Part shown: one piece after another, positions 1 through 64,000 of the stretch
Layout: each line of letters begins with the position of its first letter
Numbering within the stretch: the stretch's first letter is position 1
Assembly (NCBI GenBank): GCA_951406725.2
Contig: OX597819.1
Span: forward strand, 84,196,001-84,260,000
Direction: 5' to 3'
DNA: 64,000 bases
Source: Octopus vulgaris
Taxonomy: Eukaryota
The notes under the pieces: generated by a model
What the model saw: only the letters and a program-made list of their open reading frames with translations
Databases searched by the model: none
What the model was told of the DNA's origin: nothing
Made by a program: the position numbers and the translations under genes

Positions 1-3000
1 TTCCGTCATATTATCAACTGTACTCACTGTTTCTTTACTAATCGCTGATCTTTCTCTTAAATAATCATATTTTATTTTTATCATCTCTGTGCTATCTTCA
101 AATTTTGTTGCTGTAGTGATAGGTTTCACTGTCTTTGTTTGACTTAGTACTATGAGAGTTCCATTTGTGAAATAATAAAATAGTTTGTGAGATGAAACTG
201 CATCTGTTGAAATAAAAGATTTTTGTGTGACTGTTAAAATGTCAGTTGCTGCTTCAATAATCACATCTATTGTCTTATTATCAATGGGTAAAATATCTGT
301 ATGGAACTGAAACAATTTATAATCCATTGTCACAAATTGGTCTGTTAGTGACTGATGAGATAGTTCTTCCCCCAAAAATGAAGTCAAATTTTTAACTTCT
401 AAAATCAATGTAGTTACATTCGTTTGGATGGTCGGTGGAATGCTGATTTCAATAAAAAGATCCTTTATAGTGCTAATATTTGTTATTTCTGAAGTTTGGG
501 TTGTCATCTCAGTTGTGTGGAGTAAGTGAACAAGATATGGTGTGGAAGTTTTAGTTTTATAAGCTTTTACACATTCAGTTAAACTAATGTTGACTACTGT
601 TACTTTACAATCAAATTGTGTTGTTATTGTAATAGAAGTTGGTTCTATCACTTTTATGCTGATTTCATATGCAGTAACATTCTTTACTTGTGGATATTTG
701 ACAGTTTTACTAATTTTTGGTAATTTTGTATACGTTTCTGTTTCATTAGCTGTGATTTTCATTGCAGCTGCAGATGATATGGTTGGTAAACTACTAGACA
801 TCCAGATTTCATAAAGTTTAGACTGTCTTGCTAGAAATGTTGGTATGATGAGGAATGACACTGTTACTGTCTGAGTATCAGATCTAGTCCTTGAAGAAGT
901 TTCTCTACCGTATATCATGAATCCACCAGTGTCTGAAGCATAATGTTCATGCGATATATTTCTATAAATATTAGTTGACATTGCTATCATGTCTGTGACA
1001 ACATTTATGATATCACTTACAAGTAATAAATCTGTTATTTCCTTACTTTGTGATGGTGTTACTTTTGTTTGGTAACCTACAGATGTAATTTCTGTAATTT
1101 CAAATTCAGTTTTATTTATGAATGTTGGTTGTATTTTAGTGATATTACTTATATCCAATATATCTATCGATAAAGTATACCCCAATTCTTTTCTGATAGC
1201 CTTTTCACTAACTCTTTTGGAGAAAATATAATCAATAAATGGTATACTTGCACTGGAGTCAGTTAAGAGTTTTGTAATGTCAGTGACTGGAAGTGAGAAG
1301 CTTTGTTGGCTGCTATCAGTTGTAACAGTTACCATAATTTCAGTCATAACTAAATATTTTCCCATGACAGTAGCTTGGGAGAGGCTTTTAATATCAATAA
1401 AGTGCTTTGAGCTATCTGATACTAAAAGACTTGAATAAGTGGTTATTGATATTCCTTTATCTTGAATAACAGTTGTATTTATACCATCATCAGAAAAAAG
1501 TTTGAAATGGATGATTTGTGGTATTCTTTTCTGAATGTCAGTAACACCTGTTTTTGTAATTGTTTCAGTCATTTTATATAAAGCAGTTTCATCAGATTTA
1601 TATTCAATAGATTTCATTACAAGAATGGCTTTTTGTGATGTAGTGTACAAGCCATAATCAGCAATAATTAGTGCGCTCTTGATATAATCAGAAGCACCAA
1701 CTAGTGCAACTGTTGTATAATTGTCTTCATATGATTCAGTTAGTTGTTTTTCAGTTATCGTTGACCCAGATAACATTATACCAGAAGTATCTACTCGTAG
1801 AGATTTTACATCACAAGTAGCTTCAATGTGTCTTACATCATAACTAATGAGAGATTTTTGTGTTAAATCAATGATTGTAACTGATGTTGATATCAAATCA
1901 TATTTTGTTCTGTCAGAGACAATTGTTTTGGTTATTGTCTCATCTGTGACAACCATCCTCACTATAGTAGTTTGCCTGGCTACCTTTCCTTCAATAGTAA
2001 TATTTCTGTCTTGTGTATAATCAGTGATGATTGGTCTAATTATGGTCCAGTTAGCAGAAAATAGTCTTACTATAGTATCAGCAGCAACAGTAGTTAATAC
2101 ATTTATTTCTGTATCAGTGGAAGCTGATCCATATATTGTTATACCAGTGGAAACTAATCTGTCTATTACCTCATCAGTGGGAACTGATACTTGCACTACT
2201 TCATCAGTAGACACTGTTTTAAGTGTTGCTGCCTCAGTGGAAACTGATTCAAGAATCTTTTCATCAGTAGAAACTAATTTATATATTACCATGTCAGTGG
2301 AAACTGTTTCAAGTACGGCCTCATCAGTAGAAATTGATTTAGGGAATGTTTCCCTTGTAGAAAGTGAATGTTTCAGCTGTGTTATCCTATCAGAGTGAAT
2401 TGGTACAGGCATTTTCTCCTTTCTAGTAACAGATTGGGATATTATTTCTTTAGTTGTAGATGGTCCATATTTTACTTCAATGACAGCAAGTGTTCCATTT
2501 ATTGTTGTATCAGTAGTAATTGATTCTAACATTTCTTTAGTTGTGTCGACTAGCCAATACACTGTCTGAACAGTAGCAACTGGCCAATCTACTGTTTCAT
2601 TTGTAGTGCCAGTAGTAATTGATCGGGATATTGTCTCATCACTAACAACTGTACTAGACATTGCTCCAACAATTATACCAAGTATTGACTTATCAGCAGC
2701 AAATTCATCAAGTAGTGTTCCATTAGTAACAACTGTGTCAGATGATACCCTATCAGTAGCAAATATGCTAGATACCGATTTGTCAATACTAATTGTTCTA
2801 GACAATGTTTCATCAACAGTGCCAAGTAGTGTCTTATCAATAATGGCTGTGCTAGATAGCATCTCATCAGCAACAGATGTGCCAGGTAGTGTCTCATCAG
2901 TAACAGCTGTGCCAGGTAGTGTGTCATCAGCCACAGCTATGTCATGTAGTGTTTCCTCAGTCACAACTATGCCAGGTAGTGTCTCATCAGTCACAGCTGT

Positions 3001-6000
3001 GCCAGGTAGTATCACATCAGTAACAGCTGTGCCAGGTAGTGTGTCATCAGCCACAGCTATGTCATGTGGTGTTTCCTCAGTCACAACTATGCCAGGTAGT
3101 GTCTCATCAGTCACAGCTGTGCCAGGTAGTATCACATCTGTAACTGCTGTGCCAGATAGTGTCTCATTAGTAACAGCTATGCCATGTAGTGTTTCATCAG
3201 TCACAACTATGCCAGGTAGTGTCTCATCAGTCACAGCTGTGCCAGGTAGTATTACATCAGTCACAGCTGTGTCAGGTAGTGTCTCATTAGTAACAGCTGT
3301 GCCATGTAGTGTCTGATCAGTTACAGCTATGCCAGATAGTGTCTCATCAGTCACAGCTCTACCATGTAGCTTCATATCAGTCACATTTGTGCGAGGTATT
3401 GTCACATTAGTAACAACTGTGCCAGGTTGTATTACATCAGTCACAGCTGTGCCAGACAGCATCACATCAGTAACAACTATTCCAGGCAGTATCTCATCAG
3501 TTACAGTTGTGCCAGGTAGTGTCTCATTAGTTACAGCTGTGCCAGGTAATGTCTCTTCAGTCATAGCTGTACCAGGTAGTATCACATCAGTAACAGCTGT
3601 GCCAAGTAGTGTCTCTGTCACAGCTGTGCCAGATAGTGTCTCATCTGTAACAGCTGTGCCAGGTAGCCACACATCAGTCACAGCTGTGCCAGGTAGTGTC
3701 TCATTAGTTACAGCTGTGCCAGGTAGTGTCTCATCAGTAACGGCTGTGCCAGGTAGTGTCTCATCAGTCACAGCTGTGCCAGGTAGTGTCTCATCAGAAA
3801 CAACTGTGCCAGATAGTGTCTCATCAGTAACAGATATGCCAAGTAGTGTCTCTGTCACAGCTGTGCCAGGTAGCGTCACATCAGTCACAACTGTGCTAGG
3901 TAATGTCTCATTAGTAATAGTTGTGCCAGGTAGTATCTCATCAGTCACAGCTGTGCCAGGTAGTGTCTCATCAGTAACGTCTGTACCAGTTAGTGTCACA
4001 TCAATTTTTCCAGGTAGTATCACATCAGTCATAGCTGTGCTTGGTAGTGTCTCATTAGTAACAGCCTTGCTATGTAGTGTTTCATTAGTCACAGCTGTGC
4101 CAATTAGTACCACATCAGTAACAGCTGTGCCAGTTAGTATCACGTCAGCCACAGCTGTGCTAGGTAGTGTTTCTGTCACAGTTGGGCCAAGTAGTGTCGT
4201 ATTAGTAACAACTGTGCCAGGTAGCATCACATCAGTCACAACTGTGCCAGGTAGTGTCTGACCAGTTACAGCTGCACCAGGCAGCATCACATCAGTAACA
4301 ACTAATCCAGGCAGTATCTCATCAGTAACAGCTGTGCCAGGTAGTGTCTCATCAGAAACAACTGTGCCAGGTAGCATCACATCAGTCATAGCTGTGCTAG
4401 GTAGTGTCTCATTAGTTACAGTTGTGTCATGTAATGTCTCACCAGTAACAGCTGTGCCAGGTAGTATCACATCTGTAACAGCTGTGCCAGGTAGTGTCTC
4501 ATCAGAAACAACTGTGCCAGATAGTGTCTCATCAGTAACAGATATGCCAAGTAGTGTCTCTGTCACAGCTGTGCCAGGTAGTGTCTCATTAGTAACAGCC
4601 TTGCCAGGTAGTGTCTTATCAATCACAGCTATGCCAGGTAGTGTCTCATCTGTAACAGCTGTGCCAGGTAGCATCACATCAGTCACAACTGTACTAGGTA
4701 ATGTCTTATTAGTAACAGCTATGCCAAGTAGCATTACATCAGTCACAGCTGTGCCAGGTAGTGTCCAATTAGTGACAGCTGTGCCAGGTAGTATCTCATC
4801 AATAACAGCTGTGTCACGTAGTGCCTCATTAGTAACAGCTGTACCAGCTAGCATCACATCAGTTACAGCTGTGCTCGGTAGTGTCTCATTAGTAGTAGCT
4901 ATACCAGGTAGTGTCACATTAGTCATGGCTGTGGCACGTAGTATTTCATCAGTAACAACTGTATCATACCTTTTTTCATTAGTAACAACTCTGCTAGTTA
5001 GATTCTCAACAGTACCAAATATGTCAGGTATTATCTCGTCCGTAAGAACTGTACCAGTCCTGGTCTTAATTGATGCAACTGTGCTAGTAATTATCTCATC
5101 TGTTGCAAATGTGCTAGGCATTGTCTCATCTGTAGTAACTATGCCAGATGTTATCTCATCTGTAACAATTCTACCTGGCAATGTCTTACTTGTAGCAGCT
5201 GTACAAGTCATTGTTCTATCTGTAGCTACAAGCCAATCAGATGTTGTGAAAGCAGTAATGGCTGTGCCAAGAATTGTTTTATGAATAACATCTGTGTGAA
5301 GTGCCATCTTATTTGTAGTAACTGCATAACATATTGCTTCCTGAATTGTAGATATTCTAGATATTGCCATTTTCTCATCAGTAGCAACTGTGCTAGCTGT
5401 TACTTCATTAGTAGTAAAACTTCCAAGTGTTGTACCATCTGTAGCATCTGTGCTAAGTATTATTTCATCAGCAGCATCTGTGCCTTGTGTTGTGTCATCA
5501 GGAGCAAGTGTAGAAGCTGCTGTCTCAACAGTAACATCAGTGTGAAATATTGTATCATCAGTAGCAACTGTCCTTTGTATTGTCTCATTTGTGTCACCAA
5601 CACTAGATATCATCTCATCTGTTGTTGCTACACCAGACATTGCCTCATTAATAGTAACTGTACCATAGCTTTTCATATCAGTAGCAAGTGTAATGGGCAT
5701 TGTCTTATAAGCAGCAAGTGTACCAGGTATTGTTTCATTTGTAGCCTCTGTACCTAATGTTATGTCATCTGTAGCTACTGCATCTCGTCCTGTGTAATTA
5801 GTAACAATTTTGGCAGGGAGTGTCTCATCCATAGCAACTGCATCAAGTAGTGTCTCATCTGTGTCATGTGTGCTAGATATTATCTTAACTCTCGTAGGCA
5901 TGCCAGATATTATCTCATTTGTAGCAAGTGTCCCAGGTATTACATCATCTATAGCAGGTATTCCAGGTATTATCTCATCTGTAGCAGATGTACCAAATTT

Positions 6001-9000
6001 TATTCCATCTGTAGTTGATGTACCAACTATTATCTCATCTGTAGCAGATGTGCCAGATATTATCTCATCTGTAGTAGGAGTACTAGATATTATCTTATCT
6101 GTAGCAGGTGCAACAAGTATTATCCCATCTATAGCAGATGGACCAGATATTATCTCATCTGTAGTATGTATGCCAGGTACTATCTCATCTGTTGCAGGTA
6201 TGACAGGTATTGTCTCATCTGCAGCAGGTATGCTAGTTATTATCTCTTTTGTACTAGGTATGCCAGGTATTATCTCACCTGTAGTAGGCATGTCAGGTAT
6301 TATCTCATCTGTAGCCACTGCACCAGGTATTATTTCATCTGTGGCATCTGTGCCAAGTATTATCCCATCTATAGCAACAGTCCCAGATATCATATCAGTA
6401 GCAATTGTCCCAGATATTATCTCATCTATAGCAACTGTGCCAGTTATCATTTCATCAGTAACAACTTCACCTGATATTGTCTGTTTAGTGACAATTTTAT
6501 CAGACATCATCTTATCTATAGCTACTAAACCAGTTATTCTTTCATCCATAGTCACTGTACTATGTATTGTCTCATTAATAACCATTTTACCAGATTTTGT
6601 CTCATCTGTAGAAACTGTGCTAGATATAGTTTGATCAGCAATAACTGTGCTAGTTATTATCATATCTTTAGCAACTGTACCAGGTATTGTCTCATTTGTA
6701 ACAACCATGCCAGATATTGTTTTATTTGAAACAATTGTACTAGAAACAATTGTACCAGGAACAATTGCACCAGGCAATACCAGGTTGTATGTGGCCTCCT
6801 CAGTGGTAACTGTACCATGTATTGTTTCATCAGTAATAACTTTTTTATATTTTGCTTTGACTGTAACATTTCGGCTGTATGTTGTATCCTTTGAAGTGGT
6901 TGAATGAACCATTATTACTTCAGAAGTAACTGATAGATAATCTTTAACTTGACCACTTTCTAACACATAGTCACTAGTGATTAATTTTCTTATGTCTTCA
7001 TCAGTAACATCAGTATCATTAGTTTCAAATGATGTTTGATCAGTCACTACTAATCTATAAATTATACTCTTAGTAGCAAATGGCTTATATATTTTCTTAT
7101 CAATGGCAGTTGACCTGGACTTTGTCTCATTAAATGCAGGTGATCTATATGTGATCTCATACATATCTGTTCCATATAACATGCCATCAATAAATCTATA
7201 TATTACTTTGTCATCAGAAGTAATAACTGGTCCATATTCCTTTTCATCTTTAACAATTGTTCTAAATGTTGATATATAAGTAACCACTGGTCTATAGATT
7301 GTAACATCAGTAACAGTTGATCTGTGGCTTGTAACATCAGTAGCTGCTGGTCTATAGATTGTAATATCAGTAGCAGCTGGTTTATAGATTGTAACATCAG
7401 TAGCATTTGATCTATAGATTGTAACATCAGTAGCATAAGAATCAGCTAGTGTATAGACTGTAACATCAGTAGCAGCTGATATATAGATTGTAACATCAGT
7501 AGCATCTGGCATATAAATTGTAGCATCTGTAGCAGCTGGTTTATATATTGTAACATTAGTTGTAGCAGATCTATAGGTTGTAACATCAGTAACAGCTGGC
7601 CTGTAGATTGAAACATCAGCAGTTACAGGTTTATAGATTGTAATATCAGTAACATTAGTAGCAGCTTGTTTATAGATTGTAACATCAGTAGTAGGTGGTC
7701 TATAAAGAGTTACACCAGTAGTATCTGGTTTGTAGATTGCAATATCACTAGCTGCTGTTCTATATATTGTAACATTAGTAGCATCTGCTTTATAGATTGT
7801 AACATTAGAAGTAGCTGGTCTAGAGATTGTAACATCAGTAGCAGCTGGTCTATAGATGGTAACATCCATAGCAGCTGGTCTATAGATTATAACATCAGTA
7901 GCAGCTGGTCTATATATTGTAACATCAGTAGCATTTGATCTATAGATTGTGACATCAGTAACATCAGTAGCAGCTGGTTTATAGCTTGTAACATTAGTAG
8001 TTGCTTGCCTATAGATAGAAACATCACTGACAGCTGGTGTGTAGATTGAAACATCAGTAATATAAGTAGCTGTTTGTCTATATATTGTAACATCAGTAGT
8101 AGGTGGTCTATAGACGGTAACATCAGTAGTGGATGGTCTGTAGATCGTAACATCAGTAGTATCTGGTCTGTAGATTGTAACATCACTAGCTGTTGGGCTA
8201 TACATTGTAACATCAATAGCATCTGCTTTATAGATTGTAACATCGGTAACATCTGGTTTATAGACTGTAGCATCAATAGCAGCTAGACTATAGATGGTAA
8301 CATCCGTAGCAGCTAGTTTATAGATTGTAACATCAGTAATAGCTGGTGCATATGTTGTAACATCAGTAACATCTGGTCTATAAATTGTAACATCAGAAAA
8401 GACTGGTCTATAGATTCTAACATCACTAGCTGTTGGTCTATAGGCTGTTTCATTAGTAGCAACTGGTGTATAGGTTGTTACAACAGTAGCAGTTTGTCTA
8501 TAGACTGTAACTTGAGTAGCAGTTGGTATATAGATTGTAACATCTGTAGCTACTGGTTTATATACTGTAACATAAGTATCAGCTGGTTTATAGATTGTAA
8601 CATTTGTAACAACTGGTCTATATATTGTAACATCAGTAACAACTGGTTTAGAGATTGTAACATCGGTAGTACTTGGTCTATATATTGTAGCACCAGTAAG
8701 AGCTGGTCTATATATTGTAACATTAGTAACAACTGGTTTAGAGATTGTGACATCGGTAGTACTTTGTCTATATATTGTAGCATCAGTAAGAGCTGGTCTA
8801 TATATTGTAACATCAGTAACAACTGGTTTAGAGATTGTAACATCGGTAGTACTTGGTCTATATATTGTAGCACCAGTAAGAGCTGGTCTATATATTGTAA
8901 CATCAGTAGCAACTGGTCTATATTTAATCAAATTAGTAGCAAGTGGCCCATATACTAATTCATCAATGGTAACTAATCCCTCATCAGAAGCAATTGGTTC

Positions 9001-12000
9001 AATTTTTGTTTTGATAGTTATAGCTGATACCAGTGCTGTTTCCTTGACAACAACTTCATGAGGCATTGTCTCAATTGATCCAAATATTGTTTCAGTGTGA
9101 ATTGATACAGATACTACTTCATCAGGGGAAACTGTGATAGCAGTTACACTTATTGCTTCATCAGAATCAACCAAGTCAGATATTGCTACATCAGTAGCAA
9201 TCATTGATACAGATACAGTTTTAACATCATCAACTGATTTATATATTGCTATATCTGTGTCAATTGTTGATACAGATATAGTTTCAGCCTCATCAACTGA
9301 TCCATATATTGATTCTTCAGTGGTGACTGACATTGTTTCGATAGAGGTGAATAATCTAGATGATACTTTATCCATACCAGTTGAACCAGTTATTGTTTTA
9401 CCAGTTGCAGCTAAAGTAGATATTGCTCTATCAGAGTCAATCAAATGAGATATTACTCTATCAGAGTCAATCAAATGAGATATTACTCTATCAGTAGCAA
9501 CTAATCTTGATGTTCCTTTAACTGTGACACCCAAACCTGCAATAGTTTTGTATTCTGTACCGGTTTCATCTGTGGAAATTATTCCTGATAGTGTTTCAGT
9601 GCTTGAAATTGATTCAGATACACTTTTGTTTGTGGTGAGCAATCTAGATATTGTTTCATTGCTTTTGATCAAACCGGATACAACTTTGAGAGCAGCAACT
9701 GATCTTGGTTTGACTTCATCTGTAGTAGCTGACATATCTTCAGCTTCATCAATTCCACCAATAACAACTGGTTCATGTATGGTTTTATCAGACGTAACTG
9801 ATGTATATTCCATCACATCAATAGATATTGATCTATATATTACAATACTAGTCACTACTGGTTTATACGTTACTGAAACAATAACAACTGGTTTATACAA
9901 AACTACACCAGTAGCCGTTGGTTGAACCACTATATCACCAGTAGTGGTTGGCTCAATCACTACATGACCTGTAGTAGTTGCTTGAACCACTACATCACTA
10001 ATAGCTTCTAGTCTATATACTTTCATGTCAGCAACTGATGGTATATGCATCAACATCTCTGTGGTAACGGTTTTATGTATTACCAAATTAGTGGTAGTTG
10101 ATCTATATACTGTTTTATTAGTAGCAACAGGCTTATCAGTAACAACCATTCTATATATTACCAGGTAAGTGACAAGTGGTGCATCAACTTTCTTCCCAGT
10201 AACAGCTGGTCTGTATGTTACAACATCAGTTGTAATTAGTTTATATGTAATCACATGGGTGACAAATAGTTTATCCACTGTATCCTCTGTAACACCTGGT
10301 CTGTATGTCACAAAATCAAAAGCAAGTGGTCTATATGTTAGGAGAACAGTACCATTTTGTTTACGTGTTACCACATCTGTAACAATGATTGTATCAATTG
10401 CAAGTGATCTGTATATTATTAAATCAGTAGCAAGAGACCCACCTACTTTATCATCAATGCCAACTGTTTTATTCAACGCAGTATAAGGAATAACTGGTCT
10501 ATATATTGTTACATTAATAGTCAAAGGCTGGTACATTACTTCATGAGTACTGAGTGATTGAGTTGTTTTATTTTTAATATCAATTGTTTTGTGAGTCACT
10601 ACATCAGATAGAATTGTTCTATATGTTATGACATCACTACCAATTAATTTATATATTGTCATACCTGTAGTAACTGGTCTGGATATCATTACATCAATAA
10701 CCACTGGCTTATACACCACCTCCTCAGTAGCATCTGACACATATAGTGTCTTGTTAGCAGTAATTAAACCAATGATTAACTTGTCTGTAATTACTGAAGA
10801 TTTTATATAATCAGTTGTAGATACTCTCGTCATTTGGGGGTCAGTTGCAAGTGATTTTAATGTGCGATCATCAACTACTGTGTCTCTTGTTACAATACCA
10901 TAAGTAGTTAATATAATTATTTTAACGCTAGTCTGAACTGTTGTAGATATTGTATCATCGTCTTCCACACTTGATGGCACCTTTGAATGCTCTCTAATGA
11001 TTAGTCCTGCTCTATCATCAGTGATAGCTGTTATGGCTATAGAAGCATCTGTAGCTACTGACTGATTCACTGAATCATCTTTATCAACAAGCATGGGGAC
11101 TGAATCCTCCATAGAAGCAGACTTGTTAACTGACTCAATTACAGCAATGGTAGAACCATTTATAAAAACAGTCTTAGTGATTGAGTCATCTGTAGTAGTA
11201 GCCACAGCAAATGAATCATTTATGGCAACACTTATTGTAATATAATCATCAGTAGCAATGGTTGTAGTTATAGAACTTTCTAAAACAACAAATGTGGTGA
11301 CTGAATCACCCATCGTAGTCAATATACTTGAAACATTAAAAGTCACAGTTGATAAGTCAATGAATGTTTGTTTTGTTACCACATCTTTCTTAGTAACTAA
11401 TTCTCCTGCTTTAGAATCCCAGCCAATTGCATCTGCTATATCTTCCGGTAAAATATATCCTGTTGTCACATGACTAAAAACAACAGATTCACTTATGATC
11501 TCATCAGAGAAAATAGACCCAAATGTTAGATCATCAGAGGCAATAGTATGAGCAGTAACATTTTCAGAATCCACAAATTGTATTGCTCTAATGCTAGAGG
11601 ATCTAAATGTCATATTATCAAATATTACCAATCCCATTTTTATAATTTTTGTTTCATCAGAGTATGTGAATTTAGTGGTTACATTATCAGAGACCGTGTA
11701 ACTCCTTACATCAGAGACCCTGAATTTTATTGTCATAGATTCAGTAGATTTCTTTGTTATGTCATGAGGTAATGGAAATTTCCTTGTAGCCTTAAAAGAA
11801 ACTATAGTTCTCATTGTTACAATCTGAATGAAAGTGGATATTTTTGTGATACTATCATCATCATGGTCTGTAGATTTCATTGTTACATCACCAGAAATTA
11901 TGAACTTCGTTGCTACACCACCAGAGACTTTGGATTGTCCTCTTATGTCACGAGATACTATGTACTTTGTTGTTTTGACATCAAATTTAGATTTGATTGC

Positions 12001-15000
12001 TATATCATCAGAAACTGTGGATATTATTGCTGTATCATCTGTTAGTGAAAATATCGTTGCTACATCATCAGAAGCTGTGGATCTCATTGTAGCATTAAAG
12101 TCAATTGTTATATCATCAAAAACTGTATGTTTTGATGTCACTTCTTCGAAGACCATGAGTTCCATTGTTTTGTCAGATGTTACAGATCCTGTTATAACAT
12201 CATCATATATGGTACTATTCATTATTGTATCATTAAATATTGTAGGTTGCATTGTTACATAATCAGAAAATGTGGTTATTGCTGTTACATCCTGAGTGAA
12301 CATGGATGTCATTGTTACATCTTCTGATACAGGTTCTTTAATTGTTTCATTATCAGAGAGTATTTCTGTAGAAATTATATCTTTCCTTGTTGCATCATGG
12401 GGGATTGCAAATTCAACTGTTGCAATAGCTAAGAGAGTAGAGCCCATATGTTCATCGACTGAGTCAACAGATGCTTTTTTTTCATCATCACTGACCAAAG
12501 GCAATCTCATTGTTATATTGTCATCCTCAGCAAGAAATCTTGTTGCATCATCATCAACTCTAGACTTCTGTGTTACATAATCACCAAATATAGATCTCAT
12601 TGTTACCTCAACTTTAATTAGAGAATTTGTTATATTGGCACTCACTAGAGACCATATTATATGGTCACTAAGCAGAGAACTTGTGACATCATGATCGATT
12701 TGAGACTTTGTTATTAGTTCTTCATCAACAATGATTTTAAATCTTGATGTTAATATATCATCTTTGGCTAAAGATCTTGTTGTTAGGTCATCACTCACTA
12801 GAAACTGTACTGTTGTATTGTCTCTATGTAGATATCTTGTTCTATGATCACTGATTAAAGATCTGTTTGTTATATCGCCACTAACAAGAAATTGCTTTGA
12901 TATAGCATCAAAGTGTATGGCTTTAGTTACCACTTGAGTTTTAACTTTTACCTTACCAGAAACAAGAGTCCTTGGTTTTACATCATGAATATGAAGAGTT
13001 GTCTTTGATGTGTAGTCAGATCTCAAAATTTTATGATCTGGAATTATCAATCCAGTTATTGCTTCATCAGATATTACAGATGCTATAGTTGCATTGTCAG
13101 AGTCTACAGGTCTCAAAGATAGTTCAGTAAAGAGTATAGAACCAATTTTTCCATCACCAGAGGAACTAGTCTCTATTACTCTCCCAGTGAAAACTAAGGG
13201 TGCAACTGTTAATTCATCAGAAATTATTTTTACATCATCAGAATCAATGGATTTAATTGTACTATCATTAGAATGCTTAGATATTAGTTTTACATGATCA
13301 CTTGTTCCAATAAGTGTCATTAATCCATCATCAGATACTCTATATTCTAATGTTACATTTTCAGAACCTATATAATACATTGTTATGTTGTCAAAAGCTA
13401 TATGCTTTAAGCTTACATAATCAGGAGTAATAAATGTTGTTAAATTATCAAAAATAATGAATGCTTTTCTTACATCATCAGTAATAGTAAATTCCTTTGT
13501 TATACTATCAATAAGGGTGGATGTTACTGTTGTCTTATGAGAAATGGTGAATTCTGGGGTTACATTAGCAAGAAGGCTAGATTTTACTGTTAACTTGTCA
13601 GATGTGACAGCTACCATTGTTCCATTATCAGATATGATATATGTTGTTACCTCATCAGAGATAATAGATTTCTTTGTTACAGCTTTAGAAATATTTACTT
13701 CTTTCATCATTTGATAAAATATTGTTGATTCCTTTGTTATATTATCAAAGACTAAACTCTGCATTGTTGTATCATGTGAGATTTTAGATTCAATGATTTT
13801 GGTATCGACAGCAATTCCCTTTGTTATCACTTTCTGAGAAATATTATGTTCTGTTGTTATAGATTCTGTTGTTGCTTCATGAAAGTCTTTGGATCTAATT
13901 AATACATCACTGAAGTCGGTGAGGATTTTCCTATCATCATATGCAATAGATTCTCTTGTGACATGTGCAAAAGGAACAGATCCAGTTATAACTGATTTCA
14001 TTATTGTATCACTAACTGTATTTCCTATTGTTTTATCACCTGAGTCAAAAGGCTTGGATCCCACAAAAGATGTGACTTTTATGCTCATAGTGTCTCTTTT
14101 AGCAATTAATCTTGTGCTTATGCCATCATAGAGAACCAAAGCTCTATCTTTTGTAGCAGTGAATTCAGGTAGTAAACCTACTTTTATTTTCAATTCTTTG
14201 GAAAATATTGAGTCAGTAACTACACCTTCAACAGCAAGTGAATAAATTTCTGTAATGTTAATACCAGACTCAATCAATGTATAATCAGTAACAACACTTT
14301 CAATCATGTCTTTTCTGATTGATACTGCAACTTGTGTTATAAAAGATCTTATTGTTATTGTACTAATGACATCTGATCCTGCTGTGGTAAACTGAGTCAC
14401 AGCTTTAGCTGTTACAAGTCTTCTAGGAGGTACAGATACTGTGTCTGTAGTAAGCAGTTCTATTATCATATCATCAGTAACTTTAGATATTGTCTCTTCA
14501 GGTGTAATTGGTTCAGATGAAACTAATCCAGTTAATGTAACATTAGTTGTAAATGTACTCATTCTTGTAATGCTGTATCTATCAGTAACTGATCTGTTTA
14601 GTATATCAATAACCATTGGTGGAATTATTATATCAGTTGTAATTGTACCAGTTATGTCAGATTGCAATCCATGTATAAACCTAGTAGTTTCTACTCTACT
14701 TATATCAGTAGACATCGATCCAGTAACTTGTGGTGTTGTTATATAATCAGTACCTCTCAATTTAATTACTATGTCAATATCTTTTGATCCAGTTATCATA
14801 GAAGAAATTATGCTATATATGTCAGTAGTTTTCAGTTCAGATATTAAGTTAGTAGTATTTTTCAATTTAGTTAGGTTAGCTAGCACCAAACCTGGTGTTA
14901 AAATCATAGTTTGTGATCTAGTTATCTTATCAGCCATTATTCTAGGGACTGAGGCATCAGTTGGTCCAGCTACATCACCAGAACTTAATAATCCGGTTCT

Positions 15001-18000
15001 TATATCAATAACCCAGGATCTAGCTGTTATATCAGTAATCATTGATCCATTTATTATGTCAATAGCAAATGATTTACTTGTTATATCTATTGATCTACTT
15101 CTACTTCTAGCTTCAGTTAATATTAATCTAGGTATCAAACTTTTAGCTGATCCCATTATATAGTCAGTTAGAATGTCAACAGTATCCAGTGAACTTGCTA
15201 ATACTGTTAATAAGTCAGTAGCTGCTGATATAGTTGTTACACTAAGTGTTGTTTGTATATCATATACTTTATAACGAGGTCTTTCCCCTCTCAACTTTGT
15301 TATGCTAGTTGATGTCACATGTTTTTTGCCTAAGAATTTTGTGATTTGCCTTGTTTGTAAAATAGATCCTTGTGAAAGATTGGAAAATATTTCTGCAGTA
15401 GACGTGCATGTAGATATTTCTGAAAGCTCTTCAGCTGTTGAATGAAATAATACTCTTTTATCGCCTAAGGTGACCACACTCAGTGGTTCTTGATGAAATT
15501 TTGTAATACTTGGCACATCTATAAACTCATCACCTGTAGTTTCCTCTGAAATGCTTCTATTGAAAGGTGTTAGCACCCTAGATACATTATATATCATTTC
15601 AGTTTCAGACTCTGAAAATGTTAGTGGTATTACAGTATTTATTATCAAGCTTATGACACTACCTAGAACAAATGGTTTTGGTGGTTCTGTAGTGATGGAT
15701 GTTGTAAGTTTAGCTGAAGTAAGTCTTATAAAACTTTTGCTAAAAGTTGGTAAAACAGATAATTTAGTGATTTGCAGCATATCTTTTCCCTGAACCAGTT
15801 CACTTTTTGAGATGTTTATGCTTCTCATAGCAGTCACTACAATAGGTTTACTATAGCCACTTTCAATAGATATCATTTCATAAGGATGATATTTAGATGG
15901 TGTCATTTGGATCATAGTAATATTAAATACTTTTCTTTTATCTGGATAATAGTGAGATAATATTCTGAGTGTAGAAATATCAGGAGATGATGAAAATAAT
16001 ACCATTTGAATTGTTGTGGTATCGATTATTTTCATTTCATCTGAATAATATTGGAAAGGCATGATTTGAACCATTGTCATACCGAGTGTTTTCTTTTTTA
16101 AAATCAATGGTACTGTTGTGTTAAAAGTTTCCATTGATTTAAGAAGTAGAAGCTTGGTCTGGGATATATTGTATTCATCTAAATAGGAAACATTTTCATG
16201 ACCTATTATGTCTGTAGTTTCCAGAATTGCATGAAATAAGTCTGTTGACATAGTAGTGTCTGCTGATTGGATACTTTTCACAGTAACATTGCTTAGTGGT
16301 TGATAAATTTTGGTTGACCATAATTCTGGAAATATTTTCGATAACATTTCAGAACTTGTTGTTTCGGAATATTGAGCAAGGATTGGAAATGATGTTGATA
16401 AAGTCTCTATCTGAATTTGTAGAAAACCATCTTGGATTGTTGACTTTTTCAAGGTAGTGTCATTTATTTTGAATGTATCTTGATGTTGTTTAGTAGTTGA
16501 TAAACCAGCAAATAATACACTATAAGTCCTATTTTCTGAGGAAAAATTTTGAAAAATTTGCTTTGAAAAATGTTGAAGTTTAAAATGTTTTTTAGAAACA
16601 CTAATATGTGATATTTCTGCAGAGACACTTGAGATAATTGTGGTACTTTCGTCTTGCACTTCAGTAATATTATCACTAACCTTACTTTCCATTTTACTAA
16701 CTACAAAGGTTTTAATTGATTGAGCAGTAGGAATTCCAAATTGAATGTATTCTTCAGCAATTGTTACATCCCCCAGTTTGAGCTCCTTGACTAATTTTCC
16801 TAATACTGCTGTACCATCTCTCGTAGAAGTTTTAGCAACTGAAGCTACAGAAGATATTATTTTGTAACTCAATGCTCTTTGGGTTGGATATGATGAGCTT
16901 ACTATATGAATCTTAGAGATTTCCATTGTTTCTTGAGGTTTTTTGGTTATATAGAAACGTGTTGTCATATCAATCAAAGAACTTATTTTTAATGAGGTAC
17001 TAGTCGTTTTACGCTGAAAAACTTGTGCCATAGACCCCTTTGTTGTAATATCTGTTTGCACAGTTTTCTGAGTAAGTGGAGCAATATATTTCTCTGTAAT
17101 AAAACTAGAAGCTGTATGCAAACTGTCATAGGTTAATATTATATCACTCTTTAAACTAGCTGTTGTTACATTAACATGAAGAACAGGAGATATTGAGTAC
17201 ACTGGAAATATATTGATAGTAGTAGAAATATAACCTAGTGTTCCTGATGTTGGAAAGAATTCAGTAGACTCAATTCTTGACTGATGTACAGGAATTATTG
17301 TTGACTCTGTAATGCTTAAATAAACTGTGTGTGAAGGACTTGTTGATGCTCTTACTGGTAACAGATATTTTATACTCATTTTAATATCGTCTTTTAGAAA
17401 TGTTTCTGCAACATCAGTTACTATTGTGCTTTTACTTATAAATTTTTCTGTGTAATTAACCAATGTTCCTATAGACAATAATAATTTATCTTGTGTAATG
17501 CTATCAATGAATACAGCAGCAAACATTTTACTTGTTTTTGGCTCTGCTATAGATGGTATCACTGTTACACTTGTACCTGTTGTTGACTTTAGTATTACTA
17601 ATGAAGACATGACATCTGATATTTTATCAAAGCTTAATGCTTTTGTCATGTGAGGAATTACCAAGGATAGAGAAGAGTCATTAATATGAAAATATTTCAT
17701 ATCTAAATGACTGGAATCTATTTTTGATGTTTCAGATAATCTGTATATTACATCTTTTGCTGTAAGTTTTTCAGATATCATTGAATGAGAATACTGACTT
17801 GGAGTTATTAGGTCTTTTATAATTTTTGCCTCTGTGGTTAGTCTTGGATATATTTTTGTTATGATACTATCAAATATACTTTCAGATGTTAGATTTCTAT
17901 ATTGAAGTAAAAATAATGAGTGTGTCGTAATGCCAGTGTGTAGTATCAAATGTCTATCAGTTTTTACATATTTTTCAATATCTTTATCTTCCATTTTACT

Positions 18001-21000
18001 GATGAGTTTCAAGTCAAAACTTGTTTCATTCTTTATTTTATAATCTGTTGCAAGTACCAGCTGTTTGGTATCAGTTGGTAAGTGTGAAACTGTAGAGACT
18101 TTTATTATTTCATAAAATCTTTTATCAAGGAACATGTCTTTACTGATAGGCTCTGTTTTCACAGATTTTGTAACATAACCATATAGCAAAACATCGTCTG
18201 TTTTTCTGATAAACTGCTTGCTTTCCATAGTCATTTCTTTTTTACTTTCTGAACTTAATTCTTTGCTTGTTGATAATAATTTCAGTTCATTAAATATACC
18301 TGTATGAGCACTATCATCATAAGTCAATCTAGTTTCTTGTCTAATAGTTTTTATTTTTTCCGTTGTCAAACTTTCATAGGTTGTGATTTCCACCTTCTCA
18401 AATATTAAACTCACACTATCTCCTTGAATTTTATAGTAATTAGTAACACTTAATGTTTGTATTCCTTGTTCATATTTTGATATTTCATATGTTATTGTAT
18501 TAGTAGCTAATTCTATTAATCTTTTTGATATAATTGTTGAATCATCTTGAGTTAAGTGTATTGTCTTGACACTACTTAATAATGTTTGTTTGATGCTAAC
18601 AGTAGTTCTTGCTGGCAGTTTATATCCAAGATAAACGGCCTTCATAGTAATATCCCTTTCCAAAGCCTTAATTTTCCCACTAGAGTGAATCGTTAAATTC
18701 CCATGCAAAGTAGCATTTGGTGTTGTTACAATCAGGCTAACATTTGAAGCAAACTCTATAATTATAGTTTCCATATAATCTCTAAAGCCTGGAGTTGCAG
18801 CCATCCACAATACATCTTTTGTAAATGATTTGGGGTGCAGGCTGGAGGGTGATGACATATCTGTTACTGTTTTCTTACCTAAATCCGTTTGGAATGTACA
18901 TAGAGATGTGTTTTGCATCTGGTAATCAACATCAACAAGAGTAAAGGATTTTAACTGATAATCTTTTATTTCTGCTTTCAGATGTCTATATGATATACTG
19001 GCAATTTCAGGTGTAGTAGCATTTAAAATCTCAAAATAACTAAGATTTTTCATTGGTATGGTAACATCAGTTATATCTGGGGTGGTCAGGCTATATCTAA
19101 ATATTATTTTAGGCATTTTGTCAAAAACTATATCTTTGTGTATTTCTGTTGACTTCAACATTCCAATTTTTGTTTTCATAGTTGATTCATAATCGAGCTT
19201 AATCTTCATTCTTTCAAGGTCTGTGACTTTTTCTGCCTTTTTCCACCACAGACGGAAACTTGTCCTAAACAATGGACTCTCAGACATTCTGGCATATCTA
19301 GCACTAACAGTTATATTTGGAAAATATGAAATACTAAAGTCATCATATAATATTTTATCAGAGGGAACACCTATTCTCTGAATAATTCCTGTGACATAAT
19401 TTGTTGTTGATATTTGGGCCTCAGTCACCATAAATGCTTTCCAAGACTTAACAGATATTTGTTTTGATTTTTCCATAGATTGACTGGAAATTACTGTTTT
19501 TATTGGTCTTTTGGTAAACAGACTTGATATTACTGCTTCTGTAACTACTTTCATAGACTGACTAAGACTAGAAGTTTTTATTGGTACTTTTATTATTGTA
19601 ATAGCAGTCGCTGTTTCTATTGATATTTTGATAGATTGGCTCAGAAATGTGCTATCTATTGGTACTATGCTCGACTGACTGGGAACCACAAACTGAATAT
19701 CAGTAACAAGAAAAGATTGTTGACTGTCAGTTTGTCTATCACTCAGCACATGTTCAGTTACAAATCCCTTTGCTATAAGCTTAATATATCTGTCTGAACT
19801 TGCACCTCTACTTGATTGAGTTAGGAGTACATCTGAATGACTTTTGAACTCTATCATAGGATTAGTCACTGTGTTAAACAATTTCATGAATTCCTTTGTT
19901 TGTTTCCTTATAATTTGGAAATCTAATGTTACAATAATACTGGAAGACTCTGTTAACATTTCATATGAACTGTCACCTTTTGATATAAGTATTTCTTTAA
20001 TCATTTTTTGGTACTCTTCTTGCTGACTTGTCGTTTTTAGATCAGTTAGTTGGGCTTCAACACAGCTAGAATCTTTACTGTCCCATAAGCATATATCTCT
20101 GCTCTTTGATAAATCTTTAAAGTATGTGTATGATATTTTTTGGCTTGTTATATCTATTGTACTGATTTTAAATGGTTTAGTAGATGTGTATGGATAATCA
20201 GTTACAGTATGTCTCTGGAAAATACTGGTAGTAGTTTCAACCATAATTTGTGTTGTATACAGATCAAATAGTATAGTACCATACTTTAAGAGAGTAGAAG
20301 TTACAGGATGAAATATATCAATAGAATATGATGATGCCATATGGGTAGAGTCTGCAGAGCCAGTATAAATATATCCCTCTATAATTGTTTTATTCAAGTA
20401 AATATATCTTTTTCTAGTGGAAGTTTCATCAAAATCTACTTGAAAATCCTGATCATCACTTGTTGTTTCATATTGAATTGTTTGAGTCAAATCTTGAAAC
20501 AAAATATGTCTGAAGTCAGTAGTAATTTGTGAGGACTTTTCAGTTGAAGTACTTGCCAGTATTTTAGTTTCATTTCTGGTTGTATACTTATATTTTTCTG
20601 ACAGTCTCTCTGTGGGAATCTTTGAAAAAACTGTAAAATGTGCAGTCATTTTTTTAATTGGTACAGCTAATGATTTAGTATCAATATCTGTGGTAAATGG
20701 AGTCTCCCTTTTAAGAGTGAGCATTTCTGAGAGTTTTTGAACATGTGTCAATCTTGATGGTATCTCAGTACTTGTATGTCTCACAGTACATTGAACAGTA
20801 GGAGTTGATACACTGTCTTTATCTATGATAGGAACAGTCATAGAAGGAAAAGATAATGAACCTTCTAAGTAATTTGAAGATCTTAATTCTATGACTGTCT
20901 TTGTTCTGTTATCAACTTTTCCATATGGAATTACTGGTTGTGTGAGATATTCACCTTTAGCACTTGTGTTTGGAAAAGTCATTACAATTACATTTGTCAT

Positions 21001-24000
21001 ATTATCCAATCCTTTTTCCACCAAAATATCTTTAGCTATATAGATTATTGTGTAAACCTCTGAAGAAATTTGAGTCATTGACAGTGTTGCTGTAATGTAA
21101 TCTCTTTCTCTTTTTGTTATTTCTGTTAGTGAAAGCAAAGAAATATCAGTGACTACAGAACTGCTTAAAAAATAGTCATATATTGGAACCTGTGTTATAA
21201 TCATAAGCGAGTCTCTAGCATCAGTGACCGTTACCAAATGCTCAGAAATGAAAAACTGTTTTCTGTGGTAACTAACAGCAGTCATGTCTTTGATTGTGCT
21301 TCTGTCAAGAGATGTAAATACTATAAAAGGAGTAGTTGTATTTATTAAACCTTCAGGCAATGATAGGAAAGTAGAAGATTCCTTGGAAAATAATTCTGTA
21401 AATTCTTTCATTTTTAGCCCATCAAATAAGACCCCAACAGTGAATGTTGCCATAAACATATTGATTTGAAATTCATCAAAATCTCCAGGCATTGTTTCTG
21501 TAGCATTATGTATTTGAAGTATTTTAGTAACCTTTGTAGTGACTGTGGAAATTTCTTTGAATAAATTACTAGAAACAGTTTTATTAAATCTGTGCACACT
21601 GTAAGGAGAATATGGATAGCTACCAGTACTTTTGCTTGTTGTTACATTTGTTTTATGAGTGGTAATGGTTATCACAAGGCTAATGATACTTTTCATTGTG
21701 TCATAGCCATCAGTTACTTCCCTAGTAGTAGTTGTGGTAACCCAGTTGGATGTCTTGCCCCATGACATAGTTTTTAATGTTTCATCAAACACTTGAAATA
21801 TTATTCCTGTGGTTATTGCTATATCAGAATAACCAGTTGTTATTTGTAATGTCAGTAATTGTTGACCATTGATATCATATATTTGATCCCCAGTATCACT
21901 TTCTATCAAATGCTGTAATGTCTGAGGTGAAAAATAAACAGATGTTTCCTTGATGGCTAATGATATAGTTCTTGATATTAGAAGAGGAATTGTTGGAGAA
22001 GACTGTGCAGATTGCCTTGTAAGGGCCACAGTTTGTGATCTAGCTTGCTTTAATAAAGTAGTGGTGGTTGATGTTAATTGTACTTTAAAGAAACTAAATT
22101 GTGGTGTTTTCGATTGTTTAGTTAGTGGTCTAGTCCATTGTATAGGAAGCTTAGTTGGTGACATAGATTGTGTTATATGAGGAGTCATAGTTGGAGATTT
22201 AGGCTGTATTGTAGGTGGTATAATTACTGATATAAATTCTGTGGAGTGAATCATCGTTGAAGATATAGTTAATCTTTCAGTTGATGATATTCTTTGAATT
22301 ATATATGCTGTAGATAATGGGAGAATCTTAATTTTAGGTATGATACTTAATGTCGACTGTATTAAAGAAGTGATATTTGGTGATGTAGTACATGTTATGT
22401 GAGTCATATTTAGTAGTAGTGACAGTGGTGTAATATATGTTTTGTTGGTTACACTTGATGAAATCAGTGTTATAGAGCTTACAGTCAGTGGATCAATTTT
22501 TATTGTAGAATTCATAACTGATGATGTAGACTGTGTTTCATAGGTTATCATTGGTGATTTATACTGAGTTGATAGAATTGTAATTATATTTGATTGTGTT
22601 TTGGCCTGCAGAAAAAGAAACTTGGTAGGAGATGCAGATTGTGCTACAGAAGTCATAGTTGTCACTGTAAACCATGATCTGAGGATCATAGTTGGAGATG
22701 TAGGAAGTGTTATAGTTGGAAGTGTTGTTTCTATTTTAGGGGTCACAGAAGATAATGAAAATTCTGTTTTAACTGCCATACTTAATGGTCTATATTGTAT
22801 TATAGATGTCACAGCTGATGTAATCTGTATTACATTGCTATCAGTTTCATCAGCTACAGTAAAAAATTTGAATGTTTCAATAGAATATTTAGTAATCTTT
22901 TCATCGGGCATATGAGTTGTTTCTCTTGAGATTTCTAGATATTCTTGTTTCTTTTTCATCATCCACATTGAACTAAATCCTTGGGTTTGATGCCGATCTG
23001 TCATAGAATGAAGTAATTGTAGTTGAAATGTATCAGATGGAGTAACAATTACTTTACTCTTTTCATCTGGTGTAGATAAACTTTTGAATTTCAACCCATC
23101 GATTGATGGTCTGATTGGTTTTGCAACCTTTGTTGAAACATTTAAAACATCAAACCATGCCCTTTGAGTTGCATATTTTATTCCAGCCATTTCTTTACTG
23201 TAGTGTATTTCACTCCTATTCACTTTTTTAACAGACCCTGTTACAAAACTTAATTCAAAGCTTCTGTATTGAGTTCTTTCAACCTCAAAGCTTGATGTTG
23301 TTTGACTTTCAAAAGACATACTACTTAGAGATAAAGTAAAGTTATACTTTTCATGTGATATATTAAAAAAAGAAACAGCAATTTCAGGTTTTTCTGTAAT
23401 TACTACTCTTGGTGTTATTTTCTTGATTTTGGTAGGTGAAGTTAGAAGAAAGTCACTTAAAATCTCCATTCTTGAAAATTTCATTTTTCTCTCAGTCTCC
23501 ATTTCTAGAATCATGGTAGTTCCTTTAATATACTGTTGAAAAGATAATGATCTAGTAGAACTTTCTGGAAGTAGTTTGCTAGTTGTTATGATATAGTTTA
23601 GATTAGATTCATTAAACTGACCAATACTGTCAACTGATACAAAAATTTCTTCTGAAGGAGCAGAAGTGTTTGTAAATAAAGACAATAGAAGTTCTTTAGC
23701 AGTTGTATTCATTAGAAGTGGATCAGGAATAGAAGTTAAACCTGATTTAGCAGTGATTATTACATCAAAAGATTGAAACACATCAACTCTTTGGCTCAAA
23801 ATAAGTATGCCATCTGCCACAGATTGACCTTGAATTGGTTTTGAAAATGTTTCATATGTAAGTGTCTTAGTGAAATCCTCTTCAGCAAAAGATTTTTGAA
23901 TTGTTTCAATTGTTGTATGAACCAGCAGTTCACTGGCATAACTCTGAAACCTACTTAATGAAGATACATCAATTAAATAACTCGAAACTGTTTGTTTAGT

Positions 24001-27000
24001 TAATCCACTACTGTCTTCAATAGGTGTAATAGCTATCTCTTTGGTCAATATGTCTTTGTGTGTTTTAAATTTCATAAAGTCATCGCTCAATAATTCTGTT
24101 TGCATTAAAGATGAATCTATACTTAGGAATGGTTGTCTACTTGTGTATTTATCTCTTACTGTTGGAAATGTTATTGATGAATGTGTGCTAGTGGTTGGGC
24201 TGGTCATTATAATAGGTATTGCTGCTGTGGTGTAGCTATCTGTCATATCTCTAATTGTTGACTGCAATTTCTGGAATGTATACTTAATAGTAGTTGGTTT
24301 AAAATCTTTTGATAAAAAATATATGTTGAGGATAGAAGTCTGATGTGTTATAACTGTAGTTAGTTTAATATCTGTTGTCAATGCAGAAAAATATGTATCA
24401 ACAGTTGGTTTGTATGAAATTGCAAACACTTTCTTTAGTTCGTCCAGCTCACTGCTTTTTTTGGTTTGTGTGTGTAGAGCACGAAATAGTGAATGTGTAG
24501 CTATACTCTGCTTCTGAGTGAGACCAGGCTGACTTTCTAATAACTGTATCTCTGTAGTGAGTTGGGGTTTGAGAGAAAAGAATATTGTATAGGGATACGT
24601 TTCTAAGCTGTCTAAATACCTAAAATCAAACTTTGTTGAAAAAGTTATAAGTATTTTTGATGGAAGATGTCTTTTAATAGATTGTTTATGTATCTTTTCT
24701 CTATATTTTGTTGAAATTTCTTTATATGTTTGTAATGGAAATGTCATCTTGCTTCTCATTTCCCATGAAGCATCTTGTGGTACTCCAACTGATAGTTTTT
24801 CAGTTAAATTGAAAAAATAAGAAACAGTTGTAGTAGTTTCTGTTAATTGTGGGAAATATTTTTGAATAGAAACAAATTTATCAACAACTTTACCTGGTAA
24901 ATGAAATTTATCAGTAGTGTCTTGAAATATTTCCTTAACAGTAGAAGCAACGGAAATTTCAAATGTTTTTGAAACATTTTTTGGTTTCATTAAAGAAAAT
25001 ACTGTTGTTTTAAAAGGTGTATGCTTTATTTTCATTGAAGTTTTCTCAGGAAAAATAAATTGACTCTTTGAAACCTCTTTCAGTGGAGGAAATGGGATTG
25101 TAAAAGTTTTTGGTTTTGACAACTTTTGTCTTGAAACATATGTAAAATTACTGCTCACCAAAATACTAAGTTCTTTCACTGGAGTTGTAATTTCTAAACT
25201 GGAAATGATTTCGGGAACTTCTGAAATTGTATTTGATAGTAATTGAACCCATATGAACTCACTTGAATATGTCGTGTTTGTTGGAAAAATACTAATTTCC
25301 TCTGGAGCAGAATATGTTTCCTTAATCTTCAAGGTACTTATTGGTATTATAGAAATAGTTTCTGTGCTAATGTTAGTCACATAACTATCAATAATATCAA
25401 TTTGTTTGGGATAAATAGTTGCTGTTCGAGAGTATGTGAAGCTTTGTTTACTAGTTTCAGATGTTATGAATCCTAATATGAATGTTTTGATTTCAGGTGC
25501 AGAAGAATCTATTTTTCCCCCAACAGATGTAATGTTGCTTATTGTTTTATTTAGTACACCTGTCAAATTTGTAGAGATAACAAATATCTTGGTATGCGTA
25601 CTTCGTTGCCACTCAAATGTTTCTGTAGTATTTATCAAATAAGGATCCACAGTTGTCATTTGAATATTAAAATCCTTTGTTAAAAGCATTGAGATATCAG
25701 ATTGATATAATGAGAAAGTATTTCTACTTGCCATTATTTTTACTGTGCTTTGATTTTTTGCAAATATTGTTTCAAAGCCTGGCAATGTTTTCTGAATTTC
25801 TCTCTTTCCATAAGATTCACTGGTATAAACAGAATACAGTTTTGATATATTTGATGTTATTAATGTTTGTTGGAATACTAATTCATGACTACTTCTTCCT
25901 ACTGTTATTGTTTCATTTTTCTGTTTGGTTTTATAAAGTGTTGTGGTATCCATCAAATTTGTAGTGTTCAATGAAGCTGGTGACTGAAATTTAGGAATAT
26001 GAATGTATTTAATTTCATCAGGACTTGTAGCATTCAAACTTGGTGTTTCTTTAAAAATGGTTTCTTTTGTTGTTTCTGGGCTTACTGTATAATCCCTAAA
26101 TAAATGGGTAGCTATCTGTGATACATTTTTTCCATATACTGTGTATTTCCCCAAATCCTGTTTAACAAAAGTAGAATTGTATGTCACAAGGTCTGTTATC
26201 ATTTGGGTTGCTGTCTCCATTATAAAACTAGTTGGCTTAGAGCCTCTGGTATTATCCAGGCTTCCAATACCAAGAGTGTCCAAAGGACTCTCTTCAATTG
26301 ATGTGTTCATTCCTACAACATTTAATGTTAAGGCCGTGCTGAAAAAAGAAAATAATGTTGAATAACCAAGAGAATCATTTTTATGACCAAAATCTAAGAA
26401 AATATCTTTTATGAGTGTTTTATCAGTAAGAAAAGGTTTCAATGTAACAGATTTTGTTTTCCTATCTGACACGGTTTCTGTATGCATTATTTTAGTTTGT
26501 ATAATATGTGTCAAAAAATAATCAGGTATTTGTTGACTTTTTGTTAGATATGCTTCAGTTTCTACAGCAATTGTTGATATTACATATATCTCCTTTATTT
26601 GTTTTAAAGATAGTACTGAAGGAAGAGTTTGGACAAGTTCCATTTCTGACTGTTGTGGCATAGAAATTTCATCTGAAATGTTTGGTTTTATTGTTCTCAT
26701 TGATTCAATAAGGAGGTCTGTAATGTTTACCCATGAAACATTTGTTTTTTCTTCACTCAATTTGTAAATTGGTTTCATTGTAATATAATTTATAAAACTG
26801 TATGTAATTTTAGTTGCATTTGCATATGTAAAAGACTTTGATTCAATAAGATAGTTTGTTAAAATAGAATAGGATAAATTTGTAAATGTAACATATGTTG
26901 ATGTTTCCTTACTTGTTTCTGGAATAATTTTAGTTTCAATTAATTTATACATATCACCTGATTCTAAAGTTGAAGTCCCAAATATTTCACTCTTTTTAGT

Positions 27001-30000
27001 AGTACCAGTATGATTAAAAAGGCATGACTTTATTGTATATGTTGTTTGATAAAAGATCGTTGGAATACTTTCTAAACACTTGGTCCTAACTTCTGGTGCT
27101 TTGCTTTCTTCTTTCACTACTGTACTGGCTCTTGATACATTTTCTTGCTTTAAATCTAAAACAGAAATTGTTTTTGTGTGTATGGTCTTACTATCTTCAA
27201 ATTTAAATTCCTTTTGTTTTGTGAAGACTGCTGAAGTCAAACTATACCTTTTGGTAATGGGTGACCCAGAAATATACTTAGGAGAAACGTTAAAACCAAT
27301 CGTGTACTCTTCCTCCTCTAAATTATCCGACTTTTGTATCTTATATGTCTTATTTGAAATAGTATACACAAAGTGTGAAAAAAATATAGGCTTGGTTATA
27401 ATTTTTCCTGTAACTTCAGATGATCCTGAATCTGTAATATACATTTTTACTGTAACTTCTGATTGAAAAGGAGCATAAACATGTGAAACTTCCTTGCTGC
27501 TAAGATATTTTGATAAAGTTCTTTGGGGAAAAAAATTTTTTGTTTCATTTATTGAGTAGAATGAAGTTTGGAGCAGTTGACTAGCATCTATTTCAGAGAT
27601 AAAATATTTTGAAAATTTAACGTCTGGAATTTTGGTAAAATCCTTGATGTCATCACTGGAAATCAACTTAGGTATATTTGAAGTAGTTTCATAAAAAGAT
27701 AGTGTCACAGTGTATTGCATTAAATGGAAATCTGTAAATCTGGAAGTTTTTACAGGAATTTGTAAATAAATTTCTTTTGAAAAACTTAAATTTTGAAAAT
27801 CTAACAGTTCAAAGCTGGTAAAAGATTTTTGTGTTCCCTCTCGTAAATTTACCAATGCTGTTGTATCTGTTGACATTTTATCACGTCTTGTTAATGAAGT
27901 GTGTTCTATGAATGAGTCATTGGTTGTAGATATTAAATATTCAGAGAAAATTACAGATGATGTGGCATTCAGTTTTTGCTTTTCTTGTGAAATAAATAAG
28001 TCTGATTTCGGCAACAGATGTATTTTAGTACAGGGTTCAATTTTATACTTATAATAGAAAACTTTTGACTCATTAGTTTCAACAGCAAATGGCAATGTTA
28101 CTGTAATATGACTGTAATCATATGTCAGCTTTCCCTCTGTTGTAAATTTTGGTGATATTAAAGAAGTGTCTACAGACGTTTTCATTCTCCCTACTTTATC
28201 AGTATTTGTTCTCTCAATATGATGTCTGAATGTTACTGTTGGACGCATGGTTGGATATTCTGTTCTTTCCTCAACTATTAAAGATCTGGAAGTTCTGCTC
28301 TCATCAACAATACCTTTAACCTGAGTTATTAATATTGGAAAATACTCAAATGGAAAGGTTTTATATGTTTCTATTTCATGTATAGTAAGTTCATTTGTTG
28401 TATTCATTAAAACTGATGCAAACTGAATTAGAGAAATTGTAACTGGGATAGTTTCATCCATATAAATAGAGTATGCATGTTGACTTCTTTCATCTGCTGA
28501 TTTAAAAAATGGTCTGCTGTAAGGGGAAATGTAACCATGTGAAACATCAAAGAAAGTTATAGACTGGGTTGAGAGTCTATCTATTATGGTGTCTGTGGCC
28601 ATTTTAGTATGTTTCAAAATGAAATGAGTGAACTTGTGTTCATCTTTCTTCGTAGTTATTGTGTCATGGAGATAAAATGATGTATTCTTCATCAAAATTA
28701 TACTTACTGGAGAACTCTCAAGATAACTGGGCAATATTCTTACCATATATGTTGATATATTTACTGGGGGAACAAGAGTACCAGGCATTCTACTTTCCAC
28801 TTGTGCCATGCCTATCAAATTATTCCATTCAGTTCTATAAGAGAGAACTGTATAATCCTTTGCGTCTGAGATCCAAGCTTCTGTTGTTATATTCTTGCTA
28901 TCTATGTGTATCATTGATTGTTTAGACACCAAGACAATTGGACTCATTGACTGGCTAAACATCAAACTAGTAGAAATAATATTATAATTAAAGAAAACAG
29001 GTGTGATACTGTGATTGATGGACATTGTTGTTATAGGAATGATACTATGATTAAATGACAAATCTGTTATGGGTATTTTACTATGATTAAATAAAACAGT
29101 TGTTTCAGGAAACATACTATGATTATATAATACATGTTTTTTAGAGAAAAAGCTCTGAACAAATGAAATATCTAACAGAGGAAATGATGTACTTTGTTTA
29201 AATAACATGGCTCTTGTAGGAATAATACTAAGTTTAATTAATCTGGTTTCTATTGGAAAAACACTAAAGTTAACTGGAGTGATTGTTACAGGAACAATAC
29301 TATGGTAATATGATATATTTGCTCCAAGTAAAAGTGTATCATTAAAGGAAATTGTTGTATTAGTACTGTGTTTAAATATTACCATCATTTTTGAATCAAT
29401 ACTATAGTTAAAAGGTATGGTTGTTATTAGATCAGTACTATAGTTATATGGCACAATTATTTTTGAATCGGTACTATGGAAAAAAAGCATATTTGTCATA
29501 GAAAAAATAGTATAGTTATGTAAAGATGTTATTGGAAGAACACTGTAGCTAAATGTTACAGGTGTAGGAACAATACTATGATTATATGATATGGTTGTTA
29601 ATGAATCAGTATCATGATAATATGATAAAGTTGGTGTAAGAAAAATGCTATAGTCAAATGAGAAGGTTGATATAGGAATAATACTTTGATAAATGAATGT
29701 AGTGAAAAGAGTATGGTTAAACAATTTAGTTATTACTGGAAATGAACTGTGGTTAAATGATGTAATCATAGGAGCACTACTTTGGTTTAATAATGTTTCG
29801 TGGAAAGAGCTAAGAGTAAATTCTGTAGTAGAAATATGGAAAATACTATGGTTTAAAAACATACTAGTTACAGGAATAATACTAAGGTTAAATGTTACAG
29901 TTGATTTGGGAAGAATAGTGTGATTAAAATATGTATCTGTTATAGAAGTACTATCGTCAAGAAAAATAGTTATAGATAGAGAAATACTATGGGTGGCTGA

Positions 30001-33000
30001 TTTAGTTATTAGAGAAGCATTACTATAGTCAAAAGAGGTTTTCAAGTGTGGAAAAGCACTATAGGTGAATGGTATGACTGTAGGAAGGAAAATACTGTAG
30101 TTGGAGGAAACAGATGTTACTGGAAAAATACTATAGTTAATAACTGATGCATTCATCATAGGGGAAATGCTATAATTAAATAGTATTGTTGTTATAGAAT
30201 AAATACTCTGGTTAACTGGTATAGTTATTAAAGGAAATATACTATGATTTAACATATTTGTTATAGGAATAACAGTGTGATTAACTGATGCAGTTGTTCC
30301 AGAAACAACACTATGTATAAATGATGTAAATCTTTCAAGGATTGTATATGGGCTATAAGTAAGTGTCAGTTTTTCAATAAATAATCTTTCTTTGGAGGAA
30401 AATAGTTTATCAGATGGTATTATTGTTGTAAGAACAGGGGTAAATGTAGATAAAACTAAAGTCTCATTAGTTAAATACATCTCTTCTGAAATACTTTGTT
30501 TTAGGTGAAACATTGAATACAAGCTCTTCATTTCTGATGTAATTTCTCTACTTATTTCAGTGCTTTTTGTAGAATATTTACTTAAAATATCATCTTTTAA
30601 ACTTAGCTTTAACAAAGGAAATTTTGATGTGTGTGTCACATTTTCTATTTCAAATGTTTTTGTAATATTTCCAAATACTGAGCTAGAAGTACTAGTAATT
30701 GATAGCACTTTAGTGCTGTCTTCAACTGGATATAGTATTACATTTATTGAATCACTCTCCTTTGAAATGATGCTTGTCTTTTCTTTAACATATATTGGGG
30801 ATTTAGTTGTTGTTGCCAATATATCAAAATGTTCTACCTCTTCCTTAGTACTCCACATCAGTAATGTACTTTTCATGGTAGGTTCAAATGGTCCTTTTAT
30901 GGAATGAAGTTTTATACCCTCTGTAATTTCAGGTTTTATTTTCAAAGTAATTATTGAATCTGTCACTTGACTGAATTGCAAAATTACACTTCCTGTGACT
31001 TGAGATTCAATATAAGCTATAGGAATGATACTTGTCTTTTCCTGAATTATTATCAAAGATGTTTCATCTTTTGCAGTAGCATCTAACTTGATCATTACCA
31101 ATTTCCCTGTTACATTTTTAAAACCAGTGTATATATAAGTTTCTTCAATCAAAAATGGTGTTTCACTTTTTATCCCTTGAGTGGAATGTTCTTGTTTAAC
31201 AGATATTAATTCAGTCTGTGACATCTCAGAAAAAGTAGATGGTTCAGAACTTCTGAGAAATGTTTTCTTTGAATAAGAACGTAAAGTTTTATCTGTGTCT
31301 GTTGGAAATTTGCTCCCACTTTCATTGAAATAATCTGGTCTAAATGTTACAAATAAATGAAGTGATAGTTTTGGTAAAATCAGTAGAGAGTCAATGCTTG
31401 TTTCATTGTAATCAAATGTTTCTTGTCTTTTCTGTTCAGCTGTAGAAAAACGTATGTTAATACTTCTTTGAGTAAATGAAATTATTTGGCTTTTGTCTGA
31501 TATAAATTCACTTTTTGATGTTCTGAAAGCATACCTGCTCAGAGGTAAAGAAGCATTTATTTTATATTTACTCTCTAAAATGGGTGTATGGGTTATTGTT
31601 GTTGTTTGATAAAATGTGGTAGTAAACAACTTTAAATTATCCATTATCCAATAGAAAGTTTTATTTCTCAGTAACTTTGTTTCATTTGTTTCATCTTCAA
31701 AGTATGGAGTAGATGTAGGAAATATATAAACATATTTCAATATAGTTGTAAAAGTTGCTACATAAAAAGATGATGATAATTCAGGTAGAATTGAAACAAT
31801 ATATACTTTCATTTCATCTTCTGGATATGTTGTAGCATTTGATAGAGGTATAATTTTACTTTCAATAGACTGTATAGTTAATCCATCATCGAAATATAAT
31901 GAAGTTCCATTAATACTCCAGGTAATATATCTTGTTTTATTCTCTAAGGAAGAGGCTATTGTATTTGTTTTAGTAATGTAAGAGTCATATAAAGGAGTTA
32001 TTACTGATATTTTGGAATGTAAATGTAGTAATGTCTTCATTCTACTACTAGAAATAACCATGTCTGAGATTCTTGAGGAAACACTACCAAGTTCATCCAT
32101 TTGTTGCTTTTCTTGACTAGGAATAGTGTTTGTTGTTAATTTATATTCCACTTGTGACAAGTCTGTAACTTCTTTAAATGTGAAAGATGGATGTATTAGT
32201 TTTTCTTTGTCTGTATAAGTCATCACTAAATTGGATGATATAACAATTATTTTAGATAATGGCATGGCATCTGTCCAGTTAGTATAATTATATATTACCA
32301 TGGAGTATCCCTTATCAATATATGAATGACCATCTAAATCCTTGAGCAGTAATGAGGTTATACCATAGCCTTTTTCTGGATAAATAGTAAAATATTTTGT
32401 TTCAAATGCAGTTGATGTTTTCATAGTTATTGCTTCAAGTCTTGCCGAAGCAAATGATGACTTCAATTGAAATGTTTCTAAATCTTTGCTGAAAGAGCTG
32501 GATCTTGCTTCTGAATGACGTTTTTCTTCTTCTGTTGATTGTAGTACAGGCAATGTTATTCTTTCCTTTAAGAAAATATAATTAGTGAATGTATAATTTT
32601 GTTGAAGTGTTGGTATTACCTGAAACTGGCCCTTTACAGTTCTTGACTTTTTTCTTTCCAAACTAAAACTATCAGTAACAATATCTGATGCTAAAGCTGT
32701 GAAAACTGCTGATTTTGTTGCAGGTAAAGAGGAAATCTGAAATTTTGTTGCTAAAGTTCTTTTTAATTCATCTGTCAGAATTGTTACTGAATGGTTAGTG
32801 TAGCAAGAAGCTGATAGTGAAGTTTTATTTAATTCAGACGGGATTGTGGATATATAAGTGATAGAGAATTTTGTTGTTGAATGTTCAGTCTCTTGCTTAC
32901 TAGATGTTTGGAAAGTCTGTAATTTAGAAAACATTGGTTTGAAATAAGATGTCATAAAATGTTTACTTGTTGGTAATTTTAATGTTGGTGTCACAGATAA

Positions 33001-36000
33001 TATCTCAATTTTCTTTCTTTTAAAAGGTGTTGAGAAAATCCCAGATACATAAAATTCTGTTTCTTGTTTGGTTCCATTTTTAACTTCCCTATATTTTTCT
33101 GGAATTTCTTTTTCTTTTTGAGTAGAAGGGAACTTTGTTACATACAGAAGTTTACTTGTATAAAATTCTGTTTCTTTTTTGGCAACTGTCAAATTTGACG
33201 TCATTTGCTCTTGCAATACAGTCAGATGTGTCTTTTGTTTTGGAGATACAAAACCCAATTTTCTACTTGGTGTTATTAAGATGTCTTTTTGCTGTTTAAA
33301 ATCAAAAGAATCAGTCATTTTAATGGTAGCTAGTTTGAAAGTTGTATTTGTCTTCCTATGGCTATATGTTGTTAAGGTGAATTTATCTGTTATATCATTC
33401 TGAATTAAGGTTTCCAATTTATCTGTATACATTATGTCACTTGCTGACACAACTAAATAATCCATTTCAGCAGTTGATATACTTGTAAATCCTTTCCACA
33501 TAACTGTTCTTAGCTTTTCAATATCAGAGTCATAAATTAGGACAGAAATATAAGAACTGGATTCAGCTTTAGCAGTTGTTAACATATTTGTTTGATCATC
33601 ATAAAAGTAGTCAGGAACTATAGTTTGCTCCAAACTCAAGACGAAAGTTGTTTCAAATGAAACTGGACCCGTTGCTAAGAACTTTATGATTGCTTTTAAA
33701 CTGCCTGCTGTTATTTTATGAAGTGTTACCTCTTTTGTAAAGATCGTTACATTTGTTGTATTTGGTATTACAGACATAGTGTCATATGATATTATAGTGG
33801 CACTACTATCGCTGGTTACAATTGTTGCATCTAGAGTTTCAGTGGTTGCTCTTTCTATTTGTGTAGGTTGTGAAGTTGTAGTTGTTGAATTTAGTATTTC
33901 TGTACCTATGTGTAATGTAAGATTTGTTGTATGTAAGGCTATACTCATTCTATACTGTGTTGAACTGATTGTGTTTTGAACTGTGATATTTGTACTTGAA
34001 GTCACAGTTGTGTTGTACAGTGTTTTACTCTCTGGATATGCAATGATCGTTTGTAATGTCGTTCTGTTAAATAATGTTACCTTGCTTAGGTGTAATATTA
34101 CAGAGACTGGCTGATGTAGTGCTGGAGTAGTATCTAGTATTGTAGTTGACTTGTATAGAGATGCATCTAGCATTTTAACCATAGTATATGGAGTAACATT
34201 CAGTATATAAAGTGTATCAGTAGGAGAAGTAGTATGCTGAGGTATAGTCAATGCATCCAATACATCATCAGTAGAATGTGGAGAAGATAGTATGTACATT
34301 ACTACAGTAGTAGTATGTAGCGCTGATCTCTGTACTTTGGTAACAGTATATGTATCAGCAGTTAATATATGTAGCATATTATCAGTTGTAGTTTGTTGAG
34401 GTGCAGTCTGCACATATGATGTTGCAGTAATTAAATGTACAGATACACTTGAACTGCTTTTATATGCAGTAATTTCAAGTACTTTTATGAATCTGGAAAA
34501 TGTAGTCACAGAATATGTTGGTACAGTATCTCTATAATGAAGTGAAGGTTTTGTATCTAAGGACACCAAAGGAGTAAATAGTGTTGTAGTTGTGTTTAGT
34601 GATGTAACAATACTAGTATCTAGTACTACATTTGTTGCCCACAGTGCTGTGCTGATGTCTTTTGAAATTCTACTCATCATATATCGAACTGCAGCAACTG
34701 AATGCACTGTTTCGTTTTTACTATGTCCAGTTGAAGTTATTGTAGCTAATGAACAAAGTGGGACTGTACTCTCTGTCTGGATTTCTAATGTAGTTGTCTG
34801 CAATGTTGCAGTTATGTTTTGTGGTCTTGAAATCATTGTATAGATTGTGGAATTAATTGAATGCAATGTTGTAAAAGTTTTGTGCAATATTACATCAGGT
34901 TTCTGTAAGACTGCAGTAATTTTATCTGTCGTAGAGGTATAGTATGCCGTATCTACTCCTACATGGTGTATATATTGAGTTATAGATGTAGATGTAGCAT
35001 ATTGACTTGGAGATGTTTTACGTGATGCAACACTTGCTTTATGTAGAGATGCAATTGTGCCATTCGGGGATAAGGTTATATCAGTTGTGTTATGTGGTGT
35101 AACAGTTGTGATAAATAACATTACAGTTGTGTCATGTAATGTTACAGTTGTTTTAAGTGGAGTTACAGTTATGTTAAATAGTGTTACAGTTGTGTTACGT
35201 GGTGCTACAGTTGTGTTATATGGTGTTACAGTTGTGTTGTGTGGTGTTGAAGTTGTTTTAAGTGATGTTACAGTTATGCTAAGTGGAGTTACAGTTATAT
35301 TCAGTGGTGTTACAGTTATGAAATGTGGTGTTACAGTTGTGTTAAATGGTATTACAGGTATGCTATGTGGTGTTATAGTTATGTTATGTGGTTTTACAGT
35401 TGTGTTATGTGATGTTACAGTTGTGTTAAATAGCGTTATTGTTATGTAATGTGGTATAACAGTTATATTATGTGTCACAGTTGTGTTATGTGGTGTTACA
35501 GTTGTATTATGTGGTGTTACAGTTATATTATCTGGTGTTACAGTTGTGTTAAGTGATGTTACAGTCGTGTTAAGTGGTGTTATAGCCTTGTAATCTGGTG
35601 TAACAGTTGTGTTATGTGATACTATAGTTATGTTATGTGTTGTTGCTGTGTCATGTGGTATAACAGTTGTATTAAGTGGTGTTACAGTTATTTTATGTGC
35701 TGTCACAGTTATGGTATATGGTGCTACGGTTGTGTTAAGTGGTGTTACAGTTATGTTATGCAATATTAAAATTGTCTTCTCAATTATTTCAGTTCTGATA
35801 TACGGAGTTATTGTGCTATTTATACTCTCAGTGGCTGTATATGCTGTTTCATTGAGAATATGCGATAATATAGAATCATGTTTTTGTAGTATAGCTGTAG
35901 TATATGTTGAGTCAGTTGTAGAATTTGATAAAATACTGATTCCAAGTGGCAATATAGATGTATCATTAGGAATTGTAGCAGTTGTATATGGAATTGGAGT

Positions 36001-39000
36001 GGGAGTCTGTAGAATTGTGGTGGTTGAGTGGAAAATCTCAACGGTAGTATAAGATGTGGTGGTTGTATATGATTCTATATGGATAATGTTTGCTGCAGTA
36101 AAAGTAATATATGGATTCACTGTAGTGTGCGGCAGTTTAGTAGTTGTATATGATACTGTTGTGATAGTATGTGGTACTGTAATAACACGCTGTTCTTTAA
36201 AATACTCCTCTTCTGTTATTTTAGATGTAAATTGTAAAACAGAGGGTGTAAATTCTGTTGTCAATGTATACAGTTCTGTTTTACTTTGAAGGAAACTTCT
36301 ATAAGATTGTCTTCTTGATACAATTGCTTGATGTAAAGTAGATATTAACCCTTTTCTTGTATATTTACAAGTTTCTCTTGTAGTGAATGGCATAAAAGGA
36401 TCATGAAACCCAGAATCTTTCTGTGTCTGATTCTGGAAGGAAGAAGTATTTTCTTTTGCAATGACAAGTGTTGGTATAAGTAGAGTATTTATTAATAAGG
36501 AATCAAACATGTTTTGTTCTGTATTTAAATGCAGAATATCCTTTATATCAATTTGTTCCATGGTTTGGTTTGGCGTTGTTGTCTTATCTGTTACCTTTGT
36601 ATAGGTATCCTTCACTGTCTCTGATTTAAGTTTAAATGGATAACTCAGTCCATCCTTTTTATGTTCCTTTTGAGATGTTTTTTTAAAACTTCTTGTGGAA
36701 GTGATGACCGGTATTGAAACAGTGTACTTTTTTCTGATACTAACTGTTTGCAAGCTCAGAAAGATAGTTTCTATTAATGGTAATTTATCTACATGGATTC
36801 TTGTGGTGGTGGTTCTGTGGGTAACAGGTATCACTTTTTTTTCAAAAGTAGAGAATAAAAATTTTTCTTGTGATTTAAAATGATCAGTTGATATTTCAGG
36901 TGATTCAGAATGAAATAAGGAGGTTTCTAATCTTTCAGGGAATGAACTTAGCGTTATTTCTGTTTTGTTTTTAAGAATGATTCTACTTTCTAAAATTGGT
37001 GTCATACCAAGTACCATCAGATTACTATAGTTTTTATCTTCCATATGAGGAACAATAAAATATGTTGTCGTTACTGTTTCTGTATCATTTTTCTTTGAAA
37101 TTACTTCAAGGCTTGTTTTATATGATACTCCAGGTGAATCTTTTAATGTATGAAAAGTAGAAATTAATTTGGTCTTTGCTTTTAAATACAACATTGATAT
37201 TTCACTGCTTTCTGTAGATGAAGCCATTTTATCAGCTTCAGTAGTTTTCATTCTGATATCAGTTTTTATTTGGGATCTGGCTATAATTATTTTGGATATC
37301 TCTGTTTCCTTAAAATATTTAACCACATTATCAGTAGTATCAATAATGTCAATTGATGCTTCTGCTGGTTTTTGCAATGTTTGTATTGTATCATTGCTTC
37401 CATAAATGCCAATGTCAGATACATTTGTAATGTTGATACCAAATACCATATCAGTTGTTAATGGTATATGAAGTATATGAACTATACCCCATGTATTCTC
37501 AGTTGTTTCTGTAATATCTTTAGAGTATGGAATTATAGTTACTTTATCAAAAATAGCTGCTGTGTAACTACCCAACATATAAATGCTTTGGTTAAAAAGC
37601 AAAGTAGCAAAAGATATGTTAAAGGATATATTTGGTATTGTTACATCTTTGCTCTTAGGATATATGACTTCATATAAGTCACAACATGTACTCTTTATAG
37701 CAACAAGACTAAGCTGAGGCTCAGTTTTAGGTGTGGCAAATTTAGTTTGAAATCTGTCAATTATTACCTCATGTGTACTTATTATTTGGTCGTAACTGTC
37801 AACATCTTGTCTATAAAAGTATATTAATGGACTTCCAGTAATTTGTTTCTTAAATGACAAGATTTCTGTATATATTTTCCTCAAAATAATACTTGGTGTT
37901 ATAATTTCAGTAATTGTATCTTGTAGCATAGTGTCTACGATTTTACTCAATTGAGAATCATTCTTGTAACTTGTATAGAAGACAGGCTTCTTAGTTAATT
38001 TTTCAAGAGGAAAAATTGTGCCAGATCTTAATCCATGTATTATTATTTCAGCATTTTCACTTGATGTGTCACTAGTATTAGCAGTAATATTTGATATAGC
38101 TAACCTAACTGTTGCCTGAACATCTTTCCACAATAGGAAATGGCTACTTTTCACAGTTGAATAGCTGTCATCTAATTTAAATGGACTTACAGTATATCCC
38201 ACAAAATATTTCCTTTTAATGCTGGTAGTGGTAACTATATCAAAATGATATGACGAAAATATCAGAGTAGAGAATTTTTTACTAAAGACAGTAGAGTAAA
38301 ATCCAGTTTGTCTTGCAGATTGCTTTGGCATGATCTTGGATGATTCTTCAATGATCTTTTTCTTACTGGTTACATTTGAATTCTGAATAGACTGTTGATG
38401 AATGTCATCATAAAAATTAGTAATAAGCATGCTTACTCTCTTGCTTAAATGTGGTATAACATCTAGCTTTGTTAACACACTACTTGAAATATTATGTGTC
38501 ATATACATATAACCATGAGTAATTGGTTTACTGATTACTTCAGTCGTATACACATCAGCATCTATGTACAGGCTTCCAGCAGGTGCATCTATGAGGATTC
38601 TGCTATCAGAAAGTGTTGTTTGCATTTCAGAAATATCTTTGCTACTCTTTTCAGTTTCTTCATCATGAGATTTCATCAAAATAGGTAACTTTATTGTGGT
38701 TGTCAAAAATGATTCTTCTTGTTGAATATAATATTTTGAAATAGAAATATTTTTAATGATAAATACTGGTGTAGTTGTTGTTGTTGTTGTTATATATAAT
38801 CCAGACATTTTTTCTTGGGTGTATGTTATATTAAAGTAGTCAGTTTTAGAATAAGGTAAGCTTGTAAAATACCTAATTCCAAATTGCCATATATATTCTA
38901 TGCCGGTAACATTATCTTCATAAGCTCTGGATGTAATTATTTCTTTTAAGAAAGCTATATTTGAAACACTTATTGCTGGTTTCTCAGAAATAGTTTCTTC

Positions 39001-42000
39001 TGAAATTTGATTAATGAATGCCAGAGTGGTTATTATGTCAAGCATATCTATATCTTTCTTAGTTGTTGATTTTATTATATCTTTGGCAACAGCAAATGTT
39101 TCCAAAGAAAACTCTAAATCAGTTGTAGTACTTTCAGGGATGGTTAAATTTGTTTGATTAGTATATATCATATCTGCTGGAATGACAGTTCTTAGAGTTG
39201 GCTCCAGCTCACTAAATTTCTTGCTTATCTTTTTTGCTCTTTTTGTAATTGTCATATCACCAGTAGTGTTTTTGATAATCATTGTGAAACTAAGTTCAGT
39301 ACTGATTACTTGTGCTTTAGGTTTAAAACTAATGTGTTTTGAAAAATATTTCGTATCTGACTCATTTAGATATATTAAAGGTTTCATTTTACTTGTTACC
39401 AAAATATTTTCAGTAGATATTGCAACAACAAGACTAGGCACATAGGTACTTATATCTTCTTGCAAATCAGGGTACTGAGAAGAAATACTGAATTCCTTTG
39501 TAGGAAAGGTTATGGTTTCAATCTTAACAAAAAAAGTTGTGCTTAAATCCTTTGATAGCATTACAGATTTATTCAAACTATCTATTGGACCAGCTGAAGT
39601 AATTTTTGTATGAAGTGATTTTTTCAATATATGGGAAACTGTTTTCCTTGTAGTGTTTTTCAAAATATGTCTGACATCATATATATTTGTAAAGAAAGTT
39701 TCTGTTATCATTTCAGGGTATGTAGATAGAGTGATGAATGTTATTTGAGTTACTTCCTCTGAAATAACTTTAGATAATGTATATATTTTCATAGATATTG
39801 ATGTAAAGATTACAGGGGTAGATTTCTGCTCTATGGCTTCTTTCAAATATATTAATTTACGTTTATCTAATTCAACTGGTGTAGCAGTATACTTTATTAT
39901 TTTACTATCACTTTGTTCATCAATGGTTGTTCTGGAGGTCCTGGTAAAATATTCGGTAGTGTTTGAAGTAGTGTTAATAAAAATTAATGTCTTCATATCT
40001 GTTGAATACAATCCAATTACAATAGCAGGTAATTGTACTGAATCTGTGAGCATGGATGTAAGATTTCCCTGCAAAGTTGATATGAAATCTGCAAATCCTT
40101 TTGCTGAATATGTAGTATGATATTTGCTTTGCAAACCTTTATTTTGAAGTAATTTCTGTTCATGCATTAATGCTTTAGAACTTGAAGCAACATCTAGTAA
40201 CATGCTTTCTGTTGATGTGAAAAAAATTATTGATGTAATAAAGAAAGACTCAGTTGCTGATTTGGCATCACTTACAAAAGCTACCTCGGGTCTATAGAAT
40301 GTGGTTGCTAATGTTGATATTTCAAATTGAGTAACAATGCCTGTAACTTGCAATACCGTTATTATGTCAGTTACATTTTGAATTGTTGTATAACTTGGTA
40401 TTTCTTCTAAAGCTAGTTTATGTTCTAAAGAATGTCTTATGATGCTTCTAGGTGTTGATTCAGTTAAAATGTCACTCTTTATGCTACTTTCATTGACTAC
40501 TCTAGTCTTTATTTTGCTTGTGAATGTAAATATTTCAGAATCTTTTTGGTATATTGAAACATTTTTTTCATGCGTTTCATAATCAACTTCTATTTCTGCT
40601 ACTACAGTAGTTTGCTCTGAGCCTGTGCTAATGCTTATTTTATCAAGTTCTGATAAAAATCCTTGTCTTCCTTTAGGAGAAAGTATAGTTACAATCAATT
40701 TAGTAATATTTGATAAACTTGGGACTTGAGAAAGCCTTTTCAGTTTTGCAAAAGCATCATCTTTGCTATAATCTAAAGTGACCGCTAAAGGTAAAGTTGA
40801 CATGAAAATATGAGGTGAAATAGTGTGGTCTCTTTTATCTTTAAATGCATCAAGCATTATAGTAAAACTACTTAAAGGTAATTTACTTGTTTTAATTTTA
40901 GTGGATAATAATTGTTGAGGCCTTTTTGAAATTGAAGTGTCCTCCAAATTAAGTCTATATGTGTAAATTTCCTCAGTAGAAGTTTTTGCTCTTGAGCCAG
41001 ATGGAAGTAAGGCAAAATAATCCTTATGGCTGAAAGGCACAGTAGCTGAAATTGACTCCAATTGAACCTGCGTAATAAAATCTGACTTTTGAGTGAATTT
41101 TATTTCTCTTTGAAAACTTTCTCTAAACAAAGAAGATTCTTGAAATGCTTGGCTTGTTACCAAAATGTAACCAATTACTTCAGAAGAGGTTTGAAGTAAT
41201 GATTCTGAATAAATTTTGTCTAAAATATAAAATGTTTTCCCTGTTTTATGGAAGCTAGTTATTTCCTTGTAAGTATAGTGTGTGACTTTCTCAGAAGTAT
41301 CATCTAAAGACCAAATTACATAATCAGTACTTGTTCTCTTTACCACTTTGGTTTCAGGAAATGTCAGGAATTGTACATCTGTTGTCAAAATACTTCTTTC
41401 ATTAATGTCAGCAAAAGTTTCAGATACATTTCTACTTGTTTCATACTTGATTGTTAAATTTGGATATTTTGGTTCTACACTAAATATTGGTTTGATTAAT
41501 AAATAGTTGCTTGTACTTTCAGTAGTAATAGCACTTGGTTTTGAAGAAACTAATGTACTGAAAGGAAGTTTACTAATTTGACTAGCATTAGTTTCAGTAG
41601 TTGAACCTATTACTTTTATTTTAGAGGTTTGACTAAACACAAAAGTAGAATCAGTACTTTTAATCAATTGGGCAAATGAAAGAGAAACACTAGTTTGATT
41701 AGGATATCTAGATAACAAAGAAGTTATATTATAAAGTAAGTGTGGTAAGAACGAAACTTCACTGCTTGACTCTTTAAAATATTGAACTGTTTTAAATGGT
41801 AAAGTATCGGAGGAATCTGTTGTAAAGTATTGGCTTGTTGAAAAATCATAATAATCTAATATAAATATTGTATTTACTTTATGCCTGTGATCTTTAGATA
41901 TTAAACCATAATCAAACTTTTGAAAGGATTGTGTAACCGTGTGATGTGATACTGATTTGATTTTTAACTCACTTTCTTCAATTGAAGAAAATACTTTTGA

Positions 42001-45000
42001 TGAAACTGTAGTTTGAGTTGTAATAAAAGTAATCATACTGTCAAAATAGGTGTTAGAATAAGCTATAAATGAAATCAATAATTGAGTTGTTTTTTTAGTT
42101 TTTGGTAATTTGTAAATTAGTTTTAGTGTAGAAACTTCTAACAATTTATACCATTCAGTTTCAGTATCATCTGTAATAGACTGTTCTTCTTTGATAAAGT
42201 AACTTCTGGTTACTCTGAATAAATCACTGGTGACTGGTTTGTCAGTTTGGTTTTTCAGTTTTGAAACCTCTCCCAATTTCCAAGCTGATGTGGTGGTAAA
42301 ATGCATCCAGGCTGGCATTACATATTTTCCATAACTATATGGTTTTGATGAAATAGAGTCAAGATTTTCTTCTAGTACTTGCTTGGTTGTAACATCAAAT
42401 GAAAGTTGATGTGTCTGAAGTAAATGCCTAGTTTCATGATAGATTGTTTTTTCCTCAAGTATTGTTTGAATTGGGTATATTGTTACTAAAATATCTTTAT
42501 CCATTTTTTGAGAAGGTGTTTCAACTAGTAGGCTGGTTCTTTCTGATATCCCCTGGGATAGATCTGTTGTGAACAAGATATCTTCAGATGTTTCAATGAA
42601 CGATGATCTCATTTGTATGCTAATGCCTTCTGATACCTGTTGGAATGAAGTTGCGGTCAACAGAATATCTTCAGGCGTTTCAAGAATTTGTGGTTTAGTG
42701 AAGAGCTTGGTGCTTTCTGATAGATTTTGAGATGATGATACAGCAAACAGAAATCCTTTAGATGTTTCTTGAGGAGAAAACACCCTTGGTTGACTAACTA
42801 CAGATATTTCTTGCATGACTGTTACCAATAATGTTCTATTTTCTAATAACTTTTGAAATGATGGTGTATATAGTAGATTATTATCAACTATCTCAGGTTT
42901 TGAAAATAAATATTTTATGTGTGAAATATTGTTTGTCTTATTTATTAACCTGTCATCAAAACTAAATCCTGATAAAACAGTAGTTACTTCTTTACCAACT
43001 GGAAACACAAAATGCAGACTTTTTGAAGTAGATTTTTCTTCTAATTTGTACATATATGCAGATATAAAAGCTTTTCCTAATTTCTGTTCATTTGTCCAGT
43101 GAGAAAATGCTGTTATAGAAGCATTCATGAAGTCAGTTGTCATTGTGATTTGGTGCAAAGATGTTATAGTTGAAGGTTGGAATGATCTGTAATAAAAGCT
43201 AGAATCAGTTATGGGTGTAATGGAAAGTTGACTAGGATTAGTCAGAAAAGTTTGTCTTGATATGATCAATTTAATAGGTGTTGAAGATGAAATTTTTAAA
43301 ACCTTTTCATCACTTGGGTCTATAATTGTTTCAATAAATTCCATAGTTGTAGATGTTGTTTCTTTGTCAGATGTAAAGTTTAATTTTGGAAGTCTACTAT
43401 CAGTTCTATTACTTAGCTGAATTGACAGCATATTTGTTGACATGATGTCTCCCACATAGAAGAATGGAATCAATTTAACATTACTGAAGTAGGATACTAT
43501 ATCATAGGATTCACTGTAAGTTGGTTTCACACTTGTTAATGTTTTTTCTGTTTTTGAGATGGGTTGATTATAAAATGTAACGTCAGTGGTCGATTGGATT
43601 ATTGGCAAACTTGAGGTCTTTTCTCTTTGCTTTAATTTCAGTTCAAATGTAACTATATATGAGGCAGTAGCAGTGACGGGAGATAGAGTAATGATTGTTG
43701 GGAGAGGAGTATTGGATAGAGAGGTAATAGGAAATAACTTGAGAGGAGTAAGAGAAACTGAAAATCCATGAAGAGAAGTCTGACTTACTTTTGTAGTATA
43801 AAGATATAAATTTAACCCATACATTTCAGAGAAACTTGCAGTTCTTTGCCATTGTCTTGTTACTTCCCTTAATGTCCATATTTTCATTGGAGTCTGCATT
43901 TCTAACACAGAAGCCATTTGTTCAGAGCTAGTTCTATTTGTAACAGTTGTTACTGACACATATGGTATTCTCCTCATTCTTTTTGTTACTTGCTTAAAAT
44001 AAGTTTTTGGTGAAACTAATGAAGAAAAGTTTAGTTTTGGCATAACAGTCATAGAAATGCCTTTCTGCCAGGAATCTATTGATGTATTTAGAATTGACAT
44101 CTTTGAAGGCACTAAACTAACCAAGTCTGTCATAGATGTTCGATTTGAGAAAAGATGTTTAAGATCTATCTTAATTTTAGTTTTTATAGGCTGCAGGAGA
44201 AATGTAGAGTTAAAAAGCTTGGTATCATAATCAATGTAAGGTGTGAGTGTTTTCTGTGTTGGAATAAAAGGTAAAGTTGTAATCTGAATTTTAACATCTG
44301 ATAAGTTTAGTTGTGGACTGGAATCATACTCCATCTTGGGTGTGCTCAAAAGAGTTAGTTTTGATGATATATTTGTAAAGGGTTGGAAGTACTGTAAATG
44401 AAAGGTTGTTTTGTCTACCTTATAGATGTAAGATTGCTCCCATCTATATTTTGACACAAATGATTTTTCCAAGACATATTGACTACTAAGTGGTTTCATC
44501 ACAGAGGTCACCGAAATAAGAGAAATGTCGGGGGTGATATGCATTGTTATGCTAAAAATCACTCTTTCAGTTGTGATTGATTTATCAGCTAAGTCCAAGG
44601 TAGTTTTTAACGATTTCTTTTGGGCAACAATTGTACTTTCTGTTACGGATTTCTTTGTAATAGATTCTAAAGTAAAAGATTCTGAAATATGAAAAGATAA
44701 ACTTGTATTCTGAACAAAATCTAGAGATTTTCTTATGAACCTTTCATTAGCAACAGTTGGGACTAGAATTAGTGTTTCATTGCTTGTATTTGACATTTGA
44801 TAAATATGTCTTGGTCTATGTGACTGAATCATTTTAGGTGACCCTGTGTTGTATAGTAATACATTCCACATGAATTTGGTGGGTAATTCAGTTATATTTA
44901 CTGAGTCACCAATTAAATATGTTGTTTTGATTTCTGTATTGTGCTTTAACAAAAATTCAGGTATAGCTTTAGTTAATAAATGAGTCGTGTTACTGACTAT

Positions 45001-48000
45001 TAGCATTTTTGATGTTTCTGTAGTCTCTGTTACAATTTCTGTCAATGGTGTTCTGAATATTTGTGAGTCCAGGATTACTTTAGATGTTGATGGCCATACA
45101 AATTCATTTATCTGAGTGTTTATCAAAGTCTTTCTGATATCTATACCTAAATATGTTGTGATGGTCTGTATAGACTTGTTTAAGTAAACTAATGGAGACT
45201 TAGTTTGACTCATACTATCGTAACTTGATGTTTCAAATGTTACTTGGATAATTGACAATGATGGTTCAGCAACTTTTTTGCTCTGAGATGGAACCACACT
45301 TTTAGATATTGTTGTGATTATTAGAATCTTTGGTGTTGTAATATCCCCTTCATGGTAGAAAGGCAAAAATTTAGGCATAAATTTACTTTCTACTGTTGTT
45401 AATTCAGTCCTATAAACATCAATGTCAGCCAAAGCTTTCGTTTTGATGGTTTTAAACATTACCACTGATGGCTTGGTTACATGTAGCATATTGCTAACAT
45501 TTCCTGTACTATAGGTATTTTCTTCCCCTTTTATTATAACAGTACTTGACTCATTCATTTTTATCAATGGTTTTGGTAAAATTTGCTTCTGTTCTACTGT
45601 TGATACAGTTATACTCTCTGTAATGTAAATCAATGATATTTCAGTTTTACTGATAGTCTTTCTATCTAAGGATTTTCTTTCAACTTCTATTCTAGATTTG
45701 GTTGCTTTTTTAACCTTACTTTCCATTTCTGAGGTTAACTGTGGTGCTAAAGAACTCTCTGGAGCCCTACTAAACAAGAACATACTTCCAGTTGTTTCCT
45801 TTAGTGATTCCTGGGACTTAGATTTCATTGGTATTTCTCGAGATGTAGTTTTAGTAAGTGGGATTCTTGTTGTTATTGCTTCATCACTGGTTTGCTTAAC
45901 CGGTTCACTTAATTTCCAGGTTTGTGTAAAGTGATCATGTGTTGTTATTTGTATTTTTCCTTCTGTCATGAATTTAATGGGTACTTTAGGTGTTAAAGAT
46001 TGCTGTATCCATGCAACCCAGTAATTTTCAGTTTGGTCATATTGCAGTTCATTTATAGTCTTATTATTAAACCAAATATCTACAGTTATAAATGGCTGTT
46101 TTGCTAGAGTGCTATTTTCTTTGAAAGGAAGCAAAACAGCCTCAGATATGTTTTTATTTTCCAAAACCAGTGCTGAAATATTATGGTCACTATCAATGTG
46201 TAATATCTCAAAGCGAATTGTAACTGCCATTTGTGTTTTGGCAGTGCCCTGCAAAACAGCTACATCTAATAATGCTGTATCTATTTTCTCACTCACTTCA
46301 GTTGGTAGTATTCTTGTAGTAATTTCACTAATTTTCTTCTGAATTTCAGACATAGGCAGTTCTGTTCCTTTGCGTTGAGATTTTGTTGTTTCGATTACAT
46401 CAGTATGAAATGTTTCCATTGTCCCTTTCATGTGTATATTTAATTGATTACTAGTACTAAGTTGAAGGAATTGTTTCAAATTACTTTCATTTTTCATTTT
46501 AAACACATCTAGACTTCTATCAAATAACGCACTGGTACTCGTAGCTAATAAGGAATCAAAATATTCTGAAGTACGGAGAACAACAAGAGCCATTTCAGAT
46601 AATTCTGTTGTTGCATCATACATCTGTTGTACTGTAATTGTTAATTCTTCCACATGAATGACTCTGTCTGTAGTTGCAGACAATTTTACTTCAGATGCAG
46701 TGATACTTGTTATATTTGGGAATACTGTACTTGATACATCTACTAATTCAAATGTTGCATTAGTTATCACAGCTTGTTTAATTATGTGCAATAATTTACT
46801 TACCTGTGATATCTTTTGAGCAGTAGTCAACATAGTTGTATTCAGTACATTTAATTGAAACATATTATGTCTAATTTTAGGTATCATCGTTGTGAAAACT
46901 TTACTTTCATTTGAAGCTATGTTAAATAAAAACATTTCAAATGATGTTTGGTATATTGTTTCTGGTGTAGCTAAAAGTGACTGCATGTCATTGCTAGCTG
47001 ATGTAATAATAAAAGACCCCTTTGATGTGCTGTTTGAAACAACAGCTAGAGTAAATAAAGTTGTATGAAGTTTTTCCAATAAATCAAATGTTATTTTATC
47101 TTGGATTGTCTTAGTGTGTTGTGTTGATAAATGAGAAATGTTTGTCCTAATGCTTAAAGTAATTTCACTGCTCATTTTACGACTGGTAGTTCTTGTCATT
47201 GGTTCTTTTGTTGCTATTGGCTTCTTTGTCTTTGCCTCCATGGCTGAACTGCCATTTATTAATATATAAATTGATGAAGCAGGTGTAACTTCTCCTCTTT
47301 CCTTTTTAAAAGAAACACATGTTTCATCTTTTGATGCAGTAGTTTTTGTCATATTTGTAGATCTGGCAAGTGTAGTCAAAGAATATAATATCTTTCTCTT
47401 TGTATATTCTTTTAGTTGATACTGAGATTTGAATACAGAGATTAATGGTGTTTGGGTAACTAGAAGTGGTTGCCATGTCCCAAGTTTAGTTTCAAACAGC
47501 TCAAATAATTTCGATGTTGCAAAATCTCTTATTGGTTTAGATACATTTTGTGGCATTTTTGATTGTCCAGTAAATATTTTACCCAAATCGCTTCTACCAT
47601 GTTTACTAAACTCCAATTCTCTGTAAGTGCTTTCATATGATGGTAGGGTTAAAAGAGAACTGCTTGAAATATTTTCTTTATGTGAAGATATTTTAGGTGT
47701 TATAGTATGAAGAAAAGAAGCATTCTTAATTATAACTCCATGTTCTTTTGTCACATAACCTATAACTTTTAATTGTTTTACTGTGTCATTATCATAAAAA
47801 TCAATAATATCAATAAACCTGCCTGGTGTGCTTGTTTGATATGGATAAAAAGTTTCACTTATATCTCTTTTCTTAAAATACCTTCTTGTTGGTTTTGTAT
47901 GATCCAACATTGCTTTCATTTCACTTCTAATCAAACTCTTTGTAATACCATCAGTTGTTACATCTAGCCATTTAATAGGTTTGGATTGCATTATATCTGT

Positions 48001-51000
48001 AGATGGCTTCACTCTTTGTTGACTTATTAAACTTCTTCTGTATTTATCAAATTTAGTTGAGAAATCATGCATGTATGGTTCAGATTGTAATTCAAATTTT
48101 ATTTTTTGATACAAGGGACTTGACTGTACTTCTGAGAAGGTTTTAGTTTTAAAACTAGTTTCTTGGCTGAGTAGTTTTAAAAATGGAAAATATATTTTAG
48201 ACTGATTTTCAGTATGTAATGTTCTTGGTGTTATTTTATCCTCTTTGTCATATTTTGGCTTATCAGAAGTTTTTTGAAATGCATCAGGTTTCCATAATGT
48301 TTCGGTTGATGTACCTTTTGGTAAAGAAGATGATACTGTATCTTCTACATCTGTTGAAGTTTCTGAAGTTAAGGTTTCACTCATAAATTCACTCAGCACT
48401 GGCGGGCTTGCAAATGGTAAAAACAACAGTGTATTTTCCAATATAAATGTTACATCTGTTGTTCCCTCAAGACCATGCTCTTCATATAATTCTGTTGAGT
48501 CTAATTTGTGTTTCTTTTCAGCTGTTGAAATACTGAATTTAGTTATATTTGATATTTCCAAACTCAAAGAAGAAATTAACTCATTTTGTGGACTGCTTTT
48601 TGAAGGAACAAGCCTGTGCAGATATCTATTCACATCAAATGAGCTGACTGTTGGAACTAACCTCTCAGTAAATCCACTCACATTATCATGTTTACCTATA
48701 AAAAGAACTAAGCCTTCAGAATGTTGACTTACACTTTGTGATGTGTAAGTAGAAAGAATTAATCCTTCACTGTATCTGCTTTTGTTTCCCTGTAATCTTC
48801 CATGGGTGATATCAATGGTATTAAATGTAGTAATATCTATCATTTTAGATTTAATTTTATGTACTCCATCAAATTTTCTTGGCTTTATAGTCTCTATAGT
48901 AACTGATGGCATCCAAAAACTAGATACAAAATCAGTATGAGACACATGTTTTTCCTTTCTTGTAAAAAAGGCTTTTGATAACTGTGTAGTTTCTGGTGTT
49001 TTTCTAAAATATTCTTCAATGGGAGAAATAACAATACTTGTCAAATATCTTTGTTGGGTAGAACTGAAATCTGAGCTCAGATGGTCTGCAGAATGATATC
49101 CTGGAGCCAATAAAGACATCGGTGTTAAGATTTCCATATCTCTGTTAGTTAACTGAGACATCTGCTTAAAATGTTCAGATAACTTTTTTTTATGAAGCAT
49201 TTCATAACCAGACATCTCCAGCATTGAATAAAAAGGATCAGTGGTCTCTGTAGTTGTTACTGATGTTTCAGAAAAAGCAAATATATTTTCTGTAAGAGTG
49301 CTACTAATCATTTCATTTAGTATAGTCAGGGAAGTAACAGTGTCGACTTCTGAAAGTTCTTTTGCTGTTAGCTGAATGATTTCATTCATAGTTGTACCAA
49401 ACAACTTAGTAGGGTTTGTTGACTGAATGGGAATAACTGTTGGCTTGCTTTTATCAATATCTGTTTTAATATTTGTGGAAGAAATTAATAGTGTAGGTGA
49501 CACTGTTGAAAAAAATGTAGGGTATGAAACTACTATATCTAGTAACATTGTCACATTGTATCTCCAAGTTAACTTCCAGCTTTCTCTTTCTGTTGTGAAT
49601 GTTGATAAATCATTTAAAAAATCTTTACCAACTCTAAACATTAAGGTTTTGATAGTTCCTAATTGGAGAGACGTTTCTAATGTTTGTATATCCATTATTC
49701 TCATAACTGTAGCAGTTATTCTTTTATCAGTACCATTATCAGCCAAGATTTGTGTTCTTTTCCACCAAATATCATCTCGTCTAGTTTGTGTTGTAGACTG
49801 CTCAGTTATAAATTTTGAAGTAAAAGTCTTATGCCATGGTAAATATATTGTAATTGTTTTCTGTTTCTGAAAAGTTAATGGTGACTGAAAATAGGTTAGT
49901 GGTTTCATTGCTGTTATATATCCTTGGGGATCTGTCCCAGTCTTTTCGTTTGTAATAACCAATCCATCTCTATCAACTTGTGGAACTGTAACTGCACTCA
50001 TAATAACAGCTGATTTTACAGTTACATCAGTCTGTAGAACACTAATGATCTCCCTAACATCATCAACAGCATCCTTACCAAAAACTGGTTCTTCCTTGTC
50101 TATTTGTGGAATTTTAACAGTTATTTTAGTATTAGTAGATGCATCCTTTTCTGTGACTTTAATTAAAATTGTAGTAATCACTGATTTAGTTGTGTTACTT
50201 GGCAAAACTACAGATGTACCCATAGGAACTGATGTAGATTCTTCAATAACAACTTGTGACACAGTAATAAAATCTCTAAAACTAATTGGTCCATCAGTAT
50301 CAACAGGAGGTACTTTGACAGCATATCTGGGATCAAATGATCTGCCACTAACTACTTCCAAAATAAAGGCAGGACCTCTAGTTGGAAGTGATGTACTTTG
50401 TTGAACTGACCCAGCTATATGTGGAACAGTAACACCATCCTTAGAAATCATTATAACAGGATACCAAACAACAGAAATATATCTGTCTATGGATGATTTA
50501 TCTCTAGTAATGTAAGGAATGGTAACCGTGTCCTTTGTAACATCTGATTCGTCAACATCCACAGCATCTTCCAATTGATCAGTATGCATGCTATAAGAAA
50601 CCTTGGTTACAAATGATTTATACATGTCAATTTCTGCTGGTGTAACACTGTCCTGAACTAAAGTTGATCCACCAAAGTATCTGTGTGAAACAGAACTAGT
50701 TACAACAGCATCACTAACAATATCTGATCCATAAATTTGTGGGTCTGAAACATTATATCTAGCAACAAGAAACTCATTTTTTACTCTTCCTGATTTAGTA
50801 ACAGCCATATCAGTTTGTTTAAAGATAACAGGTATTCTAGTAAGAAATGAAGTGTATACATCTACTTGTGGATACTGGACAGTATGTATAGCAACAGCCA
50901 ATTCATCTTGACCAATCTTCACTACAGCATCTGCAGTAGTACTAAGACCCTCTGTATTGCTTAGTAAAACAGTAACTGCATCCATGATATTAAATGATTT

Positions 51001-54000
51001 CTCAGGTTTTAGAACTGTAACAATGACACTAGTACCAGCAAGATCAATTTGTGGAATAGTAACAAAATCCTTGACTATAATCATCCCATCGATGTTAATT
51101 TGTTGAACAGATGTAATGTTAGGAGCAACAATATATCCATCACTAGTAATTCTTGTTGGAGTAGCTTCATCCATTGGGATATCTAATCTGGAAATATCAA
51201 TATTTGGAACTGTATATGCAGCTTTAGTAATAAATGATCCATTTAAATCAACTTGTACTGTAATAACTTTCTTTGTAGTAATAGATACATAACCATCAAT
51301 TACTAAATCTTTAGTAATAATTGATCCATTTCTCAGTAATTGTGTAGCTGTGACAAAATCTCTAACAACCATAGTATCTGCATCCTTTTCCAACAGTGTA
51401 ACATTAATAGCTAATCTTTCTAAAATTTTGGGAAATGCACTTGCATCAGTAACAAAAACTGAATCGTTACTATCATATTTTAGAGTTGTACCAAAATCTA
51501 AGGCAATCTCTGGTTTTGTTCTGCCTAGTTGTAGATCAATATGTAAATACTTAGTGATACTTGATTCATCAATGCCTTTTGATGAAACTGAAGCAATATC
51601 TCTAGGAAAGCTGTCCTTAAAAATAAAGGAGTCAACTGTATGTATTTGTGGAACTTTGGACACATTACTGGCAACAACAATAGTTTTGGAAACAGTGGAT
51701 CCATTTGTATGTATTTGTTGAGATGTGATCATATCTCTAGTAACAATGTCCTTAGTAAAAATAGAATCGTCTATATGTATTTGCGAATCCGTAACAGTCT
51801 TCCAAGTAACAACACTCACAGGACCAAGAATGCTATCTATGTGTATCTGTGGAACTGTAACAGTCTCCCTAGTATCAACTGTATTCTTATTAGTAGTTGA
51901 CACTTTTATATGTATTTGGGAAATTGTGATGTCCCTCACAACAAATGATTGATCTGAATGTGCTTGTAGAACTTCATCCCTAGTAACAATAAAATCCTCA
52001 GAAAAAATTGATCCACTTGTGTATACTTGTGAAACTACGATGTTATCCCTATCAAAAATAACATAACTAGCAGAAATTGATCCACCTATATGTATTTGGG
52101 GAGCTGTCACAACTTTCTTAGCAACAGCAGTTATATTACTTCTGAACAGTGAGATTGTTGTTGCAAAAGAATAAGAATGTAATTCCTCTAAAAGCACATG
52201 TGTAGTATTTCTTGAAATGGTTGCTTCTGTCACATCTTTATGCTGAATGATAATTTCTGTTAATCTTCCAGTCCTTACATATTTTAATGATCTAGTTGAC
52301 AAATTTCTTGTTTGTAAAGTCAGAGTTCTCTCAAATGTTATTGTTGTAGAACTGAAAAGATCGCTTGATTTTTCTTCGCTAATTCTTGGAATTTTCAAAA
52401 TTTCAAATCCACGTTTATCCTCTACTTCAGTTTTATATTTTAGCATCCTTTGTTGTGTGATAAATTCCAACTCTATTGTATCAACACCAGAGTCAATGTA
52501 ATCTCTGCTTTCAGGAGGCATAATTGATATCCTTTCTTGAAAAGTAGTAAATGGGACTGACATTTCTTTTAGTGAGCCTGTTTCTCTTGCTTCATATATC
52601 TCCTTGTCATAAGTATATGTCAGATCTATAAAAGTAACTTCTTGGTCAAAATACTGTACATTAGATTGGAATAAAATAGGGGTTGCAGTTTCTTCTGGTA
52701 GAGAATAGGCAGGTAATATTGGCTTATGGAAAATTAACTTTCTATCATCATTTAAACTTTTCTTGTCAAATTCTGCTCCTGACAAAGCCAAAATTAAATT
52801 TGGATCATCATGAATAGTTTTGGATTTTAAACCAATTTGTTTTGATTCATCATCACTTTTGGTAATTTGTCTCAATCGTTCTACTGAAGTTGATCTTTCA
52901 TGTTTTGCTGTAATCAAAGACTCATTTAATGGAACCATTGGTTCTGTTATATCTAACCAAGGAACAAAAATCTCATATGTGTTTAAGTTATAGTTCAAGC
53001 CTACATCTTGACCAACATTTCCTCCAAGAACATATTTAATATGAACTGATCCAGGAGAAAGTAATTTTTTGCTTGCGTTGATATATAGTAAATCTGTATC
53101 TCCTGAAGTGAAACCTTTGTCAGAACTCTGTGAGACATCTGATAAAGTAAATTCTTTAATTAACTGTCTTGCTTTTTTTGTCGATATTTTCTCAGTTACT
53201 CTTCTAGAGATCTTGTCCCAAAACTGTTGATCTAGAATGTGCGTTGTGCTCATCAGCAGTGGAATCTTTGGACTGCCTATACTAAGAAATACAGACTGAG
53301 ATGTACTTTTCTCAATAAACCATACAGTTGGTATAAAGTGTGATTTATGTAGCTTCTCTCTGGTAATTGGTGTAGTTATCTGATCAGATAAGAAAGATGG
53401 TGTTAAAAATGTATAAAAATATTTTGGTGTTAGCTGATATTTTACATGTGTTTTTACTTTTTCAAACAATGTATATTGAAGAATTACTTGTGTTGTTATC
53501 ATTATCTGTTCCCCACTAAATAACTTTCTTTTTGTTGACTTTGAAAGCATTTCATATATTTTTACTTTACTACCATCTCTTTGTTCTGTAGTTTGGTTAA
53601 TTTCTGTCATGAATGATAGGCTTTTAAACAAGTCATCAACTGATTTGGTTTGGTCTAAAGCAACTGTTACAAATTTCTCACCTGGTTTTACTAATGTTTC
53701 TAGTGATTTAGACACATTTAGTTTCAATAACTCCCACCAAGTAGGTGTAGCTTGATATGCTTTTGGGGCTTTTGATGTACTCTCAATACTTCTAAATGTC
53801 TGAAGTAGTCCTAATAAATACTTTTTGAATATAAATGATGAATCCATGGTAGTTGTGGAATAGGGCTCCTGCTTTGATAGGGATATTTTCACAGTAGTAT
53901 AATAACTTTTTAAAGAACTCAAATCTTTTGAAGGAATACTTTTACTTTGATTATTTTGATATAATTGAGACTGGATCCTAAGATGCAAATTAGAGAATGT

Positions 54001-57000
54001 TGTTCCTTCAGTATAGGAGATATTAGGAAATAATCTCATACTTTCACCTAATTTAACTAATTTGGTTATCACCAAAGTTGTTTTTTCTGGATACAGAATA
54101 TCCAGACTAAAATTAGATGTAATTTTTGTAGGTATATTATGTGGAATGATTGATAATGTTTTTGATGTAACCATGTAAGATTGTGTTCTAACTGGTGATG
54201 ACTTCTCTGATCTTATGAGTTCCAATTTTTTGCTAGTACTATTTATTTTGGAGATATTAGAAGAACTGAATGGTGAATATTGTATTATATTTTGTGATGT
54301 TTTGTATGATTTTAAGTTGCTAGTTTTCACTTCTTGTCTGTTTGTTGTAAGGACTTCTTTAAATATACCTAATACTCTTTCTGTTGTGTTGTATTTTTCA
54401 GCATAAACAGGTAGTGTTGATCTCACTGAAGGGATCAATTCTGTAGAACTATGCCATTGTTTTTGAACGGTATGTTTCAGTGGAATAGAAAATATTGGGC
54501 GTTTCTGACTTATTGTCACTTGTTTAAAAAGTCTGCTACTTACTGTTCTCCTCAAATTGACAGTAGTCACAGGATTAGATAATATAGTTTTTTTTAATAA
54601 AACAGATAGAGTGTGATGTATTTTGAGCATTTTCAGTGTAGTAGATGAAACAGGTGCTGGAGTAGTAAATATTTTAGTCATAAGCTTTTTACAAGGTTTA
54701 GAAGGGAAATGTTTTTTTAAATATTTCTGTTTTATCTTTTTCCGTAAGGACTTTTTTCTGCTTTTCTGTTTTGGCTGCCCTATACTAGATTGTGATCCCT
54801 TTTTCTTTGCTTTATCGATCAACAAAAGTCTTTTTCTTTTATCTTTCAAGGAATATCTCTTTATATACAACCTCTTCCCCTTTTTTAGCCTATGATAAGG
54901 ACATTTTTGCCTTCCTTGTTTCCTTGAAAATTTTGATTTTGCAACAACAAGCTTCTTACGGGGAGTTTTAGATACATAACCTGGTATACAATGTACAAAA
55001 ACATCTATAGTTTTCCCATCTACTGCAAAGCCTCGGCGTGTTATACATTTGAGAGATACAGAGAGTTTTCTCAGATGTTTTTCTGATTGGTCTGATTTAT
55101 TTCCTGTCATTAATATTTCAATTGTTTTACTAGTTACCATTCCTTGGGAGAGTTTTTCATCCACAGAATGGTTATATTTTACAATAGGCAGACAGTTTAA
55201 AGATATATGAAGAAAGTCTTTATATGAAGGAATATTAAGGTCACTAGTACAGTGAAGATTCACTGGTAAGAGTGAGCCATTAGAAGTAGCACTCAATCCA
55301 GGAACACAGTTTAAGTCTATATCTACTTTATCCCCACTGCTATTGCTGCTATTTATTTTTGGAGTGCAATACAAATAAACAATTATATCATCTGGTTTAG
55401 GAGCAACTTTGCCAGGAGAAGAGCAATTTAGTGTTACGGGTATGTTATTTCCATATTTTATAAAATTGGTCTCATGAATACAAACAAGAGAAATTGCAAT
55501 TGACTGGCTGCCTTCATTTCCACCTTTAACTGCTGTGTTTTGTAAAGATAACTCTATTTTGTTTACTTTATTTGAGCCAAATACTTTAGAAATTCTCTTT
55601 TTAGAATTTATAAATTTCTGTAATTTATTTCTTTTCCATGGAAAATGTATTTTTCGCCTGTGCTTAACTTTCTCATCTTCATAATAATCTCTTTGATCTG
55701 AATTAAATTTATCAAATATTTCAGGTATTTTTTTAAGACTGTCGTCTGATCCCTCCTCTTTTTCTCTTTCTTGTGAGCACCTAGTTTCAAACTCCTCATT
55801 ATCAACTTCATCTTCTAATTTTTGGTTTGAAACTATTCTTTGTTTGGCTAGTTTCTTTGGTGATTGGATTTTAAATATTTTTTTTCGTTTTTTTAAGTAT
55901 GATGAATCATCATTCTTTTTTAAATGCAGCTTTTTTCTGTTTCCAAAACTAATATCTCGTTTGATTCTAGAAGTAAATAATTTGTAATTCCTTACTTGTA
56001 TTATGTTTTTGCCAAATAACTTTATGTTATTTGTATTGTTGAGCATTTGTAACACAGATTTTGTCATAAACAGACTGACACTTGGATTCAGGGTACTTGT
56101 TTCACCAGAATTTAATTGAGTAAAAATTATGGAAGCTGTAGACTTAAAAAATAGAGGATGGTTTTGAATATCAAAATGAAATAAATTAGATGAAAGGATG
56201 TAGGGTAGTTGAGAAACTGCAGTTTTTGGTGCATAAATGCCTTTGTTTTTAAAATTCTTTAAACTGAATTTACTATTTACATCTTTTTTTGTTGAGTAGT
56301 TACTTTGGGCTTGAGAAATTATTCTATATTTCAGGTAATGATTTTTAAAATAGAGAATTATATTTGATTTTAATACATAAATTTTAATTTCAGGGATATA
56401 ATTATGAAGAAGTTCAACAGATTTTTCATCAATGAAGTCTGTATTGCTTTTAGCATGGTTTACTATTAATATCACAGAGGATCCCAGAGAACTAAGATAT
56501 TTGCATACCACTTCATCTTTAAATCTATCATCAAATAGTGTTGAAAAAGTACTGTTTTGGGATTTAATCTTACAAATAATTACAAAATGATTTATTTTAT
56601 CATTAGCCTTTTTAAGTAGAAAGTTGTAATTGTCTAAATAAACATAATTTACAAAACCATTCATCCCCTGAGGTTTAAGGAAGTACCATGCAATTTCTGA
56701 AATATTCATAAAAGTATCTTCCATAATAACCAATATTTTAATATTTACAGCTGAATTTTGCTCCACCAATTTTGTAATGTTATACCTATCACAGATTTCC
56801 AAGTTATTATGTAAAAGAAAACAAAATTTAAAGAACTGGTTTAGAAACATATTACTTAAAACATCTACTCTATCCTTAATTGGCAAAAAATAAAATACCC
56901 TTAACTTTTTACTATTAGAAAAGCTACTAATTTTAGAATTATTATGTAAATGTTTTTGCTTTATGATATCAAGAATAAAATTTGAGCTATTACTATGATA

Positions 57001-57498: not shown

Positions 57499-59066
57499 TA
57501 TGATCTCATTAAAACTCAAAAATCATTTTTTTAATAATCTTTGGAACTACAGTTATTAAAATCAAGCTTTTGAGCCTTTTTGCTGTCTTTCCTAATAATA
57601 TATATTACATATAACATTATTTCAAACGATGCTATTTCCAGTTAATATCTACAATAATTAAATATAATTTTTTGATGATAACAATATATGTGAAAGAATG
57701 TTGTAGCTATAAGCAATTATAGATAATGCATACTAAGATATTTTTTACTAAAATCGTTGTCTGAGTTTAACAGGTCATAACAATGTCATACTATACAATT
57801 ACAGTTACACTAAAATTGATTCTCGTTGCTTCTTCCAGCTAGACCTGAAACTTCAAATATTTAGAAGAATAAATAGAAATTATAACATTTTTGTCTTTTC
57901 TAAAAGCATTGATATATCTTAACCCATACTCAATTTACAAAGCAGTTATGGTAAACATATAAGGACATTTATATTAAGAGAGAAAATAAAAGGAAAGATA
58001 ACAACCTCAAAAGTATCAATTCTAATAACAAAAATATATTATTTTAAGAAAACAGAAACATACATCTGAAGATGACATAAAATATCACAATTACAAATTT
58101 TAAAATTCCATGATTATTCTAATTTCATTGGTAGAACATAAATTCAGATATATATAACCAATCTAAAGTTTGTGAATATATTGTATTTTCCAGCATACAA
58201 GTTAAATTTTTCCAATCAAACTTTACAGCCAAAAAAGGTAAGCTAACTTATACACCAAGGTGACTTTGGAGGACCAACAATTCCATGAGAAATGCAGCAG
58301 GACTTGGAAAGATAGTGATGATGTTTGAATGTTTACACCATGTTTGCACTATATGCTATGTCAACTTATATACTGGAAAATACAGTATTCTTTAACATGC
58401 TTCATTCATTTATTGGTTTTATAATTTCATAAGAGTTAGTTTGAGAGGCATTTTGGATGTGATTAAAATGTCAACTACTTCACTACTTCATTACTTCACT
58501 TGCTAGAAAAATATTATCACCTGACTGAATGGTTGATGAACTGATGAATAAACTAACTATAAAACACTTAGTCTAAAATATATCCAAATATAGATATTTC
58601 AGTATCCATGCTAACTTGGAAATTAATTTGAAACAAATTATTTTTTAATAATTTTGCCAACAACATGCCAAATATTTAGTACTGAATAGTAAACATTGAT
58701 CAAACTATTAGCCTAATATTTTGTACTCTTTATCTTTTACTATAAAAAGAAATTTACACAATATGAATATATTCTCTTAATACCACAATTTTTAGTGTAG
58801 TTGAGTCCTCAGAGTCCTTGAAGCAGGATTGAATTCTCAAGCCTCTATAAGTAAAATACTATCTCTGTGTTAAAATATGGCACTCAAGTATAATCAAAGG
58901 AGAATTATCAGCAGCAGCATATTTATGATGACATTTTAAAACTGCTACAGGCTGTATTTGAACCTTAATCTATTTCTTTGATGAAACCTTGTTCTCAAAT
59001 CTTCTAAGGTCTACCTCAAAGACTGGTACATTCTCTCAGAAAATTGTTATTTTTTACTCAGCATAT

Positions 59067-59446
59067 ATCTTTTACTCTTTTATACATTTCAGTCACTTGA
59101 TTGTGGCCATGCTGGAGCACTGCTTTTAGTCGAACAAACCAACACCAGGACTTATGCTGCGTAAGTCTAGTGCTTATTCTACCAGTCTCTTTTGCTAAAC
59201 TGCTAAGTTTCAGTGACATAAACACACCAACATCAGTTGTCAAGCGATCGTGGGGGGACAAACACAGACACAAAGACCTACACACACACATGAATATATA
59301 TACATATATATGCATGACAGGCTTCTTTCAGTTTCCGTCTACCAAATCCACTCACAAAGCTTTGGTTGGCTTGAGGCTATAGTAGGAGACACTTGCCCAA
59401 GGTGCCATGCAGTGGGACTGAACCTGGAACCATATGGTTGGGAAGC
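59067..59446 (-). mobile_element. Mirror copy of the same SINE in the left arm
   Basis: Reverse complement of 60551-60935 with few differences. Confidence 0.75.
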
Positions 59447-59618
59447 ATATCTTTAATGTTTGTTTTTATGTTTGGTTATAATAAAAACAATTTTAGACTA
59501 ATCTGAGGGGTTAGTCTATACTTTTGTGGAATACAAGTTTATTCTTAAACAAGAATATTGTTGACAGTGCCTTCGAAATTTTGGCCTGTTAAGCCATCAT
59601 CAGACTGGCTAAAATTTA

Positions 59619-59621
<3 letters not shown>

Positions 59622-59708
<87 letters not shown>

Positions 59709-59720
59709 CACACACACACA
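59622..59720. repeat. (TA)n microsatellite followed by (CA)n
   Basis: Directly visible. Confidence 0.97.
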
Positions 59721-59727
59721 TATATAG

Positions 59728-59868
59728 AGATGGTTAAGCAACTTTCTTTAAAACCATGTTAATTGAGATTCAGCCTCACTGTGAAGCACCTTGAGCAAGT
59801 TTTTTTATATTATAGCTTGGGATTGACCAATGCCTTTTGAGTGAAAGATGGAAGCTGGATGGAAGTCC
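59728..59868 (+). mobile_element. Diverged 5' half of a related SINE (mirror copy at 60151-60290, minus strand)
   Basis: TGGTTAAG...GATTCAGCCTCACTG...CACCTTGAGCAAGT...TATAGC...GACCAATGCCTT..GAGTG parallels the head of the 60551 element. Confidence 0.55.
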
Positions 59869-59873
59869 AATAA

Positions 59874-60149
<276 letters not shown>

Positions 60150-60291
60150 TGGACTTCCATCCAGCTTCCATCTTTCACTCAAAAGGCATTGGTCAATCCC
60201 AAGCTATAATAAAAAAAACTTGCTCAAGGTGCTTCACAGTGAGGCTGAATCTCAATTAACATGGTTTTAAAGAAAGTTGCTTAACCATCTC

Positions 60292-60311
60292 TATATATGT
60301 GTGTGTGTGTG

Positions 60312-60376
<65 letters not shown>
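60292..60376. repeat. (TG)n(TA)n microsatellite, mirror of 59622-59720
   Basis: Directly visible. Confidence 0.95.
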
Positions 60377-60378
<2 letters not shown>

Positions 60379-60389
60379 TAAATTTTAGC

Positions 60390-60432
60390 CAGTCTGATGA
60401 TGGCTTAACAGGCCAAAATTTCGAAGGCACTG
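60390..60432 (+). ncRNA. Degenerate hammerhead-like relic (mirror at 59565-59607, minus strand)
   Basis: CAGT CTGATGA TGGCTT-AAC-AGGCC AAAA TTTCGAAG GC ACTG. CUGAUGA and stems I/II are intact, but GAAA is AAAA and there is no UH. Confidence 0.35.
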
Positions 60433-60550
60433 TCAACAATATTCTTGTTTAAGAATAAACTTGTATTCCACAAAAGTATAGACTAACCCCTCAGATTAGT
60501 CTAAAATTGTTTTTATTATAACCAAACATAAAAACAAACATTAAAGATAT

Positions 60551-60935
60551 GCTTCCCAACAACCATATGGTTCCAGGTTCAGTCCCACTGCATGGCACCT
60601 TGGGCAAGTGTCTCCTACTATAGCCCCAAGCCAACCAAAGCTTTGTGAGTGGATTTGGTAGATGGAAACTGAAAGATACCTGTCATGCATATATATGTAT
60701 ATATATTCATGTGTGTGTGTAGGTCTTTGTGTCTGTGTTTGTCCCCCCACGATCGCTTGACAACTGATGTTGGTGTGTTTATGTCACTGAAACTTAGCAG
60801 TTTAGCAAAAGAGACTGATAGAATAAGCACTAGACTTAAGCAGCATAAGTCCTGGTGTTGGTTTGTTTGACTAAAAGCAGTGCTCCAGCATGGCCACAAT
60901 CAAGTGATTGAAATGTATAAAAGAGTAAAAGAGTA
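60551..60935 (+). mobile_element. tRNA-derived SINE, 5'-truncated (Octopus-type by recall)
   Basis: B-box-like GGTTCAGTCCC at 60576-60586, followed by CACCTTGGGCAAGTG, an internal (TA)/(TG) linker and a repeated AAAAGAGT tail. The family assignment is from memory, not from a search. Confidence 0.75.
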
Positions 60936-60997
60936 TATGCTGAGTAAAAAATAACAATTTTCTGAGAGAATGTACCAGTCTTTGAGGTAGTTCGACT

Positions 60998-61000
60998 ATG

Positions 61001-61059
<59 letters not shown>

Positions 61060-61188
61060 GCGATTATGCAGATAAACAAATCAAATATAACACCTTGGGT
61101 TCGATATTCAATAAATGTGTGTGTGTGTGTGTGTACGTGTGTGTGCGTGCGTGCATGTGTGCGTGTGTGTGCGTGTGTGTGTATGTGT
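60998..61188. repeat. (TA)n tract (~61000-61056) and (TG/CG)n tract (~61116-61188)
   Basis: Directly visible. Confidence 0.9.
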
Positions 61189-61439
61189 AAACAGAGAAAG
61201 CAAAGACTGAAGATTTTCAGACGATGAATATTTAAGTATAAATATATAGAAGTACAAGCAACAGAGAAAATTAAAGAGAAGGAGGTAAGATGTTACAAGT
61301 CCAACAGCTGTTTTTGGAGGTTCAGAGATCTACCATAATGTTGGTAGATGTGATTAACCAAAATATGCAGCCAGAATGGCACACCAACAGAAAGTTATGT
61401 GAATTTCATTTGTAGTGTGGCCTACATGATGATGAACTA

Positions 61440-61690
61440 TGTATCATGTGGCCTTCTTCTTGAAAAAGAGTTGCTCATGGCTACTCTTCATAGTCATCCA
61501 ACTTGCTAGATATAGCAGGTATCTTCTCCAAATAACACACTATCATTTTAAACAAACAAAGGAAGGACGCATTGACTGTATAATGCAATCCTAACTTCAC
61601 TGTAATAAAACAAAAAGGATGGGGTAACTATGATTGGAATGTTTTTTGATCATAGGGCTACAGTGTAACTAGAAACAGAAAGTATTAAGT
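61440..61690 (+). mobile_element. Possible old, degenerate interspersed repeat (SINE 3' part)
   Basis: Motifs acttgctagatatagcag...aggatgggg...tggaatg...ttgatcatagg resemble cephalopod interspersed repeats (recall only). Confidence 0.3.
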
Positions 61691-61822
61691 TAAAGGTTCT
61701 ACCTATGCACATTGCACTGATAATAACACATCTTAGAAATATAGACAGGAATCATCTTTGCTCTCAATAAAATAGACAAATGAAATTAAATTTAAGAATA
61801 TTTGTACGACTAAATAGTTAGA

Positions 61823-61868
61823 GTGTGTGGATATATATATGTCTGTGTGTGCACGTATATATATACAT

Positions 61869-61920
<52 letters not shown>
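61823..61920. repeat. (TA)n-rich microsatellite
   Basis: Directly visible. Confidence 0.92.
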
Positions 61921-61927
<7 letters not shown>

Positions 61928-62000
61928 TTGAGTTGTGGGGTATCGCACGAGTGGGATTATATAAGAAAAAAGGTTTGAAAATGCAATTTAAACGATGTTT

Positions 62001-62050
62001 ATTTACTTAACCGGTTTCACTCTTTGGTAAAAGATTGTCAAAAGTTACAT
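62001..62050 (-). ncRNA. Minimal type I hammerhead-ribozyme-like motif (U3-A8 variant), probably a Penelope-like element relic
   Basis: Minus strand reads ACUU UUGACAA U CUUUU ACCA AAGAG U GAAA CCGG UU AAGU: stem I ACUU/AAGU, core UUGANAA, stem II, GAAA, palindromic stem III ACCGGU, GUU site. Confidence 0.55.
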
Positions 62051-62067
62051 TTAAGGAAACATTGAAT

Positions 62068-62168
62068 AATATGGGTTCAAAAAAAGTTTTTTACATAATT
62101 GTCACATTGAATATTATGCATTCAAAAAAGTTTTTTGAATATTATGCATTCAAAAAAGTTTTTTACAT
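62068..62168 (-). repeat. Short array of a ~44-bp AT-rich minisatellite, inverted relative to 63845-64000
   Basis: atgggttcaaaaaaagttttttacataattgtcacattgaatattatgcattcaaaaaagttttt is the reverse complement of ~63908-63971. Confidence 0.85.
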
Positions 62169-62169
62169 G

Positions 62170-62401
62170 CGTGGCATGCACACGCATGCATTATATATAT
62201 GTAGGTGATATATGTGTGTGTGTGTGTGTGCACTGTGTGCGTGTGTGTGTATATGTGTGTGTGCGCGCGTTGTATGTGTTTGTGTGTGTGCACGTGTGTA
62301 TATATGTGTGTGTGTGTGTGCACTGTGTGCGGGTGTGTGTGTATGTGTGTGTGTGTGTGTGTGTGAGCATTGTATACGTGTGTATGTATTTACATATGTA
62401 T

Positions 62402-62452
<51 letters not shown>

Positions 62453-63490
62453 TGTGTGTGTATATGCATGGTATGTGTGTATATGTTAGTACTTTGTTTG
62501 TGTGTATGTGCGGCATGTAGAGATATATTTGAGTGTGTACGCTATAGGTTTGTAATTTGTGTGTGTGGGGGGTGGTGAATTTTTTATATATATATGTGTG
62601 TGTGTATGTGTGTGAAAAAATATATGTATGTGCATGTATGTATGTATGTATGTGTGTATATATATATATATATATGTGTATATATATGTGTGTGTGTGTA
62701 TGTGTGTGTGTGTATATTTATTTGCATGTTTATGTGTGTATAAACATGTACATTATTTGCATGCGCATTGTATATATGTATATTGTATGTATGTGTATTG
62801 TATATGTACGTGTACAATTAAGTGTATATATTTGTGTGTATGTGTGCACTGTATATATGTATATTGTAGGTGTGCTATATGTGCATGAATACATGTATAT
62901 GCATTGCGTGTATATATATGTATGCATTGTGTGTGTATGTATGTTATGTGTGTGTGTGTATATATATATATTATATGTATGCGTACGTGTATGTGTATGC
63001 ATTGTATGTATGTGTGTTGTGTGTATATGTGGTACATCTATGTATGTGTATGTAAACACTATTTATATGTATATGTGTATATATGTATATGCATTGTCTA
63101 TATATATATATATTGTATGTATGTATTGCGTATGTATATTGCATGCATATATTGTGTATGTATATTACTTACATGCTGTATGTGTGTATTGTATGTGTGT
63201 ATATATATATGCTAGGTGTATTTGTGTGATATTTATATTATGTATGTATGTGTGCGTGTGTTGTGTGTGTGTGTGTGTATGTGTGTTATATATCTGTGTA
63301 TATTATATATAGATACATGTTATATTTGTGTGCTGTGTATATATGTGATATATGTGGGTGCGTTGTGTGTGGGTGTGTGTGTTCTGTGTGTGTGTGTGTT
63401 GTCTGTATGTGGTTTGTGTTTGTATACTATGTGTGTGTGTGTGTGTGTTGTTGTGTGTGTGTGTGTTTGTGTGTATATATATGTGTGTGA
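62170..63490. repeat. 1.3-kb degenerate (TG/TA)n low-complexity tract
   Basis: Alternating purine-pyrimidine sequence, G+T-rich on the plus strand; it produces the spurious CVCV/YIYI/THTH ORFs. Confidence 0.95.
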
Positions 63491-63814
63491 CAAACAGACG
63501 CTGTCTGACCAGCAGGCACGGACACATCTATTCACACCCGCATACTAACCTCCTGATAACCCCAAAATCATTCATGCATAAAGGGGAAGTATACACCACA
63601 TTGGCTACTTCTGTTCTCTCAGTTCAGCCTTTCTGCTAATACTAACAGGTCAGTAAAAACATACTTAAAATATTCTGAGATGGACAAAAAATCCATTTTA
63701 ATTTTTGCTGTCAAAACGCTGTATATATATACCAAAGATTGTATATATATACATGTAATGTGACAATTTGCGACAACCAATAATTAACGCAACCAATTCC
63801 CAATAATATATTTG

Positions 63815-64000
63815 TTTTATCCTTTTCTGCCAAATTTTCCCAAATAATGTGACAATTATGTATAAAAAACATTTTTGAATTCATAATATCCAATGTGACA
63901 ATTATGTAAAAACTTTTTTGAATGCATAATATTCAATGTGACAATTATGTAAAAAACTTTTTTGAACCCATAATATCCAATGTGACAATTATGTAAAAAA
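63815..64000 (+). repeat. ~44-bp tandem minisatellite running off the window end
   Basis: Unit aatgtgacaattatgtaaaaaacttttttgaa(tg/cc)cataatat(t/c)c, at least 3.5 copies. Confidence 0.9.

Follow-up and report, generated by a model that had tools for sequence, protein, structure and literature searches.

The window analysed here is a stretch of 64,000 nucleotides (C6:84,196,001-84,260,000) from the 2.8-Gb genome of Octopus vulgaris, and most of it is occupied by a single minus-strand reading frame. Translation of the reverse complement of positions 1-57498 yielded 19,166 codons and 0 stops, so the frame described in the initial annotation, running in constant phase from an ATG at 57498 to the window edge, is indeed open; the remaining five frames carry 773-2,310 stops each across the whole window. 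The splice acceptor proposed near 57474 is likewise present, and 57473 is the first base of the exon that follows it. The ATG is either the true start or intronic, and the ORF listing contains no upstream first exon across 146 kb. The features of the window are as follows.

57610-64000, no strand assigned: upstream intron-like DNA, with a high-copy dispersed repeat at ~58.2-59.6 kb, microsatellites and frame-breaking indels in a relative.
57496-57498, minus: in-frame ATG, 24 nt ahead of the acceptor (sequence).
57474-57490, minus: predicted splice acceptor, a pyrimidine tract and CAG with its AG at 57475-57474 (sequence).
1-57473, minus: in-window 55% of the giant exon (open frame and splice signals).
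57403-57473, minus: signal-peptide-like stretch, aa 9-32 (hydrophobicity).
55969-57402, minus: basic Asn/Lys/Ile-rich region of ~480 aa (composition; no homologue).
55957-55968, minus: RIKR, aa 511-514, a predicted cleavage site (motif match).
54964-55506, minus: Cys module, with Cys at aa 673, 692, 711, 731, 750, 769, 818 and 837.
1-54630, minus, in-window extent: Ser/Thr-rich stalk, low in Pro (2-6%) and almost free of Cys, with S+T at 23-33% per 1,000 aa.
35082-35760, minus: 21-nt (7-aa) tandem array of 32.6 copies, with a sequon in most units.
28900-30400 (approximate), minus: degenerate region with 12-aa periodicity (z 10.1 at lag 12).
2599-14001, minus: 10-aa (30-nt) periodic region, with clear arrays at 2819-4962, 5853-6705 and 7287-8922 and degenerate copies elsewhere.

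Beyond window position 1 the frame continues to C6 ~84,148,982, giving 34,847 codons from stop to stop, and a donor (ACAG/GTAAGC) located 60 nt ahead of the frame's stop bounds the giant exon. The exon thus extends from C6:84,253,473 down to 84,149,041 on the minus strand (104,433 nt, 34,811 codons, phase 1-1), with 46,960 nt lying beyond the window. The initial annotation had proposed a coding exon of more than 57 kb, which is real and unbroken but was understated in size. Over the giant exon the other two frames of the same strand contain 2,753 and 3,453 stops, whereas the coding frame contains 0 in 34,811 codons. From the base composition one stop per 13.6 codons is expected, within the ~12-15 codons estimated earlier, and the probability of such a frame arising by chance over the whole exon has a log10 of about -1156. 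Within the window, 12.8% of the exon consists of tandem or self-similar DNA, a share that rises to 28.8% over its full length; repeat expansion, which the initial annotation had already discounted, is ruled out as the cause of the openness, since ~71% of the exon is non-repeat DNA. The 364 kb examined around the exon contain 0 N letters.

Codon-position bias was detected in all 34 of the 3-kb blocks of the exon (chi2 71-886), as against values of only 3-30 in 6 intron blocks. A segment of 20 kb (39601-59600), which includes 17.9 kb of the 104.4-kb exon, was compared with contigs from four runs. In one relative, C, a single contig spans 39601-58274 and differs by 164 substitutions and 21 gap letters; a second, E, represented by two runs, is about 4-5% diverged from the octopus sequence. 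The net length changes of five exon-only pieces of relative E are 0, +12, 0, +30 and -27, and one skip measures 48 nt, all of them multiples of 3; in the DNA upstream of the exon, by contrast, 7 of the 9 indels listed are frame-breaking. Gaps of 1 nt and 3 nt at 47122-47125 in one run lie inside a piece whose net length keeps the frame, with no compensating change among the indels listed. The listed changes comprise 12 of 38 indels and 40 of 919 substitutions, 39 of the latter being drawn from about 800 in the exon; among these 39, 6 are synonymous, 33 non-synonymous and 0 create a stop (neutral p 0.20). The frame check against relatives that the initial annotation had suggested comes out favourably in these 17.9 kb as regards net length, but the listed changes give no sign of amino-acid constraint in the stalk. 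A neutral spectrum predicts ~34 stops among 778 changes in the 17.9 kb, roughly half of them on the O. vulgaris branch; 0 are present.

That the frame is an assembly artefact, or non-coding DNA open by chance, can be considered in the light of these data. In its favour, no RNA datasets matching 47801-57800 were listed, and no confirmed RNA was found over the giant exon. In poly(A) libraries coverage declines ~10 kb from the 3' end (bioRxiv 2024.01.29.577497). Run X23 did yield five contigs (153-274 nt) that are identical to 42694-45980, but their RNA origin is a guess, and since they may be DNA they were left out of the transcription evidence. Moreover, no homologue of the N-terminal 1,191 aa was found outside octopods among 1.84 billion representatives. 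Against this stand the contigs of two other organisms, independently collinear over 17.9 kb, the 71% of non-repeat sequence, the chance probability given above, and the codon and sequon signals. An artefact is largely refuted for the compared 17.9 kb, and for the locus as a whole we regard it as highly improbable.

Downstream of the donor, 16 short exons (53-426 nt) spread over the next 44 kb continue the giant exon in frame to a terminal stop at ~C6 84,104,878. In the resulting 17-exon model an AG precedes 17 of 17 exons and a GT follows all 16 non-terminal ones. The model protein comprises 35,767 aa (4.0 MDa) with a single terminal stop, a minimum that leaves aside any upstream first exon, and the giant exon supplies 97% of the chain. 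Its parts are ordered as a Ser/Thr stalk, NIDO, an AMOP-like exon, a vWD domain beginning with GDPH (aa 35,163), EGF repeats, a hydrophobic helix with an Arg cluster behind it, and a tail. NIDO exceeds the Pfam cut-off at C6:84139786-84140058 (E 2.4e-8), 9 kb past the donor, and reaches E 1e-25 in the O. bimaculoides and Argonauta hians orthologues. VWD is above the cut-off in both of these orthologues, whose exons match the octopus locus, and EGF in an A. hians model; matches to Notch EGF were obtained as well. A 23-residue hydrophobic stretch, followed by the Arg cluster and a ~100-aa tail, is a candidate transmembrane (TM) helix. For AMOP there was no Pfam match in the locus or the orthologue models, and BLASTP of the exon against a paralogue was non-significant. 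A home-made 3-sequence profile placed it narrowly above 200 of 200 shuffles (10.4 vs 8.8 bits), Atlas returned AMOP as the first match (0.89, 182 shared features; a lead only), and the CPC, QC-Y and CC motifs align; the AMOP identity of the exon between NIDO and vWD is thus weakly indicated.

No SEA domain was found by Pfam in the window part or in three orthologue models, and the layout of gel-forming mucins (N-terminal vWD assemblies, a C-terminal cystine knot and no TM helix) was not seen. Arrays of Ig or FN3 domains were not found either: Pfam on the 19,166 in-window residues gave only a sub-cut-off Extensin match, and the 15,600 residues beyond the window were inspected by eye. The domain layout speaks for a membrane mucin of MUC4 type, 35,767 aa or more in length. 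The earlier proposal of a titin-scale surface glycoprotein agrees with this NIDO/AMOP-like/vWD/EGF/TM C-terminus, and past position 1, where it had recommended following the frame, lie the donor as well as the NIDO, vWD, EGF and candidate TM segments.

At the chain's other end, the hydrophobic 19-mer at aa 14-32 is the second highest of the 34,839-aa frame (mean 2.05) and represents a candidate signal. The RIKR motif, which we take to be a furin-type site, is one of only 2 R-x-K/R-R sites in the whole frame. Cysteines of the Cys module are spaced 19-20 aa apart, each behind an alternating hydrophobic strand-like motif, and the module could be a disulfide-laddered beta module or a site of oligomerisation. 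Atlas, Pfam and sequence searches of the N-terminus found no family for it. Both the basic region and the Cys module are single copy in the genome. Residues 9-956 had 0 matches among the same 1.84 billion representatives, and Atlas, Pfam and two sequence searches of the N-terminus returned nothing beyond a public fragment of the gene itself. Single-sequence folds were unconfident (pLDDT 33 for aa 34-513 and 32 for aa 654-843).

The stalk is mostly non-repetitive and rich in sequons. From aa 1001 onwards S+T amounts to 23-42% per 1,000 aa over the whole exon; with Pro at ~4.5% and hydrophobic residues at 27-40% per block, its composition is unlike that of a classical PTS domain. In 24,007 non-repeat residues, 492 of 669 Asn (74%) lie in N-x-S/T, whereas shuffling gives an expectation of 171 +/- 11 (~26%; maximum 200 in 200 shuffles). 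At neighbouring offsets after Asn, S/T occurs at 15-27%, against 74% at +2. Sequon enrichment is absent from aa 1-956 (15 of 74 Asn). The same excess is seen in those gaps of the giant exon that no public model covers, and its presence across the exon points to selection acting in the secretory pathway. In total the model contains 738 sequons and 9,822 Ser/Thr. Periodicity of 7, 10, 12, 14, 15 or 19 residues was evident in 33 of the 69 windows scanned, the null reaching z 3.5 at most. Beyond the window the exon also contains arrays of 10 kb and 6 kb. The periodic signal fades at array edges, which suggests growth through repeated expansion followed by decay; the stalk probably grew by successive tandem expansions of 7, 10, 12, 14 and 15 residues that have since decayed.

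Such regular periods also suit another architecture for the same gene and exon, in which much of the stalk would be a beta-solenoid or fibrous rod of 10- and 15-residue Thr/Val/Ile repeats, not a disordered O-glycan brush. The product would then differ in mechanism, acting as a fibre for structure or adhesion (in the egg stalk, the sucker cuticle, or the lining of gut or gland), its chains cross-linked by the Cys module. Low Pro, a hydrophobic content of about one third, the 10/14/15-aa periods among those in 33 of 69 windows and the regular spacing of the Cys module fit a fibre of this kind, whereas the dense sequons throughout and the neutral-looking amino-acid change are unlike a packed core. 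Identity to Argonauta also falls to 44-46% in the last 600 aa of the exon, compared with 68-89% in the folded domains. We therefore hold a fibrous rod to be possible but rather doubtful. Within that ~600-aa Argonauta stretch 15 of 19 Asn lie in sequons, yet only 4 of 12 positions are common to both species; the final 900 residues of the exon are 91% identical to O. bimaculoides. Neutral-looking substitution together with sequon turnover indicates that the sequence drifts whereas length, frame, composition and the density of sequons are preserved. Judged from these alignments, the stalk appears to be selected for length, open frame, composition and sequons, and not for its sequence.

Public annotation divides the gene, as the initial annotation had predicted that pipelines would do. 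Two O. vulgaris entries, both named 'hypothetical predicted protein', are 100% identical to the frame and have internal Met starts and short non-matching tail ends: CAI9724496.1 (7,276 aa) has Met 957 as its first residue and leaves out four in-frame GT-AG stretches, and a second fragment of 4,617 aa corresponds to residues 11,085-15,685. Jointly they cover 11,863 of the 19,166 in-window codons, and they are unlinked to the NIDO part. A search with one of the downstream exons retrieved 2 proteins among 166 candidates, a mucin-4-like protein of O. bimaculoides (97%) and a mucin-like protein of A. hians (76%). The models of these species (1,586-1,739 aa) begin within the giant exon, of which they contain only the last 0.7-1.1 thousand residues, and share the donor, the NIDO exon and the short exons. 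Identity per exon match is 91-100% for the orthologous C-terminus of O. bimaculoides (XP_014785347.1 / XP_052824421.1) and 68-89% for that of A. hians (GAB1598474.1 / GAB1609470.1). One O. bimaculoides model skips ~980 codons with a 14-aa array (window-equivalent -41,832 to -44,765), a difference that may reflect an assembly gap, a length polymorphism or real splicing. The two A. hians models are near-identical and lie on different contigs, and one is without the third EGF exon pair.

These public models bear on whether the exon, even if coding throughout, is ever retained whole in one mRNA. Exitrons, internal acceptors or internal poly(A) sites could instead generate shorter isoforms, with secreted 5' forms and tethered 3' forms, each part of the frame staying open because some isoform uses it. 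The in-frame GT-AG pairs of public models (four in CAI9724496.1 and the one ~980-codon O. bimaculoides skip) agree with such processing, as does the fact that orthologue models start only 0.7-1.1 thousand residues ahead of the donor; ultra-long exons are, according to PMC11446547, prone to cryptic splicing in human cells. The exon also contains 91 AATAAA (101 +/- 10 expected) and 18 strong acceptors (8 +/- 5 expected), as well as 5 AG/GTRAG. Because poly(A) signals are undepleted and strong acceptors somewhat enriched, internal processing remains a live rival. On the other side, one phase is maintained over 104 kb and no intron-like DNA is apparent, runs of 6 or more T occurring at 0.27 per kb in the exon vs 1.31 in introns. 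The predicted 'introns' of the public model share the S/T signature of their flanks and have 5 of 7, 10 of 11, 23 of 28 and 12 of 17 Asn in sequons. GTRAG donors are depleted in the exon (77 vs 110 +/- 11), and the internal Met starts and non-matching tails of the fragments resemble gene-prediction artefacts. On this evidence we consider it unlikely that the exon is only ever used in pieces.

A second, paralogous mucin with NIDO, AMOP-like and vWD domains was observed at C17:51,382,400-51,468,050 on the plus strand, where a Thr/Pro/Glu repeat stretch of ~86 kb (S+T ~45-58%) runs up to a donor at 51,468,050 and is followed by exons for NIDO, the AMOP-like part and GDPH-vWD. About 10 frame changes interrupt this stretch in the assembly, the longest open run being 12,930 codons, and these changes are either assembly error or real. 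Of the other NIDO/AMOP loci, eight were sampled over 10-70 kb (150 kb at C17), and among them a long Thr-rich frame was seen at C17 alone; the remaining loci may have one beyond the sampled span.

Taken together, the data make it quite probable that this frame constitutes the mucin (Ser/Thr-rich) exon in an octopod membrane mucin of MUC4 type, and that at least one mRNA, ~107 kb or more in length, contains the exon in its entirety. By analogy with MUC4 biology, the chain would enter the ER through its N-terminal signal and could acquire up to 738 N-glycans together with many O-glycans on its 9,822 Ser/Thr. Cleavage at GDPH (aa 35,163) would yield an outer subunit of ~3.9 MDa and a small membrane subunit, and the product would form a glycocalyx filament, tethered or shed, that measures several micrometres; scaling by mass from the 2.12 um of the 930-kDa MUC4 gives a filament of ~9 um. 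We also lean, with some reserve, towards a broader proposal: that, at 104,433 nt, this is the longest coding exon yet described in an animal, and that it is spliced in one piece into a ~107-kb mRNA encoding a membrane-tethered glycoprotein of 4 MDa and ~9 um; that selection removes stops, frameshifts, cryptic donors and unglycosylated Asn from the stalk, which is mostly unique and drifts neutrally in sequence; and that giant exons are a trait of the octopod NIDO-mucin family, with the ~86-kb stretch on C17 as the second.

None of the six peptides chosen from the C-terminal domain exons was among the listed PSM rows for octopus skin mucus (PMC10138644 supplement), and the two 'mucin-4-like' peptides in that supplement are absent from the AMOP-like exon of our model. 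A placement of the protein in skin mucus is given neither by PMC10138644 nor by the available part of PMC11431876.

The gene organization has clear parallels. As described in PMC2360313 and PMC9080433, in human MUC4 and the mucin-4-like proteins of cnidarians and molluscs an exon of very large size close to the 5' end precedes short exons, which encode NIDO, AMOP, vWD, the GDPH site, EGF repeats, a TM segment and a short tail; the octopus gene shows the same arrangement, with an AMOP-like exon in the AMOP position. MUC4 exon 2 reaches up to 22 kb and consists mostly of a near-perfect 48-bp VNTR, and the longest MUC4 allele measures 27,843 bp (PMC13345508); the octopus exon, in contrast, is 104 kb long and 71% non-repeat. 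It further differs from MUC4 in being Pro-poor and, by prediction, rich in N-glycans, and in having a basic domain and a Cys module at its start. Among human coding exons that of MUC12 is the largest, and the longest predicted MUC12 protein has 23,080 aa (PMC13345508). The octopus exon exceeds this human record, but the initial claim of a more than twofold excess over 22 kb is outdated, since MUC12 reduces the margin to ~1.5-fold. MUC12 is, like the octopus protein, a membrane mucin, but it is SEA-type and built of VNTR, with an exon of at most about 69 kb; unlike the VNTR mucin exons of vertebrates, the octopus giant exon is mostly not repeat DNA. Among other giant proteins, PKZILLA-1 (45,212 aa, ~25% above titin) is encoded by 17 exons and was also fragmented by annotation (bioRxiv 2024.01.29.577497), and the exon counts are 78 for Drosophila Dumpy and 364 for titin. 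These are multi-MDa chains like the octopus mucin, but they consist of folded domains distributed over many exons. A literature search, with most subscription journals outside its reach, retrieved no paper on the octopus gene or on a coding exon of ~104 kb. MUC4-like mucins and large mucin exons are already known; size and a mostly non-repetitive stalk set the octopus exon apart.

If the exon is read out whole, the known size limit of coding exons moves and a cell-surface mucin reaches the size of titin. The locus would then provide a test case for how the spliceosome copes with a 104-kb, A+T-rich exon that contains dozens of poly(A) signals, and for ER handling of a chain with about 740 sequons. 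A near-neutral stalk with strict retention of frame and sequons would make a clean system for studying what selection keeps in a mucin. As the gene is split into unnamed public fragments, proteomic and expression studies of octopus miss it. A search for comparable frames in long-read animal genomes costs little and may turn up further cases.

Several minor observations were made at this and related loci. In the intron behind the giant exon (C6 ~84,145,900-84,146,900) there are broken frame fragments that we take, by eye, to be reverse-transcriptase-like; similar pieces occur upstream at window-equivalent 93 kb and 100-101 kb, and a piece at 96.6-97.5 kb looks transposase-like. Two long frames at C6:134,744,316-134,747,192 (minus), which lie upstream of another NIDO exon, presumably encode, judging by eye, retrotransposon protease, reverse transcriptase and integrase. 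On C11 (73,779,949-73,780,986, minus), 13 kb upstream of an AMOP exon, a single-exon frame of 346 codons has an NPxxY-like motif near its end and looks GPCR-like to us. Finally, a 742-codon frame at C4:94,163,953-94,166,178 (minus) encodes an EGF-like segment and the greater part of a NIDO domain, uninterrupted by the introns of its paralogues, and is possibly a retrocopy or an intron-poor paralogue.

What the first reader, a model, noticed from the sequence alone, without database searches (positions are those of the whole stretch)
54988..55500. Unrecognised 19-residue beta-strand/cysteine repeat module near the N-terminus
Seen: eight phi-x-phi-x-(L/V)-x-C motifs with Cys codons at 55480, 55423, 55366, 55306, 55249, 55192, 55045 and 54988 (spacing 19, 19, 20, 19, 19, 49, 19 aa), with variable Gly/Pro/Ser/Asn loops and no visible DNA-level repeat. 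It is the main Cys cluster I found in a Cys-poor protein. I cannot match it to vWD, CysD, EGF, chitin-binding type 2 or cystine-knot spacing. Inference: a disulfide-laddered beta domain that may polymerise the giant chain, as vWD assemblies do in gel-forming mucins.
Basis: partly seen in the sequence, partly recalled or inferred. Interest (0 to 1): 0.72.

Follow-up and report, generated by a model that had tools for sequence, protein, structure and literature searches.

The report
Cysteine-repeat tip of giant octopus mucin
A real run of 19-residue cysteine repeats with no database match lies near the start of an unbroken 104-kb reading frame in an octopus gene whose later exons resemble the membrane mucin MUC4, and it likely folds into a small disulfide-locked cap at the outer tip of a predicted titin-sized cell-surface mucin.

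Summary
In detail: eight phi-x-phi-x-L/V-x-C units lie at the stated spacing, far beyond chance. Two cysteine-less units (Asn662, Gly807) sit in the same 19-residue register. No family, structure or homologue was found, and both AlphaFold models failed.

The context changes the reading. The module is near the start of a 104,433-nt stop-free stretch bounded by splice signals. Sixteen small downstream exons give NIDO, an AMOP-position segment, VWD with GDPH, three EGF-like units, a transmembrane helix and a tail. They are 83% identical to an Argonauta mucin-like protein. The predicted product (about 35,800 aa, 4 MDa) is a MUC4-like membrane mucin, not a gel-forming one.

Best reading (0.5): an intrachain disulfide-locked beta-repeat cap between polybasic tracts at the mucin's outer tip.

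Close relatives keep the frame, and no listed difference alters a cysteine, but the test has little power: the module's listed changes look neutral. Expression is untested. The scan earlier noted a similar giant octopod mucin exon in another genome (unchecked note). The exon is the bigger surprise; the module is an orphan.

The parts
54982..55557 (-). Cys/beta-strand repeat module, aa 656-847: ten 19-residue units in register, eight with Cys
55186..55557 (-). Block 1: seven units (N662, C681, C700, C719, C739, C758, C777)
54982..55122 (-). Block 2: three units (G807, weak; C826; C845)
55558..55956 (-). Charged linker before the module: basic aa 523-565 (15 K/R, 3 D/E), acidic aa 566-620, basic aa 621-655 (13 K/R, 0 D/E)
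54673..54972 (-). Polybasic tract after the module, aa 851-950 (42 K/R, 2 D/E in 100 aa)
55957..55968 (-). RIKR, aa 519-522: one of only two R-x-K/R-R sites in the 34,847-aa frame; candidate furin-type site (consensus recalled, cleavage inferred)
55969..57402 (-). N-terminal region aa 41-518, S/T-poor (13%), no family match; candidate pro-region
57403..57462 (-). Hydrophobic stretch aa 21-40 (second most hydrophobic 19-mer of the frame); candidate signal-peptide core, judged by hydropathy only
57474..57498 (-). Polypyrimidine tract and AG (predicted acceptor, exon starts at 57473, phase 1); an in-frame ATG at 57498 lies just upstream; the true first exon was not found
1..54672 (-). S/T-rich stalk (28% S+T), continuing 47 kb beyond the window to a GT donor at G000:C6:84149041/40
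1..57473 (-). Window part of the predicted 104,433-nt phase 1-1 coding exon (G000:C6:84253473-84149041), followed outside the window by 16 small exons (84143086-84104878): NIDO, AMOP-position segment, VWD with GDPH, three EGF-like units, TM helix, tail

Best explanation
The module is a run of ten in-register 19-residue units near the start of a giant open exon of an octopus MUC4-like gene, and it likely folds as a compact beta-repeat whose eight cysteines would pair within the chain, capping the outer tip of a predicted 4-MDa membrane mucin. Shown: the motif, the open frame, the splice signals, the downstream MUC4-type domains and the flanking basic tracts. Inferred: (1) the exon is spliced whole onto the NIDO...TM exons and enters the secretory pathway by the hydrophobic stretch at aa 21-40; (2) each unit gives one amphipathic strand whose phi, phi, L/V and C side chains face a shared core, with G/N/D/P turns between strands, and Asn or Gly can replace Cys without loss of register; (3) four intrachain disulfides (6+2 Cys) lock it; (4) furin-type cleavage at RIKR522 would remove about 480 aa and leave the basic-cap-basic segment as the mature N-terminus, micrometres from the cell on an O-glycosylated stalk; (5) there it would act as a protease-resistant, positively flanked contact point that binds anionic glycans, neighbouring mucins or microbial surfaces non-covalently, while anchoring and shedding depend on the GDPH/TM end as in MUC4.
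For: Motif statistics and register. Frame open for 34,847 codons while each of the other five frames has 1,149-3,458 stops. All 17 modelled exons join in frame with AG/GT edges into 35,767 codons; the C-terminal 963 aa are 796/963 identical to Argonauta GAB1609470.1. Named proteins of Octopus bimaculoides (XP_014785347.1, XP_052824421.1, 'mucin-4-like') and Argonauta hians begin inside the last 700-1,100 aa of this exon and use the same junction into NIDO. NIDO and VWD pass Pfam cut-offs in those proteins. In three runs about 97.5% identical, the in-ORF indels on the long contigs are 3 nt while 1-nt indels lie upstream of the frame. Of 12 listed codon changes in the module, the two at core positions (L775, C777) are synonymous and none of the nine replacements hits a core position.
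Against: No usable structure: pLDDT 30 and 35, no Foldseek match. No distant orthologue of the module could be obtained, so conservation rests on very close relatives, with only 40 of 96 differing places listed. The module's listed changes are 9 replacement to 3 silent, as expected without selection, and sparing of the core has p about 0.2. Public gene models include only the exon's 3' end, and its symmetric phase would allow skipping, so the module may be missing from the main mRNA. A second giant NIDO-linked mucin in the same genome has no Cys in its first 2,697 codons, so the module is not needed for this kind of protein. Signal peptide, furin cleavage and binding are untested.
Confidence: 0.5

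Rival explanations
1. The module is a decayed ancient tandem repeat with little present constraint: a loosely structured spacer between basic tracts whose cysteines are incidental or which is rarely translated.
For: 9 replacement to 3 silent changes among 12 listed codons in the module; single copy in the genome; low Atlas recognition score, 1194; absent from the paralogous giant mucin.
Against: The protein motif and exact register persist although DNA similarity among the units has decayed to 41%, which points to selection on the protein in the past. All 8 motif-type Cys of 63 lie here. No listed difference alters a Cys or core residue.
Confidence: 0.2
2. One reading: the module links chains through interchain disulfides, so that the mucin, tethered or shed after GDPH cleavage, forms a covalent network as the D3 assemblies of gel-forming mucins do.
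For: It is the only Cys cluster of its kind in the exon and lies at the distal end, behind a furin-type site, a layout that recalls the propeptide of VWF/MUC2 (recalled). Repeated strands could pair edge to edge between chains. GDPH is present, so a shed form is possible.
Against: No VWD, C8 or TIL match in the N-terminal 1,165 aa. The gene has a TM exon and tail. The Cys count is even in both blocks, and each Cys lies on the hydrophobic strand face.
Confidence: 0.15
3. The module is a very divergent member of a known all-beta fold (beta-helix or solenoid with an Asn/Cys ladder, a beta-hairpin repeat, or a beta-sandwich) that sequence profiles miss.
For: Asn can stand at the Cys position and Asn/His dominate position -1, which recalls solenoid ladders (recalled). 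DG, NG, YG and SG lie near the middle of four inter-Cys loops, which recalls hairpin turns. The gene's AMOP-position segment also escapes Pfam, so divergence is high here.
Against: No hit in Pfam, NCBIfam, PDB sequences (single sequence, and a profile of four two-unit rows, best E 0.09 to an unrelated enzyme) or Atlas features. LRR spacing (LxLxxN/C, recalled) differs.
Confidence: 0.15

Closest known systems
Human MUC4 (PMC10754145, passages read)
   Same: One large S/T-rich exon followed by NIDO, AMOP position, VWD with GDPH, three EGF-like units, then TM helix and tail; the large exon is in a phase that would allow skipping, as MUC4/X and MUC4/Y skip exon 2.
   Different: About 4 MDa against 550-930 kDa. 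Only 21% of the exon is TRF-detectable tandem repeat. The AMOP-position segment misses Pfam. The passages read mention no N-terminal Cys-repeat module, polybasic tracts or pro-region for MUC4.
Octopus bimaculoides mucin-4-like XP_014785347.1 / XP_052824421.1 and Argonauta hians mucin-like GAB1598474.1 / GAB1609470.1
   Same: Likely orthologues: 97% and 76% over the AMOP-position exon, same junction into NIDO.
   Different: The models are 1,586-1,739 aa and start inside the last 700-1,100 aa of the giant exon; none includes the module.
Coral mucin4-like skeletal matrix proteins (PMC4890752, passages read)
   Same: Invertebrate NIDO-AMOP-VWD-EGF proteins with a lineage-specific extra module at the N-terminus.
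   Different: Their extra module is TSP1, a known domain; the module here matches nothing.
Gel-forming mucins MUC2/MUC5B and VWF D assemblies (features recalled)
   Same: Cys-containing region N-terminal to a long S/T-rich chain, with a furin-type site upstream of it.
   Different: No VWD-C8-TIL assembly at the N-terminus; a TM helix instead of a C-terminal cystine knot; 8 Cys in 165 aa is far sparser.
Titin, for scale (PMC12198301, passages read)
   Same: Similar predicted length: about 35,800 aa against 38,138 aa for all titin exons joined.
   Different: 97% of the chain would come from one exon of 104,433 nt, six times titin's largest exon (17,106 bp).

Membership tests
MUC4-type membrane mucin | Large S/T/P-rich region in one exon upstream of the folded domains | tested here: met
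   104,433-nt exon, 28% S+T, 32% P+T+S; less P/T/S-rich and less repetitive than a classical VNTR
MUC4-type membrane mucin | NIDO domain | tested here: met
   PF06119 E 6e-12 and 4e-6 on two exons; E 1e-25 on the orthologues
MUC4-type membrane mucin | AMOP domain between NIDO and VWD | tested here: inconclusive
   A Cys-rich 142-codon exon lies at that place, but PF03782 does not hit it and BLASTP to one AMOP paralogue is not significant; a profile of five paralogue exon pieces ranks it 2 of 501 against shuffles
MUC4-type membrane mucin | VWD domain with GDPH site | tested here: met
   GDPH in the exon sequence; PF00094 below cut-off on single exons, above cut-off on the spliced orthologues. 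Argonauta has GDSH
MUC4-type membrane mucin | EGF-like units, TM helix and cytoplasmic tail | tested here: met
   Three EGF-like Cys patterns by eye (Pfam EGF E 0.002 on one exon, below cut-off); TM exon 67% identical to Argonauta, tail exons 73-83%
MUC4-type membrane mucin | N-terminal signal peptide | tested here: inconclusive
   Hydrophobic aa 21-40; no signal-peptide predictor on hand; first exon not found
MUC4-type membrane mucin | Full-length transcript, O-glycosylation, GDPH cleavage | not testable with these tools
   No RNA or protein data obtained
Gel-forming mucin (MUC2/MUC5/VWF type) | N-terminal VWD-C8-TIL assemblies | tested here: not met
   0 Pfam families in aa 10-1174
Gel-forming mucin (MUC2/MUC5/VWF type) | Secreted, with C-terminal cystine knot and no TM helix | tested here: not met
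   TM and tail exons end the model
Gel-forming mucin (MUC2/MUC5/VWF type) | Interchain disulfide polymerisation | not testable with these tools
Known Cys or beta-repeat domains in Pfam/PDB (CysD, EGF, chitin-binding, LRR, beta-helix) | Profile or sequence match of the module | tested here: not met
Known Cys or beta-repeat domains in Pfam/PDB (CysD, EGF, chitin-binding, LRR, beta-helix) | Structural match of the module | tested here: inconclusive
   Model pLDDT 35; 0 Foldseek matches at E <= 0.001, uninformative

The most novel reading that the evidence does not exclude
The whole 104-kb exon is spliced and translated into a 4-MDa membrane mucin whose furin-exposed tip is an undescribed cysteine-ladder beta fold that cross-links chains. 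A MUC4-type tethered mucin would then also be a covalent gel former, by a device evolved independently of VWF D assemblies.
Probability: 0.12. Interest if true: 0.87.

Novelty: new variant of a known kind. Interest (0 to 1): 0.62.

Why it matters
The gene type (MUC4-like) is known, but the public models found here cover under 5% of it. If transcribed whole, one exon of 104 kb is six times titin's largest exon and yields a titin-sized surface glycoprotein. That bears on how large an exon the spliceosome can define, and on what octopus skin or gut surfaces are coated with. The Cys module is a small, expressible piece of this chain with a simple test (monomer or disulfide-linked oligomer) of whether a membrane mucin can also be cross-linked at its tip, and it may be a new beta-repeat fold.

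Tried and rejected
Homologue searches for the module, all blank: word-index search among 346-2,000-aa proteins (0 of 693 candidates) and among 3,300-10,500-aa proteins (0 of 329); phmmer over 1.84 billion representatives (0); ESM Atlas (no usable hit; N-terminal region one hit at 0.75); Pfam, NCBIfam and PDB sequences. Lengths of 108-345 aa were covered only.

Structure: two single-sequence AlphaFold2 jobs gave pLDDT 30 and 35. Their strands coincide with the motifs, but I give that no weight. Foldseek found nothing.

Expression: no RNA holder listed. One run guessed to be RNA has a single 191-nt contig at depth 3 inside the module; it may be DNA and is not counted. No RNA was laid on a splice junction, so splicing rests on signals and on other species' gene models.

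First exon: 63 long ORFs in 100 kb upstream were read by eye only and none could be assigned; they were not scanned against Pfam.

Paralogues: 30-40 kb upstream of four other NIDO/AMOP loci, 110 kb at C17:51.36-51.47 Mb and 30 kb each at two further loci were scanned for motif pairs. One hit was the alternate frame of an S/T repeat and was rejected. The C10, C16 and C4 loci were seen only as the short stretches around their hits.

Pfam hits in the stalk (Extensin_1 below cut-off; Herpes_TK_C and CS with no single stretch passing) were rejected as repeat artefacts. The ATG at 57498 was first taken as the start, but it lies within a strong acceptor tract, so it is left open.

Print: 'octopus'+'mucin'+'giant protein' 0 papers; 'cephalopod'+'largest exon' 0; 'longest exon'+'mucin' 10, none on cephalopods by title; none of the 15 papers listed of 1,186 held 'giant exon'. 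Searches gave background only. The library lacks most subscription journals. The supplement of PMC11431876 could not be read and might show which mucin-4-like gene was detected.

Full report
1. The observation. The stretch lies in a minus-strand frame that is open from window 57522 off the end of the window. A motif phi-x-phi-x-[LVI]-x-C matches 8 of the 63 Cys of the whole frame, all here. None of 100,000 local shuffles gave more than 4 hits, and none of 20,000 random placements put 8 Cys in 165 aa. The motif was defined from the data, but a leave-one-out score without the Cys column still puts every unit above the 99.4th percentile. Two further units lack Cys yet keep the register exactly: N662 (19 before C681, score like the true units) and G807 (19 before C826, weaker). 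The module is therefore 7 + 3 strand units with 6 + 2 Cys. Gly is at -9 and Pro at +2 in 4 of 8 units each. DNA identity among units is 41% against 30% for controls and TRF finds no array, so the repeat is old and visible only as protein. It does not recur elsewhere in the frame or, by phmmer-type search, in the genome.

2. The gene. The frame is 34,847 codons long and ends 47 kb beyond the window; each other frame has 1,149-3,458 stops. It starts with a polypyrimidine-AG acceptor (exon from 57473) and has a GTAAG donor 20 codons before its stop, which gives a 104,433-nt exon of phase 1-1. Small minus-strand exons downstream match NIDO, VWD and EGF (4 NIDO/VWD and 1 EGF hit among 17 ORFs sent; only the NIDO hits pass their cut-off). 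One of these exons retrieved Octopus bimaculoides 'mucin-4-like' (97%) and Argonauta hians 'mucin-like protein' (76%). With cluster members, four such named proteins of 1,586-1,739 aa all begin inside the exon's last 700-1,100 aa and run through the same junction into NIDO. Mapping the Argonauta protein gives 16 small exons with AG/GT edges, including GDPH, three EGF-like units, a TM exon and a tail. Joined, the model has 35,767 codons and one terminal stop, about 4.0 MDa; the C-terminal part is 796 of 963 identical to Argonauta. [quoted passage not shown] The AMOP call is open: Pfam finds AMOP at three other loci but not here, and a small paralogue profile ranks this exon 2 of 501 against shuffles. 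A mucin-4-like protein is reported in Octopus vulgaris skin mucus (PMC11431876, passages), but the supplement was unreadable and the genome has other candidates, so I cannot tie it to this gene.

3. Surroundings of the module. A hydrophobic stretch at aa 21-40 is followed by about 480 S/T-poor residues with no match, then RIKR (aa 519-522, one of two such sites in the frame), a basic-acidic-basic linker, the nearly neutral module (18 K/R, 17 D/E), and 100 residues with 42 K/R and 2 D/E; then the S/T-rich stalk begins. The region aa 600-900 has six N-glycosylation sequons, five in loops or directly after a Cys.

4. Relatives. Only near-identical DNA could be reached. Of 24 runs listed, 6 hold the stretch; I laid 3 of them and 1 guessed RNA run. 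They differ by about 2.5%. On the long contigs the indels inside the frame are 3 nt (54942, 56145) and the 1-nt indels are upstream of it (57525, 57624); one X5 contig spans the whole 2.9 kb with 7 gap letters (3+3+1). Four other indel rows belong to short side matches. Forty of 96 differing places were listed: 36 codons in the frame, 15 silent and 21 replacing, against about 28% silent expected (p 0.054). In the module the count is 3 silent to 9 replacing, which is no sign of selection. The two changes at core positions are silent (one is the C777 codon) and no replacement touches the core, but that has p about 0.2. For X6, 13 of 14 differences over the module are listed, so at least 7 of 8 Cys are unchanged. 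No distant homologue was found. A paralogous giant NIDO-linked mucin on C17 has no Cys in its first 2,697 codons and no motif pair in 110 kb, so the module belongs to this gene and not to the kind.

5. How it likely works. In each unit the residues at -6, -4, -2 and the Cys alternate onto one face of a strand, with polar residues on the other; loops are rich in G, N, D, S and P. That is what stacked strands around a hydrophobic core would need, and the swap of Cys for Asn or Gly without a shift suggests the strand, not the thiol, sets the period (inference). In the secretory pathway eight buried Cys in even blocks most simply form four intrachain bonds. Neighbouring pairs closing hairpins is one option (DG and YG lie at the centre of the 826-845 and 681-700 loops), a solenoid ladder another; the data cannot choose, and AlphaFold without an alignment failed. 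In a type I membrane mucin this segment is the part furthest from the cell. After likely removal of the N-terminal region at RIKR it would be a small rigid cap between two strongly cationic arms on a net-acidic stalk (2,757 K/R, 3,798 D/E), suited to non-covalent binding of anionic glycans, other mucin chains or microbes. I put this at 0.5, decay at 0.2, interchain polymerisation at 0.15, and a hidden known fold at 0.15. Separately I rate the MUC4-like assignment of the gene at about 0.9, and translation of the module as part of the full chain at about 0.7, since no RNA or peptide evidence was obtained.

6. Comparison and novelty. It works like MUC4 and meets most membership tests (AMOP and signal peptide inconclusive); it fails the tests for gel-forming mucins. 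Coral MUC4-like proteins add TSP1 domains at the N-terminus (PMC4890752, passages), so a lineage-specific tip has precedent, but this tip matches nothing. Titin's largest exon is 17,106 bp and all its exons give 38,138 aa (PMC12198301, passages); this exon is six times longer. My paper searches found no description, within a library that lacks most subscription journals. The scan's notes hold an unchecked report of a 129-kb octopod membrane-mucin exon in another genome (e1-8665157), read after I had built the model; look-ups by place and by the module's sequence were empty.

7. Verdict. Real feature; new variant of a known kind; interest 0.62. The giant exon carries most of the surprise. The module is a well-defined orphan with an easy bench test but no proven fold, conservation or function.

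Noticed in passing
G000:C6:84253473-84149041 (window 57473 to 47 kb beyond position 1): One stop-free predicted coding exon of 104,433 nt. Only 21% is tandem repeat by TRF (arrays of 21/42, 30, 42, 45 and 84-nt period); most is non-repetitive S/T-rich sequence with 721 N-glycosylation sequons.
   Followed up: yes
G000:C17:51382426-51468253 (L078 to L066), + strand: A second NIDO-linked gene with about 86 kb of Thr-rich (PTTTTE-type) coding repeat, including one open frame of 12,930 codons and several frame switches that may be assembly errors; no Cys in its first 2,697 codons.
   Followed up: partly
window 56203-57120 (aa 135-440): S/T-poor region with several short hydrophobic strands about 50 aa apart (KIKVILVP, KLRVFYFLP, NIKILVIMED, NHFVIICK, SSVILIVNH, EIKIYVLK), suggesting an alpha/beta repeat domain; single copy, no family match.
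   Followed up: partly
window 58990-60990: An inverted duplication of about 0.9 kb in the upstream intron or intergenic DNA, seen by eye around a long TA tract near 59900-60000.
   Followed up: no
L072 (G000:C6:99409768-99411168): A 467-codon S/T-rich frame upstream of a weak NIDO match: a possible third, small MUC4-like gene.
   Followed up: no
giant frame aa 22531-22561 and 23018-23044 (beyond the window): Two small groups of four Cys each within the stalk, without the phi-x-phi-x-L-x-C motif.
   Followed up: no
P0002, P0005: Both Argonauta proteins carry GDSH in place of GDPH, so self-cleavage may differ between octopods.
   Followed up: no
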